From: an uncultured Gammaproteobacteria bacterium
Lineage (GTDB): Bacteria; Patescibacteriota; Patescibacteriia; Magasanikbacterales; UBA922
Length of the DNA: 64,000 nucleotides
NCBI GenBank assembly: GCA_964345045.1
Contig: CAYFPM010000003.1
Coordinates: forward strand, 6,038 to 70,037
Reading direction: 5' to 3'
Shown here: positions 1 through 64,000 of the stretch, piece by piece
How the letters are laid out: every line of letters starts with the position of its first letter
Position numbering within the stretch: position 1 is the first letter of the stretch
The notes under the pieces: generated by a model
Told to the model about the DNA's origin: nothing
Database searches by the model: none
What the model saw: only the letters and a program-made list of their open reading frames with translations
Program-made: the position numbers and the translations under genes

Positions 1-12
1 TATAAAATTGAT

Positions 13-354
13 TTAATGCTTTAATGATCTTGTGCTTTTTTGAAGTGCTTTTCTTCGTACTACCTTCGTTACATCTCTATTTATTTTTTCTATTTTTATA
101 TGAAGCTTAAAAATTAAGAAAAATAAAACCGCAATTGAGATATAAATTACCAAATCTGAACCACGACCAATCCCAATATTGTCGGCAATTAGCTGAGTAC
201 TATTTGGCCACACTACAGCCACAGCAACAAGCACCCAAAACAAAGACCAAAACAAAGCTCCGGACAAGCTAAGAATACCGTCCTTTTTTCTTTTGAAAAC
301 GTTTACAATTGCGAATAGTGCAAATAAAACGAATAAAGTTTGGAACGCGAACAT
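13..354 (-). CDS. small 3-TM membrane protein, DUF2304-like (typically partnered with a GT2)
   Basis: 113 aa with three hydrophobic helices, immediately upstream (same strand) of a GT2 gene. Family assignment is from memory of architecture only. Confidence 0.35.
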   Translation of the reverse strand: MFAFQTLFVLFALFAIVNVFKRKKDGILSLSGALFWSLFWVLVAVAVVWPNSTQLIADNIGIGRGSDLVIYISIAVLFFLIFKLHIKIEKINRDVTKVVRRKALQKSTRSLKH

Positions 355-406
355 AATAATAAAAATTTAAAATACTAATCAACCAATAAACTAATTAACT
401 AAACAC

Positions 407-1066
407 CTAACTAACATACTTACCAAACCAAAGATCTTTTATAATTTCAAACGCTCCTCTCCCCTTTTGTCCATATTCACTATAAGACACCTGCACTGGA
501 AATTCAACCACCTCTAAATTGTGCTTTTTGGCCAAAATTGGAATTTCACTAGCGTGAGCCATTCTATTTTGGGTAATTATAATCGAATCCAAAGCTTTTT
601 TATTCAAAATACGAAAACCATTGTGAGCATCGGTATGATCCAGACCATGAAAAATTTTGTGAAATAATCTTGCCAAAGGATGAATAAAATATTTTTTAAA
701 CCAAGGCATACTAGAGTTGCCCCCCAAAAATCTAGAACCAAACAAAATATCTGCTTGACTAGATTTTAATTTTTCCAAAGCTGGCTTAATATCGCTCACC
801 GCAAATTGATTATCTCCATCAAAATGAAGCACATACCCTGCTCCCAAATTTCTGGCATACTCATGACCTGTTTCTATAGCAGCTCCTTGACCACGATTAA
901 TTTGGTGAGAAATAACTATGGCTCCAGCTTCTTTTGCCAACGTTGGGGTCTGGTCGAGGGAAGCATCGTCCACCACAATTACTTTATCGACATGATCAAA
1001 AAGGCTCCGCACTACGGAACCTATGTTCTTTTCTTCATTGTAAGCTGGCACAATCGCTACAAACAT
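407..1066 (-). CDS. family-2 glycosyltransferase (polyprenol-phosphate sugar transferase-like)
   Basis: N-terminal VAIVPAYNEEKNIG...VVDDASLD motif typical of the GT2 DXD region. Confidence 0.8.
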   Translation of the reverse strand: MFVAIVPAYNEEKNIGSVVRSLFDHVDKVIVVDDASLDQTPTLAKEAGAIVISHQINRGQGAAIETGHEYARNLGAGYVLHFDGDNQFAVSDIKPALEKLKSSQADILFGSRFLGGNSSMPWFKKYFIHPLARLFHKIFHGLDHTDAHNGFRILNKKALDSIIITQNRMAHASEIPILAKKHNLEVVEFPVQVSYSEYGQKGRGAFEIIKDLWFGKYVS

Positions 1067-1231
1067 GTATTTAATTTTAAATTTGTAATTTTAAATTTTA
1101 AAACTTTGTTTAAACAAATGCCTTAATCTAATGTGAAATTGCTACGATTTTTTTGAAGATGCTTTGCAATGAAAGAAACAGCCTAAATATTATCTAGCTA
1201 TTGCCTACACCCTACTCCCTAATCCCTAGTT

Positions 1232-2248
1232 TTACTTAAACTGCAAAACTTCTTTGTTGGCTATGGCGTAATCAATAGTTTTTCTTAGTCCATCTTGGAC
1301 TCTTACCAATGGGATCCAACCAAGCATCTCTTTGGCACGACGCAAATCTGGAATACCTTTAGCTGTTAAAAAAACCAATGGATCTTCGTATACAATTTTT
1401 GAACTTGATCTAGTCATCTGGATAATGGCATCTGCAATGTCCGACATTTTAAAAATTTGATCAGAACCCAAATTGATCAAAGATACTTGAGGCCCAGTGT
1501 GCATCAATTTAACCAATCCGTCAACCATATCGGACACATAACACAAAGTCTGATCCATATCTCCATCACCATAAATTACCAAATCTTTACCTTCCAAAGC
1601 ATTTAAAATAAAATCTGGAATTAAATGGCCGTCTCGCAAACGCATTCTAGGACCATAGGTGGTAAAAACTCGACCGATTTTGGCATCTATCCCGTAAACT
1701 TGTTTGTACGTAGCTACACAAGTTTCGGCAAACCGTTTGCCCTCGTCGTAGCAACCACGTGGCGAAAGATGATCTACAATACCCTCGTCTGTTTCGGCAA
1801 AGATTCTTCTCTCTGGAGTAGCCGGACCATATACTACAGAACTAGAACTAAAAACATATTTTGATCTATATTTCACAGCCAAATCCAAAGTAGAAATCAT
1901 CGAGCTAGAATTTGCCCACAGAGAATTCATTTTCTTGGCTTCGAAATTTTTGGGGCTGGTGGGACAAGCCAAGTGATAGATTTCTTGTACTCCTTGATAC
2001 TTTACACCAAATTTATCCAATTCATCGAAATCATCTAGATTTATAGGTTTGTTTACATCGTATTTTATAAATTCAAAATCTGGGTATTGCAACAAATGAT
2101 CTATATTTTGGATAGTAGAGCTAGAAAGATCATCCATACAAATTACCTTGGCTTCTTTCAACAGTCTTTCGCAAAGATGAGAACCCAAAAAACCGGCACC
2201 TCCGGTGACCAAAACATTTTTCTTTTGAAAAATTGGATTATCTTCCAT
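1232..2248 (-). CDS. NAD-dependent epimerase/dehydratase, UDP-glucuronate decarboxylase (UXS)-like
   Basis: VLVTGGAGFLGSHL Rossmann motif and extended SDR length of 338 aa. Confidence 0.7.
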   Translation of the reverse strand: MEDNPIFQKKNVLVTGGAGFLGSHLCERLLKEAKVICMDDLSSSTIQNIDHLLQYPDFEFIKYDVNKPINLDDFDELDKFGVKYQGVQEIYHLACPTSPKNFEAKKMNSLWANSSSMISTLDLAVKYRSKYVFSSSSVVYGPATPERRIFAETDEGIVDHLSPRGCYDEGKRFAETCVATYKQVYGIDAKIGRVFTTYGPRMRLRDGHLIPDFILNALEGKDLVIYGDGDMDQTLCYVSDMVDGLVKLMHTGPQVSLINLGSDQIFKMSDIADAIIQMTRSSSKIVYEDPLVFLTAKGIPDLRRAKEMLGWIPLVRVQDGLRKTIDYAIANKEVLQFK

Positions 2249-2287
2249 ATAGCAAATTATATCACAAGAAAATGGTGAAAGGTAACT

Positions 2288-4261
2288 CTAGTTTGCAAAC
2301 ACCTTCAAATTATTACCAGAAAATTTTATAGTTTCTAATTTTTTAGCTTTTCTATTCCAAACTCGAATGTCTTGATCCCCAGTTTTGGGTGCTACCACAA
2401 TATCGTCCGATCCATCCATATTGTAATCTCCTACCAATAGATCTACTCCTCTAGTATAGGTAGTCCCATAAGAGAAAAACTTTCGCAGTAACCGACCATT
2501 TTCATTGTAAAAAACCAAATAAGGAGTTTCTCCCTTTGCTGCGGCTAGCACATACTCGTCGATTCCATCGCCATTTATATCTCCAGATTCTATCAAAGCT
2601 CTATTTTTTACAAAATCCAAATCTTTTTTAAACTTTATATTTTTTTCAGCATCAAAATGATACAGAGAAACCACTGAATTTAATTTGTAAACTGCCAAAA
2701 CTTGATCTAGCCCTCCTATAATATTGTAAACAGAACTGTTAACTCCGCCATGTCTTTGGCTTATTTTGTTTTCATCTAATTTTTCACCACTTAGACTATA
2801 TACGCTATACACAATATCCGAGGCATAATCTGGAGAGACAATTATCTCTTCTGCCTCGTCTCCATAAACATTTCCTACAGAAAAATTTTGCTTACCAAAA
2901 GATTCTATTGTCCAACTGTTTCGAAAAGCCCAATCTTTGTTATAAAAACTAACTTTGGCTGTATCTTTATTTGTTTGCTCAATTGTCACATAGCCATCTT
3001 TGGTGGCAGCCACATCATCTATATTTTTCAAGATACTAGATTGGTTTTTGGTTAAATTTTTTGAATACTTTTTGTTAATAATTTCTCCGGTATTTAAATC
3101 GGTAATATTTATAGAATGCAAAGTCTTGGTATTGGAAATTTGAGACAAAGCAAAATCAACGACTTTGTTTATTTGCAAAAGCCCAGCTCCATAAAAATTT
3201 TCATAAGCTTCTACATCTGCCGGAGGAGTTCTATGTACATTGTCCAAAATAGCACTATAAATTTGGTCTGGTCCCCAACTAGGTTGGATAGATTTGACCA
3301 AGGCGGCTGTACCTGCCACAAATGGAGCTGCAAAAGATGTTCCTTTCCAACCACCACCGTATTTTTCGGTCAAACCATACCTAGGAGCATAACGCATGGT
3401 GCTAGCAATATTTACTCCCGGAGCAGTAATATCTATACAATTGGAACCTACATTGGAAAAAGGAGCCAAATAATGATCTTCTCCAATAGCACTAACCCCC
3501 AAAACCCACTGTTTATCTACATAAGAATCTGCACAAATTGGATAAACAGGAGATATATTTAGAGCCAATCTATTGTTGCCAGACGCAGCCACTACTACCA
3601 CACCATTGTCATAGGCATATTTGATAGAATCTCTTACTCCATCGTCTACATCTCCAACCAAACTAATATTTATAACATCGGCCCCATTGTCTACCGCATA
3701 TCGAATAGCATAAGAAAGTGGTTTAAGGTCTCCTACTCCAGCCTGCTCCAAAGCTTTTACATTCATTAATCGAACCTGCCAATTTACCCCTGCCCCACTA
3801 TTTAGATTGTTGCCCACAGCTCCTACAATTCCGGCAACCAGTGTACCATGATGAATACTATCTTCTACAGCCGATTGTATAGTTACCCGTGGTCTAGGAT
3901 CATTGTCCCCTTTTAATTCTTCTGGTTCAAACAATCCATTGCCATTTTCATCTTTGCCAGAAAAATCCCAGCCCCAAACATCGTCTATATAACCATTGTT
4001 ATCATCGTCTATATTATTGTCTGGGATTTCATCTTCGTTTTTCCAGGCATTTGGAAATATATCCGGATGAAAGGTATCAAAACCATTGTCTACAATCGCT
4101 ACCACTACTTCTTTGCTACCAGTAGATTTTTCCCAAGCCTCAAAAGCTTTTATATCTTCGTATGGCCATTTTTTGGACAAATCCGGGTCATTTGGCACTA
4201 GAGCATTTACAGACGTCGGCAAGGCCAAAATAATGGCTAAAAATAGATAAATTTTTTTCAT
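2288..4261 (-). CDS. secreted subtilisin-like S8 serine protease with C-terminal FG-GAP/VCBS-like repeats
   Basis: Signal peptide MKKIYLFLAIILALPTSVNA. Catalytic triad contexts VAIVDNGFD, HGTLVAGIVGA and GTSFAAPFVAG. C-terminal DINGDGIDEYVL and GDYNMDGSDDIVV repeats. Confidence 0.8.
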   Translation of the reverse strand: MKKIYLFLAIILALPTSVNALVPNDPDLSKKWPYEDIKAFEAWEKSTGSKEVVVAIVDNGFDTFHPDIFPNAWKNEDEIPDNNIDDDNNGYIDDVWGWDFSGKDENGNGLFEPEELKGDNDPRPRVTIQSAVEDSIHHGTLVAGIVGAVGNNLNSGAGVNWQVRLMNVKALEQAGVGDLKPLSYAIRYAVDNGADVINISLVGDVDDGVRDSIKYAYDNGVVVVAASGNNRLALNISPVYPICADSYVDKQWVLGVSAIGEDHYLAPFSNVGSNCIDITAPGVNIASTMRYAPRYGLTEKYGGGWKGTSFAAPFVAGTAALVKSIQPSWGPDQIYSAILDNVHRTPPADVEAYENFYGAGLLQINKVVDFALSQISNTKTLHSINITDLNTGEIINKKYSKNLTKNQSSILKNIDDVAATKDGYVTIEQTNKDTAKVSFYNKDWAFRNSWTIESFGKQNFSVGNVYGDEAEEIIVSPDYASDIVYSVYSLSGEKLDENKISQRHGGVNSSVYNIIGGLDQVLAVYKLNSVVSLYHFDAEKNIKFKKDLDFVKNRALIESGDINGDGIDEYVLAAAKGETPYLVFYNENGRLLRKFFSYGTTYTRGVDLLVGDYNMDGSDDIVVAPKTGDQDIRVWNRKAKKLETIKFSGNNLKVFAN

Positions 4262-4382
4262 ATAAATAAATACAGCAGCCAGTGCAAAAACATTGACTTT
4301 TTGTTATAATTATGCTAATAATAAACAGCTTTATTATAATTTATAATCAAGCAAATTTCAATTTGTGAATAACATAATTATT

Positions 4383-4871
4383 ATGAAAGTAAAGATATTA
4401 GTAACTGGCGGAACTTTTGATAAAGAATACAATGAATTAAATGGATCTTTGTTTTTTAAAGATACCCACTTACCAGAAATGTTGTCTTTGGGTAGATCCA
4501 AAGTTCCTGTAGAAACCGAAATTCTTATGATGATAGATAGCCTAGATATGCAAGAAAATGATAGAGCTCTAATTATTGAAAACATCAAAAAAAGCAAAGA
4601 AGACAAAATTGTGATTACTCACGGGACTGATACTATGGTAGAAACTGCCAAAGCTATAGCTAGTAAAATAAAAGACAAAACAATAGTATTGGTAGGAGCC
4701 ATGATTCCTTACAAATTTGGTAGTTCCGATGGATTATTCAATCTAGGTTCGGCTCTAGCTTATGCCCAAACACTTCCAAACGGGGTATATATTTCTATGA
4801 ACGGTCTATATTTTTCACATGATAATTGTCGCAAAAACAAAGAGGCTGGTTATTTTGAAAAAATAAAATAA
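4383..4871 (+). CDS. short protein with the asparaginase N-terminal domain only
   Basis: ILVTGGTFDKEY and ITHGTDTMVETA match the two asparaginase N-domain motifs. The six-frame ORF starts with GTG at 4365; the ATG at 4383 is the likelier start. Only about 163 aa, so the C-terminal domain is absent. Confidence 0.5.
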   Translation: MKVKILVTGGTFDKEYNELNGSLFFKDTHLPEMLSLGRSKVPVETEILMMIDSLDMQENDRALIIENIKKSKEDKIVITHGTDTMVETAKAIASKIKDKTIVLVGAMIPYKFGSSDGLFNLGSALAYAQTLPNGVYISMNGLYFSHDNCRKNKEAGYFEKIK

Positions 4872-4876
4872 TTAAC

Positions 4877-6259
4877 ATGAAACTAATTTATAGAACAAAA
4901 CAAATTATATTGGCAATTGGAGATTTGCTTAGTTTTGTTTTTGGTTTTTGGTTGGCTCTCTTAGTAAGAAATTTGGAAACTCCCGAATGGAGCCAAATAG
5001 AACTCCATATTCCCCTATTTAGTTTGCTGTTTTTACTCTGGATAATTTTTAACTACATCAATGGTCTTTATGATCTAGAGAGAAACACCGGAGACCGATC
5101 TTTTTACAAAAATTTTGCCGAAACCACCGGCCTGTCTCTTTTGCTTAGTATTATTTTCTTCTACTTACTCAATTCAGTTATTGCTCCCAAAACAATTTTG
5201 CTTTTGAATATCTTGTTTGGCTATGGACTTAGCTTGGTTTGGAGAATTTTTTATAAAAAAACTTTTGCCGGCAAAGCCTTACTTACCAAAGTTCTAATGG
5301 TTGGTCACAGCGAAGAAGTAGACTTTTTGCTAGATATTACCAAACGCAGACCAGAAAAAGGTTATGAAATTGTGGCTCTGGTTGACCCCGAAACTACAGC
5401 CAACAAAAAATCTGGTGTCCCTGTTTATCACAATTTGGAAGAAATGAAAAAAATCATTGCCAAATATGGAATCGATCTAGTTATCATTGTGCCACATATC
5501 CAAAAAAACAAGGCTAGTGAAAAACAGATTTATGAACTACTTTTTACAAAAGTTCAAATTAGTGATTTGCCAACTTTTTACGAAATTATCACCGGCCGTA
5601 TCCCTCCTTCTACTTTTTCCGAAGGTTGGTTTTTGCAACACTTAACAAAAAAAGAAAAACCCCTCTATGACAAAGTGAGAATTATTATTGACTACTTTGT
5701 AGCTACAATATTATCTATTTTTGTTTTGGCTATCTTGCCGGTTATTGCCCTGCTTATAAAAATAACTTCCAAAGGTCCGGTTTTTATAAAACAAAAAAGA
5801 GTAGGACAAAATGGTCGTGAATTTGTCCTATACAAATTTCGTTCTATGTATACCTTGTCTGCCGATGGCAGTGCCGAACTTGGCGAAGTTCAGTTTGCCA
5901 CGAGAGGTGACAAACGTATTACCCCGATTGGCCGATTTCTTCGCAAAGCTAGAATTGATGAATTGCCACAAGTTCTGAACTTGCTAAAAAGAGACGTTAC
6001 TTTGATTGGTCCTAGACCCGAGAGACCAGAAATTGTTCGGGAACTTGAAAAAAACATGTCTTATTATCCTTTGCGTCATTTGGTGCGTCCAGGTTTAACT
6101 GGCTGGGCACTTATAAACCAAGGTTATACAGACGATTATGACAAATCTTTGCAAAAATTGCAGTATGATCTTTATTATATAAAGAATAGATCTTTTGCCC
6201 TAGACATAGTTATTTCCTTGCGTACTCTTAATGTTTTGCTAAGGTTGATGGGGCAGTAA
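4877..6259 (+). CDS. polyprenyl-phosphate glycosyl-1-phosphate transferase (WbaP/EpsL-like initiating sugar transferase)
   Basis: N-terminal TM helices. C-terminal bacterial sugar-transferase signature KRDVTLIGPRPERPE and DELPQVLNLLK. Confidence 0.85.
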   Translation: MKLIYRTKQIILAIGDLLSFVFGFWLALLVRNLETPEWSQIELHIPLFSLLFLLWIIFNYINGLYDLERNTGDRSFYKNFAETTGLSLLLSIIFFYLLNSVIAPKTILLLNILFGYGLSLVWRIFYKKTFAGKALLTKVLMVGHSEEVDFLLDITKRRPEKGYEIVALVDPETTANKKSGVPVYHNLEEMKKIIAKYGIDLVIIVPHIQKNKASEKQIYELLFTKVQISDLPTFYEIITGRIPPSTFSEGWFLQHLTKKEKPLYDKVRIIIDYFVATILSIFVLAILPVIALLIKITSKGPVFIKQKRVGQNGREFVLYKFRSMYTLSADGSAELGEVQFATRGDKRITPIGRFLRKARIDELPQVLNLLKRDVTLIGPRPERPEIVRELEKNMSYYPLRHLVRPGLTGWALINQGYTDDYDKSLQKLQYDLYYIKNRSFALDIVISLRTLNVLLRLMGQ

Positions 6260-6293
6260 AATTTTAATGTCCAATTACAAATTTTAAATTTTT

Positions 6294-6322
6294 AAACTAC
6301 TGAGCTGACACTCAGTTTTTTG
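6294..6322. terminator. A-tract/hairpin/T-tract terminator (AAACTACTGAGctgacaCTCAGTTTTTTG)
   Basis: ACTGAG/CTCAGT stem followed by a T6 run, directly after the stop of the 4877..6259 gene. Confidence 0.5.
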
Positions 6323-6408
6323 TTCTATAGACAAAGTTTTGACTTAAATAATTCGACTATCAATGCTAATAATTTTGCTCAATTTAGCTAAATTTTGACC
6401 AAAATGTC

Positions 6409-6437
6409 TTGACAAAAGGCATTTTTTATGTTATACT
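6409..6437 (+). promoter_or_regulatory. sigma70-like promoter (TTGACA, 17 nt spacer, TATACT)
   Basis: Consensus -35 and near-consensus -10 with 17-nt spacing. It lies about 140 nt upstream of the GC-rich gene at 6580. Confidence 0.45.
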
Positions 6438-6579
6438 GCTTTGTTAGTTTCTGCTTTTTCTTAAGTAGAAAAACGATTTAAAAATATAATTTTTGTGTTT
6501 TTGGATCGTTCTTTCTATAGCCTACAACCTGGGGGTATCCCCCATTCAATCAACAGGGCTTTGCCCAAAGGAGCAAGAG

Positions 6580-7650
6580 ATGCGAAACTTCGCGCTCGTC
6601 ATCGCCATTCTGATCACGTGTGTCGCCACCATCAGTGGCTGCACCAAGAACAAGACCGAGGAGAAGCAGAAGTCGATCACCACTTCTGAGAGCTACTTCG
6701 GAGGTGACTGGCTTTCCGCAGTCCCCGACTGCGATCCCCTGAACGCAGCCATCAACCCCGATGCCATGGAGGTCGAGGACGGGATCGACAACAACTGCAA
6801 CGGCCTCATTGACACGGCCGAGTTGTCGGTCGACGTCCTCACCGACATCGAGAGACTCGGGGAGGTGCGCAAGCGCTTCTTCGACAGTGCCTTTGTCCGC
6901 AATGGCCCCCCGAAGGAGGAGGACGGCTGCTACAGCGGAAGAGCCTTCATTCGGGCCCTCTGGGCCATGGCCACCGACGAGAAGAGCGTCAAGAACGCCT
7001 CCGGCCTGGTCGGCGAGGCCTACAACGTCGAACTCAAGCTTGTGCAGAATGCCGATCTCTCTTCCAAGGACTGGGAGGAGATCTGGTACCAGACCGCGAA
7101 GCACATGCTCCCGGAACTGGTCGCCTATTGCGAGCCCACGCTCGACGTGGGCAACATGAGGTTCACGGCCACTTCGACGGGTAGCGGAGGCTTCCACGAA
7201 GTCTACTGGCAGATGAACGAGCTGGAGCTCGTTCACAAGCTCTACCCGGGCACGGAGAGCCCAGAGGACGCGGCCGAGACGATCGTACTCTTCGGGAACC
7301 TGCCGTACCCGATGAGCCCTGACAAATATCGCCACTACCACGAGCTTTCAAAGGTGGTCTTCCGCCACCTGGTCGAACTCAAGCAGAAAGGGAAGGACGA
7401 CTTGCCCTACCTCATGAAGTTCTTCCCGGTCGGAGATGGTTCGCCATCCGATTGGATCGGGCCGACACTCGAAGAGAAACTCTGCAAGGAAACGGACCGC
7501 ACCATCGAGGAGCGGGAAAAGTTCCTCGCCGTCGTGAGACGCCGTGTGAACAACAACGTCCTGTTTCAAAAGATCCGAGACAGGGACGACGGCAGTCCGA
7601 CATTCCCGCCGAACATGTCGGTAGAAGACTACTGCCGAGTGTGGAAGTAG
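6580..7650 (+). CDS. GC-rich predicted lipoprotein with a MopE-like Cys/Asp putative metal-binding motif
   Basis: RBS AAGGAG then ATG at 6580. Lipobox VATISGC. Motif DCDPLNAAINPDAMEVEDGIDNNCNGLID resembles the C-x-D-x-N-A-x-x-P-G-A-x-E-x-C-D-G-x-D-N-x-C-x-G repeat common in Myxococcota proteins. Strong GC and codon-usage contrast to flanks. Confidence 0.6.
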   Translation: MRNFALVIAILITCVATISGCTKNKTEEKQKSITTSESYFGGDWLSAVPDCDPLNAAINPDAMEVEDGIDNNCNGLIDTAELSVDVLTDIERLGEVRKRFFDSAFVRNGPPKEEDGCYSGRAFIRALWAMATDEKSVKNASGLVGEAYNVELKLVQNADLSSKDWEEIWYQTAKHMLPELVAYCEPTLDVGNMRFTATSTGSGGFHEVYWQMNELELVHKLYPGTESPEDAAETIVLFGNLPYPMSPDKYRHYHELSKVVFRHLVELKQKGKDDLPYLMKFFPVGDGSPSDWIGPTLEEKLCKETDRTIEEREKFLAVVRRRVNNNVLFQKIRDRDDGSPTFPPNMSVEDYCRVWK

Positions 7651-7798
7651 GTTCCCCACCATCTTTTCTGTGCCATAGGGTGCACAGATCGCAGAAGATG
7701 TAAAACATTCACAACCCAAACAAGGAGATCCCCATGTGCAACTGCGATGTGCCTGGGAACCAACTATTATTTTTACAAAGTTAAAAATAATTGAGGAC

Positions 7799-7829
7799 AA
7801 AAAAACTGAGTTAGTACTCAGTTTTTTTG
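7799..7829. terminator. A-tract/hairpin/T-tract terminator (AAAAAACTGAGTtagtACTCAGTTTTTTTG)
   Basis: Perfect 8-bp stem, 4-nt loop, T7 run; A-tract upstream makes it potentially bidirectional. Confidence 0.5.
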
Positions 7830-7841
7830 TTTAATTAATTC

Positions 7842-7958
7842 CTCCCCTATTAGGGGAGGCTAGCCCGCCTGCCTTGCTTCCCGATTTATCGGGATGCGGG
7901 CAGGGTGGGGTCAAATCGTCTACCAGCCCCCCTCTGTCTCCCCCTAATAGGGGGAGAA
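7842..7958. repeat. palindrome-bounded intergenic element (CTCCCCTATTAGGGGAG ... GC-rich hairpin ... TCTCCCCCTAATAGGGGGAGA)
   Basis: Two near-perfect palindromes in mutual inverted orientation enclose a structured GC-rich core (cccgat/atcggg and cctgcc/ggcagg pairings). The same boundary sequences recur at 41921 and 42342 around a DUF559 gene. Confidence 0.5.
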
Positions 7959-7979
7959 CTTTATTTCAATTTTTCGAAT

Positions 7980-8912
7980 CTACCCAATCCCCCACAATTC
8001 CTTCATCTGTTTTATCCCTTCTTCCAAATTAATCTTTGGCTCCCAGCCAAGCATTTCTTTGGCTCTGGTGTTGTCTGCTCTGGCATAGCGTGGATCTCCT
8101 GCTCTAGGATCTATGTTTGTAGTTGGTCCACCAATCAACTCAGCCAGTTGATTGACTGAGTATGGACTATTGTTTCCAATATTTATCATTTCCCCTTTGC
8201 CAACTTTGTCACTAGTCATAGCCAAGATATTGGCTTCTACAGCATCGTCTACATGAGTATAGTCACGGAAGTATTCTCCATCTCCACAAATAGTCATAGA
8301 TTCACCATTTTGCAATTGGCGCAAGAACTTGCCAATTACTAGGGCATAAGCTCCTTCCGGATCCATGTGCGGACCATAAATATTAAAATAACAAAGTGAA
8401 ACCGTTTCTAATCCATAAAGACTAGAAAAAAGTCGGCAGTATTCTTGACCAGCCAATTTTTGCAAAGCATAGGGGCTAAGCGGATTCTTCTTCATATTTT
8501 CTTTTAGAGCAATTGGTTCGTCTGATCCATAGACCGAAGAAGAAGTAGCAAATATAACTCTTTTTACTCCAGCATCTTTGGCAGAAAGAAGCACATTAAG
8601 AGTTCCATTCAAGTTGTGATCATTGGTAATATCCGGATGCTCAACAGAATAAGGTACCCGTGGCACAGCCGCTTCGTGAAAAACACCATCAACTCCTATT
8701 ACTGCTTTTTTGACATCTTCCAAATTTCTTATATCTCCTTCTATATATTCCACACCGTCAATTTTTCTTTCTGGAAATTTTTCAAAATCTCCAGCCGAAA
8801 AATTATCAAGCACGCGCACATCATGTCCGTCACGCTTTAATCTTTTTACAATGTTGGTACCGATAAACCCGGCACCGCCTGTTACTAAGTATTTCATATT
8901 TTTTTTAGTCAT
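7980..8912 (-). CDS. NAD-dependent sugar nucleotide epimerase (GalE/WbpP-like)
   Basis: MKYLVTGGAGFIGTNIV Rossmann motif, about 310 aa SDR-type epimerase. Confidence 0.8.
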   Translation of the reverse strand: MTKKNMKYLVTGGAGFIGTNIVKRLKRDGHDVRVLDNFSAGDFEKFPERKIDGVEYIEGDIRNLEDVKKAVIGVDGVFHEAAVPRVPYSVEHPDITNDHNLNGTLNVLLSAKDAGVKRVIFATSSSVYGSDEPIALKENMKKNPLSPYALQKLAGQEYCRLFSSLYGLETVSLCYFNIYGPHMDPEGAYALVIGKFLRQLQNGESMTICGDGEYFRDYTHVDDAVEANILAMTSDKVGKGEMINIGNNSPYSVNQLAELIGGPTTNIDPRAGDPRYARADNTRAKEMLGWEPKINLEEGIKQMKELWGIG

Positions 8913-8986
8913 ACTGAGCGGAGCGCAGCGGAGTCGAAGTATCCCGTTTATAACGAACGAGATCCTTCGCTAGCGCTCAGGATGAC
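8908..8986. repeat. MITE-like hairpin repeat with GTCAT(A/C)CTGAGCG terminal inverted repeats
   Basis: Left arm GTCATACTGAGCGGAGCGCAGCGGAGTCGAAG, right arm CCTTCGCTAGCGCTCAGGATGAC. Member of a family also present at 13035, 14023 and 46265. Confidence 0.5.
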
Positions 8987-9012
8987 TACACTTAAGACAA
9001 TTAATTTTCAAG

Positions 9013-10392
9013 TTATTTTATAAAAGGACTCCCCACCGCAATTATACCAAATCCGGCTTTTTGCAAATCATCGTACTTGTGTTGCAGCATTCTACGGCCA
9101 TCCATTAACAAAGTATTTGGTTTGGCGTGTTCTATAAGCAAATCTCCCAAACTACGAAATTGTGGCCAGTCGGTGGCTATTATTACTACATCGGCTTCGG
9201 CGATAGCTTCTTTTTCAGAGTTAGTATAAACCATTTTTTCTGACTCTGGAAAATTGTATTTGAAAAAATCCATAGCAGCCGGATCATAAGCTTGAATTTT
9301 TTTCACTCCCGAACCAAGCAAAATCTCGGCGATGTTTAAGCTTGGTGAGTTGCGAGTATCATTGGTATCTCGTTTGAAAGCTAGTCCAACCAAGGCTACG
9401 GTTTTGTCGCCCCACTCTATTCCGGCATCACGACCAGCTCTATCCAAAAAATTTTGCAATTGTCTTTTGTTGGCCCCATATGTTTCGTCTACAATCTCGG
9501 AATTTTTGCCAGCGTCACGCAATTGATGAGATAGGGATCTGGCATCTTTTATAAAACAGCTACCTCCGGCATAAAGACTATCATAAAATCCCCAATTACC
9601 AATTCTTTCATCACCAGTAATTATTTTACGAAGCTGTTCAAAATTTACATCGTCAAAAGCTTCGCTAGTGCGACCAATTACATCAAAACAAACGGCTAGT
9701 TTGTTGAAAAGATAAAAATTGGCCAACAGCTTACCGGCAGCAGATTCTTTTGGGTTTACTTCTAGATATTTTACAGTAGCCGAACTATAGAATCTGTCGT
9801 ATACGCCTCGCATTATGGCAAAATCTTTTTCACTCCAAGCTCCTACTACTACTCTGTCGGGACGAATGGAACCTTCTATAGCTTTGCCCTCTACCAAAAA
9901 TTCTGGGTTAGAAACTACACCATAATTTTTTACCCCCGCTTCGTCCATAATTTTGGCAGTTTGATCTACCATATCTATGGGCACGGTGCTTTTGTTTACT
10001 AGTACTACGTATTTTTCTTGGCTCCCATTATTTCTTTCTTTCAAAACTGTGGCCAATTGTTCGGCGGCTTTGTGATAGTATTCCAAATTGCTTTCGCCTG
10101 TCTCTCCAATTTCTGGAGTTGGCAAACACATAAAAATAGCATCAACATTGTCTAAAAAGGCTGTTACTTCCGAATAATCGGTAGTAAAACTAATGCGATC
10201 TTTGTGTCTTTGGAGTAGCTCTGCCAAACCTTCTTCGTAGATTACAGAATCTATTTGGTTTTTATCTCCCGAGCCTAATTTTTTTATTTTGTTTTCGTCT
10301 ATATCAAAAACCAAAGTAGTGTGTCCACTATCTGCAGACACAGCTGCCGAACAAGCGCCTACAAAACCAGATCCAATATATAAAATATTCAT
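9013..10392 (-). CDS. ugd: UDP-glucose 6-dehydrogenase
   Basis: MNILYIGSGFVGACSA N-terminal NAD fold and UDP-glucose/GDP-mannose dehydrogenase family length. The ORF in the track is extended upstream to 10566, but the ATG at 10392 matches the family N-terminus. Confidence 0.8.
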   Translation of the reverse strand: MNILYIGSGFVGACSAAVSADSGHTTLVFDIDENKIKKLGSGDKNQIDSVIYEEGLAELLQRHKDRISFTTDYSEVTAFLDNVDAIFMCLPTPEIGETGESNLEYYHKAAEQLATVLKERNNGSQEKYVVLVNKSTVPIDMVDQTAKIMDEAGVKNYGVVSNPEFLVEGKAIEGSIRPDRVVVGAWSEKDFAIMRGVYDRFYSSATVKYLEVNPKESAAGKLLANFYLFNKLAVCFDVIGRTSEAFDDVNFEQLRKIITGDERIGNWGFYDSLYAGGSCFIKDARSLSHQLRDAGKNSEIVDETYGANKRQLQNFLDRAGRDAGIEWGDKTVALVGLAFKRDTNDTRNSPSLNIAEILLGSGVKKIQAYDPAAMDFFKYNFPESEKMVYTNSEKEAIAEADVVIIATDWPQFRSLGDLLIEHAKPNTLLMDGRRMLQHKYDDLQKAGFGIIAVGSPFIK

Positions 10393-10750
10393 AATATAAA
10401 TGCTTGAAATGCCAAAAAAGCTAGAGAGGCTTTTAAGGCTTTTATGGGGGATACTATAGCAATTTGGATGTTTATTTTCAAGGGTTTTTGATAAATAGTT
10501 CTTGGTTCTTAGTTCAAAGTTATTAGTTAAGAGTACAGCTAAAATAATGCTAATTAGAAATTGCAACGGTCTCTGCCTTCGCTAGATTCACTATTACATA
10601 TTGCCAACTGCCTATACCCCAAAAAAACACGAAGGCCGGGCTGCTTTTTGCAACTCGGCCGGGCAGATACTGCCTTTCTCAGCATCTGCGCGTTTACCCA
10701 CTCACCTATGTCTACATCCGTTTTCACTATTTGCCCCTCCCAGAGCATGT

Positions 10751-11419
10751 TTACTCGTTGTCGTCTCCACCCAAAACCTCTACAAGTGGCACATCGCGAA
10801 CAGTGTCGGCCACTTGTACATCTAGTATCTCCGGGACTCCCGGGTCGGTCTGCACATCTGCCTCAAATGGCGGATGCAGCTCCTCGAGCCGACGACCTGG
10901 GACTGTATCCTTGTTCGCAGTCATTCTCCTCTGGGTTCTTCGGCTGGCACTGGCTAGCGGCCCTGGGTGCCGCTGGTCTGGCTCGGTGGTGCGCCTGGCT
11001 TGCCTAATTAGGAATTGAGCCAATTCTTCGTCTATGTCTGGGTCAAACCCTAGGCCCTCTCTATGGGGGGCTGGCGGGGCGACCAAACCAGGTGGTGCTT
11101 TGGCTTCTTCCATGTCACTTAGGATCTTGCCTAGCTCTGGAGCCGGGACAATATCTACAGGAGTGACCTCGCGCAAGTAGGGCGGCAAGCTGCTAGACTC
11201 TCTGGGCTGAGCCGGCATAGCCAAACCTTTGGCTAACTCTTGGGGCGAACTTGCATTCGCCCTGCCGACCATAGCCAGCGAGGTAAGCGCTGCCAAGAGA
11301 GCAACAACAGCTGTACCAATCAGGCTTTGTCGGCGAGATAGTACGCCGAGGAACCCTAGGGAAAGTATGGTGGCCAAAGCCACCAGTGTGGGTAACACTA
11401 GGAAACGCAATCTTTTCAA
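10751..11419 (-). CDS. GC-rich membrane-anchored proline-rich protein (unknown function)
   Basis: TTG start preceded by AAGGGAAG. Two N-terminal TM helices, then a Pro/acidic low-complexity tail. GC-rich codon usage unlike flanks. Confidence 0.45.
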   Translation of the reverse strand: MKRLRFLVLPTLVALATILSLGFLGVLSRRQSLIGTAVVALLAALTSLAMVGRANASSPQELAKGLAMPAQPRESSSLPPYLREVTPVDIVPAPELGKILSDMEEAKAPPGLVAPPAPHREGLGFDPDIDEELAQFLIRQARRTTEPDQRHPGPLASASRRTQRRMTANKDTVPGRRLEELHPPFEADVQTDPGVPEILDVQVADTVRDVPLVEVLGGDDNE

Positions 11420-11652
11420 AACGCTTCCCTTCCTTTCTCCACCATTTCGGTGGCCTAGGTATTCTTTGGCAAAAATAGCTAGGAGACAGAAATGGTGTGA
11501 ATTGTTACCTATTTTCAGTATGGCTTTATTTTTTCTTTTTTGTCAAGAGCTTTGGGCCAAAATATTGACTTTTGGCTAATTTTAGTGTAGGTTTCAAATA
11601 ATCTAGTTTGAGTAAAAAAGCTCAAACAGAAAGCTCTTTTGAGAGGTAAAAA

Positions 11653-12885
11653 GTGAAACTTACCATCACCAACCCCGACCACGCCTCCTACATCACCAGC
11701 CTCGACAACCAAAGATTCGCCGATGTACTCGTGGGAGAAGCCCCGAACATTCACTTCAACGATGGCAGGGCGGACAACCCGGTCATGCAGCTGTTGTGGA
11801 CAGATCCCCAGACTATCGTAGATATCTGCACCCTGGCCCTGCCCAAGGCAGAGCAAATGGAGACGTCCACCCACGTGAAACAAGAACGCCAGGCCGCCAT
11901 CTATGTATTGATGGTCGATGCATATCGGCGACTGTGGCAAGCAGAAACCTCTACTTCTAGGAAGATGTCTCTAGATGCGCAAGTCGCAGATATCTTCGAA
12001 AAAGCTCAGAGCCTGGTCGAGAAACTCGAGGAACACGATGTTGACAGAGCCAATAGGCTCACCGGATCTATGAATCACAACCGTATCCAGATGCTGGTTT
12101 CTACCGGCAAATACCTAGATGCTACCAAGCTCCACGACGAAAACGCTCGCCTCGCAAGAGAAGTGAATGATTTCCCCACCTTCGACCGAGAAGAACTTCG
12201 TGCCGCCGTACACGCCGCCAATCACCAACTGTGTTTTGGTGATCGCAGCGATATGGTCGGAGACCCAGACAGGTTGATAGATTGGGACTTGGCCGTACGC
12301 CAGGCTCAAGAGACAGCTCTGCATGTTGCAAGTCAATATGCAGACCAAGAAGAACACATCGCCATGGCCATCGAGGCACTTCTCTACGCTATTCGAATGG
12401 ACTGGTTGTCTAGGAGTGATCGCGACAACACGGCCTATATCCAACAAATCTCCGCCATGATGAGCGGGAACGAAGGCTTGCAAAAAGCCTTTGGCTGGAT
12501 GCACACGATCCTGGGGGCAGCCCAACTCATTCATTCCTTCAAGAATTGGGGGGAGGAGGTAATCGTTGAAGCCGAAAAAGCCATCGCCAGAATGAAGGAA
12601 ATCGGGGACAACGAAGATATCCCCATGCCCTACCGCACCGAAGCCATGCTCTGTATGGCGCAGCTGTCCAGCGCTCTAGGCCATTTCATCAGCCAAAACA
12701 GGTTCGGTTCCCATGGAGGCGCAACCATCCCCCAGTACCCGGACAGAATGCGGGCAGCCTACGAAGAAGCTGCCTCTATCCTACAGAAGCTCCAGAACCT
12801 GCAAGGTAGCCTGGCCTGGAAGGACGTAGCCACTATCATGGACAAGAGGCACCTCCCCAACGTACTCAAGTATTGCGCGGGATAA
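11653..12885 (+). CDS. GC-rich hypothetical alpha-helical protein (410 aa, no recognisable domain)
   Basis: GTG start preceded by GAGAGG. Long uninterrupted ORF in a GC-rich island, divergent from 10751..11419 across an AT-rich 230-bp spacer. Confidence 0.5.
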   Translation: MKLTITNPDHASYITSLDNQRFADVLVGEAPNIHFNDGRADNPVMQLLWTDPQTIVDICTLALPKAEQMETSTHVKQERQAAIYVLMVDAYRRLWQAETSTSRKMSLDAQVADIFEKAQSLVEKLEEHDVDRANRLTGSMNHNRIQMLVSTGKYLDATKLHDENARLAREVNDFPTFDREELRAAVHAANHQLCFGDRSDMVGDPDRLIDWDLAVRQAQETALHVASQYADQEEHIAMAIEALLYAIRMDWLSRSDRDNTAYIQQISAMMSGNEGLQKAFGWMHTILGAAQLIHSFKNWGEEVIVEAEKAIARMKEIGDNEDIPMPYRTEAMLCMAQLSSALGHFISQNRFGSHGGATIPQYPDRMRAAYEEAASILQKLQNLQGSLAWKDVATIMDKRHLPNVLKYCAG

Positions 12886-12993
12886 CATCAAAAAAGCAAC
12901 CTACCTCTCAACCGTTCTAAAGTTTAATTAGATTTAAATTTTTAGACCGGCCCCCTTCCCTTTGTTTATAAAAAATTTGTAACCAAAGGAAAA

Positions 12994-13026
12994 CAAAAAA
13001 CTACTGATATGTTCAGTAGTTTTTTG
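12994..13026. terminator. A-tract/hairpin/T-tract terminator (AAAAAACTACTGAtatgtTCAGTAGTTTTTTG)
   Basis: 8-bp stem, 5-nt loop, T6 run, about 110 nt after the stop of 11653..12885. Confidence 0.5.
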
Positions 13027-13034
13027 TTAGTAAA

Positions 13035-13207
13035 GTCATCCTGAGCGGAGTGAGTCTGAAAGACGAACACAGTCGATCCGATGCTTGCGATACGGATTCT
13101 CCGACGCAAGGTACGGAGTCCGTATTGAAACATCGGACCGTACTGTAAACGTCGGAAAGGATCCCGGTTGAAGTCCAAAGAGATTCTTCGCTAACGCTCA
13201 GAATGAC
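13035..13207. repeat. about 173-bp MITE-like element with GTCATCCTGAGCG / CGCTCAGAATGAC termini
   Basis: Terminal inverted repeats plus a highly self-complementary core (ccgatg...catcgg, atacgga...tccgtat). The core is the reverse complement of the core at 14023..14194. Confidence 0.55.
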
Positions 13208-13245
13208 TATAACTAATCAATCAGATTCTCACTACAACCTACCCC

Positions 13246-14016
13246 CTACTCACTAACAACATTCTTCGGATCTTCTCCCAAAGATTTGGTATAACCTTCG
13301 TTTCTGGTGTGGTGAGCATTGATCCCCTGCCATTCCGGATGAGCCAAACAAATACTAAGAACTTCGTTAAGTCCATAAAAACCACCTCGGGCTTCACAAC
13401 TTTCAATCAATAATCGCAAAAATTCAAAATCTTCCGGAGTATCCAAAGTCCAACGATGATTAGAAAAATCTTCTGTATTGGCTATATTAAAAAGTTTAAA
13501 CTTGTCCGGATGCTTCCAGATATAAGGCATTACGTGTTCACGCTCGGAATTAAGCTTGGCTTCTTTCCAAGCTTTTTCGAGGGCTGCAAAAGAAACCACC
13601 TCTGTATCAAGTCCATCTGGAAAAGTTGGTGGCTGAGTGTTTGATACATAATCATACTCCCCATCCAAAAAAGCTTGAATAACTCTATCTGTAACTTGCG
13701 GATCAAGCACCGGGCAATCTCCTGTAACACGCACAATTACATCGGCCTTGGACTGAATAGCAGCATGATAATATCTATCTAGCACATCTACCTCACTACC
13801 TCTATAATGTGGAATTCCTTTTTCTACTGCCCAATCGGCCAAAACATCGTCGGCATGGCTGGTAGTAGTAGCCAACCAAACATCATTTGCCAATCGAGAC
13901 ATTCTAGCTCTTTCTATCACGCGCTCTACTATGGGTTTGCCGGCTATGTCCATCATCATCTTACCTGGCAATCTGGTAGAGCCCATCCTGGCTTGAATTA
14001 TAATTACAACTTTCAT
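13246..14016 (-). CDS. CMP-nonulosonate cytidylyltransferase (NeuA/PseF/LegF, CTP_transf_3 family)
   Basis: MKVVIIIQARMGSTRLPGKMM N-terminal acylneuraminate cytidylyltransferase signature. Confidence 0.75.
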   Translation of the reverse strand: MKVVIIIQARMGSTRLPGKMMMDIAGKPIVERVIERARMSRLANDVWLATTTSHADDVLADWAVEKGIPHYRGSEVDVLDRYYHAAIQSKADVIVRVTGDCPVLDPQVTDRVIQAFLDGEYDYVSNTQPPTFPDGLDTEVVSFAALEKAWKEAKLNSEREHVMPYIWKHPDKFKLFNIANTEDFSNHRWTLDTPEDFEFLRLLIESCEARGGFYGLNEVLSICLAHPEWQGINAHHTRNEGYTKSLGEDPKNVVSE

Positions 14017-14022
14017 AAAAAA

Positions 14023-14194
14023 TTAATAAACAGTCATCCTGAGTCGCAGGTGAAGGATCCCAGTGGAAGTCCAAAGAGACCCTTTCCGACGTTTACAGTA
14101 CGGTCCGATGTTTCAATACGGACTCCGTACCTTGCGTCGGAGAATCCGTATTGCAAGCATCGGATCGACTTCGCTGTGCTTCGCTCAGGATGAC
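14023..14194. repeat. about 172-bp MITE-like element, inverted copy of 13035..13207
   Basis: GTCATCCTGAGTCGCAG ... CTTCGCTCAGGATGAC termini. The core ccgacgtttacagtacggtccgatgtttcaatacggactccgtaccttgcgtcggagaatccgtat matches the reverse complement of the 13035 copy almost exactly. Confidence 0.55.
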
Positions 14195-14195
14195 T

Positions 14196-15509
14196 CTAGG
14201 TTAGACGTTTAAACCCACTATGAGCCACAGGGCCTTCCAGCATTTCTTCTACTTTATTATTTTCAATCGCATCTTTCAAGAGGGCAAATACTTTGTCGAC
14301 TGTATCTAAAAATTTCTTTACGTGTTCTTCTTTGTGAGCATAACTAACATATACCGAGGCCGAAGCTAGTATGCCGCGTTTCAACATTTCTTGGGTATAA
14401 AGAGTTCTTATCTCTTGTCTGTTTTCATAATCAAAAAGAAACGTTACCAAAGCCGGTGGCCCCATAGTAGTAATTTTTAGACCATGTTTTTCGGCAAGTT
14501 TGTCCCAACCTTCCCAAATCATATTACCAATTTTTTCAATATGTTCTGGCACATTTTCTTTTTCTAATTTTTTTATAGTGGCAAGGGCCGCTACTGGGCC
14601 AATACGTTCGGTCCAATAAGTACTGCTAATAAAAGTATTTTGTGAAGCATCCATCACCTCGCTATTACCAATTACAGCCGACATAGGGAAACCATTGCTC
14701 ATACCTTTGGCAAAAACAGCTATGTCTGGTTCGACTCCATAAACTATATGCATTCCTCCTACATTTTTGCGCCAAGCAGAAGTTACTTCGTCAAAAATCA
14801 AAACAGCTCCAATTTTGTCTGCAATCTGTCGCACCTTTTGTAAGAAATCATTTTCTGGTTCATTGTGACGCACTGGCTCCATTACAATCACCCCAATATC
14901 ATTATTTTCTTTTACAATTTCTTCTAATTGTTCGATCTTATTATATTCAAAAGGTACTGCCGAACCATGTAATCCACGTACCACGCCTTTTGGTTCGAGC
15001 CCCGGGATAAGATGTCCGTCCAGGTTACTGTCGGAGGCTAGATTACTAGCCAAGTACCAATCATGCCAACCATGATAACCACAAAAAGCCACAGTACCTT
15101 TGCCACTTTTGGCTCGACCAATACGCACGGCAATAGACAAAGCTTCACCACCAGTTCTGGCATAGCGCACCATACTAGCCCAGGGGTGCAGTTCAATTAG
15201 CTTTTCGGCTAGGTCTACTTCTTCCGGGCAGTTAAGAGTTGTCATACTTCCCCGCTCTATCGCATCTACCACAGCCGCATTTACATCTGGATCGGCATAG
15301 CCCAGCACACAAGACCCAATCCCCATGTAAGACATGTCCATATAAGTATTACCATCCATATCTGTTACTTCACAACCTTTGGCATCGGTGTAGTAAGCTG
15401 GCCACTGGTCTGGCAAAAACATTTCTGCTCGTTTGGACAAAAGTTGTGATCCTCCCGGCAAAATCTTTTTGGCTTCTTGCCAACGTTTTAGGGTTTTTTC
15501 TCTACTCAT
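14196..15509 (-). CDS. class III PLP aminotransferase (glutamate-1-semialdehyde aminomutase-like)
   Basis: GSA-AT-like length and motifs (YTDAKGCEVTDMDGNTYMD; FDEVTSAWR). Confidence 0.8.
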   Translation of the reverse strand: MSREKTLKRWQEAKKILPGGSQLLSKRAEMFLPDQWPAYYTDAKGCEVTDMDGNTYMDMSYMGIGSCVLGYADPDVNAAVVDAIERGSMTTLNCPEEVDLAEKLIELHPWASMVRYARTGGEALSIAVRIGRAKSGKGTVAFCGYHGWHDWYLASNLASDSNLDGHLIPGLEPKGVVRGLHGSAVPFEYNKIEQLEEIVKENNDIGVIVMEPVRHNEPENDFLQKVRQIADKIGAVLIFDEVTSAWRKNVGGMHIVYGVEPDIAVFAKGMSNGFPMSAVIGNSEVMDASQNTFISSTYWTERIGPVAALATIKKLEKENVPEHIEKIGNMIWEGWDKLAEKHGLKITTMGPPALVTFLFDYENRQEIRTLYTQEMLKRGILASASVYVSYAHKEEHVKKFLDTVDKVFALLKDAIENNKVEEMLEGPVAHSGFKRLT

Positions 15510-15516
15510 AAAAAAA

Positions 15517-16506
15517 TTATAAATTTACAAATTTATTACTCTCACTAGATTCTTTGGCAGCACAAATAAGTTTTAAAACTTCTGCCCCTTTTCTTACTGG
15601 AGTTTGTGTTTCTTTTCTATTTTCCACACACTGCAAAAATTCTTTGGTTTGAGATATATACATATCATTCAAATCATAATTTTCCGGCAATGCAAAAATT
15701 TTTTCGTCTTCATCTTTGATTTTCAAAACAATACTCTTTTTGTTGGTATCCCAAATCATAGTGCCATTTTCGCCAAAAAATTCAAAATTACGTTGGTAAA
15801 ATCTTTGCAAATAATCCAAATGAATTTCTCCAATTGCTCCATTTTCAAATTTTAATAAAACCTCGGCCACGTCTTCGGTATCTACTGTTACTTGTCCAAC
15901 TCTATCGGCCATACAAGCCACTTGATTAACTTTTCCCAAAAACCAAGTTAGATAATCAAATTCGTGTGAATCAAGCAAAACTCCTCCCCCTAATTTTTTG
16001 TTGGCACTATAACCTTGTTTGTGATCTTCCCATGGATGCCAATCTGGTAAGTACTGCCCAAACTGACAACGCGCCGACAAAATTTTTCCAAGTACATTGC
16101 TATCCAAAACCTCTTTCATTTTTTTAAAAAGTGGATAGTACTTCCAGTTGCTGCCCACCATGCTGATTACTTTTTTACTCTCCACCAATTCAATTAGTTT
16201 ATCAACATTGTCCAAATTGTGAGACAATGGTTTTTCTACAAAAACATCAGAATCATTTTCTACACAAAAAATTGCTTGCTCTGTATGAAATCGAGAGGGA
16301 GAACAAACAAAAGCAATGTCATAGTTATTACTTTTGTAAGCATCTTCCAAAGATGACGCAGTTTTTACAGAAAATTCTTTTTCTATATCTCCTCTTCTGT
16401 CTGGATTGGTCTCTACAACTGTAAGGTTCTTTTCTCCCAAACTCAAAAGATTGCGCAAGTGTCTTTTGCCAATAGAACCTCCACCAATTATTAAAATTTT
16501 TTTCAT
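15517..16506 (-). CDS. Gfo/Idh/MocA family NAD(P) oxidoreductase
   Basis: MKKILIIGGGSIGKRHLRNL Rossmann N-terminus, 329 aa. Confidence 0.8.
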   Translation of the reverse strand: MKKILIIGGGSIGKRHLRNLLSLGEKNLTVVETNPDRRGDIEKEFSVKTASSLEDAYKSNNYDIAFVCSPSRFHTEQAIFCVENDSDVFVEKPLSHNLDNVDKLIELVESKKVISMVGSNWKYYPLFKKMKEVLDSNVLGKILSARCQFGQYLPDWHPWEDHKQGYSANKKLGGGVLLDSHEFDYLTWFLGKVNQVACMADRVGQVTVDTEDVAEVLLKFENGAIGEIHLDYLQRFYQRNFEFFGENGTMIWDTNKKSIVLKIKDEDEKIFALPENYDLNDMYISQTKEFLQCVENRKETQTPVRKGAEVLKLICAAKESSESNKFVNL

Positions 16507-16599
16507 AGTGTGTTAAAAGGCTAGAAAGGCTGAAGAAGCTTTAGAGGCTAGACAAAGGTTTTCAAAGGTTTTCAAACCTCTCCAGCCTTTCTAGCTTCT

Positions 16600-17028
16600 T
16601 TAGCTTTTAAAATATTCTTCGTATTCTTCTTTACCATAAGTATCTGGCTTTTCTGGATCAAAAACAGTTGAACGATACTCTACAAAGCTTACATCTGTCA
16701 AAGCTTTCATTTCGTGCCAAATACCTGGTTCAATTGTTAGCATATCCCCTTCTTCCAATCGGACTGTGATCTCTTCTCCTGTTTTACCGTTTTTAGCATA
16801 AAGTTCCGTCTTACCGGAAATCAAAAAGAAAAGTTCTGGATTTTTGGAAGGGTCATCTCCTTTGTGAAAATGACCTGCAAAAGAAACCCCGGCTTTTCTA
16901 GTATAGGCAGAGACTTGTAGACCAGACAAACCCTGAAAAACTTGATAGGTGTTGCCCCGCGGATCGCCTGGTTTTACGGGTTCTATTTTTTTTATTTCTA
17001 CACCTTTCATATTAGTTTTCTTTTTCAA
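16600..17028 (-). CDS. cupin-fold protein (WxcM/FdtA-like sugar ketoisomerase candidate)
   Basis: 142 aa with a cupin His cluster (FAGHFHKGDD ... WHEM), adjacent to a formyltransferase as in formamido-sugar pathways. Confidence 0.45.
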   Translation of the reverse strand: MKKKTNMKGVEIKKIEPVKPGDPRGNTYQVFQGLSGLQVSAYTRKAGVSFAGHFHKGDDPSKNPELFFLISGKTELYAKNGKTGEEITVRLEEGDMLTIEPGIWHEMKALTDVSFVEYRSTVFDPEKPDTYGKEEYEEYFKS

Positions 17029-17659
17029 TTTTTAAAATATACTTCTTACCATTTAGCTCAAAAAAGGCTGGATATTTTTCGTTATCTACCACCCGCAAAA
17101 GATTAAACTGTTCGGCAATTGTTTTGTTTGGATCAAGTTCACTGTCTTTTGCGCTTCTTTTTTTGTAAAAACTTTCTTCTCCAGATTGTTCTTGCCCCTC
17201 TACATCTGGATAAGCTTGCACAAACTGCACAATCAATTCATTAATTTTTTCGCCCTGCACTTGGTGCAACTCCTCCAGCAATTCATGTCCTTTAAACTGC
17301 ATTTTATTTTGCATAAAAATTTGTCCGGCATCTACAGCGTCTTCGGCTTCAAAAAGTGTATTTACCACTTCGTTTTTTCCTTCTAGGATTGTCCAAGTTA
17401 ATGGTGACCAACCTTTGCCAGCTGGCAAGTTGCTAGAGTGAACTACCAAACTAAGTTTGTTTCTATCTCTTACATCTTTTTTTATTAATTTTTCACAACT
17501 AAGAAAAAAAGCCAAATCACCTGTAGTAACTTCGTCAACAGTATGAACCAACAAAACCTCGTTTCCTAAATCTTGCAAATCTTTTTGCAATTTTTGAGCG
17601 TGCTTATAAAACCAACTCTTTGGATTGTCCATTAAAAGTGTTATTTTCATAAAATTCAC
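17012..17659 (-). CDS. formyltransferase-domain protein (sugar N-formyltransferase candidate)
   Basis: HSSNLPAGKGWSPLTWTILEG resembles the Met-tRNA formyltransferase / ArnA-type catalytic region. Confidence 0.6.
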   Translation of the reverse strand: MNFMKITLLMDNPKSWFYKHAQKLQKDLQDLGNEVLLVHTVDEVTTGDLAFFLSCEKLIKKDVRDRNKLSLVVHSSNLPAGKGWSPLTWTILEGKNEVVNTLFEAEDAVDAGQIFMQNKMQFKGHELLEELHQVQGEKINELIVQFVQAYPDVEGQEQSGEESFYKKRSAKDSELDPNKTIAEQFNLLRVVDNEKYPAFFELNGKKYILKIEKEN

Positions 17660-17760
17660 TAGATCATTAAATCATGAAAGCTTAAAAACAAATAATAAAC
17701 TTTGTTTTCTTACTTTATTGTCACCTTCTGGGTGATCAGCCGAAGGCTGGCTTTTTTGTT

Positions 17761-18531
17761 TTATTGTTTTATTGTTTTAAAATACTCTATATTCTTAATA
17801 TCATTTTCCAGTCCTTTGCCAGATTTTGGAGTTTCAAAAGCCAAATAAACCACTTTGTCTTTTGCATATTCTTCTATAGTCTCTCGTATCCATTTTACAT
17901 CAAATTCTGCTTCCCACAAATCTAGGTGCTGGTCAATAGGACTACGCAAATCACAACCGGAGATATGCATATATTCTGGTTCTATCTCCCCCAAAATCTC
18001 TAACAAAAATTCTTTATACGGTTTATCGTGATAAACTGCCGCTTTTATACTTTTGCAGATGTCCAAACAAATCTTTTTTTGTTTACTAATTTCTATAATA
18101 TCGTCTATATTAGTTCCAAATTTTCTATTTTCTCCACCAAGCGGACTAATCACCGGCATGGTTTCTATAATTATTCTTTCATCATTTAGTTTTTTTAAAT
18201 TCTCCCAAAAGCTTCCTGGATTATGATTATTTGCCGGATGAACCACGATTCTAGGAGCTTCAAAAAAATCAGTCAATTCCCTAGTCATTTGCCAAGCAGG
18301 TTCTTGTTCTTTGGTTAGAAAAAAATCATGAAAACCAGCCTTGTCCAAATGACCAATATGAGTTGCTAAAACCGGTATTTGTTTCAATTTTTCCAATGCC
18401 AAATAATCATGAGCTACTTCGCTATTACTATAAATTTCTACAAAATCAAATTCTTCTCGCTTGTGACGCTCTACGGCTTCTTCAAACCAATCTGTATTAT
18501 TCGACCAAATTTTTAAACCATATTTAATCAT
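17761..18531 (-). CDS. hypothetical protein, possibly xylose-isomerase-like TIM barrel
   Basis: 256 aa, no strong motif recognised; weak resemblance to sugar phosphate isomerase/epimerase proteins. Confidence 0.3.
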   Translation of the reverse strand: MIKYGLKIWSNNTDWFEEAVERHKREEFDFVEIYSNSEVAHDYLALEKLKQIPVLATHIGHLDKAGFHDFFLTKEQEPAWQMTRELTDFFEAPRIVVHPANNHNPGSFWENLKKLNDERIIIETMPVISPLGGENRKFGTNIDDIIEISKQKKICLDICKSIKAAVYHDKPYKEFLLEILGEIEPEYMHISGCDLRSPIDQHLDLWEAEFDVKWIRETIEEYAKDKVVYLAFETPKSGKGLENDIKNIEYFKTIKQ

Positions 18532-18532
18532 A

Positions 18533-19606
18533 CTAGCTAATCAAATCGTTATTTAGAGGAGTCCCTTTTTCTATATCATCTTTTGCATTTTTACCCAATA
18601 TTTCTTCTAAGAATTTTGGAGCCATACCAGTGCCAGGACGAATAATCCTCAAATTTTCTTTGGTAAACTTTTCACCAGCCTTTATATCTTTTACTACAAA
18701 AATAGATTGACGCAAATGTTTGGCATTGTATTCTTCTTTTTGGTTGGCCGGGCCGTAATGCACTTTGCCCAATCTTTTTTCAACTTCACGAATTTTTTCT
18801 ATCATTTCTTTTAATTGTGTTGGGGTAACCGAAAAATCCGAATCAGGAGTCTCCCCCATATTTTCTGGTACTACATGTTTTTCTATAAATTTGGCTCCTG
18901 CCAAAACAGCTTGCGCAGCCGTATCAACTCCTCCAATATTTTCGGAAAATCCTGGAACAATATTATATTTATTTTCCAAATCTTTAATTGTTTTCAAGTT
19001 GAGAGTTTCGTACTCCGGGATTTCGGAATAAGTAGTACTACAATGCATTACAGCCAAATCCTTGGTACCGTTTTCACGCAATGTTTTTATAGCCAAATCT
19101 ATTTCTTCTTCATTTGCAAAACCAACAGACATAAGCACTGGTTTGCCAGTTTTGGCTACTTTTTTCAAAAGCGGGATATGTGGAACTTCGTAAGAAGCAA
19201 TTTTATACATTCCTACGTCGATCTTTTCCATAAAATCTACTGAGGTAAGGTCGTACACTGTAGAAAAAAAGAATACGCCAGCTTTTTCTGCTTCTTCTTT
19301 TAACTGGGGCAACCAATCCCACGGGGTGTAAGCTTTTTTATACAAATCATAAAGTTTCCACCCTTTCCAAGGATTTTCATCGCCTTGCATTACAAAACCT
19401 GTCTTGTCACAATCTATTGTTAGTGTGTCTGGAGTATATGTTTGAAATTTGACAGCATCGGCTCCGGCAGCGGCAGCAGCATGAATCACTTCTATTGCTT
19501 TGTCTAATTTTTGATTATGATTGGCCGAGACTTCGGCAATCACAAAGCATGGAGCATCACCACCAACTTCCCTATCCCCTTTTGGAGTTTTTAAGATAAA
19601 TGACAT
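18533..19606 (-). CDS. nonulosonic acid synthase (NeuB/PseI/LegI family) with C-terminal SAF domain
   Basis: CFVIAEVSANHNQKLDKAIEVIHAAAAAGADAVKFQTY signature of the NeuB family. Confidence 0.85.
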   Translation of the reverse strand: MSFILKTPKGDREVGGDAPCFVIAEVSANHNQKLDKAIEVIHAAAAAGADAVKFQTYTPDTLTIDCDKTGFVMQGDENPWKGWKLYDLYKKAYTPWDWLPQLKEEAEKAGVFFFSTVYDLTSVDFMEKIDVGMYKIASYEVPHIPLLKKVAKTGKPVLMSVGFANEEEIDLAIKTLRENGTKDLAVMHCSTTYSEIPEYETLNLKTIKDLENKYNIVPGFSENIGGVDTAAQAVLAGAKFIEKHVVPENMGETPDSDFSVTPTQLKEMIEKIREVEKRLGKVHYGPANQKEEYNAKHLRQSIFVVKDIKAGEKFTKENLRIIRPGTGMAPKFLEEILGKNAKDDIEKGTPLNNDLIS

Positions 19607-19759
19607 AAGTAGGCTATTGATTTTTTAAAATAAAGTATTTAGTACAGTTAACTTTTTACAAACTACTTAGTTAGAGCTTGAAATAATAATTTCAATTTAC
19701 TTACTTTGTATGATTGAACTTCCGTGTTTTAATGTTTAAATGTTTTCATGATTTAAGGA

Positions 19760-20515
19760 TTACCCTCTCACATTAGCATTATGATGCGTTAAATAATTAC
19801 GCGCCATAATTGGACTCTGGTCGGTAAAATTAAAAATACTTCCGGCAGCTACTGCAGTAGCCCCAGCTTCGAAACCTTTTTGAAAATCAGACAATTCTCC
19901 TACTCCACCGGCAGCAATAACAGGGATAGAAACATTTTTTGTTATCGATTTTACCAGTTCCAAATCTAGCCCCTGCATAGTCCCATCAAAATCAATCGAA
20001 GTAATCATTATTTCCCCTGCCCCTAATTTTTCGACTTCTTTGGCCCAAGCGACAGGATCTAGCCCTGTACCTTTTTGTCCGCTGTGGGTATAAACTTCGT
20101 ATTCATTATTTTTATTTTTTTTGACATCTATAGAAACTACTATGGTAGAGCTACCAAATTTTTTAGCAGCTTTTTCTACAAGTCCTTCTATTTCTACGGC
20201 AGCCGTATTAATTATTACTTTGTCGGCTCCGGATTTCAAAATCTCTCTTATATCTTCCAAAGAATTAATCCCTCCACCTACTCCAAAAGGCATAAAAGTT
20301 TCTTCTGCAGCAGCCGAAACAATATCCAAAAGAGTTCCCCTTTTTTCTTGGCTAGCCGATATATCCAAAAACAAAAGTTCATCTGCTCTTTGGGCATTGT
20401 AAACTCTAGAAGCAGTTACAGGGTCCCCTACATCACGAGATTCACCAAACTTAACCGTCTTTATCATGCGACCATTTTTTAGAAGTAAAATTGGAATGAT
20501 TCTGTTTTTCAACAT
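19760..20515 (-). CDS. HisF-like imidazole glycerol phosphate synthase cyclase-subunit paralogue (WbuZ-type, LPS/nonulosonate amidotransfer)
   Basis: RIIPILLLKNGRMIKTVKFG HisF fold, sitting in a glycan cluster rather than a his operon. Confidence 0.8.
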   Translation of the reverse strand: MLKNRIIPILLLKNGRMIKTVKFGESRDVGDPVTASRVYNAQRADELLFLDISASQEKRGTLLDIVSAAAEETFMPFGVGGGINSLEDIREILKSGADKVIINTAAVEIEGLVEKAAKKFGSSTIVVSIDVKKNKNNEYEVYTHSGQKGTGLDPVAWAKEVEKLGAGEIMITSIDFDGTMQGLDLELVKSITKNVSIPVIAAGGVGELSDFQKGFEAGATAVAAGSIFNFTDQSPIMARNYLTHHNANVRG

Positions 20516-20521
20516 ACCTAC

Positions 20522-20818
20522 CTAACTTTTTGTACTCAAATAAGTTTTTAAAGCTTTCTTAATATATTGTCTACCCCAACCAATTTTAAAAAATTTTTCT
20601 CGTGCTTTTGCGTCCTCTTTATGAGAATAGGCTTCATAGTAAACTAACTTAAATGGTCTTCTTGGTGCAGTAAAAAAACTCTTTCCTTCATTGTGCTCAA
20701 CAGATCTTCTTTGTAGATCATTAGTATAACCTGTATAAAAATTACTATCTTTCATACTCTCTAAAATATAAACATAATACATACAAATGTACAAAACGTT
20801 AGACGGGATAATCAACAA
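20522..20818 (-). CDS. GIY-YIG nuclease-domain small protein
   Basis: YVYILESMKDSNFYTGYTNDLQRRSVEHNEGKS matches the GIY...YIG...R...E...N core. It is wedged between, and overlaps, the hisF-like and hisH-like genes. Confidence 0.6.
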   Translation of the reverse strand: MLIIPSNVLYICMYYVYILESMKDSNFYTGYTNDLQRRSVEHNEGKSFFTAPRRPFKLVYYEAYSHKEDAKAREKFFKIGWGRQYIKKALKTYLSTKS

Positions 20819-21410
20819 AGTTTTCTAAAATTTGCAAACCGTCTTTTTGACTTTTTTCCGGATGGAATTGTGTAGCAAAAATATTATCTTTTTCAATAGA
20901 GGCAACGAACTTTTGTCCATAGTCACAAATAGAAGAAACAATGTCCTTGTCTTTTGGTTCAAAATAATAACTGTGAACAAAATAAAAATCTGATCCGTTT
21001 TTTACTTTCTCAAAAATTTTACTTTCCTTTTTTAACTCTATATTATCCCAACCAACATGTGGGACTCGAACGTCTTTATTTGAAAGTAATTTTACTTCTG
21101 CCTCAACAAAACCAAGTCCTTCATGTTCACCAAATTCAAAACTCTTTTGGGCCAAAAGTTGCATCCCCAAACAAATTCCCAAAAATGGTTTTTTGTCCCC
21201 CAAGATTTCTTCTTCCAAGACTTTGTCCAATTCAAGTTCTTTTAATTTTTTAATCCCATCGGCAAAAGCTCCTACTCCTGGCAAAACTATTTTATTAGCT
21301 TTAGCTATTTTGGATTTGTCATTTGTAATCACTACTTCTCCACCAACATATTCCAAAGCTTTGGCAATAGAAGCCAAGTTGCCCATACCATAATCAATTA
21401 TTGCAATCAT
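20799..21410 (-). CDS. HisH-like class-I glutamine amidotransferase (WbuY-type)
   Basis: MIAIIDYGMGNLASIAKALE ... GICLGMQLL ... HPE catalytic-triad contexts. Confidence 0.8.
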   Translation of the reverse strand: MIAIIDYGMGNLASIAKALEYVGGEVVITNDKSKIAKANKIVLPGVGAFADGIKKLKELELDKVLEEEILGDKKPFLGICLGMQLLAQKSFEFGEHEGLGFVEAEVKLLSNKDVRVPHVGWDNIELKKESKIFEKVKNGSDFYFVHSYYFEPKDKDIVSSICDYGQKFVASIEKDNIFATQFHPEKSQKDGLQILENFVDYPV

Positions 21411-22975
21411 AACTGTCTGTATACATTATGTCTGTATTTTGTAGCTTCAAAATCATAATTACTATGCAAATATTCAAAAAACCATTCTGGAATACTTGCT
21501 TCTGTTTCTACTGGTATCAAAATAATTTCTGGCTTATTTTTTGCAAATGAATTGGTAATCTCTTCTACTGCACCAGGATTTTCTACAAAGTAAGAACTAA
21601 AATATCTACCCGGAGCAGAACGTTCGGAGTAATAGTATATTTGCCCATTATGAATTCCCCAGTGGTAAATATAATCTTCTGGATTGGTAATTTCTTTGGC
21701 ATAGATCCCCAAATCTTTCATTGGAGCTTCGTTTAAATTTTTCAAATACTTTCTAGTGGTGTGATAATAATTAGTTTCAAATGGGATATAGAAAAGCAAC
21801 AAACTAAGAATTACACCCACAGTCAAAATTTTCTGATTCTTTTTATCTTTTAAATGAGGCTTTATTACTTTGCCACCAATACCTTGTTCTGTAAGCATAA
21901 TCTTGCCAATAACAAAACTAATCACAATACCAAACACAATTGCCCAAGAAGGAATAAAAGATTTGTAATGATGATCCAAATATCTTCCTTGAGCATTGTA
22001 CATTACAAAATCACTAAGCGCCCAAACCAAAATTGGGATATAAAGAGAAATTTTATTTTTTAATTTATCTTTCAAAACTACAAAGCCCAAAAGAGTAGCT
22101 GTCAAAAACCACAACTTGTCATTGAAAAAATGTCTAAAGAAACCAGAAATTCTGGTAATGGCACTTCCGGCTGTAATACCAAACAAAATCTGCCAAGCCC
22201 CTTCGTAATAATCTTGCCAGGTTCCACCAGACCATAAAATTGGTAAATAAATCAAAACCATAGCCAAAACTCCACCAACGGCACTTAACAAAAATTGTTT
22301 AAACAAAAATCCAAACTGTTTGCCACCTAAATAAACATGAAAAGCCAAAAGTGGGAAAGCATCTAATAGCGCAATTTGTTTGGTAGAAACTGCTGCCCCA
22401 AAAGAAGCTCCACTAAGAATTATCCATAAAGCAGCTTTGTTTTTGGACTTTGCAACATAAGCAAGAAGTACAAACCATACCGACAAAAGTCTAAACAAGT
22501 TCATAAAAGTTTCTGTCTCGGCAAAACCACCGTCTACACTAGCAAGTGGCATGGTAAGCATAAAAATAATAAGGGCAAACAGAGCAGCTCTTTTTTCGCT
22601 TAATCTTTTGGTAATATCATAAAGAACCAAGCCAGACAAAACTACAAAGATAATAGCCAAAAATCTTGGGAACCAAACATTAATCCCAAAAAGTAAGTGT
22701 GATAATGCAAACACCAGATAAACAAATGGTGTCTTGCTTTCTACTGTCCCACTATATGGCAATATTCCTTCGTCCACCCAAACTCTACCCATAAATGCCC
22801 AAGTGCCCTCGTCGTTTCCCATAGGCAAACCCAAAAAAGAAACTATAGAAAGTAAAAAAACTCCCAAAACCAAAATAAAAATTTTGTTGGTAATTAAGTT
22901 ATATATTTTGTCCAAATGTTTTGCTGCTTTCATAATTTTTTTGGAATATTTTACATTGAAAGTTTTTTTCTTCAA
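21407..22975 (-). CDS. GT-C fold membrane glycosyltransferase (ArnT/PMT family-like)
   Basis: Multi-TM N-domain with a first-loop DE motif (GNDEGTWAFMG) and a C-terminal soluble domain. Confidence 0.6.
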   Translation of the reverse strand: MKKKTFNVKYSKKIMKAAKHLDKIYNLITNKIFILVLGVFLLSIVSFLGLPMGNDEGTWAFMGRVWVDEGILPYSGTVESKTPFVYLVFALSHLLFGINVWFPRFLAIIFVVLSGLVLYDITKRLSEKRAALFALIIFMLTMPLASVDGGFAETETFMNLFRLLSVWFVLLAYVAKSKNKAALWIILSGASFGAAVSTKQIALLDAFPLLAFHVYLGGKQFGFLFKQFLLSAVGGVLAMVLIYLPILWSGGTWQDYYEGAWQILFGITAGSAITRISGFFRHFFNDKLWFLTATLLGFVVLKDKLKNKISLYIPILVWALSDFVMYNAQGRYLDHHYKSFIPSWAIVFGIVISFVIGKIMLTEQGIGGKVIKPHLKDKKNQKILTVGVILSLLLFYIPFETNYYHTTRKYLKNLNEAPMKDLGIYAKEITNPEDYIYHWGIHNGQIYYYSERSAPGRYFSSYFVENPGAVEEITNSFAKNKPEIILIPVETEASIPEWFFEYLHSNYDFEATKYRHNVYRQL

Positions 22976-23040
22976 AAGATTCCTGCCTACCGGCAGGCAG
23001 GTCTCACTCTACGGGTTCGAAATGACAATTTTTAAGTTAA

Positions 23041-23784
23041 TTAATTGCTCATTGTTCTTTGTTCATTGTTCTTTAATTTAACAAAGACATATTTAACAGT
23101 GAGCCAAGTCATACCCAATCCAAGCTTGGCGGCTTTCCAGACAGTACCGGTGTATTGAGAATCTCCAATTCTTGGCAAATACATTACCGGAATTTCTACA
23201 ATTTTTAATTTTCTACGCAAAATCCAAATCATCATTTCGGGAGAAAATTTACCATCCCCTTTGGAGTTTGGAAAAAGATCAATTATTTTTTGCAAAGCAT
23301 CCTTTCTTATTAATCTATAAGTACAACCAACATCTGTAATAGTGTGTCCATTGTGCAGTACTTCCAAAAGTTTGGCCAAACCCCAGTTGCCAAGCCTTAC
23401 CAGCCAAGGCATAAATGCCCCAGACCAAATTGTAGCTCTGGCAGTACGAGTACCAAATACTACTTCAAAATCTTCACTATACAACAAAAATTTGTGCAAA
23501 TCTTTGGCTGTAAAAGTTCCATCTACCTCGGTCATTATAATCAAGTCTCCGGTAGCTTCTTTCAAAGCTCTCATATAACCATGACCATAACCTTGTTTTG
23601 GCTCATGTACATATGTAGCTTTGGTAGCCAAAATTTCTGCTTTGGTATTGCCTACGGCATTGTTATCAACGGCAATAACTTCGTCCACAAAACCAGTGTC
23701 AAAAAATTGATTAATCACTTGCCTGACCGATTTTTCTTCGTTGTATGTAGAAAAAACTACACTAACTTTTTTCCCTCTATACAT
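23041..23784 (-). CDS. family-2 glycosyltransferase
   Basis: KVSVVFSTYNEEKSV ... AVDNNAVGNT GT2 N-terminal signature. Confidence 0.75.
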   Translation of the reverse strand: MYRGKKVSVVFSTYNEEKSVRQVINQFFDTGFVDEVIAVDNNAVGNTKAEILATKATYVHEPKQGYGHGYMRALKEATGDLIIMTEVDGTFTAKDLHKFLLYSEDFEVVFGTRTARATIWSGAFMPWLVRLGNWGLAKLLEVLHNGHTITDVGCTYRLIRKDALQKIIDLFPNSKGDGKFSPEMMIWILRRKLKIVEIPVMYLPRIGDSQYTGTVWKAAKLGLGMTWLTVKYVFVKLKNNEQRTMSN

Positions 23785-23787
23785 AAT

Positions 23788-25011
23788 TTATTTTATCCAA
23801 GTTTCTTGGTCTGGTAATTTTGGTCCGGTTTTAGTTTGTTTAGGATCATGTAGCCAAGGTTTTACAGCATGGCGTTTGGTGATTTCATAAAATTTTTCTT
23901 CGGAAATTTCTAACCAATCCAAAAGAACATCCAAGCTAGCCGGGCGCAAACCTTCCCACTCTTCTATCATTTTCATGCCTTCTTCTCTTGTCAATCTTCC
24001 GTTTCGTATATCTATAGAGGCCAAATGACTCATACGACCATAACCACGTTTGATAAATTTGAGATAATCTTGTACCCCCTGTAATTTATCTTCTATTTTT
24101 TCATAATTGTATTCTGGTGGAACTCCCTCTACCACATCGCCTTGCCAACCCAATTCTTTTTTTATTATCTCTACTTGTTTTTTTACATCCCAAGGTTGGT
24201 AACTCCCCAAACAGACAGAACGACAGTTAATAGCTTTGAGATCTTTTCTGGCTGGATAGGTATGGTATTTCAAATCATTCAAAGTGTACTCTGGATCACC
24301 TGGTTTGCCATATACCGGATCATTGAGAAAACCAACCATGTCTTGAGCCGTGATGCCCATATTTACAAACATATTAAACCTAGTTTCATCCACTTCTTCT
24401 ACTTCGTCGTATTTGTAATAACTAGTGTACTCTGCCGAAGGTTCGCCCCAGATCACCAATGGCACATTAAATTTGATTGCCATGTGCATAGGAAACGCAA
24501 AAATTCCGGTTTCTTGATACCAATAAATATTTCCTTTTCTCTCTAGCCCAATTCGCATTAATTTTTTTACCAACTTCCAATTGGTTTGGTAAGAAATAAA
24601 ATCCACGCCAAGTTTTTTCAAAGTTCTTTCTCTGTTGGCGACAGTCTTTGGGCGGATCATTTGGTGATCATACATTACAACCAAAGGTTTCAATCCATAA
24701 TCGTGAACCAAAGAATAAACTTGGTAAGTACTATCTTTGCCACCACTAAATGGCACAATACAATCGTAGGCATATTTACCACGATATTCGTCTAATAATT
24801 TTTTGAATTCTTCTTTTTTTTCTTCCCAATTTATTTCTTCGTGTTTGCGATCTATATTTTTACAAGCACTACAAACTCCAGCATCATCAAACATGATGCT
24901 TTCTTGTGTCTCTGGCATTACACATCTAGTGCAACGAATTAAATCTTTTGGATTACTAATTATTCTTTCGTTCATATTGTATATTGCTATTATTTTTGTT
25001 TTTTCATCCAA
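23788..25011 (-). CDS. N-acetyl sugar amidotransferase (WbpG/PseA-like, PP-loop ATPase)
   Basis: PFSGGKDSTYQV PP-loop and N-terminal CxxC pairs; it co-occurs with the HisH/HisF paralogues. Confidence 0.75.
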   Translation of the reverse strand: MDEKTKIIAIYNMNERIISNPKDLIRCTRCVMPETQESIMFDDAGVCSACKNIDRKHEEINWEEKKEEFKKLLDEYRGKYAYDCIVPFSGGKDSTYQVYSLVHDYGLKPLVVMYDHQMIRPKTVANRERTLKKLGVDFISYQTNWKLVKKLMRIGLERKGNIYWYQETGIFAFPMHMAIKFNVPLVIWGEPSAEYTSYYKYDEVEEVDETRFNMFVNMGITAQDMVGFLNDPVYGKPGDPEYTLNDLKYHTYPARKDLKAINCRSVCLGSYQPWDVKKQVEIIKKELGWQGDVVEGVPPEYNYEKIEDKLQGVQDYLKFIKRGYGRMSHLASIDIRNGRLTREEGMKMIEEWEGLRPASLDVLLDWLEISEEKFYEITKRHAVKPWLHDPKQTKTGPKLPDQETWIK

Positions 25012-25526
25012 ACCTGATCAAATTTTTTACCATTGTGGTCTAGGGCTTGTTTGTCTGTTTTGTAAATTTCAAAACCAGATTTTTCGTAAACTTTTATAGC
25101 GGCTTTGTTTTCGCTAATCACTCCAAGGTTTACTTCTTTTATACCCAAATATTCAAAGGCAAAACTAACAATCGCTTTTACTACCTCGGTAGCCACTCCC
25201 TTGCCCCAATAATTTCTTTCGCCAATTATTATACCCATTGTAGCACAGCTTTTGGCAAAATCGATTGGTTCTAGTTTTACATTGCCAATATGATTATTAT
25301 TTTCCTTATCAAAAATTCCAAAAAACAAACATCCGGGACTTTCATTTTTTTCTTTTATATAATTTTTCAACTCTGCCAAAGTAGTGTCTCTAGTTTCCAA
25401 ATATTGATTTACAATCGGATCTTTTAACCAGCTTACATATTTTTCCGAAGCATCTGTTTCTTCCAAAACTCTCAAGACAAATCTATCTGTTTCTATTTTT
25501 GTTTTGTAATTTTCTAAATTTTTCAT
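24990..25526 (-). CDS. GNAT family N-acetyltransferase (PseH-like candidate)
   Basis: 178 aa with an acetyl-CoA-binding-like segment NYWGKGVATEVVKAIVSFAF. Confidence 0.65.
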   Translation of the reverse strand: MKNLENYKTKIETDRFVLRVLEETDASEKYVSWLKDPIVNQYLETRDTTLAELKNYIKEKNESPGCLFFGIFDKENNNHIGNVKLEPIDFAKSCATMGIIIGERNYWGKGVATEVVKAIVSFAFEYLGIKEVNLGVISENKAAIKVYEKSGFEIYKTDKQALDHNGKKFDQVWMKKQK

Positions 25527-26650
25527 GCCACCAATTTTTTAACTATATTAATTACTTTGTCTTGATCTTCTGCGCTCAAGTCCGGATAGATTGGCAAAGA
25601 AATAATATTTTCATACAGATCTTCTGCTACAGGGGTCAAACCTTTTTTATAACCTAACTTTTGAAAATGTGGATGGTGATTGGTTGGCACATGATGAACT
25701 TGCACACCTATCCCGGCCTCTCTTAATTTTTTAAATATTTCTCCTCTTTTGCCATGCAAATCATTAATTAATCTAATTACATACAAATGCCAAGCTGATT
25801 TTACGTTTTCATTATCTTTTTCTGGAATTTCTATGTTTTTCAAATTTGCAAAAGCTTCGTTATATTTTCTTACAATTTCTCTTCTTTTGTTTACAAAATC
25901 ATCTAATCTCTTTAATTGACTAACCCCTAGAGCCGCTCCCAAATCTGTAAGTCTGTAATTTTGTCCCAAAAAGTGTTGTTCAAAATACCAATCTCCTGGA
26001 GATTCTATTTCCAAATTTTCTTTGGTAATGCCGTGGGTTACAAACATTTTCATTTTTTTGTAAAATTCTTCGCTATTTGTAAGCACGGCTCCACCTTCGC
26101 CCGTAGTAATATTTTTGGCAGGATGGAAACTAAAAGTTGTAAAGTCTGAGATTGAACCTATTTTTTCTCCCTTGTATGTAGCCCCCAGAGCTTGGCAAGC
26201 ATCTTCTATTACTAGTAAATTATGCTTTTTGGCAATCTCTTTTATTTTTTCCAATTCTACTGGGCGACCAGTAAAATCAATCGGTACAATCGCTTTGGTT
26301 TTTTCTGTAATTTTTTCTTCTATTTTGTTTGGGTCCAAATTGCCATTTGGCAAAGTATCTACAAAAACCGGCTTGGCTCCCAACCACAAACCAACATTAC
26401 TAGTAGCCGGAAAAGTAAGTGTACTTGTAATAAATTCATCTCCTTGAGAAATTTCGGCGGCAAAAAAAGCGGCTTGCAAAGCTGCCGTACCGCTATTCAT
26501 TACTACAGCATAATTGGCACCACAATATTTTGCCAAATTATTTTCAAATTCTGCTATTTTTGGACCCTGAGTCAATCTGTCGGAGCGCAAAACATCGAGT
26601 ACAGCCTCGATGTCTTCTTGATTTATAGACTGACGGGCGTATGGAATCAT
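25523..26650 (-). CDS. DegT/DnrJ/EryC1/StrS PLP aminotransferase (PseC/LegC-like)
   Basis: SFHPAKNITTGEGG with the PLP lysine, 375 aa. Confidence 0.85.
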   Translation of the reverse strand: MIPYARQSINQEDIEAVLDVLRSDRLTQGPKIAEFENNLAKYCGANYAVVMNSGTAALQAAFFAAEISQGDEFITSTLTFPATSNVGLWLGAKPVFVDTLPNGNLDPNKIEEKITEKTKAIVPIDFTGRPVELEKIKEIAKKHNLLVIEDACQALGATYKGEKIGSISDFTTFSFHPAKNITTGEGGAVLTNSEEFYKKMKMFVTHGITKENLEIESPGDWYFEQHFLGQNYRLTDLGAALGVSQLKRLDDFVNKRREIVRKYNEAFANLKNIEIPEKDNENVKSAWHLYVIRLINDLHGKRGEIFKKLREAGIGVQVHHVPTNHHPHFQKLGYKKGLTPVAEDLYENIISLPIYPDLSAEDQDKVINIVKKLVA

Positions 26651-27654
26651 AATTTATCAATTAAATCCATTAATTTTTGGTTATCGAGCCAATCATGATT
26701 GTTGTCACTGGCATAGATATAGCCTTCTCCCGGCACTTTGCCATCGCCATAATTATTTTGGTCCCACCAATCATGCTCTGGCAAAATCACAAAGTGATCA
26801 TCGTATTCTTTGGCATGGCGAGATTCTTCTTCGGTAAGTAGGGTTTCATGAATTTTTTCTCCTGGTCTAATACCTACCATATCTAGTTCGGCATTTGGCG
26901 CTAGAACTTGGATAAATTCTTTTACATTCATGCTTGGAATTTTTGGGACAAATATTTCTCCACCTTTCATACGTTCCATAGCTTTTAGGACAAAAGCTAC
27001 TCCCTGATCAAGAGTGATCCAAAATCTAGTCATCTCTGCATGAGTCAATGGAATTCTACCTAGTTTTTCTTTTTCTTTTATTACATGGTATAGGCTTCCG
27101 CGGCTACCTAACACATTTCCATATCTGGCAACTGCAAATTTGGTTCCGCCTTCTCCAGAGTAGGCATTACCGGTAATTGCTAATTTTTCGGCACAAGCTT
27201 TGGTAGCACCGTATAGGTTGGCGGGGTTGGCGGCTTTGTCGGTAGAGATTAACAAAACTTTTTCTACGCCTTGGTCTAGAGCAGCATTGATTACGTTTTG
27301 GGTTCCCAAAATATTGGTTTTTACAGCTTCAAATGGGTTGTACTCTACCATTGGAACTTGTTTTAGAGCTGCGCCATGAAATACAAAATCTACTATACGA
27401 AAAGCTCTATCTAGTCTTTCTTTATCGCGAATGTCGCCTATAAAAAAACGCAAGCGACCATCTGGATCTGGTATATTGGCTTGCATTTGGGATTGTTTTA
27501 GCTCGTCGCGGCTAAATACTATGATACGAGCGGCGTTGCTATGTTCTAGCAGGATTCTGGTACAGGCTTGACCAAAAGAACCGGTTCCACCGGTGATTAG
27601 GACTGTCTTTCCATCCAAATATGATAATGACATAATTTTGCTAATTTGAGGCAA
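26647..27654 (-). CDS. UDP-GlcNAc 4,6-dehydratase (PseB/FlaA1/CapD-like)
   Basis: KTVLITGGTGSFG and the CapD-like polysaccharide biosynthesis protein layout, first gene upstream of the aminotransferase. Confidence 0.8.
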   Translation of the reverse strand: MPQISKIMSLSYLDGKTVLITGGTGSFGQACTRILLEHSNAARIIVFSRDELKQSQMQANIPDPDGRLRFFIGDIRDKERLDRAFRIVDFVFHGAALKQVPMVEYNPFEAVKTNILGTQNVINAALDQGVEKVLLISTDKAANPANLYGATKACAEKLAITGNAYSGEGGTKFAVARYGNVLGSRGSLYHVIKEKEKLGRIPLTHAEMTRFWITLDQGVAFVLKAMERMKGGEIFVPKIPSMNVKEFIQVLAPNAELDMVGIRPGEKIHETLLTEEESRHAKEYDDHFVILPEHDWWDQNNYGDGKVPGEGYIYASDNNHDWLDNQKLMDLIDKL

Positions 27655-27762
27655 TTATAATGCATTTAAGCTTAGCAGATGTGGTTTTAAAAAGCAAGCG
27701 TAAAACTTGGCTTTTTTTTGGCTAAAATAAGTAAAATTTTAGGAAAAATTCAAGGAGTAATC

Positions 27763-27791
27763 TTGACAATAAAGTTTTTTTATGATATTTT
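27763..27791 (+). promoter_or_regulatory. candidate sigma70-like promoter (TTGACA, 17 nt spacer, TATTTT)
   Basis: Consensus -35 but weak -10, about 100 nt upstream of the GC-rich micro-gene. Confidence 0.3.
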
Positions 27792-27892
27792 TTGCAGTCG
27801 TATAGTCTCTTGCTTGGGTGTGTCATAAGAGAACGGGGAAAGCAGATCGATAACCCCAACCAACTCCCCCCAAGGGAGAAAGGAACTCCTCT

Positions 27893-28111
27893 ATGGCACG
27901 TCCCCTGCACTACGACAAACACGGCAATCCCGACTTCGACTGGGACGATTGGGATCCCATTGCGGAAAGAAAACCGCAACCTCCAATCGTAATGTCGCCA
28001 GAAGAGGCTGCAAGGTATGGAGAACTCCAACTGCGCGCCTGGGAAAGTGACGGTGAAGTCCAAATGTCGGCTCTCGCCGACGAAGAGGGCGAGGAACCCG
28101 AGTCCGAGTAG
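27893..28111 (+). CDS. GC-rich small acidic protein (72 aa, unknown)
   Basis: RBS GGGAGAAAGG then ATG. Strongly acidic DFDWDDWD ... EEGEEPESE composition. GC-rich island only about 300 bp wide. Confidence 0.4.
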   Translation: MARPLHYDKHGNPDFDWDDWDPIAERKPQPPIVMSPEEAARYGELQLRAWESDGEVQMSALADEEGEEPESE

Positions 28112-28170
28112 TAGTCTGGGAGGCCTGGCTTTGTGCATTGCACAGAGCCAGGCCACCACTTACATCAATC

Positions 28171-28199
28171 AAAAAACTGAGTAGACCTCAGTTTTTTTA
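28171..28199. terminator. A-tract/hairpin/T-tract terminator (AAAAAACTGAGtagacCTCAGTTTTTTTAT)
   Basis: Same design as the terminators at 6294, 7799 and 12994. Confidence 0.5.
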
Positions 28200-38380: not shown

Positions 38381-38629
38381 CTAAAACTGTCGATAATACT
38401 CACCAATTTTTTTCTTTTTCAAATCAAAATCTTGCCAGTAGGTATCTGATTCTTTATCTAGTTTGGTTTTTAAAAACTTTTTTTTGAATAGTTTGGCCAG
38501 TACGGTTGTAATTCCAACTCCCAAAAAATAAACAACAGACAACAGTACAGAATTAACAAAAACTGCGATTGACTTGGCAAATAATTCCATGCCCTTTCTA
38601 AATTCTTTTAATATCTGCTTAAAGTTCAT
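38381..38629 (-). CDS. small membrane protein co-transcribed with carbamoyltransferase (SxtJ-like association)
   Basis: 82 aa with one TM; the call rests on position only. Confidence 0.3.
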   Translation of the reverse strand: MNFKQILKEFRKGMELFAKSIAVFVNSVLLSVVYFLGVGITTVLAKLFKKKFLKTKLDKESDTYWQDFDLKKKKIGEYYRQF

Positions 38630-38632
38630 AAC

Positions 38633-38827
38633 TTACAAAACTTCTTCTTTTAACCAATACCCCACAGCCGCAATTATGGCTGTAATAATAGCCAAGTCAT
38701 AAATATCCCAAGTTTGTGGCAGCTTGTCCAAAAAAGTAAGGATAAAATAAAGTACTGTAGTAAAAATCAAATATCCAAACAAAAAACCAATTCCATTTGT
38801 AAAACTTAATCTTGATTTTGTATTCAT
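38633..38827 (-). CDS. small two-TM membrane protein
   Basis: 64 aa hydrophobic; tightly packed between a GT2 and the carbamoyltransferase operon. Confidence 0.3.
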   Translation of the reverse strand: MNTKSRLSFTNGIGFLFGYLIFTTVLYFILTFLDKLPQTWDIYDLAIITAIIAAVGYWLKEEVL

Positions 38828-38828
38828 A

Positions 38829-39677
38829 CTAACTTTTTTTGAAAAGTGAAGCTAAAAATCCCAAACTCAAAAAAGCCAGACCAACAAAAAAGAAAGTCAA
38901 AGCTACTACAATGGTCCCAAGAGAATGAACCATAACTCCTAGAACAAAAAAAGCCAAAGCTGCTAAAAATGGGAAAAAAGACAAAAGTAAAAATAGCTTA
39001 ATCGGGTTGTACCTAGCAATAATCTCTACCATGATTTGCATGGTACGCAAAGAATCTTGAAAATATCTTACCTTAGATTTTCCTTTTCTAACTTCGTAAT
39101 TAATTGGTACATATTTTACAAAGTAGTGTTTCAAAAAGAAAATCAGAGTTGAAGAAGTTGTAAAAGAAAATTTATTGGAAAGTTCTGGTAAGTGCGGTTT
39201 GATTACACTTTTTCTAATTACTCGAAATCCAGAATTAATATCTGGAATTCTATTACCTACCACAAACTCACTCATTATTTTGAAAAAAAATCTAGCGATT
39301 CTTTTGGTTAGGTTTGGGATATAAGCTCTACCTTGTCTCGCACCTACTACCATATCTATCCCTTTGTCAAATTCACTAACTAACTTTGGGATATCTGCTA
39401 TTGGGTAAGTTGCATCAGCATCTGTAATTACCACACATTCGTTTTGGGCAGCCTCTATTCCTCGTTTCAAAGAAAAACCATATCCCATGTTGACTGGGTT
39501 ATTTATAACTTTGGCTTGATAATCTTTGGCTATTTCTTCTGTTTTGTCTAGAGAAGCATCGTTAACTACAATCACTTCAAAATCTCTATCTATCAATACA
39601 GACTTTAATTTTTCCAAAACTTCAGCAATACCTTTTTCTTCGTTGTAGGCCGGGATCACAACCGAAACATTAGTCAT
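38829..39677 (-). CDS. family-2 glycosyltransferase with C-terminal TM segments (Dpm1/GtrB-like)
   Basis: VSVVIPAYNEEKGIAEV ... VVNDASLD ... ITDADATY. Confidence 0.8.
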   Translation of the reverse strand: MTNVSVVIPAYNEEKGIAEVLEKLKSVLIDRDFEVIVVNDASLDKTEEIAKDYQAKVINNPVNMGYGFSLKRGIEAAQNECVVITDADATYPIADIPKLVSEFDKGIDMVVGARQGRAYIPNLTKRIARFFFKIMSEFVVGNRIPDINSGFRVIRKSVIKPHLPELSNKFSFTTSSTLIFFLKHYFVKYVPINYEVRKGKSKVRYFQDSLRTMQIMVEIIARYNPIKLFLLLSFFPFLAALAFFVLGVMVHSLGTIVVALTFFFVGLAFLSLGFLASLFKKS

Positions 39678-39680
39678 AAT

Positions 39681-41096
39681 TTAATTCTTAATATTTCTCT
39701 TATATAAGCGAAGTTTACAGGTTTCTATAAAAAATTCAAGGCCAAACCCCAAGAGTAAAAATAAGGCTGGAAAAGATGGCATACGGTAACGTACATGGCT
39801 GGCCGGCCCCAAGGTAAGGAGGATAAAATACAAAGAAAGTGCTACTAATAAAACTAACTTGTAACCATACTTTTGCCAATTGTTTTTGTTTGCAAAACTA
39901 AAGAGTATGAGTAGATAAATAAGTGACCAAAGAGCCAAACTAAAAAATAAAATAGCTTGAAAGATATCAAATTTCTTAAAAACATTTATCAAGCCAAGAG
40001 GCCCTTTGGTTAGCAGTGTTTCTGTATAACTCACCCGCGCTATTTTTCTTTCTACTCCCATTACATCTTCCAGTATATATTCATACCCTGTTCCTAGCAT
40101 AGCTGGCACAGCCGAAACTGTATAAAATTTGGCAACAGACAAAGGATCTTTTTTTATAATTTCTTTGGTTTCTTCTACTAGTTCATCGTAGTATTTAAAA
40201 TTATTTATAACATCTTCGTATCTGTAATCTGGAGTTCGTTCTACAAATCTTTGCCAATGCAGTTTGGCAGCATCTATGTAACCCAAATTTTCTTCTTTCA
40301 TTACAACTATTGGCGCTACCCTGGCAAAAAGCATAAACGAATCAATGTTTGTAATTTTGCTTCTACCAAAAGTTTGTTCTTGTCGCAAAAGCCATGGAGA
40401 CAAAACTAATACAAAAACCAAAAGCAGTACAAATGTATGAAAAACAAATTTTTGCCAATCTCTAACTTGAAATAACAAATATCTGATTGCCAAAAGTATA
40501 ATTATAAATATTGGCAAATACAAAGCTACAGGTCTTGTAAGTACCAACAAACCAAGCAATACTCCGGAAATTATTATGTCTTTGCAATTTTTTGTTTGTG
40601 AATAGTAACGACCAAAAAAATAAATAAATAAAATTAGTAAAAAATTAAAGAATGTCTCGGTAGTAGCCAAAACAGCAGTCATAAGCATGTATGGCTCGAA
40701 AATATAAATAAGACCTACAAGCTTACCAACTCGCTCTGAAAAAAACATTTTGCCAATTTGATAAAGCAAAACAGCAGAAAAGCTAGCCAAGATATTTTGT
40801 AAAATTATAATTGCCCAAATATCTGAACCGGGTATTAATTTGGCCAATACCAAAAATATAGGATAAAGCGGTGTCCGATAAGCACTAGGCATTCCATCTC
40901 TGCTAAAGCCTTCGCCAATAAGCAAACTATCTGCCAAGTTCAAATAACTATGGGCATCCTCGTTTTCAAACCACAAAATTGATTCACCAAATTTTTGGTA
41001 TAGAAAAATGCTTACTAAAAGATGAATTAAAAAAGAAGCTACAAAAATTTTGGTAGCAAATTGGTGTTGTTTTAAAAAATCTTTAATCTTATTCAT
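39681..41096 (-). CDS. GT-C fold membrane glycosyltransferase (PMT_2/ArnT-like), paralogue of the N-domain of 60042..62681
   Basis: FENEDAHSYLNLADSLLIGEGF ... RTPLYPIFL closely parallels GNSDTHGYLSLAENIAKGNGF ... RTPLYPLYL in the other protein. Confidence 0.55.
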   Translation of the reverse strand: MNKIKDFLKQHQFATKIFVASFLIHLLVSIFLYQKFGESILWFENEDAHSYLNLADSLLIGEGFSRDGMPSAYRTPLYPIFLVLAKLIPGSDIWAIIILQNILASFSAVLLYQIGKMFFSERVGKLVGLIYIFEPYMLMTAVLATTETFFNFLLILFIYFFGRYYSQTKNCKDIIISGVLLGLLVLTRPVALYLPIFIIILLAIRYLLFQVRDWQKFVFHTFVLLLVFVLVLSPWLLRQEQTFGRSKITNIDSFMLFARVAPIVVMKEENLGYIDAAKLHWQRFVERTPDYRYEDVINNFKYYDELVEETKEIIKKDPLSVAKFYTVSAVPAMLGTGYEYILEDVMGVERKIARVSYTETLLTKGPLGLINVFKKFDIFQAILFFSLALWSLIYLLILFSFANKNNWQKYGYKLVLLVALSLYFILLTLGPASHVRYRMPSFPALFLLLGFGLEFFIETCKLRLYKRNIKN

Positions 41097-41097
41097 T

Positions 41098-41907
41098 TTA
41101 TTTTTTCAAAACGGCAGTAGAACCATACCCAAAATTACGCATAATTGACCATGCTCGCATTTTGTCTAAAAATTTTACAAACGGCAAAAGAGAAACAAAA
41201 AATGGTAGACAAATAGTACTGGCTTCGAAATGTTCTAACTTAAAACCAACTTTTCTAAAATGTCTTTTCATTACCCAAGGATAACGGAATATATGGATAA
41301 GATCTTTGTTCCCTACATAACCTTCGTTGGCTCCTTCGCCAAATATGCCAAACAAAATTTTGAAAAATCCCCAAGGAATAGCGAGCAATGATCTTTTGGA
41401 TTTTTCCCAAAAACTACCATGACCAACTTGGATCATGCTACACAGATTAAGCGCAGAAGGAAGTGCAATTACTGCTTTTTTCTTGGTAACTCTATAAACT
41501 TCTCTCAAACCTTTGTGAAAATCTGGCAGATGCTCTAGCACATGAGAACTAACAACGGCATCAAAACTATTGTCGGGAAAAGCCAAATTTTCGGCATCGC
41601 CTACCATAAAATTGGTTTTGTCTTCTACTCCCCAATCTTTGGCCAACTTCTTGGCAGCCTCTATATTTGGAGCAGATATATCTACCCCGGTTACTTCTAT
41701 CCCCTCTTTGGCCAAAAGGCAAGACAAAACTCCATCACCACAACCCGCATCTAGCACCATTTCACCTTTGTAAATTTGTCTAATTACAGATTGGTATTGC
41801 GATATATGCGCATAACGACGCAACGCATTTTTCGAAGCAAACCGCTTGTCATGAATATGGTCAGCGTATTTGGTATAAATTTCTTTGTTGTCTTTTGTCT
41901 GAGGCAT
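41098..41907 (-). CDS. class I SAM-dependent methyltransferase with C-terminal hydrophobic tail
   Basis: VLDAGCGDGVLSCLLAKEGIEVTGVDIS motif I. The track ORF starts at a TTG two codons upstream of the ATG. Confidence 0.75.
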   Translation of the reverse strand: MPQTKDNKEIYTKYADHIHDKRFASKNALRRYAHISQYQSVIRQIYKGEMVLDAGCGDGVLSCLLAKEGIEVTGVDISAPNIEAAKKLAKDWGVEDKTNFMVGDAENLAFPDNSFDAVVSSHVLEHLPDFHKGLREVYRVTKKKAVIALPSALNLCSMIQVGHGSFWEKSKRSLLAIPWGFFKILFGIFGEGANEGYVGNKDLIHIFRYPWVMKRHFRKVGFKLEHFEASTICLPFFVSLLPFVKFLDKMRAWSIMRNFGYGSTAVLKK

Positions 41908-41920
41908 AAGCAAGTTGTTC

Positions 41921-41937
41921 CTCCCCTATTAGGGGAG
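41921..41937. repeat. CTCCCCTATTAGGGGAG palindrome (left boundary of DUF559 cassette)
   Basis: Identical to the palindrome at 7842..7859. Confidence 0.5.
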
Positions 41938-41951
41938 GTTAGGAGGGGTCC

Positions 41952-42338
41952 TTATATAGATAAATTTTTTATATAAAAGATTATATCATTAATAACATTA
42001 TCAAGCTCGTATTTAATTTGTTCATTCCTGTATCTCAAAACAAAATATCCGTTTTGTTGTAAATATTTTTGTCTAATTATATCTTTCTTTTTATTTTCTT
42101 TTTCTGCATGTATGTACCCATCTATTTCTATTATCAATTTCAACTCATGAGAATAAAAATCTACAATATAATAATCAATGTTAAACTGTCTTCTAAATTT
42201 AACCCCCAGTTGTTTTGCTTTTAATTTATACCACAATATTTTTTCCGCTTCAGTTTGACAAGTTCTTAGACACCTTCTTCTTTTTTTAAAAGATGCTTTA
42301 TTCTGGTAACGACCGATTGATTTCATATTGACCCCCAC
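41952..42338 (-). CDS. DUF559 (Vsr/Mrr-like restriction-endonuclease-fold) protein
   Basis: TEAEKILWYKLK ... FRRQFNIDYYIVDFY ... LIIEIDG ... RQKYLQQNGYFVLRY matches the DUF559 layout. Confidence 0.6.
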   Translation of the reverse strand: MGVNMKSIGRYQNKASFKKRRRCLRTCQTEAEKILWYKLKAKQLGVKFRRQFNIDYYIVDFYSHELKLIIEIDGYIHAEKENKKKDIIRQKYLQQNGYFVLRYRNEQIKYELDNVINDIIFYIKNLSI

Positions 42339-42341
42339 TTA

Positions 42342-42360
42342 CTCCCCCTGATAGGGGGAG
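42342..42360. repeat. CTCCCCCTGATAGGGGGAG palindrome (right boundary of DUF559 cassette)
   Basis: Near-identical to TCTCCCCCTAATAGGGGGAGA at 7938..7958, including the preceding CCCCCxCTxxxCT context. Confidence 0.5.
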
Positions 42361-42362
42361 AA

Positions 42363-43523
42363 TTAACTTTTACTCTTATAATTCTCTATAATCTGTTTAA
42401 TTGTTACATCCCAACTAAACGTAGACATAACTTTGTTGTAACTAGCTTCACCAAATTCTTTTCTTTTTTCTTCATTTGAGAGCAACTCATTAACTTTGTC
42501 AGCCAAATTTTGTTTCCTTTCTTCACTTGTATCCATTGGGGCATCATAATCAGAATTTTCCCAATCAACTAGTTTCACCAGATAGCCCGTTTTGTTATCT
42601 TCTACCATTTCCAAATAACCACCAACTCTACTGGCAACAAGTGCTTTTTTCATAGCCATAGCCTCTAGACAAGCCAAACTGGTTGATTCGGCAGTAGAAG
42701 GAAAAACCACAACTTTGGCCAAAGATAAATAACCTGGAACCAGTTTGTTTTCTACTTTTCCAACAAAATCAAAATGTTTTCTTACTCCCAATTCTTCTGC
42801 TCTTTGTTTGAGATATTCTTCTAATTGACCATAACCAACCAAGACAAATTTTACATCTTTGTTTTTTTCTACAATTTTTGGGCTAGACTCTACCAAAAAT
42901 TGTATTCCATTTTTAGGAACCAATCTTCTTACAGTCAAAACAACTTTGTTGTCTTTGTATTTTTCTTCCAAATCAGTTGGTATTTCGGTCTTTTGAAAAG
43001 TTTCTAGATCAACGGCATTTGGAATATACTTAATCTTTTTTTCACTAGTATATTTTTTGGCAATGTCTACAAAATCTTGGCAAGAAGCAATTATATAATC
43101 GGAAACTTTTAGCGAAAACCATCTGTAAAAACTATGTACCAATCCATAAACAAAATTATTTCCAGGTAGATCAAGAATACCTCTTCCCTGCAAAGTTATG
43201 GCAAATGGTTTTTTCTTGAAAATATTATAAATCCCGGCGTAAGCAGCAAACTTGTGCGAATATACTGCATGGATTATATCGACTTCGTCCAAAAACTTTT
43301 TAAGTTCTTTATAAAATTTAATCTTGCCTTTTAGCCCTTTGCCAAAATCTACTCTGGTGGTATTGAAATCATCCTGGTAATCTTTGGTGTTTTTTTCGTC
43401 TAGTGTAAACACACTTACTTCATAACCACTTTTTTGTAGATACTTGGCCAAATTGTAGGCATAAACTTCTGCTCCCCCAATTCTTGGCAAATACCAATCA
43501 ATTACAATTCCTATTTTTTTCAT
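42363..43523 (-). CDS. family-4 (GT-B fold) glycosyltransferase
   Basis: Glycos_transf_1 layout; a C-terminal domain with an EAMAMKKALVAS-type motif. Confidence 0.8.
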   Translation of the reverse strand: MKKIGIVIDWYLPRIGGAEVYAYNLAKYLQKSGYEVSVFTLDEKNTKDYQDDFNTTRVDFGKGLKGKIKFYKELKKFLDEVDIIHAVYSHKFAAYAGIYNIFKKKPFAITLQGRGILDLPGNNFVYGLVHSFYRWFSLKVSDYIIASCQDFVDIAKKYTSEKKIKYIPNAVDLETFQKTEIPTDLEEKYKDNKVVLTVRRLVPKNGIQFLVESSPKIVEKNKDVKFVLVGYGQLEEYLKQRAEELGVRKHFDFVGKVENKLVPGYLSLAKVVVFPSTAESTSLACLEAMAMKKALVASRVGGYLEMVEDNKTGYLVKLVDWENSDYDAPMDTSEERKQNLADKVNELLSNEEKRKEFGEASYNKVMSTFSWDVTIKQIIENYKSKS

Positions 43524-43525
43524 AC

Positions 43526-44479
43526 TTACTTTATATTATTTTCCTCAAACCATTTTATAGTTTTTTTTAAATTACTTTCCAAATCATGACTAGGATTGTA
43601 ATCAAAATCTTCTTTTGCTTGGTCAATATCTGCCAAGCGACGACTAATATGATCCCAGCTCCGTCTATCTTTATACTCTATATTAGCTTGATTATTTGTT
43701 AATTTATTAATAGTCTCGGCAAGCTCCTTTATAGTTACTTCCTGTCCCGAGCCAATATTATATATCTTTCCTTTACTTTTGTCAGATGAGGCTGCCAAAA
43801 TTGTACCTTCTACTGTATCTTCTATATAGGTAAAATCTCTTGTTTCACTGCCATCACCAGTAATTATCAAAGGTTTGCCAGACTTTGCCAAAGCAACAAA
43901 ATTGGGGATTACGTTTCTATACTGCCCGGGTCTCTCGGCCGGTCCATAAGAATTGAAATAACGCAATACCACAGTATTCAAACCATGATGATCATGAAAA
44001 AACTTGGTGTAATGTTCTCCTAATAATTTGCTAATAGCATAGGGAGTATCCAAGTTTCCAGGATTGTTTGATTCTTTCAAAGCTCCTTCGGCATTGCCAT
44101 ATACACAAGAAGAAGAAGCATAGACAAATTTGTCTACTTTTTTTTCTATACATTTTTGCAAAATTTTTAGTGTTCCGAATCCATTGGTTTGCAAATCTTT
44201 TTCGGGGTGGTCTACTGAATTTTGATTGGCAAAATGAGCTGCCATGTGAAAAACAATATTTATTCCATTTTCAAAAGCTTTTGCCAAGGTAGCATCATCG
44301 GCTACTGAACCCCGAACAAAGTTTACTTTGCTTTCATCTATATTTTCCAAAAAACCAGAACTAAGATCGTCTACAACTACAACCTCGCTAGGTTTGTACT
44401 CAAACAATCTATTTACCAAACGACTACCAATTGCTCCAGCCCCGCCCGTCACAAGTATTTTTTTGTTTTCTAATTGCAT
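43526..44479 (-). CDS. NAD-dependent sugar nucleotide epimerase/dehydratase
   Basis: KKILVTGGAGAIGSRLVNRL ... YASSSCVYG ... YAISK catalytic Tyr-Lys. The start is taken at ATG 44479 rather than the extended ORF. Confidence 0.8.
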   Translation of the reverse strand: MQLENKKILVTGGAGAIGSRLVNRLFEYKPSEVVVVDDLSSGFLENIDESKVNFVRGSVADDATLAKAFENGINIVFHMAAHFANQNSVDHPEKDLQTNGFGTLKILQKCIEKKVDKFVYASSSCVYGNAEGALKESNNPGNLDTPYAISKLLGEHYTKFFHDHHGLNTVVLRYFNSYGPAERPGQYRNVIPNFVALAKSGKPLIITGDGSETRDFTYIEDTVEGTILAASSDKSKGKIYNIGSGQEVTIKELAETINKLTNNQANIEYKDRRSWDHISRRLADIDQAKEDFDYNPSHDLESNLKKTIKWFEENNIK

Positions 44480-44480
44480 A

Positions 44481-45035
44481 TTACAAATATTTTTCCCAAT
44501 CATTAACAATATTTTTATAAAAATCTTGCACAATTTCCTTACTTTTATCAAACTTTAACTTTTTTATTTTGTCTAGTTTTCTTTGCATATCTTTTTTTGC
44601 ATTTCTATTCAACGCCCAAACTCTGTATGCTTCATAAAGTTTTTTGTCAGCATAAAAAGAAATAATATCTGCATCTTCAATTATTTCTGCTTCAATTGAG
44701 TTTACGTTACCTGTAAAAAAATTTTTCAATAATTCTGATTGATAGTCTTTTAGATTTAAAGAATTTACAAAATCCTCACAAACCACCCAAGCCAACTCTG
44801 CATGTCTTTCTTTTAAAGTTTCTTCATCTGCTTCATAAGTTTTACCAATATCATGAAGAAGTCCTCCTATAATTAATATTTCCTTATCACATTTCATTGC
44901 TTCAGCAATTTTTTCAGATAATTCGGCTACTTTTAAACTATGGTTATACATGATTGTCCAGTCATCAAAACTATAATGTGGTTTCTCTTCAAATGCCTTT
45001 TTTATATAGTCTCTTGTTTTTTCTATGTTACTCAT
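44481..45035 (-). CDS. HD-domain phosphohydrolase
   Basis: IIGGLLHDIGKT HD motif. Confidence 0.55.
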   Translation of the reverse strand: MSNIEKTRDYIKKAFEEKPHYSFDDWTIMYNHSLKVAELSEKIAEAMKCDKEILIIGGLLHDIGKTYEADEETLKERHAELAWVVCEDFVNSLNLKDYQSELLKNFFTGNVNSIEAEIIEDADIISFYADKKLYEAYRVWALNRNAKKDMQRKLDKIKKLKFDKSKEIVQDFYKNIVNDWEKYL

Positions 45036-45037
45036 AA

Positions 45038-46252
45038 TTATTCCCCCAACAAATAATAATCCGAGTCTAATTTCCTATTACTCCACAAATTCTTGGTATC
45101 AAAAATCCATTTTTGTTTGGACAAATCAATTTCTTTGTAAACATCATGATCGGTTACCACTACAATCCCCTCTGCTTTTTGCAAAAACTCTTCAAGTGAA
45201 ATAAGTTCGTGTGCAAAATTTTCTACCAAAGCATCTGTTACCACAACCTCGAAACCTTTTTCTTCTAAACCTTTTATAATAGTCGTGGCCGGAGTTTCGC
45301 GAGAATCATCTACATTTTTTTTGTAAGCTACTCCCAAAACACCAATTGTTTTACTATCGTGTTTGTTGGCAATATCACTCACCTTCTCTACAATTTTTTG
45401 TGGTTGATTATCGTTTATATTTCTACTATTTGTAATAAGCTTGGAAACACTTTCGTTGCCAGCAGTAAGAAACCAAGGATCAATAGCAATACAATGTCCA
45501 CCTACGCCAGGACCTGGGGTATGTACATTTACTCTAGGATGTTTGTTGGCAAGCTCTATTAATTCCCACACATTCGTGCCAAATTTTTCTGCCAAATCTG
45601 CCAATTCGTTGGCAAAAGCAATATTTATATCACGATAAGTATTTTCTACCAACTTTACCATCTCCGCGGTTTTGCAGTCTGTCAAAAACATTTCTCCTTT
45701 TACAAAAGATGAATACAGCTCTTTGGTAGCGTTTTGACTTTTTTGATCTATACCACCAATAATACGATCATTGTTTATCATTTCGTCTATAGTATTGCCC
45801 GGGATAGCTTTTTCCGAAACATAGGCCAAATCAAAATCTTCTCCTGCCTGAAGATTATTTTGTGCCAAAATTTTTCCCAAAACATTTTCTGTTGTTCCCG
45901 GGGCTACGGTTGATTCCAAAATTACCAAATTTCCTTTTTTCAAAATTGAGAGCAAAGCTTCACCAGCTTTTTTTATATAACTATCATCACAAGTTTTGTC
46001 TGTTTTTACTGGAGTAGGTACCGCAATTACAAAGACTTCTGCCTCGCTTAAACTAGTAGTAGGTGTAAAATTTGTTCTTGCTTCTGCAAACAATTCTTTC
46101 ATTCCAACCTCTTCAAATGGAAGTTCCCCTTTTTGCAAAGTATTTATTTTGTTTTCATCAATATCATAACCAAAAACCTTGTGACCATTTTTGGCCAAGA
46201 GTAAGGCTGTTGGCAAACCAATATAACCAAGTCCAATTACACAAACTTTCAT
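45038..46252 (-). CDS. wecC: UDP-N-acetyl-D-mannosamine dehydrogenase-like (UDP-sugar dehydrogenase family)
   Basis: MKVCVIGLGYIGLPTALLLAKNGHKV; located directly downstream of the wecB-like gene in the same operon. Confidence 0.7.
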   Translation of the reverse strand: MKVCVIGLGYIGLPTALLLAKNGHKVFGYDIDENKINTLQKGELPFEEVGMKELFAEARTNFTPTTSLSEAEVFVIAVPTPVKTDKTCDDSYIKKAGEALLSILKKGNLVILESTVAPGTTENVLGKILAQNNLQAGEDFDLAYVSEKAIPGNTIDEMINNDRIIGGIDQKSQNATKELYSSFVKGEMFLTDCKTAEMVKLVENTYRDINIAFANELADLAEKFGTNVWELIELANKHPRVNVHTPGPGVGGHCIAIDPWFLTAGNESVSKLITNSRNINDNQPQKIVEKVSDIANKHDSKTIGVLGVAYKKNVDDSRETPATTIIKGLEEKGFEVVVTDALVENFAHELISLEEFLQKAEGIVVVTDHDVYKEIDLSKQKWIFDTKNLWSNRKLDSDYYLLGE

Positions 46253-46264
46253 AGTTTAATAGTA

Positions 46265-46320
46265 TTCATCCTGAGCGTCAGCGAAGGATCTCTTCGGACT
46301 AAGGCTAGGATATTTCTTCC
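46265..46320. repeat. partial copy of the GTCATCCTGAGCG repeat family
   Basis: TCATCCTGAGCGTCAGCGAAGGATCTCTTCGGAC shares the left terminus and GAAGGATC core; no matching right arm. Confidence 0.35.
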
Positions 46321-46334
46321 GACTTTAATCAAAA

Positions 46335-47453
46335 TCAAGACAGTTGATTAAAATCATTAATTAAAATATCTACAATCTTTTTGGCGGCATCCCCTTTTCC
46401 ATAAAGAGGTTTCCAATCATGATTTTTTTCGAGCATTTCTTTGGCACCTGCCAAAATATTTTCCGGTGTTGTCCCGACTATTCTATTGTAACCATGATCA
46501 ACTGTTTCCGGACGTTCGGTATTGTCTCGTACGGTTATACATGGAGTTTGCAAAATACTAGCTTCTTCTTGCAAACCACCAGAATCGGTAATAATCAAAG
46601 CAGCATTTTTTTGTAGATGCAAAGATTCAAAAAATCCAACCGGTTCAATTACTTCTATGGTTCCCGGAATAATAATCCCTTGATCAGCAATTATTTTTTT
46701 GGTTCTAGGATGCATTGGGTAAATTATTTTCAAACCAGTTTCTTTGCCTACCAAATCAATCCCTTCCAAAATCCCCAAAAGTCTTTTTTTGTCATCCACA
46801 TTTTCTTGACGATGAGCAGTGACTACAATATATTTTTCTTTTTCCAAACCAAGCTTGTCCAATATATCCGAACTTTCGGCTTGTTCTAGGTGGTGCATCA
46901 CAGCATCTACAATAGTATTGCCTGTTACATGAATTCTGTTTTGTTCATTGGCTTCGCGAAGCAAATAATCTTTGGCTTTGTCGCTAGGCGCAAACAAAAA
47001 ATCAGCCATATGATCGGCATGAATACGATTGATTTCTTCTGTCATACCACGATCAAAACTGCGAAGGCCGGCCTCTACATGCCCCAATTTCATTGGCATG
47101 TTTATCGGGTTGGTTTTTAGTTTGCTCACAGCAATAGAGGCTGCCAAAACAGTATTGGTATCTCCCTGTACCAAAACTACATTGGGTTTTTCTTCTAAAA
47201 GTAATCCTTCAATTTCAATTAACATTTTACCAGTATGCTCGGATTGTCTAATCGGTGAACTAGATTTGATTGCCAAATTATATTTTGGTTCTGGAAAACC
47301 AAGTTGCTCATAAAAAAGTCTATCCATTTCGTACGAATAATGCTGCCCGGTATGTACCACAAAATAATCAAGCTCTGCTTCTTGGCAGGCTCTAATAATT
47401 GGACTCATTTTTATTATCTCTGGTCTGGTTCCCAGTACAAAAGCAATCTTCAT
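46335..47453 (-). CDS. wecB: UDP-N-acetylglucosamine 2-epimerase (non-hydrolysing)
   Basis: MKIAFVLGTRPEIIKMSPI ... VTAHRQENVDD ... HPRT signatures. Confidence 0.85.
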   Translation of the reverse strand: MKIAFVLGTRPEIIKMSPIIRACQEAELDYFVVHTGQHYSYEMDRLFYEQLGFPEPKYNLAIKSSSPIRQSEHTGKMLIEIEGLLLEEKPNVVLVQGDTNTVLAASIAVSKLKTNPINMPMKLGHVEAGLRSFDRGMTEEINRIHADHMADFLFAPSDKAKDYLLREANEQNRIHVTGNTIVDAVMHHLEQAESSDILDKLGLEKEKYIVVTAHRQENVDDKKRLLGILEGIDLVGKETGLKIIYPMHPRTKKIIADQGIIIPGTIEVIEPVGFFESLHLQKNAALIITDSGGLQEEASILQTPCITVRDNTERPETVDHGYNRIVGTTPENILAGAKEMLEKNHDWKPLYGKGDAAKKIVDILINDFNQLS

Positions 47454-47456
47454 AAT

Positions 47457-49235
47457 TTAGGTTTTCAATTCTTTCTTTTCTTCCTTTTGGGCAAACCACT
47501 TTTCTAGTTCGTTTGCTTCTTTGGAGTAAGAGCCAACTGGAAAATTTTTTTCTACATCTGTGGCTCCATTTTTGTTTAACTGAAATATAACAGTATTTAT
47601 TTTACTTTTTTTGTCTGGGACAACTCCTTCGTTCCACCAATACACATGACCAAGTTTGTCTCCAAACATAGACAAAAGTTGTTTTACTCCTCCGTCTAGT
47701 TGTCCTTTGTCAAATTTTAATTTTTCTTCTGGTGGAAAAAGTCCAAAACTAATCAAAACCAAAGCTCCATCTTTGGCTACTCTAATAATCTCGTCTACCA
47801 CCTTTTGGGCATTGTAAGAATAAGTAATAGTAGCTCCGGAAAAAACAGTGTCAAAAGTATTGTCTGCAAATTTCATGTCGTGCATGTCCATCATTTTTAT
47901 TTTTGGACTGTATGTAAACAAATCTATACCCTCGACATCTCTAAAACCTTGTGCTTCCAATAACAAAACTTCTCCTTCGTTTTTTGGACCAATCGAAAGT
48001 AACTTGCCTTTTTTGTTCAAAGTTGGCACAGAAAGCAAAGGATAAATTAATTTTTCCAATCTACCACGGCTAAACTGAAACAAACGCAAATTATCACGAA
48101 AATTGTGTTGGATCACATGACGATTGTGAGAAGTTTCCGGAGTCAAATTTATTTCGTCAATTTTTCCTTTTTTCTTGGCCAAAAAATAAAATAGACGTAA
48201 AACAAATTTGGACCACACTACAAATCTGGATTGGCGAAACCAATCTAAAAATGTACCCAAAAAAAGTGAATGATGTGGATAAAAAATCCTCCACCAACCT
48301 TTATGGTGTTTCATATAGCTAAGAGCTGGGATAAGGTGTCCGGCCAATGGAACTTTTTGTCCCAACCACTCTACCCAAACATTGTAGCCCGGACCACGAA
48401 AAACAGCCGGAACTGCAGGCTGGGTATGCTGTCCGCTCAAAATTGTGCCGGTTTTTTTGTTGACATGAAAAAACAAAGTTCCAAGAGTATTACCGGTATG
48501 GTTTACAGTCAAAGAACCTCTCCCGTCAGTTTTTTTGAGTAATTCTCTACCAGCTTGGCCAAAGTGAGTGTCTACATTTATCGCTACCGATCCAAATGGT
48601 TCCATGGTTACAGACTCACCAGTCAAACTTTCTCCTTGCAAATTGTGTAGAACCGGAGTAAAGCTAACTTTGTCGTAGTAATCTGCTTCGGTAGCATGAT
48701 TAAATACCGCTACTCTGGTTTGTACTTCTTCGCTATCGTGCACAGCCGAACAAAACATGACAAATCTTTTTTTATCTTTTTTTCCAGTTACATTAATGCT
48801 TTTGTGTCCGGCTGTTAAAATTTGTGCTGCCGAGTCTGGTCCCCACCAAGTAGACATGTGGTGCATGTGTTTGTTGTTTAGGGGAATTGTTTTGTCTTTG
48901 TTGGTTACCATGGCTTGGAAACTACCTTCAAATTGAGTAATGCCAGCTTTTTCCAATTCGGCATTGGCATCTAGATTCATCCATTCACCAGGAGCCAACT
49001 CTAACACGACTGGTTCCAAACCATTTGGCAAATTACCACTTTTGTCCAAAAGTAGTCCTACTACTATTTCTGTTTCATCTGTAGGATTTACATAACGAAA
49101 AGTGTTGCTATGTTCTATACCATCGACAAATACGTAACTAGAAAAAATACAAAGATCTTCTGGCTCCAAGTGTTTACGCCAATTGCGTTTATCTTTGTAA
49201 TTATTTGTTTCTAATTGTGTTTGAGTTTGGTCCAT
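47457..49235 (-). CDS. two-domain protein: uncharacterised N-terminal domain (about 390 aa) + C-terminal class I SAM methyltransferase
   Basis: C-terminal LLSIGPKNEGEVLLLEAQGFRDVEGIDL MTase motif I. The N-domain shares HMST and SLT(F/V)xNH blocks with the neighbouring 49241..50041 protein. Confidence 0.5.
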   Translation of the reverse strand: MDQTQTQLETNNYKDKRNWRKHLEPEDLCIFSSYVFVDGIEHSNTFRYVNPTDETEIVVGLLLDKSGNLPNGLEPVVLELAPGEWMNLDANAELEKAGITQFEGSFQAMVTNKDKTIPLNNKHMHHMSTWWGPDSAAQILTAGHKSINVTGKKDKKRFVMFCSAVHDSEEVQTRVAVFNHATEADYYDKVSFTPVLHNLQGESLTGESVTMEPFGSVAINVDTHFGQAGRELLKKTDGRGSLTVNHTGNTLGTLFFHVNKKTGTILSGQHTQPAVPAVFRGPGYNVWVEWLGQKVPLAGHLIPALSYMKHHKGWWRIFYPHHSLFLGTFLDWFRQSRFVVWSKFVLRLFYFLAKKKGKIDEINLTPETSHNRHVIQHNFRDNLRLFQFSRGRLEKLIYPLLSVPTLNKKGKLLSIGPKNEGEVLLLEAQGFRDVEGIDLFTYSPKIKMMDMHDMKFADNTFDTVFSGATITYSYNAQKVVDEIIRVAKDGALVLISFGLFPPEEKLKFDKGQLDGGVKQLLSMFGDKLGHVYWWNEGVVPDKKSKINTVIFQLNKNGATDVEKNFPVGSYSKEANELEKWFAQKEEKKELKT

Positions 49236-49240
49236 AAAAA

Positions 49241-50041
49241 TTACAAATGCTCTCCAAGAACATAAATATCATTGGTCTGGATCATAATTGGTCTATGCAA
49301 AATATTTTTTCCTACTATATGAATAGCATAAGGTTTGTCTTCTACATGTGCTTCTACTCCGGGCAAGTCTGTAAACAAATCTAATTTTCTACATTCCAAA
49401 CCATTTAGTGGATCCAAAGTAATAGTATGTTTTTTTCGTTCATGATTAATAAAAGTTAATGACACCGGACTACAACCTTTGTGACCATATTTTTGAAAGC
49501 GACAAGAACTACCCAAAATTAATTTTGGATAGAAATTTTTGGGAGTCATAATGCTAGTACTCATATGATCAAAATCAAAATGAGCAGCTTTGGGGGAACT
49601 TCCGAGGCAGTGTCCCATCAAGCGTTTTTGGGTACCAGGGATATAATATTCTGGAAAAAATATTGATCCATACTGTGTACTGATTATTTCTTTGCCATCT
49701 TTGTCTCTAATTTGGGTATGGATAATACCGTGTGTATCCAAACCTTCTATATCCGATACTTCTATAACAGCTGTTTCTGATTTGGAAAAAGTTCCTTCTT
49801 TGGTAGCCGCCAAATCTCCATTGGCTTTGTAAAATTTCATCTCCCATTCTACTCTAAAAGGGCCATCATTAAACAAAGGAAAATAATTATGCAAAAAAAC
49901 TCTGGTTTTGAAACCATAGTCATTTATATAGTAATTGATACACCCCTTGGAAAGAAGTTTTTTACAGGCTGTTAGAAGAGGGTTTTTTAATTTGGATTGT
50001 AAACTGTTCAAAAAAACCGGATTTTTGTCTACAGCACTCAT
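49241..50041 (-). CDS. hypothetical protein, paralogue of the N-domain of 47457..49235
   Basis: DFDHMSTSIMTPKN / SLTFINHERKK align with HMHHMSTWWGPD / SLTVNHTGNT in the neighbour. Confidence 0.4.
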   Translation of the reverse strand: MSAVDKNPVFLNSLQSKLKNPLLTACKKLLSKGCINYYINDYGFKTRVFLHNYFPLFNDGPFRVEWEMKFYKANGDLAATKEGTFSKSETAVIEVSDIEGLDTHGIIHTQIRDKDGKEIISTQYGSIFFPEYYIPGTQKRLMGHCLGSSPKAAHFDFDHMSTSIMTPKNFYPKLILGSSCRFQKYGHKGCSPVSLTFINHERKKHTITLDPLNGLECRKLDLFTDLPGVEAHVEDKPYAIHIVGKNILHRPIMIQTNDIYVLGEHL

Positions 50042-50101
50042 AATTATTCTTTAAGCCCTAGTATTCTACTTAGCCAGGCCAAGGCTGTCAAGAAATTTTT
50101 A

Positions 50102-50119
50102 CTATTTTTTAGGCAAAAA
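50102..50119. repeat. 18-bp direct repeat CTATTTTTTAGGCAAAAA (left copy) bracketing the 50.1-55.2 kb island
   Basis: Exact 18/18 match with 55226..55243. Each copy is itself part of an imperfect palindrome (CTATTTTTTaggcAAAAAATAG). Confidence 0.5.
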
Positions 50120-50270
50120 ATAGCTTTTCAATTCTTCAAAACCCCACAACCTATGTTATGGATTTTTGAAGGTGTTCAAGTCATTCTGTTTTGGAGAACA
50201 ACTTGAACAAAGAAAAGAACGTTTTTACAAGCTAGTTTCATCTGGATGATGAAGGTGGCTTGGTTTTGGT

Positions 50271-53200
50271 TTATGGCACAGCTTGCGGAGTTTCTCCCGG
50301 GCAGCAGAGAGCGCCATTGTCGGTAATATAGGTGCCCTGGGCGCAGCCATAGACCAGTGGCGCGCTTGGCGTACCTAGGTAGCGCAGTTCATTGCCCGAC
50401 CAGATTTCTACTCCGGTCACCGAGTTGGCATCCGGGGCATTGTACGAGCCACCAGTCCCCGGCCATTGATCGTAGACATGGGGAGGATTGGAGACGTAGG
50501 AGCACGTACTACAAATCTGATCGCTAGGGATACCCGAGACGTCGTTGCCATCGACCACACACGAAGCCAACCAGTATCTCCCAGTTGTTGGAATAGGCGT
50601 CGGTCCTCGGTAATGCAAGAACTCGGTCCAAGTGCACATATGCGAACCATTTCCGCAAGAGACATGGGCACTGCACTGGTCGAAGTTGGTACTCCAGCTA
50701 GATGTAGCACAGCCAACCATCATGCTGTCTGGGTAGACATCTTCGGTGTTGTAACCCGAGGCGCAAGTGGCCGGAGCGAGTGGAGCTGCTGCTCCAGAAT
50801 CTGGTTCGACTCCGGTGTCCGGAGTGCCGGTGTCAGGGGCTTCTCCAGAGTCTACGCTTCCACTATCTACTGTTGCTATTCCAGAATCTAGACTCCCGCT
50901 GTCGGTGATTCCCCCATCGCTGCTTGTGAAGATTTGAGGAGTGGCTCCGTAGCAACACAGGGCTCCGTTGTAGTCAACGTAGGTGCCTTGGGCACTGCCG
51001 TAGACAGCCGAAGTAGTTAGTGTTCCCAGGTGACGCGGGTCTCCATTGGGTCCCCAGATTTCTACGCCAGTGTAAGAGTTGGTGTTGGGGGCATTGAAGG
51101 CCACCCCACCTTCTTGCCACTGATCGTGGACATGAGGGGGATTGGAAACTTGGGCGCAAGAACTACAGATTTGGTCAGTCGGAGTGCCGGGGTTGTCGTC
51201 CCCATCAGTGACGCACGAGGCTAGCCAAAAGCGTTCTTGGGTGTAGACTTGGCTGCCGCCGCTGTAGTGATTGAACTCGCTCCAAGTGCACATATGGGAA
51301 TTGTCTCCACAAGAGACAGGGGCGTCGCACTGGTTGTAACCATTGCTCCAATTCAAGGTAGAGCAACCGATCATCATGCTTGTTCCAGGAATTGCTTCCG
51401 TGGGATGACCGGGAGCGCAAGTGGCTACTGCGGGGATACCGCTATCTGCTACTCCGGCGTCTACTTGAACGTTGGCTTGGCTGGCAGCTGGGAGAGGCGT
51501 AGTGCCTGGGCAACACATGGCGCCGTTTTCTGCAAGCGATGTGGGTTGAACCGAAGCATAGGCCAAAGGACCGCTCGACGAACCCAAACGACGACGTCCT
51601 GAACCTGGCCAGAGTTCTACACCGGCTACGGCATGAGGATCTGCATGCCCAAAGCTGGTACCGTCTTCGTGCCATTGATACTCAAAGTACATGGTCGAAG
51701 CGATGTTTTGGCAGTTGTAGCTACAAATCTCGTTGGTGGGCAAAGTCACCAGGGCTTCGGGGCTGTCGTGTACACAAGAGGCTAGCCAATACCGACCAAT
51801 GGCCGGAATGGGAGTGTTTCCACGGTAGTAGACATACTCGTCCCCAGTGCACATATGTGAGTTGCCTCCGCAAAAGCCGTTGGCTCGGCACTGGTTGCGT
51901 CCTTCTGTCTTTCCACCACAACCGACCATACCGGGAATAGCGTAGTCCGGGTTAGTGGTTTTCTCGTACCCTGCAGCACAACTGGCGTAGGTGATGCTGG
52001 GGTCGAGTGTGGGCGCGGTGCAGGTGCTGGTTTCTGTTGGCGAGACGCGTGGATCTTGGGTGCAGGTCTCGGTATTGACCAGTTCGCAAACGCGGTTGTG
52101 GGTATTGTCTACTCCACACTCTAGTGGGTAGGCAGAACAAACCCAGTCGTTGTCTGCTACGGTACACGACCGCATCGGGGTACAAGTGCTGGTCTCGGTA
52201 GGAGCCAGTCCCATGGTGTCGACACAAAGAACGTCGAGCTTTTGGCAGTCTCGACTTTGGGTGCCCAGGTAGTTGCAGCGGTCGTACTCGCCACAGCTCC
52301 AGTCATCTGCCGTACAGGGATCTGTGCTTTCTATGGCCGTAAGGCTTACGGCTCCGAGTTCCCTGACTTGGTTGGTGGCGGTATGGAGGCTTCGAGCCAG
52401 GATAGTGTAGTTTCCGGGGAGTGGATGCTCTAGGCTGACTCGGTGGTGGAGTTGTCCTTGGCCACCTCCGGTGGTGGGCACGGTGTAGGGGCCGGTGAGG
52501 AACGACAGGTCGTGTCGTTTGGCTCCGTTGTAGTAGACTTCGTAGTAGGTGTAGATGTCTCCGGGGGAGACGTTATGAATTTGAAAGTACAGGTAGTATT
52601 CCGGCCAGCCGGCGTAGATGGTGGTTGGCGGGATACATTCGTACTGGTTATTTATTTGGTTGTAGGTGGCATTTCCTTCGCAGAGGATGGCGGTGCCAGC
52701 CTGGCCAAAGCCAGTGCTCGAGGGATTGAGGTTGGCATCTGATCCGCTGGTTTGCAGGTGAAACAGGCTGGTGGAATCTAGCCCGTAGATGCCGGGTAGT
52801 GTAGACGTGGCTCCGAGGTAGGAACTAGTACACAGATTAGTTCCGGTGGAACTATTCTCTAGACAGTTCGTACCAGAGGGTGGATTGTTAGAACCGCTGG
52901 TAGCCACTTCGCAAACTCCCACTCCGCTGGGGAGGCCGTATCTTCCGCCTTGGGCAGGATTGCAGACTAGGCCGCTGGCACACTCCGTATCGCTCTCGCA
53001 GTGGCCCTCGCCAGCCTGGCACTGGCAGCCGCTGGAGCAATAGTAGTAATCTCCGTTTAGGTAGCCAGTGAGGCAGCGGGTGCCATCCGTGGCTCCGGGA
53101 ACGGATGCTAGTCTAAGTGCTCCTCCCTGGGGGTTGTATGCGAGATTGGACAAACCCGTATCTACCGTATAGGAAGGAATACCTCCAAGGGGGATTCTTT

Positions 53201-54284
53201 TTATTCGGTAATCGAACTCGAAACTGGGTTGGCTGGGCCAAGAAATTCCGCCTGTTTGGACGAACACTTCGAATCTCCATTTGGTCCAAACTTGTCCGGG
53301 TTGGCTATTGGCCAAAGCGTTATGGATTGTGATATTGGGCATCACATGTTTATAGATCACCAGAGTTCCATTGGAAACGCTGCTCCAGGCTGGATCCCAG
53401 TTAACGTTGATCCAGTTGGTCTCCTCGACCCATTCTCCTCGGCTTTCTTCTCCCCCGTTATCTGTTTCTCTATGTCCTACAACTCTAATACGTACCAGCT
53501 GGTCTCTCACACGCAGTTGGATTGCGGTGTAAGGGCTTTCGGTTTCGTAGAAGTCATAAAACGGAACCAGGGGATCGGAATCGTTCCCATCGTTTGACAA
53601 ACCTGCTCCAAATCTATTTGACAAGGGCAGGCAGCTTACGGGATTCCCAGAACTGTCTTGAGTGTAATGAACGCACGTCGTCGGGTTCGGGAGGATTGTG
53701 TAAGAAGCCGTTGGATTATACAAAGTATTGTTTGAAAGATATTGATTACCAGCAACCAAGTTGGCATATCCAGATATAGGCTCAGGTTTTACGCCTACAC
53801 CATTACAATACAATGCAAAATGCAAATGCATACCAGGACTCAGCGAACATGCAGATCCAGACACATTTCCAGTATTCCCAACAACTCCAATTTGCTGTCC
53901 CTGAAAAACATACTGACCATCTTGCACAAGCACACTATCAAGATGAGCATATCGAGTTTTGCACTCACCATGATTAATCAGAACAGCATTACCATAACCA
54001 CCGCTGTTTGGGGTGGGAACAGCGACAACTCCCTCTGCTGCAGCAAGAATGGGTTTCCCAATCGAATTGCAACCCGACTCAATAAAATCTACAGCATAAC
54101 GATCGTCAGAGGTGTCCCCACCATAATCGATATGAGAAGCAATATTATATCCTCTAGTAAGAATCCAACTCTCACCACTCGGGAACGGCAATCTCATATC
54201 CGGTACAGAGGCAGAGGCTTTCACAACAAAAAGCATCTGAATCTGAATAGCCAAGAGGATGGTTGAGATAACAAACCTATACAA
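50271..54284 (-). CDS. GC-rich giant secreted protein: N-terminal M23 (LytM-type) metallopeptidase + Cys-rich central region + three tandem about 170-aa Cys-rich repeats
   Basis: TTG start with AGGTAG upstream. Signal peptide ending VKASA. M23 motifs HIDYGGD (HxxxD) and GMHLHFALY (HxH). Three repeats each contain C..SHMCT..E(F/Y)..Y ... RYWLASCV ... GALCC. Strong GC and codon-usage contrast to flanks. Confidence 0.6.
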   Translation of the reverse strand: MYRFVISTILLAIQIQMLFVVKASASVPDMRLPFPSGESWILTRGYNIASHIDYGGDTSDDRYAVDFIESGCNSIGKPILAAAEGVVAVPTPNSGGYGNAVLINHGECKTRYAHLDSVLVQDGQYVFQGQQIGVVGNTGNVSGSACSLSPGMHLHFALYCNGVGVKPEPISGYANLVAGNQYLSNNTLYNPTASYTILPNPTTCVHYTQDSSGNPVSCLPLSNRFGAGLSNDGNDSDPLVPFYDFYETESPYTAIQLRVRDQLVRIRVVGHRETDNGGEESRGEWVEETNWINVNWDPAWSSVSNGTLVIYKHVMPNITIHNALANSQPGQVWTKWRFEVFVQTGGISWPSQPSFEFDYRIKRIPLGGIPSYTVDTGLSNLAYNPQGGALRLASVPGATDGTRCLTGYLNGDYYYCSSGCQCQAGEGHCESDTECASGLVCNPAQGGRYGLPSGVGVCEVATSGSNNPPSGTNCLENSSTGTNLCTSSYLGATSTLPGIYGLDSTSLFHLQTSGSDANLNPSSTGFGQAGTAILCEGNATYNQINNQYECIPPTTIYAGWPEYYLYFQIHNVSPGDIYTYYEVYYNGAKRHDLSFLTGPYTVPTTGGGQGQLHHRVSLEHPLPGNYTILARSLHTATNQVRELGAVSLTAIESTDPCTADDWSCGEYDRCNYLGTQSRDCQKLDVLCVDTMGLAPTETSTCTPMRSCTVADNDWVCSAYPLECGVDNTHNRVCELVNTETCTQDPRVSPTETSTCTAPTLDPSITYASCAAGYEKTTNPDYAIPGMVGCGGKTEGRNQCRANGFCGGNSHMCTGDEYVYYRGNTPIPAIGRYWLASCVHDSPEALVTLPTNEICSYNCQNIASTMYFEYQWHEDGTSFGHADPHAVAGVELWPGSGRRRLGSSSGPLAYASVQPTSLAENGAMCCPGTTPLPAASQANVQVDAGVADSGIPAVATCAPGHPTEAIPGTSMMIGCSTLNWSNGYNQCDAPVSCGDNSHMCTWSEFNHYSGGSQVYTQERFWLASCVTDGDDNPGTPTDQICSSCAQVSNPPHVHDQWQEGGVAFNAPNTNSYTGVEIWGPNGDPRHLGTLTTSAVYGSAQGTYVDYNGALCCYGATPQIFTSSDGGITDSGSLDSGIATVDSGSVDSGEAPDTGTPDTGVEPDSGAAAPLAPATCASGYNTEDVYPDSMMVGCATSSWSTNFDQCSAHVSCGNGSHMCTWTEFLHYRGPTPIPTTGRYWLASCVVDGNDVSGIPSDQICSTCSYVSNPPHVYDQWPGTGGSYNAPDANSVTGVEIWSGNELRYLGTPSAPLVYGCAQGTYITDNGALCCPGETPQAVP

Positions 54285-54379
54285 AACATCTACCTGCGCG
54301 GAATAGAAAACAAATGTCTTCTAACTACACACAGCGCTTGTGTGTAGTACAAAAAACATTTGAATTCCAAATAATTTAA

Positions 54380-55033
54380 TTATTTTATTGATGAAAAAAT
54401 ATTATTAGCGATATTTTTAATATCGTCAATTTTATCTAAACTATCCCCTGAAAAAACAAGTACAAAATTTCTTAGACCACTGTATTTTAAATAACCCGAA
54501 GAACCATAGATTACATTATTATCTTCCTTAATATAACCTCCAGAACCTAAAATCCTAAAAAACTTTTTACCTTTGATTTCTAAAAATTCGAATTCATCTA
54601 TGTCAATATGTTGCGAGAAAAATTTTTTTATATCATCTTCATTTTCATATAAGGGATTAAAATATATTGGCAAACCTTCCCCAATCCCTTCAGAAAAATC
54701 ATCCGAAAAAAAAGCTAAGTTCAATCTATGTTTATTATTTATATTATTAAAACTTATAAGTAATCTTTTCCCTTTATCAAACCCTTTTAACTCTTTCTGA
54801 ACACCCATTAATTCATACCCCCCCGGATACCGAAACCTAATCCCCAACTCTTCACTTTCAAAAGTCTTCCAATCACTAGTATCCACTTCATCACTACCAC
54901 CACTAACAATACTCTCTCCATTCAGCACTTTCTCACCCATCCCAAACAAACCATCTTCATAAAGATAAATACCAAAACCAAATACTAAGACAAGAATAAT
55001 TACGACTAAACCAATAACTTTAGATTTTTTCAT
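54380..55033 (-). CDS. membrane-anchored hypothetical protein (217 aa)
   Basis: N-terminal TM/signal anchor KVIGLVVIILVLVFGFGIYLY; no recognised domain. Confidence 0.4.
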   Translation of the reverse strand: MKKSKVIGLVVIILVLVFGFGIYLYEDGLFGMGEKVLNGESIVSGGSDEVDTSDWKTFESEELGIRFRYPGGYELMGVQKELKGFDKGKRLLISFNNINNKHRLNLAFFSDDFSEGIGEGLPIYFNPLYENEDDIKKFFSQHIDIDEFEFLEIKGKKFFRILGSGGYIKEDNNVIYGSSGYLKYSGLRNFVLVFSGDSLDKIDDIKNIANNIFSSIK

Positions 55034-55225
55034 ATAAATAGATTATACAAATAATTTAGAGTTCAATTATACCACGAAGCTACAAAGCTAGGGGAATAAA
55101 AAAATCTCCTTGGGCAGGAGGGTAACAATCTTCTCTATTTTCCCCTCCCTGTTATTTAGGGAGAAATTATCATGGGGTGAAAAAATTGTCAAGTTAACTA
55201 GAAACAAAATCCCCCAAAACCTCCC

Positions 55226-55243
55226 TATTTTTTAGGCAAAAAC
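55226..55243. repeat. 18-bp direct repeat CTATTTTTTAGGCAAAAA (right copy)
   Basis: Exact match with 50102..50119. Confidence 0.5.
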
Positions 55244-55257
55244 ATAGATATTTGCAA

Positions 55258-55286
55258 TTGACAATCACCCCTTATTTCTATATAAT
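55258..55286 (+). promoter_or_regulatory. sigma70-like promoter (TTGACA, 17 nt spacer, TATAAT)
   Basis: Perfect -35 and -10 hexamers with 17-nt spacing, about 50 nt upstream of the flippase gene. Confidence 0.45.
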
Positions 55287-55334
55287 TTCCGCATAAATTA
55301 CGAACAAAATAAGCAAAAAATTAAATAAAAAACT

Positions 55335-56831
55335 GTGACTGTAAGCAAATACCAAAAAGCCTACGACAAAAACAAAGAAGGCGTTTTGAACAAATCGATC
55401 CGAGCCGGCAAATGGCTAACCATAGATTTTTTTGTCCGCAAACTACTTAACTTTGCGCCTTTTTTTATTTTGGCCAGACTCCTTACCCCGGCCGACTTTG
55501 GAGCCTTGGCTATTATTTTGCTGGTTCCCAGATTTTTGCAATCCACCAGCGAGACCGGCCTGGCCACGGCAGCTATCCAAAAAGGAGGCGACCCTATAAA
55601 ATATCTCAATCCCATTTGGACTCTTAACATCCTCCGTAGCCTTATCATTGCCATTGTCGTATTTTTGGCTGGCCCTTATATTGCCAATTTTTACAATGCT
55701 CAATCCGTAGTCTGGCCAATTAGGTTTGGTGGAATTTTTATTGTTATCTACCAATTATCCAATATTGGTGAGATTTGGTTTACCAAAGAATTAGATTTCA
55801 AAAAAGTTTTTATAAGAAATACCATCAAAACAACTGTTTATGCAGTAGTAAGCGTTGGAGTAGCTCTTATTTATCCAAACTATTGGGCTTTGGTTATCGC
55901 TACCCTGGCTCTACACATTTCCGAAACCATCTCTACTTATTTTTTGCATCCGTATAGACCAAAACTATCGTTTGAATTTGGAAAACTAAAAGAACTAACC
56001 GGTTATAGCAAATGGATAGTCGGCCAGATCTGGCTAGAACAACTATACAATTTTGCCGAAAGCTCTATAGTAGCGCGCACCACCAATACCTCGGCTCTGG
56101 GTTTGCATAGCAAAGCTCGCAACCTGGCTTCTATAGCTCCCGGATCCGTAGCCTCGGTAATTACCATGATTAGTTTACCGGCTTATGCCAAGATCAAAGA
56201 GTCCAAAGAAAAAATCGTAGAAGGACTCAAAAAAAGTTTGGACTTACTTTTTGTATCTATTATTCCGGTAATTGTAGTTATGATTGTAGGTGGAGGCAAG
56301 ATTGTAGAGGTCTTACTTGGGGACCAATGGATCCCGATGACCAATCCTCTACGAATTTTCTTGGTCTTTTTTACTTTGTCTGCCCTAGTAGACATTGCTC
56401 ACAAACTTTTCAATGGCATTGGTTTTCCAGACAAAAAGGTAAAACTAGATACAGTCAAAATTGTAGTAACAGTTTTGCTATTACTTATCCTAACTCCAAA
56501 ATACGGAATCGTAGGAGCGGCCAGCGCCATTACTATTGGACTACTACCCTCTTTTGCACTTAGTGTTTGGTATTTGATAAAAATTACCGGTATTAGTTTG
56601 TGGAGTATTTCGGTAAGAATATTGTCTCCCTTGGCATTGTCTTTATTAGTTTTGTCTCCGGCTATTATTTGGAAAGATACTGTTTTAACTTATTCAAATC
56701 TGCTTTTACTTTTGCTAATTGCTCTAGGAGGAATAGTTTATGCAGGTATAATCTGGTTGGTAGGAATCAAATTCCAAAAAGGACCTTATAACACTATCAA
56801 ACTTATTCTTAAGACTTTACCGAAGACCTAG
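55335..56831 (+). CDS. Wzx-like oligosaccharide flippase (polysaccharide biosynthesis protein family)
   Basis: 498 aa with about 12-14 hydrophobic helices; N-terminal KWLTIDFFVRKLLNFAPFFILARLL typical of the PST family. Confidence 0.8.
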   Translation: MTVSKYQKAYDKNKEGVLNKSIRAGKWLTIDFFVRKLLNFAPFFILARLLTPADFGALAIILLVPRFLQSTSETGLATAAIQKGGDPIKYLNPIWTLNILRSLIIAIVVFLAGPYIANFYNAQSVVWPIRFGGIFIVIYQLSNIGEIWFTKELDFKKVFIRNTIKTTVYAVVSVGVALIYPNYWALVIATLALHISETISTYFLHPYRPKLSFEFGKLKELTGYSKWIVGQIWLEQLYNFAESSIVARTTNTSALGLHSKARNLASIAPGSVASVITMISLPAYAKIKESKEKIVEGLKKSLDLLFVSIIPVIVVMIVGGGKIVEVLLGDQWIPMTNPLRIFLVFFTLSALVDIAHKLFNGIGFPDKKVKLDTVKIVVTVLLLLILTPKYGIVGAASAITIGLLPSFALSVWYLIKITGISLWSISVRILSPLALSLLVLSPAIIWKDTVLTYSNLLLLLLIALGGIVYAGIIWLVGIKFQKGPYNTIKLILKTLPKT

Positions 56832-56832
56832 T

Positions 56833-58338
56833 ATGAAAGCATTAATGGTATACCAAGGACAATACACCAAGATGGGGCACGCTGTGGCCAAGCTCTTGCA
56901 CCAAAAACATGGAGTGACAGAATTTTGTGCTTATGTGTTTATGGCAGACTCTACCGCCTGGCTAAGAAAACAAACCGATCTAAAATACAACCAAATTTTG
57001 GCTGATCACGAATTGCATGAATTGTACAAAAAAGAAAAAGTTGATACAGAATGGATCAAAAACTTCGAAGACAAATATGCTCCACCACAGTTGTGGCATT
57101 ATCTGTATTCGGACAAAAAACTAATGTACTCCATTGGTCCAAAAGAAGAAACTACTACTATTATTGATCCGCTTTATCCTCACGAGGATTTGTTAAAAAT
57201 TTTTCAAGCTAGAGCCAAGGCTATAGAAAAAATGCTTCTAGAAGAAAAACCGGATTTTTTGCTTTTCTTTGCTATTGGTTCACTTGGTCACTTAATTCTT
57301 TATCATGTAGCCAAAAAACTTGGAATCAAAGTTTTGAATATTGATTTTCCTAGAGTTGGCAACCGCATGTGTGTGTCGGAAGACTACAACACTCTAACTG
57401 GCGTAGAAAAATTTTATCAAGATTTTGAAAAAGCAACCGAAAAAACCGAGTATCACGAACAAGCCGAAAAATTAATTAAAAAATTCCGCGAGACAGGTTC
57501 TTTGGATTTGGAATACATGGCAGTAAACAATGATCTAAGAAATCCAGACAATCCACTTCTAAAAAATCCCAAAAGAATTATCAAAATTTTTACTTATCTT
57601 TTTAAACTTACCAAAGACTATAGACGAAACAAAGGCAAGTTTAACTACGGTATGACTAACCAACACCCTTTGCGTTTTGTTGGTCATGCTCTAAAAAGGC
57701 ATCTAAGAAGACTAAAAGGAGTAAAAGATCTATACGACGAACCAGATTGGAACGAAGACTATGCTTTTTTCCCTGTTCATTATGAACCAGAGTTAGCACT
57801 ACTACTTCTCTCCCCTTTTCATTTTGATCAACTGGCCATTATCCGCCAGATTGCTCGGGCATTGCCACTACACTACAAACTGTATGTCAAAGAGCATCCG
57901 GCTATGATATTTCGTCGTTCTAGAAAGTATTATGAGGAGCTAAAGAAAATACCAAATGTAAAACTAGTACCTCATACTGTTTCTAGTTTTGAACTAGCAA
58001 AAAATTGTAATCTAATGACTTTGATTTCTGGTACAGCCGGTTGGGAGGCTTCTATCCTTGGCAAACCAGTTATTACTTTTGGCGAAGTTTATTACAATGC
58101 TTTGTCTTTTGTAAAAAGAGCCAAAGCTTTGGAAGACTTGCCTAGATTGGTAAAAGATCAAGTGGAAAATTTTGCTTACAACGAAAAAGAAATGCAAAAC
58201 ATGGTAGCCGCTGTATTCAAGGATTCTTTTCCCTATAATTTTGCCGGGCTTTGGTATGAAAATGATATTGAAAAAATAATGAAAGACGAAGGCGTGCAAG
58301 AATTTTGCAAACGTATTGTTGAAAAAGCAAAATCATAA
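56833..58338 (+). CDS. capsule-polysaccharide-biosynthesis-like protein (KpsC/KpsS-type, PF05159-like) candidate glycosyl/nonulosonyl transferase
   Basis: C-terminal ISGTAGWEASILGKPVITFGEVYY resembles the conserved block of capsule synthesis proteins; assignment is weak. Confidence 0.4.
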   Translation: MKALMVYQGQYTKMGHAVAKLLHQKHGVTEFCAYVFMADSTAWLRKQTDLKYNQILADHELHELYKKEKVDTEWIKNFEDKYAPPQLWHYLYSDKKLMYSIGPKEETTTIIDPLYPHEDLLKIFQARAKAIEKMLLEEKPDFLLFFAIGSLGHLILYHVAKKLGIKVLNIDFPRVGNRMCVSEDYNTLTGVEKFYQDFEKATEKTEYHEQAEKLIKKFRETGSLDLEYMAVNNDLRNPDNPLLKNPKRIIKIFTYLFKLTKDYRRNKGKFNYGMTNQHPLRFVGHALKRHLRRLKGVKDLYDEPDWNEDYAFFPVHYEPELALLLLSPFHFDQLAIIRQIARALPLHYKLYVKEHPAMIFRRSRKYYEELKKIPNVKLVPHTVSSFELAKNCNLMTLISGTAGWEASILGKPVITFGEVYYNALSFVKRAKALEDLPRLVKDQVENFAYNEKEMQNMVAAVFKDSFPYNFAGLWYENDIEKIMKDEGVQEFCKRIVEKAKS

Positions 58339-58446
58339 AAACATTATCCCGACTTTGGTCGGGACTTCGCCTGTGGGCTCAGAACTTGAAAACACTAGAA
58401 CATTAAATCATTCTTTCTGTGAAACAAGTGGACAAAAACAAAAATC

Positions 58447-59142
58447 ATGAAAACAATTATTTTACTACCGACTTACAACGAAAAAGAAAATATTGGTCAA
58501 ATTGTGCCGGATATTTTTGCAGCTGTACCGGAAACTCATATTTTGGTAATTGACGACAACTCGCCAGATGGCACAGCCGAGGTGGTAAAAGAAATGCAAT
58601 CCAAATTCTCTAATTTGCATTTGCTAAATAGAGAAAAAAAAGAAGGCTTGGGCAAAGCCTATGTAGATGGTTACAAAAAAGTTTTTGCCGATTTGGGAGA
58701 TGTAGAGGTAATCTGTATGATGGATGCAGATTTTTCTCATCACCCAAAATACTTACCCGGTATATTTGCCAAAATGAAAGAATATGATTTTGTAATTGGT
58801 TCTCGTTACAACAAAGAAGGAGCAATTGAAGGTTGGGAGAAAAAACGTGAATGGCTTAGTAAGTTGGGTAATTTGTATGTACGATCTATCACTCGTATGC
58901 CGATTATGGATGCTACTAGTGGATTCGAATGTATGCGAGTTGAAAAATTAAAACAGATAGAATTTTCGCAATTTGATCCATCTGGTTATGCTTTTCAGAT
59001 TTATTTGAAATATAAAATGTGGAAAATGGGGACAAAGATTTATGAATATCCGATTTGTTTTTTTTCTCGTAGAAATGGTGAATCAAAAATTTCTTGGAAG
59101 ATTGTTTTGGAAGGGTTGCTTATTCCGTGGAGGTTGAAGTAG
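58447..59142 (+). CDS. family-2 glycosyltransferase (polyprenol-phosphate sugar synthase, Dpm1-like)
   Basis: IILLPTYNEKENIGQIVPDI ... VIDDNSPDGT. Confidence 0.8.
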   Translation: MKTIILLPTYNEKENIGQIVPDIFAAVPETHILVIDDNSPDGTAEVVKEMQSKFSNLHLLNREKKEGLGKAYVDGYKKVFADLGDVEVICMMDADFSHHPKYLPGIFAKMKEYDFVIGSRYNKEGAIEGWEKKREWLSKLGNLYVRSITRMPIMDATSGFECMRVEKLKQIEFSQFDPSGYAFQIYLKYKMWKMGTKIYEYPICFFSRRNGESKISWKIVLEGLLIPWRLK

Positions 59143-59184
59143 AAAACAAAAAACAGCCCTTTTACAGTGCTGTTTTTTACAAAA

Positions 59185-59925
59185 TTATTTTTGTTTTTTC
59201 AAATGCCGCTTCAATCGCCAAATCTTCATAAGCCCGGTAAAAGCATTTTTAATCTCTTTGAAATTGAGAGAACTTTCGCCTCTTACCCTGTTTACAAACA
59301 CAGTCGGCACTTCTCCCACTACAAGATCGCGATAATAAACACTCACCAAAATTTCACTAAGTGGAATAAAACCAGTACCTAGTCGGCCACAATGTTTTAC
59401 AATAATATCACTAGCTCGCTTGGAATAAACTCGGAAACCATTGGTGTAGTCCGAAACCGGTACTTGCAAAGTAAGTTTGGTAAGAATATTCGAAAGTTTG
59501 GAAAAAATTCTTCTCGAGAGTGGCCAATTTTCAATTCTACTTTCTGGCAAATATCTGGCTGCAATAAGCAAATCCAAATTTTCTTTTTGCAAATAATCTA
59601 CCAACTGCGGAATCTGACTAGGTGGATGAGAAAAATCTGCGTCCATTTCTACTACAATCTTGCAATCCCTATCAATCAATTTCCTTACTCCGGCAATAAC
59701 TGCCGAACCACGCCCCCCTTTTTCCTTTCGGTGTACCAAACCTACTCCAGGCAAATCTACTCCTTTTACAGCCTTGGAAGTCTCATCGTTTGGAGAATCA
59801 TCTACTACCAATACATCTGCTTCTGGTATATACTTTTTTACTTCCTTTATTAACTGGGCGATATTTTCTCCTTCGTTATAAGAAGGAATTACCACACCTA
59901 CTTTTTTACTCGTTTTATTTTCCAT
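59185..59925 (-). CDS. family-2 glycosyltransferase (polyprenol-phosphate sugar synthase, Dpm1-like)
   Basis: KVGVVIPSYNEGENIAQLIKEV ... VVDDSPNDET. The start is taken at ATG 59925, not the TTG-extended ORF. Confidence 0.8.
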   Translation of the reverse strand: MENKTSKKVGVVIPSYNEGENIAQLIKEVKKYIPEADVLVVDDSPNDETSKAVKGVDLPGVGLVHRKEKGGRGSAVIAGVRKLIDRDCKIVVEMDADFSHPPSQIPQLVDYLQKENLDLLIAARYLPESRIENWPLSRRIFSKLSNILTKLTLQVPVSDYTNGFRVYSKRASDIIVKHCGRLGTGFIPLSEILVSVYYRDLVVGEVPTVFVNRVRGESSLNFKEIKNAFTGLMKIWRLKRHLKKQK

Positions 59926-60041
59926 AAATAACAATTACAATCACGAAAAAAATACTGTTATCTCAATGCAAATTTAAAAATATAATTCTTAATCTCAAAT
60001 ACTACTAACTACAACCTACCCCCTACAACCTAAATATCTAA

Positions 60042-62681
60042 TTACTGTTTACTTTCTAGATACACTCCAAACACTTTATCAATATATTCAATTTCATCTT
60101 CTCGAAGAGAAGGGTGACACCCAATATAAAAACCATTTTTGTTGATATGATCTGCTACAGGATGTTCGTCGGTCATATCACCAAAGGCTTCAATTACAAA
60201 TGGTTGGTTGATTAATGGCAAAATGTGTCTGGTTTCTATATTGTGCAATTCCAAATAATGAGCAAAGTCATCGCGATTAATACCACTGTCTTTGTTGATC
60301 AAAATTGGGAACATCATAAATACATGTTTGTAATCTTCTCCCCAACTAGGCAATTGCAGTTGCTCGTATTTTGACAAAACCTCAATTAATTTTTTGGCAT
60401 TACTTTGTCTCTTACTAATTTCGTCTTCTATCCCATCTTCCATTTGTGCCAAACCAATAGCAGCTTCCATCTCGGTGGCGCGAAAACTATAACCAGGACG
60501 AACAAACGAAAATCTACGATTTACAATCTGCTTTAACTCATCGCTGCTTTTGCCTTTGTCATCGTCTATTTGCATATAAATACCATCGCGTCCGTGGTTG
60601 GCCAAGCTACGCAAAATCACAGCTAGCTCCGGATTATTGGTAGTAGCAAAACCACCAACTCCTGTAGCCATGATATGAGCTTGATAAGTAGAATAACAAC
60701 CAATATCACCAAAGCTACCAACTGGTTTGCCCTTTATGGCCGCAAACGAAGACTCACAGGCATCTTCAATCACTCGCAAATCATGTTTGCCTGCAATCTC
60801 CATTATTTTTTCCATGTCAGAAGCCAAGCCACACAAATGTGTTGGCAAGATTGCTTTGGTTTTGCTAGTAATTTTTTCTGCTATTTTTTCTGGATCAATA
60901 TTGTAAGTCTTGGGATCTACATCTACAAAAACCGGAGTTAATCTATTGTGAGTCACCACATTAACGTCCGAGACAAAAGTTATAGATGGAATAATTACCT
61001 CGTCCCCATCTTCCCATTTGTAAAATTCTTTCAAAGCTGCCAAAGAGATCCGCAAAGCACTGGTTCCACTATTTACAAAAATTGCAAATTTGGCATTGTG
61101 AGCTTTGGCAAACTCTGCTTCCAAAGTTTTGGTAAAAGGACCATAGCTAAGTCTATTGGTGTCCAAAGCTTTGTTGACATATTCTTTTACCCTAGGTGAA
61201 AGTTCACAAGTTCCCACCCCTATTTGGGTAGGCCATTTTTCAATTTTTTGGGTTTCTTCCATATTATTGTTTTTGTTAGGTTTGCTTATTCTACCCAAGA
61301 GACGGCTTTTTTTCAAGAGCAAATCCAGGCTATAAGCAAGTAGCAAAAATAGGTACGGATAAGCCAAAATTCTATACCTCACATAAACAGATGGGCCTAG
61401 AGCAAAAACAGAAAAATAAGCCACCATTCCTAACAAAAAAACAGCGCTAAGTAAATTTTTCTTATTTTTTCTATCTATTAACAAAGCGGAAATTATCAAA
61501 ATATAAATCAAAAACCAAACAGCCAACCCAAATACAAAAATCAAATTAAATAAATCAAATTTGAATATCCCTGCAAAAAATTGACCATACTCTTTTTGAC
61601 GCAAAAGTTCTGTAAAGTTTGGCTTGTTTACACTTCTTTCCAAGCCTACTGTTTCTAGTATCCGATCATAGCCTGTGGCAAAAAAAGCCGAAGTTCCCGA
61701 CAAAATATAATACTTCGAAACAACCGGCCAATGCTGTAAAACTTTTGTTTTTATTTCTTTTCTCAATTCTTGGTCATACAACAAAGTATGCTCCATTTTG
61801 AATCTATCAAAATTTTCTATTTTTTCTGGTAATTCTTTTATTAATTTGTCTACAGCTTCTCTGTAGGTAATATTGTGTTCAGTAGCTTCTGCCAATGGCA
61901 AAGTACGAAAATAAAGTACAAAAGTATCTACATTCGAAAGACGCCAAGAATTAAAAACCGATTTTTGACGAATAGCCCAAGGAAAAATAACTGCCAAAAA
62001 AGTAATTAAAAAAGCCAAAAAAGATAATAGTAATTTTTGCCAAGATAATTTTTTTAAAAAAGAAATAACCAATAGGACTACAAGAACCAAAGCCGGAGTG
62101 TACTGAGTGATAGGTCTGGTAAGCGTCGCAAGTCCAAAACAAAACCCTACCAAAAGTAAATAATTATGATCAGATTTAACCAACCAAAATTTAACTAGAA
62201 AATAAACTGCCCACAAAACCAACATTAGAAAAAGTGATTCGGACAAAGCCGCACTGTTTAAAAACAACAACAAAGGTTCTAGAGTAAAAAAGATGGTCGC
62301 CAACTTGGCAATTCTTTTGGAAAAAAGCAACTCCCCTATTTTGTAAACCAACACCGTAGAAATACCAAAAAACACAAACTGCCCCAAAACCAAAAAACCA
62401 ATTGGTAAGCCAAAAATATAAAACAAAGATAAATAAAGTGGATAAAGCGGGGTTCTAAGGGCAGATGTAAATTCATACATCATAAAACCATTTCCCTTGG
62501 CGATATTTTCTGCCAGGCTCAGGTAACCATGTGTATCCGAATTACCAACTACAAAAAAATCTCCACCAAACTTGGAAACAAGCAGCAAAGAAATTAAACT
62601 ATTCAAAAATATAGATATACAAAAAACCAGTGTTTCAAACTGATATTTTTGTATTATGTTTCTTATATTCCTCACAAACAA
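60042..62681 (-). CDS. fusion protein: N-terminal GT-C membrane glycosyltransferase (about 470 aa) + C-terminal DegT/ArnB-like aminotransferase-fold domain (about 400 aa)
   Basis: Single uninterrupted 879-codon frame. The N-domain is paralogous to 39681..41096. The C-domain has DegT-family blocks (FVNSGTSAL; VIEDACES; GCYSTYQAHIMATGVGG). The position of the PLP lysine appears occupied by His (compare SFHPAKNITTGEGG in 25523..26650). Confidence 0.6.
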   Translation of the reverse strand: MFVRNIRNIIQKYQFETLVFCISIFLNSLISLLLVSKFGGDFFVVGNSDTHGYLSLAENIAKGNGFMMYEFTSALRTPLYPLYLSLFYIFGLPIGFLVLGQFVFFGISTVLVYKIGELLFSKRIAKLATIFFTLEPLLLFLNSAALSESLFLMLVLWAVYFLVKFWLVKSDHNYLLLVGFCFGLATLTRPITQYTPALVLVVLLVISFLKKLSWQKLLLSFLAFLITFLAVIFPWAIRQKSVFNSWRLSNVDTFVLYFRTLPLAEATEHNITYREAVDKLIKELPEKIENFDRFKMEHTLLYDQELRKEIKTKVLQHWPVVSKYYILSGTSAFFATGYDRILETVGLERSVNKPNFTELLRQKEYGQFFAGIFKFDLFNLIFVFGLAVWFLIYILIISALLIDRKNKKNLLSAVFLLGMVAYFSVFALGPSVYVRYRILAYPYLFLLLAYSLDLLLKKSRLLGRISKPNKNNNMEETQKIEKWPTQIGVGTCELSPRVKEYVNKALDTNRLSYGPFTKTLEAEFAKAHNAKFAIFVNSGTSALRISLAALKEFYKWEDGDEVIIPSITFVSDVNVVTHNRLTPVFVDVDPKTYNIDPEKIAEKITSKTKAILPTHLCGLASDMEKIMEIAGKHDLRVIEDACESSFAAIKGKPVGSFGDIGCYSTYQAHIMATGVGGFATTNNPELAVILRSLANHGRDGIYMQIDDDKGKSSDELKQIVNRRFSFVRPGYSFRATEMEAAIGLAQMEDGIEDEISKRQSNAKKLIEVLSKYEQLQLPSWGEDYKHVFMMFPILINKDSGINRDDFAHYLELHNIETRHILPLINQPFVIEAFGDMTDEHPVADHINKNGFYIGCHPSLREDEIEYIDKVFGVYLESKQ

Positions 62682-62712
62682 AAACTTACAACTGAATCTT
62701 CTCCAATTTTAT

Positions 62713-63981
62713 CTATAATTTATAAACCACGATATCACCAAATTCTATTACCTTTTCCAAACCAAATCTATTATCTATTTCCCATTCTGGATTGTCTTTT
62801 TTGTCCCAGACCAGATACTCCACCGGATATCGTTTTAAAAATTCTATAAAATTATCATCTGTTAGTTTGGTATATTTTTCTACAGCATTTTCTATTACAC
62901 TATCTGGGAAACAACCCAGACATACATCTGGTAAAAATCTATATTGATAAGCAAAGACATAATCACTAATCTCATTTCTGTTTGCCTCGGCATAAATTGC
63001 AAAAGTGCTGGTTGGAATAGCCCCCAAATATTTATAAGCCAAATAACCATCCAAAAGTCTTTCATTGGGAGCCAAAGTATAAACCGTACTGCCAGTATAA
63101 TAAGAATCTCCATGGCTAGCAGCCGACAAAAATTCGGACATGCGGTGCGAAGTAAAAAACGGAGTGGCAACTTTTGTTTCTTGGTCAACCCATTCCAAAA
63201 ACGGCGCATATCTTTGTTCTTCTACTACTGTTGGCAAAGCTGTTTTGTAGCCAGTATATTGTGACAAAAATCCATTGTAAAAAGCCAAGGCAACTAGGAT
63301 AATCCCCAATACAAGCTTGGCAAAACGATCTTTATTAATTTTACCTACCAGAAAAAAAGCAAAAGTAACCAAAAATATAATTACAAGTGGAGTATTGTAA
63401 TACCAATGATAGTGATGATTGAAAAGATATAATCCAGTAATAACTTGTTCATTTACCACTACAACCCCTGCTATAAAAAAGGCCGTAAAAAAAGTTCTAA
63501 TATTTTTTTCAAACCATTTTCTAGTTAACAAAAACAAAACAAAAGTAACCAAAACCACTCTACTAAGATTTAATTGCCTGGTATGAACAAAACCAAATCT
63601 CGGTGAAGACTCTGCATACCAATCATGAGAACGCAAACCAAAAACATGCAGCAAATATGGCAGCCCCATAATACTAGCCCCAAGAGAAACAAAAAATACT
63701 TTTTTGGCTTGTTCTTTTTCTTTGTTAAAAAGATAAATCAAAAACAAAATTCCGTTTAACGCAAAAATAAATGTCCAGGTATAAAGATAAACATAAAAAG
63801 ACAAACCCAAAATAACCGTGGCAAAAATACCATAATAGGTTTGTTCTCTACTTTGTAGAAAACGCCAAAAAAATGTGAGGTAAGCAAAAAAGAACAAAGA
63901 ACTAACTTGCGGATTAATTGGCCGTCCATAATCTATAAAGCTTCCTGCACCAGACCAAGCGCTTGGTTTTAAAATATTCAA
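62713..63981 (-). CDS. multi-TM membrane protein with C-terminal soluble domain (possibly N-terminally truncated by the window edge)
   Basis: Hydrophobic helices through about 240 aa, then a soluble tail; the window ends 19 nt upstream. Confidence 0.35.
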   Translation of the reverse strand: MNILKPSAWSGAGSFIDYGRPINPQVSSLFFFAYLTFFWRFLQSREQTYYGIFATVILGLSFYVYLYTWTFIFALNGILFLIYLFNKEKEQAKKVFFVSLGASIMGLPYLLHVFGLRSHDWYAESSPRFGFVHTRQLNLSRVVLVTFVLFLLTRKWFEKNIRTFFTAFFIAGVVVVNEQVITGLYLFNHHYHWYYNTPLVIIFLVTFAFFLVGKINKDRFAKLVLGIILVALAFYNGFLSQYTGYKTALPTVVEEQRYAPFLEWVDQETKVATPFFTSHRMSEFLSAASHGDSYYTGSTVYTLAPNERLLDGYLAYKYLGAIPTSTFAIYAEANRNEISDYVFAYQYRFLPDVCLGCFPDSVIENAVEKYTKLTDDNFIEFLKRYPVEYLVWDKKDNPEWEIDNRFGLEKVIEFGDIVVYKL

Positions 63982-64000
63982 AATATGACTTGGATTGAGA

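Follow-up and report, generated by a model that had tools for sequence, protein, structure and literature searches.

A GC-rich lipoprotein gene inserted at a glycan locus of a Magasanikbacteria-like genome, apparently behind an older promoter

The stretch of DNA that we analyzed (64,000 nt, hereafter the window) belongs to an AT-rich, Magasanikbacteria-like genome of the Patescibacteria (CPR). Between a sugar transferase gene and an epimerase gene, it contains a foreign piece of ∼1245 nt (6520-7764) with 58% GC. This island is an insertion, because at the same site in six relatives the spacer is short or the genes overlap, and it represents the horizontal acquisition of one gene at a hot spot. 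Events of this kind are ordinary; the unusual point is the reuse of a promoter with swapped cargo. The history that we consider probable is the capture of a high-GC fragment, by illegitimate integration, behind a resident promoter of the glycan locus.

Borders and setting of the island

The island and the two genes that flank it are as follows.

4877-6259, + strand: polyprenyl-phosphate sugar transferase (Bac_transf; Pfam PF02397, E = 1.6e-56), host flank, GC3 0.32
6520-7764, no strand: foreign GC-rich fragment, delimited by change-point maximum likelihood, with both junctions identical in Logan contig L001
7980-8912, − strand: NAD-dependent epimerase/dehydratase (Pfam PF01370, E = 3.9e-60), host flank

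The host DNA on either side of the island has ∼30-36% GC, and host genes have a GC3 of 0.19-0.37. A maximum likelihood model with two change-points placed the breakpoints at 6520 (6503-6531) and 7761 (7753-7767), with 58.1% GC inside versus 29.5% outside. The lipoprotein gene within the island has GC1/2/3 values of 0.56/0.38/0.83, compared with a host GC3 of 0.31-0.32. A preliminary description of this DNA, made from the letters only, had claimed an island of foreign composition and proposed breakpoint mapping as a check; the change-points and the GC3 of 0.83 agree with it, the breaks are sharp at 6520 and 7761, and the right junction, which it had put near 7764/7765, was located at ∼7761-7765. 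Both junctions are resolved to ∼15-30 nt, and the capture is cleanly bounded and non-ameliorated. Moreover, Logan contig L001 (ERR2281802, 2070 nt), which comes from an independent assembly produced with another assembler, matches window positions 5864-7933 exactly and spans both junctions.

The five ORFs between 2288 and 10566 encode an S8 peptidase, an asparaginase-like protein, the sugar transferase (whose best named relatives are from Candidatus Magasanikbacteria), the epimerase, and a UDP-glucose dehydrogenase. The order S8 peptidase, sugar transferase, epimerase, UDP-glucose dehydrogenase is retained in relatives, in which the spacer between the convergent transferase and epimerase genes can be compared. 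It measures 1720 nt in the window, 58 nt in L002, and 41 nt in L003, amounting in each of the latter two to one bidirectional terminator, and in L164, L167/L168, L169, and L170 it is 1-96 nt long or the genes overlap. In L163, the same spacer holds an orphan gene of 156 aa on the + strand (GC3 0.64 versus 0.35 for its host), and in L165 and L166 it holds a 23S_rRNA_IVP gene on the − strand. A rough neighbor-joining tree built from the sugar transferase groups the window with L163 as its sister. No closer strain lacking the island was found, the best relatives being 65% identical in the sugar transferase, and exact look-ups of the proteins of the flank genes gave no record.

Two of the traits by which a genomic islet is recognized are thus present in 6520-7764, i.e. 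a composition deviating sharply from that of the host in GC and GC3, and a syntenic site that is empty in relatives (L002, L003, L164, L167/L168, L169, and L170). As for the third, neither a donor homologue nor a mobility signature (tRNA, integrase, or target duplication) was found for the island. There is no tRNA, Rfam searches returned nothing at gathering scores (sub-threshold noise at E ≤ 1), and none of the five ORFs listed above contains a recombinase domain. Searches of phages, plasmids, and viral contigs yielded nothing related, except for one motif match in a Persicobacter replicon. Two candidate duplications were rejected: an apparent copy of the sugar transferase 3' end at 6320-6380 was not significant, and a long target-site duplication (6294-6321 versus 7800-7827, 79%) has dissimilar flanks and a motif that occurs again at 28177.

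The lipoprotein gene and its possible donor

The features of the cargo, read from its sequence except for the Pfam match, are listed below.

6568-6573, + strand: Shine-Dalgarno (SD) sequence AAGGAG, 6 nt ahead of the ATG, found in a strict pattern scan
6580-7650, + strand: lipoprotein gene, 356 aa, GC3 0.83 (ATG at 6580, stop at 7648-7650)
6580-6642, + strand: lipoprotein signal peptide MRNFALVIAILITCVATISG-C21 with lipobox I-S-G-C
6727-6813, + strand: single Asp/Cys-rich motif, PF11617 (MopE-type), aa 50-78 (Pfam E = 6e-9)
7722-7784, + strand: second start, AAGGAG-N6-ATG, with a 16-codon ORF

The segment MRNFALVIAILITCVATISG-C21 shows the positively charged n-region, the hydrophobic h-region, and the lipobox ([LVI][ASTVI][GAS]C) that define a lipoprotein signal, and the product is predicted to be extracytoplasmic and lipid-anchored. 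It has the sole lipobox among window ORFs of at least 100 aa; in the window we found neither lgt nor lspA, and no second ORF with a lipobox. In the database, the protein is 385 aa long and starts at TTG 6493, probably too far upstream. A lipoprotein with a MopE-type motif had been claimed previously, and both elements are borne out by the lipobox I-S-G-C21 and by the PF11617 match (E = 6e-9), which scores 36.4 bits (cut-off, 27) and covers profile positions 1-29 of 30, placing the motif in that family.

The likeness to MopE/CorA and to PF11617 proteins lies in a ∼30-aa motif, D-C-D-x-N-A-x-I-N-P-x-A-x-E-x-x-D-G-I-D-N-N-C-N-G, and in location, the copper-binding MopE/CorA proteins of methanotrophs being secreted or surface-located, as predicted for the island protein. 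However, there is no similarity beyond the motif, i.e. none over the MopE body that characterizes the copper-binding family. The motif segment alone aligned to residues 9-44 of MopE chain 2vov_A with E = 0.14, and the full-length protein matched nothing among solved structures at E ≤ 1. PF11617 represents a small region of MopE/CorA, and the motif is no basis for inferring copper binding (PMC6189053). The motif probably binds a divalent cation. The island protein has one copy of the motif, whereas database matches have many in tandem, and it has Glu where the common form has its middle Cys. Searches of NCBIfam and PADLOC gave no match, and a weak match to a PHROG "Rz-like spanin" (aa 5-34) was discarded as covering the signal peptide only. 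An AlphaFold2 model built from a two-sequence alignment was unusable (pLDDT 36). The remaining ∼280 aa form a putative orphan domain with conserved cysteines, and the whole is most likely a surface-exposed accessory protein.

Outside the 29-aa motif, the lipoprotein has one relative among ∼15 billion proteins, P0011, at 26% identity, which makes it a family of two known members among as many sequences. P0011 is also a lipoprotein (lipobox LGGC), of similar length and with conserved Cys residues, and the island gene is complete because the alignment of the two extends to the C terminus. P0011 is itself a singleton, on an unclassified contig of 2868 nt with 65-70% GC. It was the one credible remote match in an exhaustive HMMER search with aa 85-356 against 1.84 billion representatives, in which giant PKD/TIG-repeat proteins also appeared but were discounted, their scores being taken as the spurious addition of weak matches to single repeats. 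From 5.8 billion clusters, a word-indexed search returned only the protein itself and five motif-only matches, the sole named one being from Desulforhopalus and none being named Myxococcota.

These searches bear on the label "Myxococcota-style" given in the preliminary description, which has its basis in the 29-aa MopE-type motif; for the remaining 280 aa, a single remote relative was found, located on an unclassified contig. Lipoproteins of Myxococcota carry the PF11617 motif in great abundance. Its abundance there, its presence in the island protein, and a GC3 of 0.83 that suits a genome with ≥60% GC would fit a fragment that came from a myxobacterial operon, with the motif as a mark of that origin. 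We nevertheless find such an origin doubtful, since none of the five motif-only matches is named Myxococcota, the one relative of the remainder is on an unclassified contig, and relatives of the host attain a GC3 of 0.69. Furthermore, Patescibacteria receive genes mostly from other Patescibacteria (PMC12455944). A high-GC patescibacterial donor is possible because relatives of the host reach 50-52% GC and a GC3 of 0.69. As no donor sequence was found, it is composition that points to the direction and source of the transfer. The gene is known from a single genome and has no close relatives, so it may be a transient, neutral acquisition.

Downstream of the stop codon, AAGGAG (7722-7727) precedes an ATG at 7734 that opens the ORF MCNCDVPGNQLLFLQS, which stops at 7784. 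An SD-ATG of this kind arose in 0.15% of trials (0.0015) with a shuffled 114-nt 3' flank. Codons 1-10 are GC-rich, whereas codons 11-16 and the stop are AT-rich, in keeping with the earlier claim of a second GC-rich frame that is cut at ∼10 codons and gives way to AT-rich DNA; the SD spacer, given there as N7, counts 6 nt. This ORF is plausibly what is left of the gene that came next in the donor, of which the searches recovered no operon.

Promoter, leader, and terminators around the cargo

Ahead of and behind the gene are the following elements.

6299-6322, + strand: intrinsic terminator of host style (ACTGAG-loop-CTCAGT and a T-run) behind the sugar transferase
6377-6445, + strand: conserved promoter block, 68 nt, homologous to L163 7389-7455 (Smith-Waterman)
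6409-6437, + strand: sigma-70-type promoter, TTGACA, 17 nt, TG-n-TATACT (11/12 matches plus TG extension)
6444-6579, + strand: predicted leader, ∼135 nt, with an AT-rich host part to 6519 and a GC-rich foreign part at 6520-6579
6465-6518, + strand: AT-rich leader hairpin, 25 bp, ending at the left junction and strand-specific through G-U pairs
6530-6544, + strand: GC hairpin UGGGGGUAUCCCCCA, within the foreign portion of the leader
7766-7791, + strand: AT hairpin, 10 bp, directly at the right junction
7797-7830, no strand: perfect bidirectional terminator (A7, ACTGAG-loop-CTCAGT, T7) for the island gene and the convergent epimerase
7839-7960, no strand: hairpin-ended element of 122 nt without ORF, its termini being those of a DUF559-carrying element at 41917-42363

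The near-consensus promoter and long leader reported previously ahead of the gene were recovered (TTGACA at 6409-6414, TG at 6429-6430, TATACT at 6432-6437). Sites with at least 11/12 matches number five in the 64 kb, both strands included, which is not above chance (3.6 ± 2.1 in shuffles); all five are non-coding, and the four that were checked against the ORF map all lie upstream of a co-oriented ORF. At the present site, the hexamers, spaced within the 16-18 nt of a sigma-70 promoter, are conserved at the orthologous position. The block that contains them aligned to L163 with a Smith-Waterman score of 43 versus 19 ± 2.7 in shuffles (0/1000), and its conservation is as dense as that of neighboring coding sequence. 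L163 has the same CTTGACAAA and ATGnTATACT, with a −35/−10 spacer of 15 nt versus 17 nt in the window, and the block can be described by the pattern GCTAAATT-N(5-12)-TGNCTTGACAAA-N(9-11)-ATGNTATACT. In L163, it lies ahead of a different GC-rich orphan gene. The preliminary description had counted the promoter as part of the island, which conflicts with the conservation of the block at the same locus before other cargo; by this comparison, the promoter is an older feature of the host lineage, outside the island. Because the L163 block precedes another orphan gene, the window cargo was either put behind an older promoter or replaced the cargo of that promoter. We note that this conservation is seen in two genomes only, and with unequal −35/−10 spacers.

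The predicted leader folds with a minimum free energy of −53.1 kcal/mol (z = −5.8). Its 25-bp hairpin reaches −21.8 kcal/mol (z = −7.5) on the + strand but −8.5 kcal/mol (z = −2.5) on the − strand. The leader had been described as AT-rich, which holds for its first ∼75 nt, host-like in composition, but not for the last 60 nt, which are GC-rich. Similarly, the GGGGGTATCCCCC hairpin noted earlier is present (6530-6544), but in the foreign GC-rich part rather than the AT-rich one. Sequestration of the SD sequence by the leader was rejected as a form of regulation: its unpaired probability is 0.14 versus 0.45 ± 0.17 in shuffles (p ∼0.07), and this pairing is not significant because 7% of shuffles are equally low. 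On the other side of the gene, the stem of the terminator at 6299 (ACTGAG/CTCAGT) recurs at 7806 and 28177, and each of the four bidirectional terminators that rank as strongest in the 64 kb lies next to GC-rich ORFs, three of the four having a common stem.

We propose that ∼1245 bp from a high-GC donor would have entered the convergent spacer of a surface-glycan locus by an illegitimate, non-site-specific event. The fragment would have brought one complete gene, 60 nt of upstream DNA with that gene's own SD sequence, and 114 nt of downstream DNA, in which lie the ribosome-binding site and the initial 10 codons of what may be the next gene of the donor. Transcription would then proceed from the TG-extended sigma-70 promoter already at the locus in the host lineage, starting near 6444, and the transcript would carry a composite leader with the strand-specific 25-bp hairpin and end at the host terminator at 7797-7830. 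The island may thereby illustrate immediate expressibility, a foreign gene landing between a resident promoter and a resident terminator.

Rival readings and known systems

An assembly chimera, i.e. a GC-rich piece of another organism joined by the assembler, comes to mind with a contig of metagenome origin, a singleton gene, and junctions that both lie within low-complexity AT hairpin DNA. It would, however, require two false joins, each leading back to neighboring syntenic host genes, and identical outcomes over both junctions from the different assembler behind the 2070-nt Logan contig; in addition, the foreign gene is framed neatly by a host-type promoter and terminator, as are further GC-rich ORFs of the window. 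We regard this reading as scarcely credible. The fragment could instead be an inert passenger, newly inserted, neutral or mildly harmful, without useful expression and destined for loss; this reading deserves more weight, although we still judge it unlikely. It would account for the non-ameliorated composition, the occurrence in one genome only, and an SD sequence that is mostly paired in the folded leader, and that the ORF has stayed open is weak evidence because a 263-aa antisense ORF is likewise open in the same GC-rich DNA. Yet the gene is intact to the C terminus conserved with P0011 and correctly oriented, with a conserved promoter ahead and a terminator behind, and the SD pairing is matched by 7% of shuffles.

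The locus could also be read as an integrase-free expression slot, by which Magasanikbacteria-type episymbionts capture and express random foreign surface-protein DNA, with the promoter block, perhaps together with the 5' hairpin and the ACTGAG/CTCAGT terminator hairpins, as a landing pad that takes up single-gene fragments again and again; a variant is integron-like and invokes a hairpin- or site-specific recombinase encoded elsewhere. This would explain why the GC-rich orphan gene behind the block in the window differs from the one in L163, why AT hairpins abut both junctions, why the strongest bidirectional terminators adjoin GC-rich ORFs, and why a third, unrelated insertion occupies the same spacer of L165 and L166. 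As in an integron, with its Pc promoter, a resident promoter stands ahead of differing promoterless foreign cargo, with hairpins near the boundaries. Unlike in an integron, integrase, attI, and attC with its R''/R' cores were not found at this locus (the hairpin at 7766-7791 has, by inspection, neither RYYYAAC nor GTTRRRY cores), there is one cargo rather than an array, breakpoints fall at no fixed position, and two genomes are known. Indeed, a recombinase domain is absent from the five neighboring ORFs, and the distance from junction to −10 differs between the window and L163, in which the leader is unrelated and the terminator stem different. In L165, the cargo has the reverse orientation, host-like GC, and no promoter block ahead of it, the block occurring in two genomes only. 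A comparison with IS200/IS605 or REP-like elements found similar hairpins at 6299 and 7806 (and 28177) with flanks that are not conserved, no left hairpin in L163, and no transposase. Both the landing-pad mechanism and the capture strategy that it would serve seem to us quite improbable. Were they real, the DNA might come from the bacteria lived on, non-ameliorated cargo would point to the host organism, and the terminator hairpins beside every GC-rich ORF of the window would be part of the same capture or insulation system.

Illegitimate capture behind a resident promoter, our preferred reading, can be set beside two better-known situations. Patescibacteria have very small genomes, and a life attached to other microbes is assumed for most of them. 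Should the reuse of a promoter with exchanged cargo turn out to be general, it would offer a simple route to surface-protein novelty and could give a handle on the identity of the partners. The genomic islands of Patescibacteria (PMC12455944) resemble the present one in being deviant DNA with accessory genes in a streamlined CPR genome, detected, as here, through GC deviation and absence from relatives. The transfers surveyed there are mostly old (mean 23.7% divergence) and mostly between Patescibacteria, with donors recovered, and recent gains from outside the phylum are reported to be rare (PMC12455944), whereas the island described here is a single non-ameliorated gene, with no known donor, behind a pre-existing conserved promoter. 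The second situation is that of mosaic surface-polysaccharide loci, with which the island shares insertion amid conserved glycan-pathway genes and lineage-specific content at the same junction. O-antigen and capsule loci are mosaic and are hot spots of recombination and insertion. Unlike in such loci, the cargo here is an orphan lipoprotein rather than a glycan enzyme, and its GC content is above, not below, that of the host.

Island A and its insertion site

In a map of window ORFs of 110 aa or longer, genes of the AT-rich host have a GC3 of 0.19-0.37, and GC rises to 58% across 6520-7764, the foreign fragment termed island A. By a two-change-point likelihood scan, GC-rich sequence begins at 6520 (support interval 6503-6531) and ends at 7761 (7753-7767), with 58.1% GC within the island vs 29.5% outside. 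This base-composition breakpoint mapping agrees with the right junction near 7764/7765 proposed in a preliminary description of the sequence. The single gene of the island has GC1/2/3 values of 0.56/0.38/0.83, whereas GC3 is 0.31-0.32 in the flanking genes.

Features at island A
4877-6259, plus strand: Bac_transf sugar transferase (Pfam), island flank
6580-7650, plus strand: lipoprotein gene of island A
7766-7791: 10-bp AT hairpin, immediately past the right junction
7797-7830: perfect bidirectional terminator, with an ACTGAG/CTCAGT stem that is the same at 6299 and 28177
7839-7960: 122-nt element next to the island, ORF-less, with hairpin termini matching an element at 41917-42363
7980-8912, minus strand: NAD-dependent epimerase (Pfam), island flank

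The island protein has been recorded twice, as 385 aa (NCBI/ENA contig, 229,673 nt) and as 356 aa (Logan contig, 2070 nt). Because the Logan contig, from run ERR2281802, is 100% identical to window 5864-7933 across both junctions, a double assembly chimera is very unlikely as the origin of island A. The 385-aa version starts at TTG 6493, so that its first stretch (6493-6579) passes through the hairpin of the leader and across the AT/GC junction. ATG 6580 is the more credible start, with a signal peptide from Met1 and, 6 nt upstream, the AAGGAG ribosome-binding site (6568-6573) of the preliminary description.

The nearest named relatives of the flank genes are Candidatus Magasanikbacteria (Patescibacteria), and the order S8 peptidase (minus), sugar transferase (plus), epimerase (minus), and UDP-glucose dehydrogenase (minus) is retained in relatives. 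We compared the sugar transferase/epimerase spacer among these loci.

Spacers in the window and in loci of host relatives (percentages, sugar transferase identity to the window)
Window (reference): convergent spacer of 1720 nt
L164 (65%): the two genes overlap, no spacer
L165 and L166 (64%): 119-aa 23S_rRNA_IVP-family gene, minus strand, host-like GC (L165 1884-2314)
L163 (63%, 146-kb JGI contig): 156-aa orphan ORF, plus strand (L163 7384-8191)
L167/L168 (60%): 1 nt
L169 (59%): 43 nt
L170 (57%): 96 nt
L002 (54%): 58 nt, consisting of one bidirectional terminator
L003 (43%): 41 nt, likewise one bidirectional terminator

The minimal or absent spacers of six of these relatives (L164, L167/L168, L169, L170, L002, and L003), set against 1720 nt in the window, show that a minimal spacer is the rule and that island A is an insertion. 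The cargo of L163 is likewise GC-rich (GC3 0.64 vs 0.35 for the neighbour gene), and L163 and the window come out as sisters when the sugar transferases are placed in a rough neighbour-joining tree. Judged from the loci compared, the spacer is an insertion hot spot. The L164, L167, L169, and L170 loci have 50-52% GC at 57-65% sugar transferase identity, and the window organism has 35% GC; genomic GC therefore differs widely inside the clade.

The lipoprotein and the micro-ORF

The lipoprotein signal reported in the preliminary description was confirmed (peptide MRNFALVIAILITCVATISG-C21), and its MopE-type motif was recovered as PF11617 at aa 50-78 with E = 6e-9, exceeding the curated cut-off. 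The motif aligns with residues 9-44 of MopE (2vov_A) at E = 0.14, and a search of 5.8 billion clusters returned matches at the motif level only (8-13% query coverage). The protein thus bears the motif but does not belong to the MopE family, and copper binding should not be assumed. Exhaustive HMMER comparison of aa 85-356 with 1.84 billion representatives yielded one credible relative, P0011 (379 aa, 26% identity over aa 165-352; E = 5e-14 pairwise, 6e-4 library); matches to very large PKD/TIG-repeat proteins were discarded as probably summed noise. P0011, a singleton, is also a lipoprotein (LGGC) and is without the MopE motif; the two proteins have conserved Cys, YPG, and SDW positions in common, as well as a DYC at the C-terminus. 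Its locus is a 2868-nt contig of 65-70% GC, with other orphan genes around. Outside the 29-aa motif the island protein is an orphan, and its family has two known sequences, both from GC-rich DNA. The structure model was not usable (pLDDT 36); solved structures, NCBIfam, and PADLOC gave no match, and PHROGs matched the signal peptide only. With low confidence, we predict an accessory protein that is extracytoplasmic and held by a lipid anchor, with one module that binds divalent cations and contains disulfides. The runs holding the P0011 locus L082 (SRR22388172) and the host relative L169 (SRR22388270) have close accessions and may share a study or environment.

Downstream of the stop codon (7648-7650), the second AAGGAG-ATG claimed earlier is present (AAGGAG 7722-7727, ATG 7734), with a spacer of 6 nt, not 7. 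The frame changes composition after codon 10, as stated (MCNCDVPGNQ/LLFLQS, then stop). Such a Shine-Dalgarno-ATG arrangement arises by chance in 0.15% of shuffles of the 114-nt 3' flank (p ~0.0015), and only four strict instances occur on the plus strand of the window, two of them within island A. This second, strong initiation region has the same geometry as that of the lipoprotein gene, and its ORF is broken exactly at the composition change. In line with the preliminary description, we are inclined to read the micro-ORF as the beginning of a following donor gene, severed at the junction; the gene downstream of P0011 is unrelated.

A shared promoter block and a composite leader

The consensus promoter described earlier holds, with TTGACA (6409-6414), a 17-nt spacer, TATACT (6432-6437), and a TG at 6429-6430, matching consensus at 11/12 positions. 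Window 6377-6445 aligns with L163 7389-7455, directly upstream of the L163 orphan ORF, with a local score of 43 vs 19 ± 2.7 for shuffles (0/1000 attain 43). The common block contains CTTGACAAA and ATGnTATACT, which take in the -35 hexamer, the TG extension, and a -10 whose non-consensus C is identical, with a 2-nt indel between the promoter spacers (17 nt in the window vs 15 nt in L163). It is about as densely conserved as neighbouring coding sequence (score 53 over 100 nt). Beyond ~+8 the leaders are unrelated, and so are the 3' flanks and the cargo proteins. The simplest reading is that the promoter predates the cargo: the common ancestor of the window and L163 would have had a promoter-bearing occupant in this spacer, whose coding part would have been exchanged later, downstream of the promoter, in at least one lineage. 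The further idea that the block is a slot receiving foreign cargo repeatedly has only two genomes behind it and clear counter-evidence against it. Only five sigma-70 sites with at least 11/12 matches occur in the window, a count that by itself does not exceed chance. None of the five falls in coding DNA, and the four compared with the ORF map are all upstream of a co-oriented ORF, a placement that supports use of such promoters by the organism.

Transcription would start near 6444, giving a leader of ~135 nt. The leader had been described as AT-rich, which is true for ~75 nt and fails for the last 60 nt (6520-6579); these are GC-rich and contain the GGGGGTATCCCCC hairpin (6530-6544), so that the leader is composite. 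It folds at -53.1 kcal/mol (z = -5.8), mostly due to a 25-bp hairpin (6465-6518) that finishes at the left junction. Because of G-U pairs, this hairpin is strand-specific (-21.8 kcal/mol, z = -7.5 on the plus strand vs -8.5, z = -2.5 on the minus strand), which argues for a possible RNA-level role on the sense transcript, e.g. as a stabilising 5' stem-loop. The L163 leader also has a stem-loop near its 5' end, of different sequence. Pairing of the Shine-Dalgarno with 6452-6459 in the minimum-energy fold was not significant (7% of shuffles equally low); its unpaired probability is 0.14 vs 0.45 ± 0.17 when the host part of the leader is shuffled.

The terminator at 7797-7830 is host-style. Of the A-run/hairpin/T-run terminators in the 64 kb, the strongest four (6299-6316, 7797-7830, 12993-13027, and 28171-28197) all adjoin GC-rich ORFs, and three share the ACTGAG/CTCAGT stem. 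Islands may land at operon ends, the terminators may be selected insulators, or the hairpins may travel with insertions.

Origin, capture, and other features of the window

The event is a single-gene horizontal acquisition at a glycan-locus hot spot, of a kind already known. Less ordinary are the very clean boundaries of island A, the reuse of a conserved resident promoter with other foreign cargo in a sister genome, and the extreme rarity of the protein family.

Protein searches of 5.8 billion clusters and 1.84 billion representatives found no donor sequence. The PF11617 motif is abundant in Myxococcota, and the preliminary description had favoured an origin there; no search result speaks for it, and the named motif match is a Desulforhopalus protein. 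Most transfers into Patescibacteria are reported to have other Patescibacteria as donors (PMC12455944), and some host relatives reach 50-52% GC, with GC3 up to 0.69; a high-GC donor within the phylum is therefore possible, though the island gene's GC3 of 0.83 is above that of every relative sampled. As to mechanism, no tRNA, long target duplication, or, on inspection, attC-like core was found at island A, and the five ORFs at 2288-10566 include no recombinase, all having non-recombinase Pfam domains. The best fit is a random donor fragment that would have entered the spacer by illegitimate capture.

In the element at 41917-42363, the GC-rich hairpins TTCCTCCCCTATTAGGGGAGG and CTCCCCCTGATAGGGGGAGAA bracket a gene for a DUF559 endonuclease (41952-42338, minus strand; Pfam match at E = 1.8e-31). 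Both termini also occur on the 122-nt element beside island A, which resembles a miniature derivative, and the left end recurs a third time, more weakly, at 61212-61236. That DUF559-type elements are tied to DNA breakage at the island site is speculation.

Further GC-rich ORFs in the window (host GC3 0.19-0.37)
10751-11419, minus strand
11653-12885, plus strand
27722-28159, minus strand
50271-54284, minus strand: 1337 aa

Their GC3 values differ (0.55, 0.64, 0.58, and 0.53), and these are probably separate events. In all four, the GC-rich part is free of Pfam domains. Composition shifts within a single ORF in the 1337-aa protein, whose N-terminal M23 peptidase domain is AT-rich (GC3 0.32) and is fused to Cys-rich repeats of 654 nt that are GC-rich. 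Inverted repeats at 13071-13189 and 14052-14170 (119 nt, 90% complementary) surround an 862-nt segment that contains a cytidylyltransferase gene (13246-14016, minus strand) and could be invertible or mobile. Finally, the intergenic motif GAGATCCTTCGCTAGCGCTCAGGATGAC (~30-37 nt) occurs in both orientations, at 8959-8995, 46256-46292, and about 13180-13210, and resembles a family of short repeats dispersed in the host genome.

Follow-up and report, generated by a model that had tools for sequence, protein, structure and literature searches.

Little is known about how Patescibacteria, an abundant group with few cultured members, recognise and exploit their hosts. Surface-polysaccharide clusters are classic mosaic regions, and acquired DNA is more often AT-richer than its recipient. 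Single-gene units located between conserved genes, with palindromic terminator-like repeats at their ends, are known as the minimal mobile elements of Neisseria and as integron cassettes. FemABX-type proteins are immunity factors of bacteriolysins. Among the modular M23 bacteriolysins, lysostaphin combines an M23 peptidase with an SH3b domain, and zoocin A combines it with a target-recognition domain. Archaeal zoocin-like hydrolases are chimeric, with domains from different donors, and set a precedent for M23 hydrolases assembled at the domain level through independent transfers (PMC12356512). Gene transfer and genomic islands have been documented in Patescibacteria (PMC12455944).

Here, we analysed a stretch of 64,000 nucleotides (the window) with a mean of 37.6% G+C, which is best explained as an extensive cluster of surface-glycan genes in an AT-rich bacterium. 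Its UGDH shares 64% identity with that of a Candidatus Magasanikiibacteriota MAG and 58% with that of a Patescibacteria MAG; the resident organism is most likely an AT-rich member of the Patescibacteria (CPR), and probably an ultra-small one. For the 10 resident proteins that were looked up, no protein of at least 90% identity was found in other organisms. Several short GC-rich pieces lie within this cluster (Table 1), and we consider their piecemeal horizontal acquisition, together with a recombining modular lysin locus, to be the probable explanation.

Table 1 Coordinates of the GC-rich segments, their genes and the adjoining signals in the window
Feature	Position	Strand	Details
Palindromic intrinsic terminator	6294..6321	.	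AAACTACTGAG-loop-CTCAGTTTTTT; ends native plus-strand unit 4365-6259; first of the terminator family
Promoter 5' of island A	6409..6437	+	sigma-70-type: TTGACA, 17-nt spacer, TATACT, extended -10 TG
Island A, GC-rich segment	6520..7761	+	58% G+C, GC3 0.83
Island A, coding sequence	6580-7650	+	most likely start; 356 aa, lipoprotein with one MopE-type metal-binding motif
Bidirectional terminator	7800..7827	.	between island A (+) and native epimerase-UGDH unit (-) ending 7980
Hairpin cluster, GC-rich non-coding	7841..7956	.	three hairpins, CTCCCCTATTAGGGGAG type
Island B1, GC-rich segment	10628..11459	-	GC3 0.55
Island B1, coding sequence	10751-11419	-	222 aa, TTG start
B1-B2 divergent spacer	11460..11662	.	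AT-rich, 31% G+C
Island B2, GC-rich segment	11663..12881	+	GC3 0.64
Island B2, coding sequence	11653-12885	+	410 aa, GTG start
Bidirectional terminator	12998..13025	.	variant stem ACTACTGA/TCAGTAGT; between B2 (+) and native minus-strand unit ending 13246
Promoter 5' of island C	27763..27791	+	sigma-70-type: TTGACA, 17-nt spacer, TATTTT; 10/12
Island C, GC-rich segment	27812..28159	+	GC3 0.59
Island C, ORF	27893-28111	+	72 codons, acidic protein
Bidirectional terminator	28171..28198	.	directly 3' of native gene 28208-29515 (-); also ends C (+)
Whole M23 gene (D)	50271-54284	-	1337 codons, GC3 0.53
Island D proper (GC-rich tail)	50275..53694	-	codons ~195-1337, GC3 0.58
D head	53695..54284	-	signal peptide and M23 peptidase domain, GC3 0.31, native-looking
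Partner gene 5' of D	54380..55033	-	217 aa, N-terminal membrane anchor, GC3 0.22

Composition and products of the GC-rich segments

The jumps in base composition reported in a preliminary description of the window are real: a two-state HMM delimited GC-rich segments at A, B1, B2, C and the D tail, and GC3, codon choice and amino-acid make-up shifted with them. Island GC3 was 7 to 15 SD above that of the 51 remaining ORFs (0.28±0.035, range 0.19-0.37). The share of CTG or CTC among Leu codons reached 0.83 in A, 0.65 in B2, 0.57 in the D tail and 0.23 in B1, compared to 0.08 in resident genes and 0.19 in the D head. Island proteins were enriched in G+A+R+P (0.23-0.37 vs 0.195±0.03 in resident proteins), depleted in F+Y+M+I+N+K (0.12-0.26 vs 0.34±0.04) and had K/R ratios below 1.3 (resident, 2.4). 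As the amino-acid make-up is shifted too, the island proteins themselves appear to have evolved in GC-richer genomes. The dinucleotide signature was off-resident for A, B2 and D (distances to the resident genome of 229, 174 and 163, against nulls from resident segments of 71±23 and 45±13), with B1 and C too short to judge. On GC3, codon choice, amino-acid make-up and dinucleotide signature together, a foreign origin of the islands is well supported.

Distances between GC edges and the ends of coding sequences are 0-125 nt for A, B1, B2 and C and at the 3' end of D; in B2, the edges are no more than 10 nt away from the start and the stop codon. The noted coincidence of jumps with coding boundaries thus holds at these edges and fails at the 5' edge of D, which is intragenic. 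Island B, previously drawn as one segment at 10560-12890, consists of two GC-rich coding sequences split by an AT-rich spacer. Two further stretches were marked by the HMM: 14953-15324, where a native aminotransferase gene is mildly GC-rich, and the 116-nt hairpin cluster downstream of A. The latter is a resident repeat with further copies at 41918 and 42344 and does not belong to island A. TTG and GTG starts, which had been noted for three of the five GC-rich genes, do occur in B1 and B2. The start of A is most likely the ATG at 6580, to judge from its ribosome-binding site and the lipoprotein signal peptide that follows; the TTG at 6493 is probably wrong. Non-ATG starts are listed for many resident ORFs and are therefore not distinctive of islands.

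The A protein has a signal peptide ending in ISGC and a MopE motif above the Pfam threshold, in agreement with the preliminary description. Among 5.8 billion clusters and 1.84 billion representatives, its matches were confined to this 30-residue motif and the rest is an orphan, so that the label 'Myxococcota-like' is unsupported. In the B1 protein, hydrophobic helices at the N-terminus give way to an acidic, Pro-rich stretch; searches of Pfam, NCBIfam, PHROGs and PADLOC yielded no family match. B2 is all-helical by prediction and had no homologues among 5.8 billion protein clusters or 1.84 billion representatives. Gene calls in four assemblies include the C ORF, which is preceded by a ribosome-binding site. 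In the 5' UTR of C, predicted pairing would mask the ribosome-binding site and AUG, and a GC-rich hairpin lies at 28122-28154. No Rfam family scored above threshold for C as a structured non-coding RNA; with the 3' hairpins removed, its folding gave z = -2.9 on the plus and -0.8 on the minus strand, homologues for covariation being absent.

No homologues in a donor lineage were identified for any island, the D tail having relatives only for a ~55-residue module, and no viral relatives were found; the argument for transfer is hence purely compositional. A single high-GC donor, as suggested earlier, does not agree with these results: A, B2 and the D tail are essentially orphans with no lineage to cluster in, and the compositions differ. 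GC3 is 0.83 in A vs ~0.6 in B2, C and the D tail, and the CTG or CTC share of Leu codons is 0.23 in B1 vs 0.65 in B2. As the islands fall into several composition classes, several events are indicated rather than one. The nearest genomes, L004 and L005 (UGDH identities of 64% and 58%), carry no A- or B-like genes or GC-rich segments near UGDH; gene order is barely kept, and no empty site was seen in these too distant genomes.

Junctions, promoters and terminators

An assembly or binning chimera, in which foreign GC-rich reads were stitched into a low-GC contig, would be in line with breaks in the contigs of both ENA assemblies at island B, one to each side of the B1-B2 spacer (11420, 11834), and of ENA contigs within the D tail (about 52,420 and 52,850). 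We consider it extremely unlikely. The sequence was 100% identical in the ENA assemblies of runs ERR2281802 and ERR2281803, in the Logan assemblies of both and in the NCBI contig (229,673 bp), and independent assemblies of the two runs, built by different assemblers, agreed exactly on all junctions of A and C as well as on B1 at its left, B2 at its right and D at its head side. In addition, the D junction is in frame inside one 1337-codon ORF, and every island contains a complete ORF with its ribosome-binding site, lined up with resident promoters and terminators. Identical junctions in three or four assemblies of two runs, together with the in-frame junction inside D, exclude the artificial or chimeric construct that had been put forward as one option.

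Both promoters proposed upstream of A and C exist, that of A matching 11 of 12 positions plus TG. Native promoters are equal or better (12/12 at 55258; 11/12 at 50091 and 4361), and a roughly estimated ~5 sites per 128 kb, both strands counted, are as good as the A promoter. The 5' UTR of A covers ~140 nt beyond its promoter, and a promoter-like site for B1 lies inside the spacer (11546-11517). A promoter near consensus between two terminators, as found at A, is unlikely by chance and counts against piecemeal acquisition.

The terminator design said to follow three of the islands exists as a family, CTCAGTTTTT occurring 5 times vs 0.45 expected (0/100 shuffles reached 5). Its members are ordinary resident signals: palindromic terminators directly follow three native minus-strand units (ending at 7980, 13246 and 28208) and, being exactly there, are needed with or without islands. 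Judged from sequence, the shared promoter/terminator 'frame' is generic resident signalling. In ~73 kb of this genome, the terminator family has four members. Each of them adjoins an island, two bracketing A, so a link between terminators and islands is possible.

Such a link would be expected from a dedicated, integron- or minimal-mobile-element-like cassette system that puts promoter-gene-terminator units at a common site, the palindromic terminators serving as recombination or uptake sites. Its units would be single genes, as observed, and the A and C promoters are alike in TCTTGACAA...TTTTTTATG.TAT. We nevertheless regard this system, and the cargo system with a common insertion context considered earlier, as improbable. 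Integrase, transposase, relaxase, phage and defence families matched 0 of the 15 proteins scanned (5 island proteins and 10 neighbours), among which the IntI integrase was likewise unmatched. Repeats or duplications flanking the islands did not exceed chance, and no repeat or inverted-repeat family was common to the GC-rich edges. No tRNA genes, no attC-like sites at island ends and no alternative cassettes at the same site were found. The terminator motif was absent from every related locus fetched, the terminators are required at native unit ends anyway, and D falls wholly outside the model.

A mosaic M23 locus and head/tail exchange in its relatives

Consistent with the preliminary description, D encodes an M23 peptidase: PF01551 matched residues 74-167 at 75.1 bits (cut-off 28.7), and the head matches the solved structures ShyA, TagE, DipM and zoocin A (5kvp). 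The catalytic and zinc motifs HLH (MHLHF) and YAHL are both there. By eye, the first zinc-ligand position, where HxxxD is expected, reads RYAVD in D and RYALD in the homologue P0008; alignments to the profile and to PDB entries begin only after this position. Its place could be taken by a conserved His (SHIDYGG) located 12 residues upstream.

The head ends in the conserved motif KPEPISGY...LYNP, and a GC3 change-point falls at codon ~194, with resident-like values before (0.31) and 0.58 after it. The island previously placed at 50271-54300 is GC-rich in its tail, and 53,695-54,284 lies outside. The partner gene and the D head share a resident-like composition, leaving only the tail GC-rich, and the partner-then-M23 pair is retained in related low-GC contigs (L003, L044, L057, L066, L080 and others). 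D as an inserted gene was therefore rejected; it is a mosaic within a conserved native two-gene locus. Homologues in low-GC relatives, which had been named beforehand as evidence against acquisition, thus exist for part of D.

The Cys-rich repeats that had been noticed in D were confirmed as three tail repeats of ~165 residues each, with a mutual identity of 45-59%. They had no relatives in 5.8 billion clusters and 1.84 billion representatives; tail and repeats matched neither Pfam, even at E=5 (no SH3b, LysM, PG_binding or target-recognition domain), nor PDB sequences, and structure prediction of a repeat reached a pLDDT of only 32. A Cys-rich module of ~55 residues (residues ~400-465) has many relatives in secreted multi-domain proteins. 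The partner matched no family in Pfam, PHROGs or PADLOC, and hence no likeness to FemABX-type immunity factors was detected. D is best explained as a putative secreted M23 (lysostaphin/zoocin-type) peptidoglycan hydrolase with a variable targeting tail.

We compared the 52 related loci whose tails reach 100 aa or more: tail GC3 was at least 0.15 above head GC3 in 18 (roughly 13 distinct, given near-duplicates), and the reverse was seen in 1. For at least 13 tested loci, the change-point is no further than ~45 codons from the KPEP motif. In L037 and L067, the tails are 100% identical across 2,615 nt, whereas the C-terminal part of the partner and the first ~150 M23 codons are unalignable as DNA, the heads sharing 59% protein identity. 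This comparison shows a recent swap of partner and head before an identical tail. Across the family, the end of the M23 domain is best explained as a recurrent crossover point, to go by these alignments and change-points. Tails as AT-rich as their flanks occur in L037, L038, L039, L046, L048, L051, L067, L085, L086 and L097, and AT-rich-tailed members are about as numerous as GC-rich-tailed ones.

The bias of 18 to 1 could reflect a systematic process instead of independent imports. One such process would be endogenous: genes in an AT-rich genome would be held GC-rich by selection on their coding sequences or, at hot spots of recombination, by GC-biased gene conversion. The D locus demonstrably recombines, its step at the M23 domain end has the same direction in many loci, and GC edges elsewhere hug coding-sequence ends next to promoter and spacer DNA that is still AT-rich. 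We consider this very improbable, since amino-acid make-up is shifted and not silent sites alone, tails that match the AT-richness of their flanks are about as frequent in the family, and the swapped L037/L067 block shows no GC shift. A GC3 of 0.83 vs 0.28 is also too large for GC-biased conversion, the reported bacterial effects of which are far smaller.

Another explanation is that the islands and the D tail were captured from a GC-richer bacterium on which this episymbiont lives, the pieces being envelope proteins and wall-binding modules of that bacterium re-used for attachment or lysis. Three of the five island products look exported or membrane-bound, the lytic M23 domain of the D head has zoocin A and ShyA among its relatives, and the predominance of GC-richer tails points the same way. 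The organisms that carry the Cys-rich module of the D tail in secreted proteins have large genomes with 42-51% G+C, and the P0008 tail has PT-rich linkers and a faint match to the carbohydrate-binding module CBM_4_9, found only in a precomputed Pfam list. However, A, B1, B2, C and the three large repeats have no homologue in any organism searched, the islands differ in composition among themselves, and L080 has the opposite polarity, its partner (GC3 0.32) and head (0.31) being the low-GC part in a genome of GC3 ~0.57, a pattern that itself supports the mosaic nature of D. We therefore think such capture unlikely. Equally doubtful to us is the general form of this idea, in which ultra-small episymbionts would systematically fit targeting tails from GC-richer hosts onto a conserved lytic cassette of M23 head and partner, and add further envelope genes from the same source.

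Proposed history and comparison with known systems

Under piecemeal acquisition, several short DNA pieces would have come from GC-richer organisms, probably at separate times. A, B1, B2 and C would be single-gene islets, each in the gap just past a pre-existing bidirectional resident terminator and transcribed from ordinary AT-rich sigma-70-type promoters, which may have pre-existed or evolved easily in AT-rich spacer DNA. Only insertions both insulated from resident operons and expressed would have survived. In D, a native head and upstream membrane-anchored partner, conserved in the lineage, would have been joined to a variable tail for targeting, with the conserved M23 domain end as the point of recombination. 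Uptake of environmental DNA followed by illegitimate or homology-anchored recombination is a plausible route, and the proteins may act as cell-envelope or host-interaction factors. The single-gene precision (B2 edges within 10 nt, a spacer of 31% G+C) is tighter than random insertion predicts and counts against this history.

If true, Patescibacteria surface-glycan clusters take up single foreign genes at transcriptionally insulated spots, and a lineage-wide secreted M23 hydrolase locus evolves by head/tail exchange at one crossover point, supplying candidate lysins and partner proteins for experiment. Tail composition could then indicate the organisms with which these bacteria interact, providing a sequence-only handle on host range. 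If capture from the host were true, the GC3 step at the M23 domain end in about one third of family members would be a readable record of host capture and switching, with the orphan islets A, B and C as additional factors of host origin that serve attachment or interference.

Plain horizontal transfer would make this window a clean example that adds no new principle. As in genomic islets, including those of Patescibacteria (PMC12455944), the breaks in GC, GC3, codon, amino-acid and dinucleotide usage are sharp, the cargo is accessory, most of it without a known function, and the site is a surface-polysaccharide cluster. Unlike those multi-gene islands, the units here are single genes or part of a gene, are GC-richer than the resident genome, come without tRNA, detectable integrase or direct repeats, and have no donor homologues in very large databases. 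Neisseria minimal mobile elements and integron cassettes share the single-gene units and the palindromic terminator-like repeats at unit ends; here, attC-like sites, an integron integrase match and alternative cassettes are lacking, and the repeats are explained as native terminators.

D resembles modular M23 bacteriolysins in its secreted N-terminal M23 catalytic domain followed by a separate C-terminal region, in the different evolutionary origin of head and tail, and in the linked small gene. It differs in a tail of ~1,140 residues with uncharacterised Cys-rich repeats in place of SH3b, LysM or PG_binding, in an upstream membrane-anchored partner with no FemABX-type likeness detected, and in the first zinc-ligand motif (RYAVD, not HxxxD, by eye). 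Compared with polymorphic toxin loci (CdiA-CT, Rhs-CT, S-type pyocins), the enzymatic domain and partner of D form the N-terminal head, the variable part is presumably a binding tail and not a toxin, and the VENN and PxxxxDPxGL motifs are both absent. In common with these loci, conserved and variable parts meet at a conserved motif, the junction carries a compositional break, and the adjoining partner gene is swapped together with one module, as between L037 and L067.

Composition of the islands and integrity of their junctions

The mean G+C content of the window is 37.6%, and the GC-rich segments within it were concordant in a 400-nt profile, a finer profile and a two-state hidden Markov model (HMM). 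The HMM additionally marked a non-coding hairpin cluster of 116 nt (7841-7956) and one mildly GC-rich stretch in a native aminotransferase gene.

GC-rich segments of the islands and third-position G+C (GC3) of the island genes
Island	Segment (nt)	Delimited by	GC3
A	6520-7761	two-state HMM	0.83
B1	10628-11459	two-state HMM	0.55
B2	11663-12881	two-state HMM	0.64
C	27812-28159	two-state HMM	0.59
D	50275-53694	two-state HMM	0.53

GC3 of the other ORFs was 0.28±0.035 (n=51, maximum 0.37), placing the island genes 7 to 15 SD away. CTG and CTC made up 0.83 of the Leu codons in A, 0.65 in B2 and 0.57 in the tail of D, compared to 0.08 in the host. The island proteins were displaced towards GC-rich proteomes in their G+A+R+P and F+Y+M+I+N+K fractions and in their K/R ratio, and the dinucleotide signature was clearly non-host in A, B2 and D, while B1 and C are too short for judgement. 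Given that amino-acid make-up and codons differ, and not silent sites alone, this indicates that the island proteins have long resided in GC-richer genomes. The GC-rich islands proposed in the preliminary description were thus confirmed with corrections. The contrast in composition is extreme, and the island genes are orphans.

An assembly chimera is very unlikely to be the source of the islands. The window sequence was 100% identical in the MGnify/ENA assemblies of runs ERR2281802 and ERR2281803, in the Logan assemblies of both runs, and in the 229,673-bp NCBI contig. Moreover, the junction in island D is in frame, inside a single ORF of 1337 codons. The suggestion of an artificial or chimeric construct therefore finds no support. 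In both of the independent megahit (ENA) assemblies, contig ends fall at island B (11,420; 11,834) and within the tail of D (about 52,420 and 52,850), which could reflect strain variation at these loci.

Island D as a mosaic M23 locus

Island D, an M23 peptidase gene, had been read as an inserted GC-rich island, but its head and the partner gene upstream are host-like. GC3 is 0.31 in codons 1-194 and 0.58 beyond, with the change-point just past KPEPISGY...LYNP, the conserved stretch that ends the M23 domain. The partner (54380-55033), a membrane-anchored protein of 217 residues, has a GC3 of 0.22, and the gene pair, partner then M23, was found again in related low-GC contigs. Island D is a mosaic rather than an insertion. 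A perfect 9-bp hairpin, CTACACACA-AGCGC-TGTGTGTAG (54322-54349), lies between the two genes and might serve their operon as an attenuator or as a site of processing.

An alignment of the head, used to scan JGI metagenomes, yielded 80 loci. Head and tail were compared in the 52 loci whose tail has 100 residues or more, a GC3 difference of at least 0.15 being taken as a step. GC3 of the tail exceeded that of the head by this margin in 18 of the 52 loci (roughly 13 distinct ones, as several are near-duplicates) and the reverse was observed in one. In at least 13 of the loci tested, the maximum-likelihood change-point fell no more than about 45 codons from the KPEP motif at the domain end. In about equally many family members, the tail is as AT-rich as the flanking DNA; high G+C is therefore not a property of the M23 family. 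One related locus (L080, 7114-8470) shows a polarity opposite to that in the window: partner (GC3 0.32) and M23 head (0.31) form a low-GC patch in a genome at GC3 ~0.57, which the tail matches.

Two groundwater contigs, L037 and L067, carry tails that are 100% identical over 2,615 nt and left flanks that are 89% identical, while the intervening block (4392-5222 in L037, 606-1474 in L067) is unalignable as DNA. Within this block lie the final ~125 codons of the partner and the ~150 codons with which the M23 head begins; as proteins, the two heads share 59% identity. The pair represents a recent exchange of a partner-plus-head cassette, bounded on one side by the end of the M23 domain, whose conserved 3' part is the probable crossover point. 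Together, the loci with a GC3 step and this exchange argue that the lysin-type locus is modular and recombining, and that D is one of its alleles. Co-transfer of the partner ectodomain with the head further suggests that the two interact, with the partner acting, for example, as inhibitor, immunity factor or activator. That crossovers recur where the M23 domain ends, throughout an uncultured lineage, is a useful and testable by-product of this analysis.

Predicted products and the search for donors

The head of D matches ShyA, TagE, DipM and zoocin A, and D would accordingly be a secreted peptidoglycan hydrolase, presumably directed to one particular envelope by its long Cys-rich tail. In its M23 subfamily, RYAVD or RYALD takes the place of HxxxD at the first zinc-ligand motif (54095-54115, D residues ~57-63); HLH and YAHL are retained, and a conserved His, in SHIDYGG, lies 12 residues upstream. 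With this replacement, the hydrolase activity of D is putative. A is predicted to be a membrane-anchored lipoprotein with a metal-binding motif, and B1 to be a membrane protein containing a disordered region that is acidic and rich in Pro. B2 is probably a cytoplasmic helical protein according to an all-helical structure model of poor quality (pLDDT 60); the model of the D repeats was unusable (pLDDT 32). C either encodes an acidic protein of 72 residues or is a structured RNA. Its plus strand folds better than shuffled sequences (z = -2.9) and its minus strand does not (z = -0.8); in the predicted 5' UTR (27795-27925), GUGUCAUAAGAG pairs with CUCUAUGGCAC and would cover the ribosome-binding site and AUG. 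A plausible shared theme is that the products are putative envelope or host-interaction accessories of an episymbiont.

In a word-indexed search of 5.8 billion clusters, A was similar to other proteins solely in a 30-residue MopE motif, which leaves its "Myxococcota-like" label without basis; B2 returned self-matches only, and D was matched beyond itself only in the M23 domain. A full HMMER search with the D tail against 1.84 billion representatives recovered relatives almost solely for a Cys-rich module of ~55 residues (D residues ~400-465), present in many multi-domain secreted proteins. Two carriers that we fetched come from organisms of 42-51% G+C, and the contig that holds one of the two is 6.5 Mb long. 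The donor search drew a blank in viral contigs and in PDB sequences, and plasmids gave no useful match. PHROGs and PADLOC returned no phage or defence family except for a weak lipoprotein-signal match for A, and a phage or defence origin was dropped after these results. Rfam yielded no family at gathering threshold anywhere in the window and only sub-threshold chance matches around islands A and C. Exact-protein look-ups for other contexts or empty sites gave the same genome only.

Consequently, no donor could be named from the cluster, HMMER, viral, plasmid and PDB searches. The proposal that the islands were acquired together from one high-GC lineage is unsupported, since their composition separates them into three classes or more (A alone; B1 alone; B2 together with C and the D tail); as a one-donor test, dinucleotide distances between islands do not discriminate because the segments are too short. 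Orphan status would be expected if the donors belonged to fast-evolving lineages that have been poorly sampled, possibly other Patescibacteria of higher G+C. According to the single survey available, transfers into Patescibacteria came mostly from other Patescibacteria (PMC12455944). Among the three origins initially considered, horizontal acquisition is the best.

Flanking signals, host context and known systems

The promoters and terminators proposed to frame the islands are real, but native genes and units use the same signals. The sites at 6409 and 27763 are good promoters of the sigma-70 type; native ones are equal or better (55258, 12/12; 50091 and 4361, 11/12), and promoter-like sites were not enriched within 4-15 kb (26 vs 20±4.8 in shuffles). 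The terminator family is striking, its motif CTCAGTTTTT occurring 5 times against 0.45 expected. Strict A-run/stem/T-run palindromes were found solely at 7796, 12991 and 28167, plus one spurious intragenic match. All three lie directly downstream of native minus-strand unit ends (7980, 13246 and 28208), with islands A, B2 and C oriented towards them, and a fourth family member (6294) closes a native plus-strand unit. These are bidirectional terminators that the host requires with or without islands.

Every member of this family seen in ~73 kb of host genome adjoins an island, as might be expected if the islands were inserted by a dedicated cassette system. Such a system, and with it the cargo-system option, is unlikely because we found no target duplications at the islands, no repeats common to island edges, no tRNA genes in the window, and no integrase-like protein among the proteins scanned. 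For horizontally acquired genes, the arrangement may instead reflect survivorship: insertions shielded from the long operons of the host would persist, and a promoter would readily be supplied by, or evolve in, the AT-rich DNA of the spacers.

The window is a long series of glycan-synthesis genes, including sugar transferases, epimerases, a UDP-glucose dehydrogenase, NeuB/NeuA-like genes, aminotransferases, a flippase and PMT_2-type transferases. The UDP-glucose dehydrogenase shares 64% identity with a Candidatus Magasanikiibacteriota MAG and 58% with another Patescibacteria MAG; a 72% match on a 2-kb contig binned as Gammaproteobacteria carries little weight. By contig names, the M23 relatives stem mostly from groundwater metagenomes, small-filter fractions among them. 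The host is probably a patescibacterium, and none of 10 host proteins looked up had a match of ≥90% identity in any other organism. In related low-GC contigs (L059, L063, L087, L091), GC3 swings strongly between genes (for example 0.58, 0.32, 0.41, 0.57 and 0.33 in L059), and patchy composition may be usual in their lineage.

Several further elements were observed in the window. An ORF of 86-98 aa with a GIY-YIG nuclease domain (20522-20818) lies within a long minus-strand operon between glycan-synthesis genes. A MITE-like element of ~170 nt with terminal inverted repeats GTCATCCTGAGCG...CGCTCAGGATGAC is present at 13040-13215 and, inverted, at 14030-14200, with partial copies at 8959-8995 and 46256-46292. 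The two fuller copies, whose 119-nt arms are 90% complementary, flank a NeuA-like cytidylyltransferase gene (13246-14016) in opposite orientation, a layout that could permit its inversion or loss. A REP-like repeat family of the host, which consists of palindromic GC-rich hairpins (CTCCCCTATTAGGGGAG and CTCCCCCTAATAGGGGGAG) and matched no Rfam family, recurs in intergenic DNA (7841-7956, 41918-41942 and 42332-42377), including both sides of a very AT-rich small gene (41952-42338).

Overall, the finding belongs with the compositionally atypical, horizontally acquired genes documented in Patescibacteria (PMC12455944). The islands qualify neither as integron cassettes nor as a classical multi-gene genomic island with mobility genes. 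Island D can be placed with the modular M23 bacteriolysins lysostaphin and zoocin A. It also belongs with chimeric zoocin-like hydrolases, described recently from archaea, in which different donors contributed the domains (PMC12356512), and in exchanging head, tail and partner the locus is similar to a polymorphic-toxin locus. No part of the finding needs a new principle.

Follow-up and report, generated by a model that had tools for sequence, protein, structure and literature searches.

A DUF559 nuclease gene bracketed by triplex-type repeats: a candidate selfish palindromic element in Patescibacteria

Two copies of what may be a small selfish palindromic element are present in the window, the 64,000-nucleotide stretch of DNA that we analysed. 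One copy brackets a gene for a DUF559 protein and the other holds no gene. We favour, at a probability of roughly 0.5, the explanation that the DUF559 protein is the cognate nuclease of triplex-type repeats, in a role like that of the RAYT proteins of REP sequences.

Two inverted pairs of repeat units

A scan of the 64 kb for palindromes of the form C4+...G4+ returned four in total, which form two inverted pairs. The sequence CTCCCCTATTAGGGGAG occurs exactly at 7842-7858 and 41921-41937 (0.04 matches expected by chance), and CTCCCCCT(A/G)ATAGGGGGAG occurs at 7938-7956 and 42342-42360 (0.02 expected). The functional unit is larger than the palindrome and consists of the hairpin, TTA and a mirror purine block. 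It covers about 31 nt, in the order pyrimidine block, loop, purine block, TTA and mirror purine block, and can be written out as CCTCCCC TATTA GGGGAGG TTA GGAGGGG TC. The features of the two copies are as follows.

7841..7912, + strand: unit A1, from sequence and single-stranded DNA fold
7841-7847, + strand: A1 pyrimidine block CCTCCCC, followed by the loop TATTA
7853-7859, + strand: A1 purine block GGGGAGG (sequence)
7863..7901, + strand: nested hairpin of 39 nt, GCCCGC...TCCCGA TTTA TCGGGA...GCGGGC, in A1 loop 2 between purine block and mirror block
7904-7912, + strand: A1 third block GGTGGGG plus TC (sequence)
7913..7925, no strand: 13-nt doublet centre, AAATCGTCTACCA, matching by position the 12-53-nt centres of Patescibacteria gene-less doublets
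7926..7956, - strand: unit A2, minus-strand reading CTCCCCC TATTA GGGGGAG ACA GAGGGGG GC, third block a perfect mirror
41098-41913: class I methyltransferase gene, neighbour of the DUF559 gene
41920..41950, + strand: unit B1, CCTCCCC TATTA GGGGAGG TTA GGAGGGG TC, on the 3′ side of the gene
41952..42326, - strand: DUF559 gene, 124 aa from the ATG at 42326; Vsr-fold, PD-(D/E)XK; Pfam PF04480
42330..42360, - strand: unit B2, minus-strand reading CTCCCCC TATCA GGGGGAG TAA GTGGGGG TC, on the 5′ side of the gene
42363-43523: GT4 glycosyltransferase gene, neighbour of the DUF559 gene

Along the + strand, the two sites show an identical succession of two unit types. The A1 hairpin matches that of B1 at 19 of 19 positions, and the A2 and B2 hairpins agree at 18 of 19. 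With a strict motif finder (7-nt blocks, a perfect hairpin and a mirror block with no more than one mismatch), three of the four units were called as canonical three-block triplex motifs, A2 being placed at 7927-7957 on the minus strand, and 30 shuffles of the window yielded none. The fourth unit, A1, has all three blocks, and its second loop holds the 39-nt hairpin; its single-stranded DNA fold (z = -5.5) contains the nested hairpin as well as one of 8 bp. A GCCTGCC...GGCAGGC hairpin occupies the same loop-2 position at two loci from other genomes (L185 and L028), and was also detected upstream of the DUF559 gene at a third (L142).

These results bear out much of an earlier note on this DNA, which had suggested that the two palindrome pairs look like filled and empty (or decayed) versions of one element. 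The pairs are exact and far above chance expectation, the gene does lie between the methyltransferase and GT4 genes, and the first pair encloses 79 nt (7859-7937) with no ORF. The 'CCCCCxCT flanks' and 'aGGgGGGGTC inner sequence' to which the note drew attention are real, and correspond to the third block of each unit.

The bracketed gene encodes a DUF559 protein

The ORF encodes 128 aa if translation begins at a GTG and 124 aa from the ATG, and it is the 124-aa form that public assemblies record. Its product matches the Pfam DUF559 profile over positions 4-106 of 109 (E = 1.8e-31; 108.7 bits against a cut-off of 20.6) and the DUF559 structure 3HRL in the PDB (E = 1.6e-13). When an AF2 model of the protein (pLDDT 85.9) was used in Foldseek searches, 3HRL was recovered with E = 1.4e-7, the homing endonuclease I-Bth0305I (3R3P) with E = 6e-5 and a TM-score of 0.70 normalised to the target, and Vsr with E = 0.09; a phmmer comparison with 3R3P gave only E = 0.17. 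Residues E67, D69, H73 and D82 are invariant among 27 relatives, and the catalytic motif is intact.

The units meet the gene closely. B2 is followed by AAT and then by the ATG, and the G-run of its third block lies 5 nt ahead of the start, in the position of a Shine-Dalgarno (SD) sequence. The same arrangement, GGGGGTC-N3-ATG, is found at loci L003, L065, L128 and L030. In the predicted RNA fold, the third block of B2 pairs with GGACCCCUCC past the stop codon, closing the whole ORF. In B1 both the hairpin and the mirror block are perfect, and its second loop is TTA, as in 'type A' motifs. This unit and its counterpart in the L003 cassette share 94% identity, compared with 68% for the interiors of the two cassettes. 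A domain search of the DUF559 cassette found no transposase domain, and there was no integrase among the neighbouring ORFs scanned. Rfam gave no match that would place the gene within an intron or intein, and it stands free between its two neighbours.

The repeats belong to a known class

Judged by sequence, the palindromes belong to a widespread REP-like class that has already been described as BoxC, PIT or triplex motifs (PMC4666352). Holder et al. (2015; PMC4666352) reported them from E. coli and from other bacteria as G/C-rich class II intrastrand triplex motifs ('TM', or TMECO), and cite earlier work by Bachellier et al. and Hoyne/Maher. Like these motifs, the units are built from a C-rich block, a 3-6-nt loop, a complementary G-rich block, a 3-nt loop (TTA in 'type A') and a mirror G-rich block. 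Their phylogenetic spread is likewise wide, with no associated transposase, phage or plasmid; the unit pattern was absent from phage contigs. In related species they are dispersed in multiple copies, commonly as inverted pairs of two types, and the 64 kb of the window hold four units in two such pairs. Of 123 anchors from other genomes, 121 keep the mirror relation between the purine blocks.

There are also differences. The blocks in the window are of 7 nt (CCTCCCC or CTCCCCC) rather than the 9-nt CCCTCNCCC of TMECO, and the host is a member of the Patescibacteria rather than the Proteobacteria. TMECO motifs are reported to be always intergenic (PMC4666352), whereas here a nuclease gene lies inside the doublet and relatives of the units lie inside coding genes. 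When the fetched loci were searched with the strict TMECO pattern, CCCTCNCCC N3-6 GGGNGAGGG N3 GGGNGAGGG, the only match was at the E. coli locus L212 (4206-4240), with none outside E. coli. By inspection, the window blocks, being of 7 nt and of other sequence, do not match this pattern, which places the element in the broader class but outside TMECO itself. Holder et al. found no mobility function for TMECO, and the words 'endonuclease' and 'DUF559' do not occur in the text of that paper (PMC4666352), which leaves the DUF559 association unmentioned. Nor did the collection of papers that we searched contain a description of a link between triplex repeats and DUF559.

Triplex motifs surround DUF559 genes in many bacteria

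A full three-block motif lies within 150 nt of the gene at 50 of 80 metagenomic DUF559 loci. Across this diverse set, motifs number 3.44 per kb close to the gene (≤150 nt) compared with 0.025 per kb beyond 300 nt, an enrichment of about 139-fold that is symmetrical on the two sides. Upstream and downstream hairpins resemble each other more within loci than between them, to a degree reached in none of 5000 permutations. That ordinary hairpins such as terminators should flank the gene by chance is refuted by this association, by the chance expectations given above and by the empty shuffles, and we give the idea practically no weight. Weak terminator-like matches do exist on the + strand at 7937-7957 and 42342-42360, but the genes are on the other strand.

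Where consecutive motifs are 301-700 nt apart, a DUF559 gene lies between them in at least 24 of 42 cases, and no other spacing class holds one. Among Patescibacteria and DUF559-selected loci, DUF559 is the sole gene to intervene between such pairs. Homologues with 60-63% protein identity (the four loci that share the GGGGGTC-N3-ATG arrangement) keep the same units, spaced identically from the start and stop codons, and unit identity is 85-94% in cassettes whose interiors share 65-70%. The ORF of many lineages runs into the 3′ unit and ends in tails such as TPPNLP and KDPSHLP. E. coli provides an independent case: its DUF559 gene, ycjD, has a decayed motif across the stop codon, a second, duplicated copy of a DUF559 3′ fragment at the locus and an exact BoxC/TMECO copy 168 nt downstream, a motif with a median of about 19-20 places per E. 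coli genome. Since consistent bracketing is seen here and in many other bacteria, we put this nuclease forward as a candidate, open to test, for the enzyme behind the spread of the repeats. The placement of the gene varies by lineage: some have it between the mirror blocks, others between the hairpins, and for this reason a single fixed mechanism is not obvious.

Such linkage might also arise if the repeats were fragile, recombination-prone sites, spread by host replication and repair or by some other factor, at which DUF559 genes land and are retained; the function of this small, horizontally transferred gene would then lie elsewhere, perhaps in mismatch repair or defence. Observations in E. 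coli speak for this possibility. In 56 strains, TMECO loci are far more rearranged than control intergenic regions, with no mobility genes nearby (Holder et al., PMC4666352). In our sample, 10 of 22 E. coli genomes lack ycjD and still have 10-23 places with the motif, from which it follows that the repeats persist without ycjD. A 7-kb efflux island takes the place of ycjD directly beside the motif in E. coli. Against the possibility stand the presence of DUF559 alone between closely spaced pairs, a start junction that is exact to the nucleotide across proteins only about 60% identical, the ORF tails derived from the 3′ unit and the symmetrical enrichment, and we regard it as unlikely.

Gene-less doublets and signs of insertion

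Near-identical units are found in other Patescibacteria, in Bacteroidales, in Gammaproteobacteria and in further phyla, and the genomes of related species each contain several to many copies. Patescibacteria units nearly always form inverted gene-less doublets of about 95 bp, and a minority have a central DUF559 gene. A DUF559 ORF was present at about 6 of 118 loci in the genome scan, and about 112 had none inside the fetched segment (up to 8 kb); overall, gene-less copies outnumber gene-bearing ones by about 10:1. The earlier note held that palindromes occurring singly would speak against a paired cassette. Of 31 Patescibacteria anchors, 25 were detected as paired and most of the other six have decayed partners by eye, so pairing is consistent in this lineage and that objection falls away. 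Its proposal of one cassette type stands in part: gene-bearing and gene-less forms exist, but the palindromes are those of a widespread class rather than ends private to DUF559, and most copies have no gene.

In at least five Magasanikbacteria species, gene-less doublets share a conserved 32-nt centre with a AAAACGTTTT core, and one Magasanikbacteria genome contains both filled and empty forms, with the gene central in the doublet. The gene-less doublet at locus L012 reads GGGGGTC-catctttgag-caaaacg-ttttgttttgctaaa-GACC, and the filled doublet retains the outer parts of this centre on either side of the gene. The empty doublet lies only 1.2 kb from the filled one, which is awkward for an efficient homing enzyme. 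Two DUF559 lineages sit in the doublet in opposite orientations, an arrangement that simple internal deletion would not predict.

Several observations indicate insertion. In one relative (L003) the whole cassette is inserted at the conserved rnpA-yidD junction, which in four other relatives is 38-80 nt long and free of units. Doublets are dispersed, their flanks are unrelated and their variants are genome-specific. In Bacteroidales, doublets lie in frame within genes for asd, a DEAD-box helicase, GH32, GH43 and an aminotransferase. Target-site duplications were not seen in the flanks of about 30 doublets or in those of the cassettes, nor was a defined junction established.

The units could instead control or insulate DUF559 expression, through sequestration of the ribosome-binding site or as hairpins at the mRNA ends, with gene-less doublets as the scars of gene deletion. 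The G-run ahead of the ATG and the predicted pairing across the ORF are consistent with such control, as are the SD-like (GGGTGAGGT) and anti-SD-like (ACCTCACCC) arms in other lineages. We nevertheless consider it improbable, in view of the roughly tenfold excess of gene-less doublets, their conserved centre, the many unit copies per genome and the in-frame copies within unrelated Bacteroidales enzyme genes. In addition, neither window site has a terminator-like site on the gene strand, and promoter or terminator activity of PIT/BoxC elements is reported to be absent (PMC4666352).

DUF559 might alternatively be a structure-specific repair nuclease kept by the host, which processes the hairpins or triplexes of the repeats and limits damage without spreading them, gene and repeats being co-selected and linked. 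In favour of this role, the protein folds like the repair nickase Vsr (PMC3424549), the motif is able to form stable triplexes in vitro and to block polymerases (PMC4666352), and ycjD is single-copy and stably placed in those E. coli genomes that carry it. This role would leave unexplained the location of the gene exactly inside the doublet with conserved junctions, the insertion of a cassette at rnpA-yidD and the opposite orientations of the two lineages, and we think it quite improbable.

Comparison with REPIN-RAYT and homing systems

REP sequences are short, dispersed, multi-copy palindromes whose replicative form, the REPIN, is an inverted doublet with a short spacer. In the REP/REPIN-RAYT system one protein gene lies between two inverted repeats, gene-less doublets far outnumber the gene, and target-site duplications are not known to occur; the pairing of REPs with genes for RAYTs (REP-associated tyrosine transposases) was reportedly set out by Bertels and Rainey in 2011. 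The elements studied here likewise come as inverted doublets, with a protein gene flanked by a pair of inverted repeats in some; gene-less copies are again in great excess, and no target-site duplication was seen. However, the protein is a Vsr-fold PD-(D/E)XK nuclease and not an HUH/Y1 transposase of the IS200/IS605 kind, and the units have an extra mirror block. Because the gene is a DUF559 gene with a Vsr fold, the system is an architectural analogue of REP/REPIN-RAYT and not a member.

The window protein shares the nuclease fold and the E-x-D...H...D core with the EDxHD endonucleases. Their prototype, the homing endonuclease I-Bth0305I, works as a homodimer, cutting the centre of a pseudopalindromic target next to the site where it is itself inserted, and resides in a group I intron of a phage recA gene (PMC3239194, Taylor et al. 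2011). The location of the DUF559 gene at the centre of a pseudo-palindromic doublet may parallel this mode of cutting. In contrast to I-Bth0305I, there is no intron or intein here, the putative target is a repeated non-coding element, and empty targets persist within the same genome.

A candidate nuclease-driven repeat

A REPIN/RAYT-like or homing-like selfish system, with the Vsr-fold nuclease as its driver, is our best reading of these data. The copy at 41920-42360 is the gene-bearing form, 'autonomous' on this view, and that at 7841-7956 is the gene-less form. The DUF559 protein would bind the pseudo-palindromic doublet, probably dimerising as its structural relative I-Bth0305I does, and would nick or cut inside the doublet or adjacent to it. 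Host repair or recombination could then copy the gene-bearing version into gene-less doublets (homing), spread doublets to new sites, or both. The third block of the 5′ unit may double as the ribosome-binding site, and its pairing with the 3′ unit may keep nuclease expression low. The anatomy, the repeat class, the link with DUF559, the insertion and the intact motif are observed, whereas mobilisation or homing by the nuclease is inferred from association and architecture. To our knowledge, BoxC/PIT/TM repeats have no established function or way of spreading, and we know of no biochemical activity of DUF559 proteins on them.

More tentatively, DUF559 proteins might be the long-missing cognate enzymes of BoxC, PIT and triplex-motif repeats in general, which would constitute a new class of prokaryotic selfish element spanning many phyla; we hold this as a possibility with rather less confidence. 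If it is true, a Vsr-fold PD-(D/E)XK nuclease, and not a transposase, recognises three-block hairpin/mirror-repeat DNA and drives its copying, including in-frame insertion into essential genes, from a gene-bearing master copy with the gene central in the doublet.

Other elements with inverted repeats

Like MITEs and their parent insertion sequences, the system has terminal inverted repeats (of about 31 nt) and gene-bearing and short gene-less forms with common ends. Membership of this group was rejected; inverted ends are present, but no DDE or other transposase domain was found and no target-site duplication was seen. An integron gene cassette was likewise rejected. Integron cassettes have a single attC after each gene and an integrase nearby, whereas units flank this gene on both sides, the neighbouring ORFs that were scanned include no integrase, and GTTAGAG and GTTAGGA misfit the attC core (RYYYAAC/GTTRRRY) at the last position of GTTRRRY.

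In-frame insertion into genes is known for Rickettsia palindromic elements (RPEs) and for certain other palindromic repeats, and the Bacteroidales relatives of the window units resemble them in lying in frame inside conserved enzymes. They differ from RPEs in sequence, in host and in their three-block structure, and the window copies are intergenic. The in-frame Bacteroidales units add peptides such as TPSNSPLKGE...SPLRGGLEGS to the proteins that carry them.

Paired repeats with and without a nuclease gene

Two palindromes had been placed by the earlier note at two distant sites in the window. The first, CTCCCCTATTAGGGGAG, is present at 7842 and 41921 as exact matches (0.04 expected by chance), and the second, CTCCCCCT(A/G)ATAGGGGGAG, was likewise found at 7938 and 42342 (0.02 expected). 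A scan of the 64-kb window for C4+...G4+ palindromes of any sequence returned these four only. The pair at 41920-42360 (site B) encloses a DUF559 gene, as claimed (PF04480, E = 1.8e-31 in a Pfam profile check), with the GT4 glycosyltransferase and methyltransferase genes named as its neighbours, in a long minus-strand polysaccharide-synthesis operon. The pair at 7841-7956 (site A) encloses 79 nt that carry no ORF. The window itself stems from a patescibacterial (Magasanikbacteria-like) metagenome-assembled genome. At all four positions the functional unit extends past the palindrome: the hairpin is followed by a short loop, typically TTA or TAA, and then by the mirror image of its purine arm on one strand.

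Repeat units and nuclease gene of the window
Unit A1: identical three-block plan, plus a 39-nt nested hairpin (7863-7901) in the second loop
Unit A2, read on the minus strand: CTCCCCC TATTA GGGGGAG ACA GAGGGGG GC
Unit B1: CCTCCCC TATTA GGGGAGG TTA GGAGGGG TC
Unit B2, read on the minus strand: CTCCCCC TATCA GGGGGAG TAA GTGGGGG TC
41952-42326, minus strand: DUF559 ORF, 124 aa from ATG, the form on record

A strict three-block finder recovers B1, B2 and A2, and yields 0 motifs in 30 shuffles. The hairpins of A1 and B1 are identical at 19/19 positions, and those of A2 and B2 differ at a single loop base. Read along the plus strand, the C4-type unit precedes the C5-type at both sites, and within each pair the units are inverted with their mirror blocks inward. 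This shared order and the matching hairpins indicate that sites A and B are the same element with and without the gene, which upholds the proposal of filled and empty versions. Thus, inverted three-block units bracket a nuclease gene, and the doublet also exists gene-less. We considered whether the 13-nt centre of site A is a remnant of DUF559 5′ coding sequence, but AAATCGTCTACCA resembles AAATCAATCGGTCGTTACCA only with two gaps, which is too weak. Intrinsic terminators were rejected because the gene strand carries no terminator-like site at either site.

The units belong to a known class of triplex motifs

Repeats of the BoxC, PIT or triplex-motif (TM) kind were recognized in E. coli as early as the 1990s. 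Judged by their grammar, the window units are members of this class of G/C-rich class II intrastrand triplex motifs, and the repeats described here add new members to it. The strict E. coli pattern, TMECO, reads CCCTCNCCC N3-6 GGGNGAGGG N3 GGGNGAGGG, with a TTA second loop defining the 'type A' motif (Holder et al., PMC4666352). As the window blocks are 7 nt long and do not match this pattern, the units fall in the broader class rather than in TMECO itself; the E. coli locus is the sole match to the strict expression among the loci fetched. In E. coli MG1655 there are 23 TMECO copies, five being inverted A+B pairs, and TMECO occurs in 262 proteobacterial genomes, with other G/C-rich motifs in cyanobacteria and elsewhere (PMC4666352). 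The motif folds into stable triplexes in vitro, has no promoter or terminator activity, and marks loci around which genome variability is elevated; the 2015 study found no mobility activities near the repeats, no function and no spreading agent (PMC4666352). No Rfam family matched the window at gathering score, and around the doublets there was only noise at E up to 10.

Some units carry insertions of their own. The loop-2 hairpin at 7863-7901 holds a further TCCCGA/TCGGGA hairpin. A GCCTGCC...GGCAGGC-type hairpin occupies loop 2 in the comparison loci L185 and L028 and also occurs upstream of the DUF559 gene in L142, while several units from Magasanikbacteria share a distinct insertion of ~30 nt, CCGCCAAAGGATGGACCAGTCCTCTGGCTGG. 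These second-order insertions (L185, L142, L028, L012, L119 and L064) look like tiny elements nested within the repeats.

Distribution and pairing of the repeats

One genome per species was scanned with the pattern CCCCTNNNAGGGGRRGTWAGNRGGGGTC, by which at least 118 loci were selected. The matches listed come from Patescibacteria, Prevotellaceae and other Bacteroidales, Gammaproteobacteria, Poribacteria, Caldilineaceae, Planctomycetota, one cyanobacterium and one Hyphomonadaceae genome. Where the pattern is degenerate, 121 of the 123 distinct anchors among them have purine and third blocks that mirror each other; the anchors represent three sequence types only and hence not 121 independent events. 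The unit pattern has 0 matches in 2.9 million viral contigs, and a phage origin was therefore rejected.

Among the 31 patescibacterial anchors listed, 23 are gene-less inward doublets and 2 are DUF559-filled, and most of the remaining six have a decayed partner. Pairing is therefore consistent in this group (25/31 anchors), and the single, unpaired REP-like occurrence that the earlier note had named as its alternative is not what is seen there. The doublet centre is usually 32 nt long and is conserved in at least five species (catctttgaNcaaaacgttttNtNttNct, core AAAACGTTTT); one genome carries its own 53-nt variant at five dispersed sites. The doublet flanks are unrelated. Among the matches listed from Bacteroidales, units mostly show the opposite pairing (hairpins adjacent, mirror blocks outside) or are solo. 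In L064, the doublet centre (~500-545, minus strand) contains a tandem duplication of the core, with agcaaaacgtttta present twice; if the AAAACGTTTT core were cut with a stagger and filled in, a footprint of this type could result. In L110, an otherwise A/T-rich Magasanikbacteria contig, a G/C-rich stretch at 480-900, where long ORFs overlap in several frames, is next to a triplex-motif pair, between whose members no DUF559 gene was detected.

In Bacteroidales the repeats also enter genes, 48 of the 72 anchors listed being in frame inside long ORFs. The inserted peptides have ~25-30 residues, with sequences such as (Q/K/R)TPSNSPLKGE...SPLRGGLEGS, or SPFKGELEGV from the other strand. Interrupted hosts include the conserved enzymes aspartate-semialdehyde dehydrogenase (asd), a DEAD-box helicase, GH32, GH43 and a class V aminotransferase, which are split either inside a domain or at a point between domains. 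A nearly identical unit, CTCCCCCTTTAAGGGGGAGTTAGAGGGGGTC, forms the in-frame doublets of rumen Prevotellaceae and other Bacteroidales (L014, L034, L038, L106, L111 and ~40 other loci), for example:

L111, 2904-2931: in-frame repeat inside the ORF at 2655-3749

Rickettsia palindromic elements are palindromic repeats inserted in frame within genes, and the Bacteroidales inserts resemble them. In contrast, E. coli TMECO copies are reported to be always intergenic (PMC4666352).

DUF559 genes are generally associated with the repeats

Only ~6 of the at least 118 repeat-selected loci contain a DUF559 ORF. Homologues 60-63% identical to the window protein have matching units at matching distances (L003, L065, L128 and L030), with the conserved junctions GGGGGTC-N3-ATG and stop-N5-10-GACCCC, and L007 has a more distant version of this arrangement. 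The units keep 85-94% identity at loci whose interiors have 65-70%, and the C-terminal tails of many homologues (TPPNLP, KDPSHLP, PPLRGE) are translated 3′ unit.

The association was also evident from the opposite direction, in a metagenomic set of 80 listed loci selected by DUF559 (40-62% identity). Among these, perfect G/C-rich hairpins show a 9-fold higher density at distances up to 150 nt from the gene, full three-block motifs are ~139-fold denser there (3.44 per kb, versus 0.025 per kb beyond 300 nt), and 50 of the 80 loci have at least one three-block motif within those 150 nt. Upstream and downstream hairpins match each other within a locus more than between loci, a value reached by 0 of 5000 permutations. 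Block sequences vary by lineage (CTCCCCC, CCCCTCC, CCCTCTCC, CCCTCCCC and others) but the grammar is kept. When neighbouring motifs are compared across all fetched loci, the 132 cases with a spacing of 150 nt or less are doublets, and of the 42 cases spaced at 301-700 nt at least 24 have DUF559 between the motifs. The gene lies between mirror blocks, as in the window, or between hairpins about equally often. Although few repeat-selected loci contain DUF559, repeats are dense at DUF559 loci, and the link is strong in that direction. The association is general, and coincidence is excluded.

Our literature search, outside which most subscription-journal papers lay so that an earlier description is possible, found no report tying DUF559 or its E. 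coli member ycjD to palindromes, BoxC or triplex motifs. The unit sequences were not found in any paper searched, later work on bacterial intrastrand triplexes yielded no DUF559 link, and neither 'endonuclease' nor 'DUF559' occurs in the triplex paper (PMC4666352).

The ycjD gene of E. coli K-12 lies between sapF and fabI:

NC_000913.3, 1351000-1351830 (4150-4830 of locus L212), minus strand: ycjD locus

Its stop codon is overlain by a decayed motif, a duplicated DUF559 3′-end fragment lies downstream, and an exact TMECO type A (BoxC) motif follows 168 nt after the stop codon. Upstream of the gene is a 16-bp hairpin with arms CACCTCAT...ATGAGGTG, which include the SD-like GAGGTGA. The median E. 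coli genome has the motif region next to ycjD at 19-20 places. In some lineages, B2 among them, the place of ycjD is taken by an efflux island encoding a TetR-family regulator, an RND pump, an outer-membrane subunit and an MFS transporter. In a spread sample, all 37 genomes with ycjD have 15-33 motif places, and the 22 without it have 2-5 (12 genomes) or 10-23 (10 genomes). These counts are compatible with slow decay after gene loss, but they are confounded by phylogroup and hence are not support. A cis-regulatory explanation, according to which gene-less doublets are the scars of gene loss, appears improbable to us.

Insertion of genes and cassettes

L012 contains an empty and a filled doublet 1.2 kb apart. 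In the filled one, the gene together with its ribosome-binding site is flanked on both sides by the outer portions of the 32-nt centre, and the gene therefore occupies the exact centre of the doublet. Relative to the C5/C4 polarity of the doublet, this DUF559 lineage (P0013/15/17 type) has the opposite orientation to that of the window. The two orientations argue for independent entries of DUF559 genes into doublets over a single ancestral arrangement. Fragile repeats might also capture DUF559 genes as passengers, an explanation we regard as unlikely, although the likeliest of the alternatives.

In L003 the cassette lies between rnpA and yidD. These genes are 38-80 nt apart with no unit between them in four relatives, so that the whole cassette, ends included, is an insertion; the RnpA proteins of these nearest genomes are only 65-68% identical, and boundaries and target motif are not definable at this distance. 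As a class the repeats are dispersed, and both conserved operons and conserved genes have received insertions. Neither the ~30 doublets compared nor the cassettes showed a target-site duplication; for this reason, and for want of a transposase domain, a classical IS or MITE was rejected. Integron attC sites were rejected because the cores misfit, the gene has a unit at each end and the neighbouring ORFs scanned include no integrase. In the patescibacterial locus L007 (1201-3580), a tyrosine recombinase gene, an unknown 249-aa ORF, a DUF559 cassette and an extra gene-less doublet are clustered just upstream of tuf-rpsJ; the cluster could represent a hot spot or a more extensive mobile region.

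The nuclease and its possible role

To our knowledge, no role is known for DUF559, a very large family whose structure has been solved. In the window protein, the residues E67, D69, H73, D82 and R85 are invariant among 27 relatives, and the gene between the inverted units is apparently intact. The nearest solved sequence is the DUF559 protein 3HRL (E = 1.6e-13). An AlphaFold model (pLDDT 85.9) matched 3HRL (E = 1.4e-7) and the catalytic domain of the Vsr-like homing endonuclease I-Bth0305I (E = 6e-5) in Foldseek, and Vsr weakly (E = 0.09), in agreement with published work that groups the three together (PMC3424549). I-Bth0305I is a homodimer with a ~60 bp footprint that cuts the centre of a 14-bp pseudopalindrome beside its own insertion site (PMC3239194). 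A defence system was rejected, as PADLOC gave weak domain-level matches only, to nuclease modules (DpdF, methyl-directed REase, HEase). A caretaker repair model for DUF559 is, in our estimate, likewise improbable.

We favour instead a mechanism in which DUF559 would recognize the pseudo-palindromic doublet and nick or cut it. Repair might then copy the gene into empty doublets, as in homing, or copy doublets to new sites, in the manner of REPIN/RAYT. Homing fits the position of the gene at the exact centre, its two orientations and the kinship with I-Bth0305I. However, gene-less doublets outnumber filled ones 10:1, and an empty doublet persists beside a filled one; both facts are easier to reconcile with a RAYT-like picture than with efficient homing.

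In the 5′ unit, the third block is placed where a ribosome-binding site would be expected, and the predicted RNA fold has this block paired with the 3′ unit, so that the ORF is closed off. This prediction suggests translational restraint of a potentially toxic nuclease.

The reproducible link between DUF559 and the repeats merges two open questions into one: does DUF559 (for example YcjD) bind or cut the repeats? If so, this would be a second system of repeat plus cognate enzyme beside REP/RAYT, with a different nuclease fold, and both the local genome instability at repeat loci and the in-frame peptide insertions of Bacteroidales would be explained. If not, the present work is still a clean description of new patescibacterial members of a known repeat class.

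Other features of the window

Immediately to the left of the gene-less doublet, between convergent genes, is a separate hairpin, AAAAAACTGAGTTAGTACTCAGTTTTTTTG (7800-7829), A-rich on its left and T-rich on its right, which the doublet adjoins rather than replaces. By eye it looks like a bidirectional terminator; it is absent from the terminator-scan output for that region. Three stretches (6001-8000, 10001-14000 and 50001-54000) have 47-53% G+C, which is odd for a genome of ~33-36% G+C. They contain:

11653-12885: 410-aa ORF with no Pfam match
6493-7650: ORF with a MopE-type metal-binding motif
50271-54284, minus strand: 1337-aa ORF with an M23 peptidase domain

Follow-up and report, generated by a model that had tools for sequence, protein, structure and literature searches.

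The window, by which we mean the whole 64,000-nt stretch of DNA analysed here, contains a PF02348 cytidylyltransferase gene bracketed by two long repeat elements, A and B, as the initial annotation had proposed for a NeuA-family gene (Table 1). The elements are wedged between genes of a surface-sugar operon. Element B takes up the spacer that runs from the stop codon of the aminotransferase gene (14196-14198) to the start codon of the cytidylyltransferase gene (14016), and A lies in the 3' untranslated region, with the cytidylyltransferase stop codon on one side and a bidirectional terminator (12992-13028) on the other. The shorter element C is flanked by an epimerase gene and a gene of the UDP-glucose dehydrogenase family. 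In the decayed element D, the right arm has undergone A+T erosion and overlaps the UDP-GlcNAc 2-epimerase stop codon.

A search for GTCATCCTGAGCG with up to two mismatches yielded seven sites in the window (8908+, 8986-, 13035+, 13207-, 14033+, 14194- and 46265+), compared to 0.30 expected from shuffles, and 0 of 100 shuffled sequences reached seven. Scanning the window with a profile built from 330 arms taken from other genomes recovered the identical seven arms and no other at E<1. These seven GTCATNCTGAG arms are grouped as four elements, in agreement with the four copies with shared termini that had been listed previously, except that B starts at 14033 rather than 14023 and is therefore 162 bp long; the partial copy at 46265-46320 contains the intact arm, but its decayed partner extends to about 46341. 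In addition, a sister doublet with different termini (29558-29645) is built in the same way; its P1 variant is fully compensated, and its DNA folds have z scores of -3.0 and -2.8.

Table 1. Positions of the repeat elements, their parts and the associated genes (window coordinates unless another locus is named)
Feature	Position	Strand	Description
Basal doublet C	8908..8986	.	79 bp; arms and 17-nt spacer
Doublet C, left arm	8908-8943	+	P1 ATACT/AGTAT, extended P2
Doublet C, right arm	8961-8986	-	P1 ATCCT/AGGAT
Long doublet A	13035..13207	.	173 bp; left arm, spacer, normal right arm
Doublet A, left arm	13035-13163	+	112-nt P2
Hairpin core of A	13062..13160	+	Long imperfect palindrome in the left arm, at its apex (P2 position)
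Doublet A, right arm	13182-13207	-	Normal; P1 ATTCT/AGAAT
CMP-sugar synthetase (cytidylyltransferase, PF02348) gene	13246..14016	-	Bracketed by A and B
Long doublet B	14033..14194	.	162 bp; normal left arm, spacer, long right arm
Doublet B, left arm	14033-14059	+	Normal
Doublet B, right arm	14078-14194	-	100-nt P2
Hairpin core of B	14081..14170	-	98.9% identical to the A core; opposite arm
Free-standing single-domain GIY-YIG nuclease gene	20522..20782	-	86 aa; between GATase and HisF-like genes
Sister doublet	29558..29645	.	88 bp; termini GTCATTGCGAG...CTCGCAATGAC, P1 ATTGC/GCAAT
Decayed doublet D	46265..46341 (end approximate)	.	Intact left arm, spacer, eroded right arm
Doublet D, left arm	46265-46290	+	Intact; tag TTC
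GIY-YIG gene inside or beside arms	L067, 274-667		
GIY-YIG gene inside or beside arms	L127, 1745-2123		
GIY-YIG gene inside or beside arms	L128		

Insertion around a resident gene

In three relatives (L214, L216 and L217), the aminotransferase gene directly neighbours the cytidylyltransferase gene in the same orientation, with only 3-16 nt and no element between the two, and in L217 the genes equivalent to those flanking doublet C are 18 nt apart. As judged from gene order, this comparison with relatives lacking the element shows that the elements inserted into sites that are empty elsewhere, at both B and C. Because the gene pair is kept in these relatives, the cytidylyltransferase gene is, by its synteny, a resident member of a nonulosonic-acid operon around which the elements arrived, and not their cargo.

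Arm anatomy and covariation

Each arm has the layout, 5' to 3', (A/T)GTC-[5-bp P1, usually ATNCT]-GAG-[variable P2 stem-loop]-CGA-[P1']-C and folds through P1, a tandem G·A/A·G internal loop and P2; a doublet consists of two arms that face each other across a 14-25-nt spacer. For canonical arms, the minimum free energy structure comprises P1 and P2, the latter capped by GNNA or GNA loops with a free middle base, often GNYA. The tag is (A)GTC in six of the seven window arms and ATTC in the seventh, and all window arms terminate in ...AT C or ...GT C; in other genomes, GTC is present in 247 of 252 arms. The elements are MITE-like, as had been suggested, in being dispersed and gene-less, with inverted termini and insertion in intergenic spacers, but each supposed terminal inverted repeat is a self-folding tagged hairpin in its own right and does not correspond to the transposase-binding end of any known insertion sequence.

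Single arms are only marginally stable as DNA (-3 to -4 kcal/mol, z -1 to -2, with nearest-neighbour DNA parameters), and the hairpin assignment therefore rests on covariation. P1 covaries, with all four Watson-Crick pairs represented. Among non-query arms, the pairs are ATCCT/AGGAT (43), ATTCT/AGAAT (24), ATGCT/AGCAT (8), ATCCC/GGGAT (3) and GTCCT/AGGAC (2). In a protein-anchored sample, in which the 3' half was picked blind to the 5' variant, P1 pairing was perfect in 219 of 263 arms, and P1 position 3 was occupied by C-G (118), T-A (115), G-C (19) and A-T (2), with nine non-pairs; C-G, T-A and A-T all occur at this position among the window arms. The pairing is maintained within each arm but not from one arm of a doublet to the other, as illustrated by copy C, the arms of which carry ATACT and ATCCT.

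The long copies

A and B are ordinary doublets in which one arm bears a 100-112-nt apical hairpin. Alignment of the two confirmed a 119-nt stretch (13071-13189 and 14052-14170) with 90% complementarity and a 90-nt core with 98.9% identity when inverted. The scaffolds (62/77 matches direct compared to 53/77 inverted) and the spacers (23/27 compared to 16/27) are in direct orientation, and the inversion is limited to the apical core. That the same core occupies the left arm in A but the right arm in B implies that it moved between arms, and this transfer could have occurred either by arm-to-arm conversion or by targeted insertion, two copies leaving the history ambiguous; no copy of the core was found outside A and B. 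As DNA, the whole long arm of A folds with -27.3 kcal/mol (z -3.95).

Distribution and linkage to GIY-YIG genes

The repeat family is dispersed well beyond the window copies, as had been anticipated: the exact 25-nt arm occurs in at least 120 stretches, and the matches listed span more than 15 bacterial phyla. Tandem arrays of arms are found in some of these loci (L004, L053 and L023). Unbiased clustering of the ORFs from 128 DNA-anchored loci brought up a small GIY-YIG family (PF01541), which was associated with the arms in seven of these loci. In the reverse test, starting from the protein, arms were located within 400 bp of the gene in 68 of 80 metagenomic loci and on both sides in 54, and arm density was 15-fold higher near the GIY-YIG gene than far from it (4.4 compared to 0.29 per kb). 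The most frequent layout was arm-gene-arm (32/80 loci; median gaps of 48 and 37 nt), and G·A-type arms were present in 65/80 loci. Arms of the Neisseria NTS type (TGTCATTCCCGTGAAAACGGGAATCCAG) occurred at two of the 80 loci, which suggests a tie between this protein clade and the published NTS/Ssn family. The arm-flanked proteins, candidates for membership of cd10448 (GIY-YIG_unchar_3) or homology to SsnA (NMB0047), are single-domain PF01541 members of 93-101 aa, with Tyr, Tyr and Glu collinear with the published Y6, Y17 and E64. GIY-YIG is the sole small gene found repeatedly between arms, rather than a Y1 or DDE transposase. From these comparisons, the window elements are best described as a miniature version of an arm-gene-arm unit that encloses a gene for a ~95-aa single-domain GIY-YIG protein.

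No arm-flanked ssn gene was identified within the window, where the sole GIY-YIG gene (20522-20782) lacks flanking arms and lies 6.3 kb from the nearest long element. Its product matches 1zg2 (UPF0213) with E=3e-10, compared to 0.0047 for the arm-flanked type. Close relatives of this gene are located near arms only occasionally, and the relative L217 lacks the gene. Because the product resembles UPF0213 (YhbQ-like) proteins more than those of the arm-flanked clade, a role as the partner enzyme of the arms is only possible.

Interpretation and alternatives

Taken together, we interpret the elements, with a probability of about 0.78, as gene-less doublets of a tagged DNA hairpin of the SRM/CGTC-REP type, with a link to an Ssn-type GIY-YIG nuclease. 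By sequence comparison, this architecture is one that has already been published, for NTS/SRM hairpins with Ssn ssDNA nucleases, including their biochemistry and loop extensions (Chenal et al., Nat Commun 2025, PMC11893778), and, in part, for CGTC-tagged REPs, which include Neisseria dRS3 and Rickettsia RPE-4 and RPE-6 (Di Nocera, De Gregorio and Rocco, BMC Genomics 2013, PMC3733652); the G·A internal loop sets the present arms apart. Ssn binds the hairpin solely as ssDNA, with cleavage a few nucleotides 5' of the GTC tag; cutting requires GTC, binding requires the C after the stem, and loop extensions are tolerated (PMC11893778). By analogy, an Ssn-type enzyme would recognise the arms described here and nick them in their single-stranded state, whether during replication or in incoming DNA, and such nicking could drive their spread, although no mobility event was seen for the elements. 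The arrangement of A and B around the cytidylyltransferase gene might also mimic the Neisseria NTS-gene-NTS arrangement, which lowers the integration of transforming ssDNA (PMC11893778).

In an RNA-level alternative, the long core, or else the doublet as a whole, would serve in the operon transcript as a small RNA or as an element for processing, stability or regulation, and the repeat behaviour of the DNA would be secondary. The core is indeed highly structured, as had been noted, and both strands of a long copy fold far better as RNA than their shuffles (-72.6 and -78.6 kcal/mol, z -5.6 and -8.1); furthermore, all copies are located in the minus-strand operon, either in spacers that are transcribed or in the 3' untranslated region, with A upstream of the terminator, and stabilisation of upstream mRNA by REP-type hairpins has been described (PMC3733652). 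However, Rfam yielded no family at gathering score in the window and only chance-level matches at permissive E-values for the elements and five related loci. The sense of the core relative to transcription is opposite in A and B, so that their transcripts would carry complementary rather than identical cores. The P2 loops (GNNA/GNA, often GNYA) differ from the GNRA expected of RNA tetraloops, and the arms conserve a single-stranded tag, the published enzyme acting on ssDNA and leaving RNA unbound (PMC11893778). The structured-RNA reading is disfavoured as improbable. The DNA hairpins that we favour may additionally affect the polycistronic mRNA.

It is highly unlikely that A and B mobilise or flip the cytidylyltransferase gene, with phase-variable CMP-sugar synthesis as the outcome, and the composite-transposon-like or invertible-cassette-like setting proposed initially did not hold up. 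The 119-nt inverted repeat encloses exactly one gene and is, in principle, long enough for RecA-dependent inversion, and the surface glycan targeted by this gene is typical of phase variation. Nevertheless, the gene is syntenic with the aminotransferase gene in the three relatives without elements, the scaffolds of A and B, like their spacers, repeat in direct orientation with the inversion confined to the apical core, and no transposase or recombinase was identified among the scanned neighbouring ORFs. Six contigs from the source metagenome (four runs) were 100% identical to the window over their overlaps and none returned was rearranged; two of these extend across the cytidylyltransferase gene and both elements, another stops within the gene and a further one within the upstream element. 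Moreover, C, D and the 29558 copy bracket no single gene.

Also highly unlikely is a classical REP/REPIN mobilised by a RAYT (an IS200/IS605-type Y1 transposase), or a MITE that descends from a DDE insertion sequence: two inverted hairpin units with a short spacer do form a REPIN/BIME layout (PMC3116915, PMC3337134), and tandem arrays exist, but the tag is GTC and not GTAG, the recurrent small gene between arms of the full-size relatives encodes a GIY-YIG nuclease, no RAYT flanked by CGTC-type REPs was reported by Di Nocera et al. (PMC3733652), and the window copies, despite their inverted termini, show no consistent flanking direct repeat that would represent a target-site duplication.

Comparison with known systems

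Among the closest counterparts of these DNA hairpin doublets are the NTS/SRM hairpins, with which they share an unpaired HGTC tag directly before the hairpin, a stem that opens with A-T and T-A, a C straight after the stem, tolerance of extensions in the hairpin loop, hundreds of dispersed copies clustered around genes, and single-domain GIY-YIG genes (~94-101 aa) between inverted copies (NTS-ssnA-NTS), with true NTS-type arms in two of the 80 related loci. In contrast to NTS/SRM, a conserved tandem G·A internal loop (GAG...CGA) breaks the stem here and leads into a variable second helix, the window arms form tight doublets that contain no gene, the 100-112-nt apical hairpin is present in one arm of each long copy, and no cognate ssn gene was found within the window. 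The SRM string HGTCWYN(0-2)YYVSBRHN(0-5)WNVSBRGN(0-2)RNCYNB fits no arm among the seven in the window and is matched at only two of the 80 protein-anchored loci. Its sole match in the window is an unrelated CCCCT hairpin (7935-7962).

The CGTC REPs, for which no transposase has been reported (PMC3733652), partly resemble the window elements in their (C/T)GTC-type terminal tag, a stem of ~9 positions opening with complementary A-T and a 4-5-nt loop (in the window arms, a GTC tag, an AT-start stem and a 4-nt GNNA loop), as well as in occurring mostly as opposite-orientation pairs between co-directional genes with no RAYT partner. They differ in the tag (AGTC/ATTC in the window, CGTC/TGTC or CCTC in the REPs), in the tail (CTC/CCC compared to CCA), and in the two G·A mismatches and variable-length P2 of the window stem; the host range observed here, which takes in a Patescibacteria-like source as well as Acidobacteriota, Chloroflexota, Bacillota and others, is also far wider than the mainly alphaproteobacterial one of 2013 (PMC3733652). 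Free-standing GIY-YIG homing endonuclease genes, such as seg of phage T4, likewise place a small nuclease gene precisely between two conserved genes, but encode DNA-binding domains and cut dsDNA, whereas the proteins considered here are single-domain and their associated sites are ssDNA hairpins.

Finally, in REPINs and BIMEs, as in the window elements, two inverted hairpin units and a spacer form a larger hairpin, the non-autonomous copies derive from a unit whose full form surrounds a nuclease gene, and the intermediates are probably single-stranded. Those systems, however, combine a GTAG tag with an HUH/Y1 enzyme, in place of GTC and GIY-YIG, and REP sequences are usually species-specific, whereas the window-type arm is near-identical across phyla.

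Tagged hairpin doublets

The repeats of this region form a real family, namely gene-less doublets of a tagged single-stranded DNA (ssDNA) hairpin that elsewhere flanks genes for Ssn-like GIY-YIG nucleases. As the initial annotation proposed, the copies are dispersed and share their termini: allowing up to 2 mismatches, the terminus GTCATCCTGAGCG occurs at 7 sites in 64 kb against 0.30 expected, a number reached in 0 of 100 shuffles, and a search with a profile trained on 330 arms taken from other genomes recovers exactly the same seven arms in the window. The termini pair into elements C (8908-8986), A (13035-13207) and B (14033-14194; its start had been placed at 14023), and there is a lone intact terminus at 46265, where the supposedly partial copy has one good arm as described and, in addition, an eroded partner. 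A sister doublet, absent from the initial annotation, separates a DUF4910 gene from an aminoglycoside-acetyltransferase-like gene (Table).

Each presumed terminal inverted repeat is a hairpin in its own right. In the window copies and several hundred relatives, the arm consists of (A/T)GTC, P1 (5 nt, usually ATNCT), GAG, a variable P2, CGA, P1' and C. P1 pairs within the arm, GA and AG face each other as a tandem G·A, and P2, usually CG-NN-AG (two pairs and a GNNA loop) or GCGAAGC, is closed by G-C. Because the thermodynamic support for single arms is weak, with modest nearest-neighbour energies of -3 to -4 kcal/mol, the arm hairpin is founded on covariation. Among arms other than the search query, the P1/P1' pairs were ATCCT/AGGAT (43), ATTCT/AGAAT (24), ATGCT/AGCAT (8), ATCCC/GGGAT (3) and GTCCT/AGGAC (2); two further pairs come from the window, ATACT/AGTAT and, in the sister doublet, ATTGC/GCAAT. 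At loci retrieved through the partner protein (see below), P1 position 3, with the 3' half chosen independently of the 5' variant, is C-G in 118 cases, T-A in 115, G-C in 19 and A-T in 2, against 9 non-pairs; P1 is fully paired in 219 of 263 arms, and where GAG/CGA becomes GAA/TGA, both sides change together. The arms of element C are unlike each other (ATACT vs ATCCT), yet each pairs internally, which argues that selection acts at the level of the arm and not of the long inter-arm hairpin. The P2 loops have any middle bases and are frequently GNYA. Mini-hairpins of the d(GNA)/d(GNNA) type are typical of DNA, and GNRA loops of RNA; the loop statistics appear to suit a DNA hairpin better than an RNA hairpin.

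The family extends far beyond these copies: the exact 25-mer TCATCCTGAGCGNNAGCGAAGGATC was found in at least 120 stretches of a species-representative genome collection and in 8 contigs of a viral collection. Hosts among the matches listed include Acidobacteriota, Chloroflexota, Patescibacteria, Bacillota, Cyanobacteriota, Alpha-, Beta- and Gammaproteobacteria, Bacteroidota, Planctomycetota, Omnitrophota, Verrucomicrobiota, Nitrospinota, Cloacimonadota, Synergistota, Bdellovibrionota and others. The arms occur as doublets of 57-400 bp, in tandem arrays, and with 5' half-arm stutters ahead of them. In these stutters, 3-7 5' half-arms with a period of ~22-31 nt (e.g. GTCATCCTGAACGAAGCCCTTT) immediately precede a full arm, as if produced by repeated cutting and repair or by slippage at the tag; no description of them appears in PMC11893778 or PMC3733652. 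For the 87-nt tandem arrays at two loci (L004 and L053), a CRISPR array was ruled out, each unit being a complete palindromic doublet with near-identical "spacers". A literature query with the arm sequence string returned chance primer matches only.

Long copies and their core

The long copies A and B are indeed inverted, being reverse complements across 119 nt at 90%, with the inner 90 nt 98.9% identical. In both, one giant arm retains an intact P1 and tag. Their cores, ~90-nt hairpins at the P2 apex, match as reverse complements only, whereas the spacers (23/27 direct vs 16/27 inverted) and the scaffolds with P2 taken out (62/77 direct vs 53/77 inverted) match directly. Thus, although A and B are like-oriented, one and the same core is found in the left arm of A and in the right arm of B. 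This configuration, a history resting on two copies, would imply that the core spread by arm-to-arm copying or by targeted insertion at the same arm point (after CGAAG). Alternatively, the spacer may have flipped in a hairpin intermediate. Searches for the core by blastn against 128 loci, in two viral scans and in a metagenome scan with both basal stems found no other copy, and so far the core appears unique to the source genome. A spurious-ORF check of its open frame against a protein database gave no match.

The core had also been regarded as a possible structured RNA. The long copies do fold strongly; however, Rfam yields no match, in a transcript the A and B cores would be antisense to each other, and both the logic of the tag and the statistics of the loops favour ssDNA, so that the fold holds but an RNA role is improbable. 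A hammerhead-like ribozyme, considered for CUGAG...CGAAG, was rejected, as the N7-G8-A9 core positions are absent and Rfam has no match.

Operon setting and insertion

A long operon for polysaccharide and nonulosonic acid, on the minus strand, makes up the window; it has genes for NeuB, formyltransferase, oxidoreductase, class-III aminotransferase, cytidylyltransferase, UDP-glucose dehydrogenases, epimerases and glycosyltransferases. All elements lie in intergenic spacers or the 3' untranslated region; a bidirectional terminator follows element A, and a promoter/terminator scan found no excess within the elements. The source is a PRJEB17505 metagenome. Over their overlap with the window, the six contigs retrieved, which come from four runs, show 100% identity: two reach across the cytidylyltransferase gene as well as both elements, one terminates in that gene, one terminates in B and one covers another part of the window.

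The cytidylyltransferase gene (PF02348 ORF, 13246-14016, minus strand) is bracketed by A and B as described, but the composite transposon or invertible cassette read from this arrangement is contradicted: relatives keep the gene pair without the elements, the A and B scaffolds are direct, and neither a recombinase among the scanned ORFs nor a rearranged contig was found. A rare RecA-mediated inversion across the 90-nt cores is conceivable. An apparent gene-carrying transposon or phase-variation switch can thus be dropped from consideration. In the nearest relatives (aminotransferases 75-78% identical), the sites of B and C are empty, with junctions of 3-16 nt and 18 nt, respectively. These short junctions, and the adjacency of the GATase and HisF-like genes in L217, show that the elements and the GIY-YIG gene in the window are insertions, and the cytidylyltransferase gene a resident. 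A RAYT-type REPIN or DDE MITE has the wrong tag and the wrong enzyme, and target duplication is absent.

Three independent source-metagenome assemblies stop in or beside elements (window 12766, 14122 and 13889), which suggests that the repeats are multi-copy in the source genome. The terminal ATGAC of element C provides the epimerase ORF with an in-frame upstream ATG (8897-8912); the true start is likely the ATG at 8897, and gene prediction may run the protein on into the repeat. Blocks of 50-56% G+C at 6000-8000, 11000-13000 and 50000-53500 stand out against 33-38% in the window. The ORFs of the first two have no or weak family matches, and the third consists of a gene encoding a 1337-aa M23 peptidase and having internal repeats at spacings of 654 and 561 nt.

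Coordinates of hairpin arms, nuclease units, junctions and related features (window positions unless a locus from another genome or metagenome, L-number, is named)
Feature	Position	Strand	Remarks
A, giant arm	13035-13163		P2 112 nt
A, normal arm	13182-13207		separated from giant arm by spacer
B, normal arm	14033-14059		separated from giant arm by spacer
B, giant arm	14078-14194		P2 100 nt
Sister element	29558-29645		termini GTCATTGCGAG...CTCGCAATGAC; P1 ATTGC/GCAAT
Single-domain GIY-YIG gene, 86 aa	20522-20782	-	precisely between GATase and HisF-like genes
DUF559 (PF04480) endonuclease-like gene, 128 aa	41952-42338		flanked by CCCCT..AGGGG hairpins
DUF559 flanking hairpins	41916-41950, 42330-42366		whole unit 41916-42377
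Same two hairpins, gene-less	7839-7863, 7928-7973
Third copy of DUF559 hairpin	61212-61236
MopE-motif protein	6493-7650		first G+C block
410-aa ORF	11653-12885	opposite	second G+C block
Aminotransferase to cytidylyltransferase junction			relatives 3, 6, 16 nt; window 179 nt, occupied by B
Dehydrogenase to epimerase junction			relative L217 18 nt; window ~100 nt, with C
GATase to HisF-like junction			relative L217 adjacent, 4 nt; window, 86-aa GIY-YIG gene
Arm-gene-arm layout	L067 274-667; L127 1745-2123; L128
Half-arm stutters	L065 666-822; L181 1187-1299; L196 1494-1621 and 4838-4961; L110 4987-5056

Partner nuclease

All-against-all clustering of the ORFs from 128 DNA-anchored loci identified one small recurrent family, a single-domain GIY-YIG protein of 93-101 aa (PF01541), with genes in or beside arms at seven loci by tblastn. 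An enrichment of ABC ATPases near arms was spurious, reflecting a large superfamily at 25-33% identity without positional link. In the reverse test, 80 metagenomic loci were retrieved by GIY-YIG protein alignment, with no DNA criterion; a tagged hairpin lies within 400 bp of the gene in 68 of these and on both sides in 54, and there are 4.4 arms per kb close to the gene vs 0.29 per kb beyond 1 kb. The commonest layout (32/80) has an upstream sense-strand arm and a downstream antisense arm, with median gaps of 48 and 37 nt. No NCBIfam model discriminates these genes.

The GIY-YIG protein encoded in the window is 39-42% identical to the arm-flanked proteins and has the REK...K.GW.R motif in common with them. 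However, no hairpin arms flank its gene, it is closer to the UPF0213 structure 1zg2 (E=3e-10 vs 0.0047 for the arm-flanked type), and its close relatives, mostly from Patescibacteria, are near arms only sometimes. Hence, it is not established as the cognate enzyme and is at best a candidate partner of the window arms; the cognate gene may lie outside the window. Many homologues occur on very short contigs, as with multi-copy genes. At one locus (L219, 1380-1790), the 3' end of a tRNA gene harbours a gene of the same clade, with the 13-bp GGGTTCCCGACCA repeated on both sides of the insert.

The DUF559 gene and its hairpins have the appearance of another selfish unit that combines a nuclease with hairpins, independent of the first and accompanied by a miniature derivative of its own. 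Such elements have repeatedly entered this Patescibacteria-like surface-glycan operon, which contains five doublets, the free-standing GIY-YIG gene and the DUF559 nuclease together with its hairpins; gene pairs tightly adjacent in relatives are now split.

Comparison with known hairpin systems

Under the name "CGTC-tagged REPs", Di Nocera et al. 2013 (PMC3733652) defined repeats with a CGTC or TGTC tag, an 8-9-bp stem starting A-T, T-A and a loop of 4-5 nt; most of them are paired with a copy of opposite orientation, Neisseria dRS3 and Rickettsia RPE-4/-6 are among them, and they had "no dedicated transposase". Chenal et al. 2025 (PMC11893778) reported that the Neisseria NTS (CGTCATTCCCGCGMAVGCGGGAATCYRG) and related SRM hairpins flank genes for Ssn, 94-aa single-domain GIY-YIG proteins (cd10448). 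SsnA binds the hairpin solely as ssDNA and cuts a few nucleotides upstream, RNA and dsDNA not being substrates; three bases before the stem determine cutting and the C after it binding, and the loop can be removed or extended (PMC11893778). NTS-gene-NTS DNA showed lower transformation, and the NTS-ssnA-NTS unit was likened to an insertion sequence (PMC11893778).

The window arms have the same tag, AT-start stem, trailing C and gene association, and the extra DNA of the giant arms is placed where the published enzyme tolerates extensions. In contrast, the G·A internal loop keeps all seven arms from matching the degenerate string published for SRM, and the sole match in the window (7935-7962) is a DUF559-type hairpin stretch. 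Strict membership by this string thus fails; by analogy, including that of enzyme recognition, the arms would work like SRM/NTS. Among the 80 protein-anchored loci, SRM-string arms occur in 2 (NTS-like, TGTCATTCCCGTGAAAACGGGAATCCAG) vs G·A-type arms in 65. The two NTS-like loci tie this GIY-YIG clade to the published family, and the remainder point to the G·A form as a separate and common class. The window repeats stand apart from the known systems by the G·A internal loop, the second helix and, exceptionally, an apical insert of 100-112 nt. This common environmental form, with its conserved tandem G·A loop and second helix, is missed by the published string, and string-based surveys would therefore undercount such elements.

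We give a chance of roughly one in four to the broader reading that the G·A-loop arm is a distinct, unmodelled Ssn-type hairpin class, the dominant partner of a large environmental GIY-YIG clade (>15 phyla), and an active mobile unit. Arm-gene-arm elements and miniature doublets would then spread by nuclease-triggered arm-to-arm copying, and the 100-112-nt core in opposite arms of direct doublets would be cargo caught in transfer between arms. If so, the likeness of NTS-ssnA-NTS to an insertion sequence, put forward as a hypothesis in 2025, would become a new and testable class of ssDNA mobile element, driven by GIY-YIG nucleases. The present analysis assigns the locus to a system, described only recently, in which ssDNA hairpins and GIY-YIG nucleases shape recombination, and the presence of >100 nt at an arm apex, with the same insert in either arm, bears on how such elements copy themselves. 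What this analysis adds to PMC11893778 and PMC3733652 is the G·A class, the breadth of that class and a core that opposite arms have in common.
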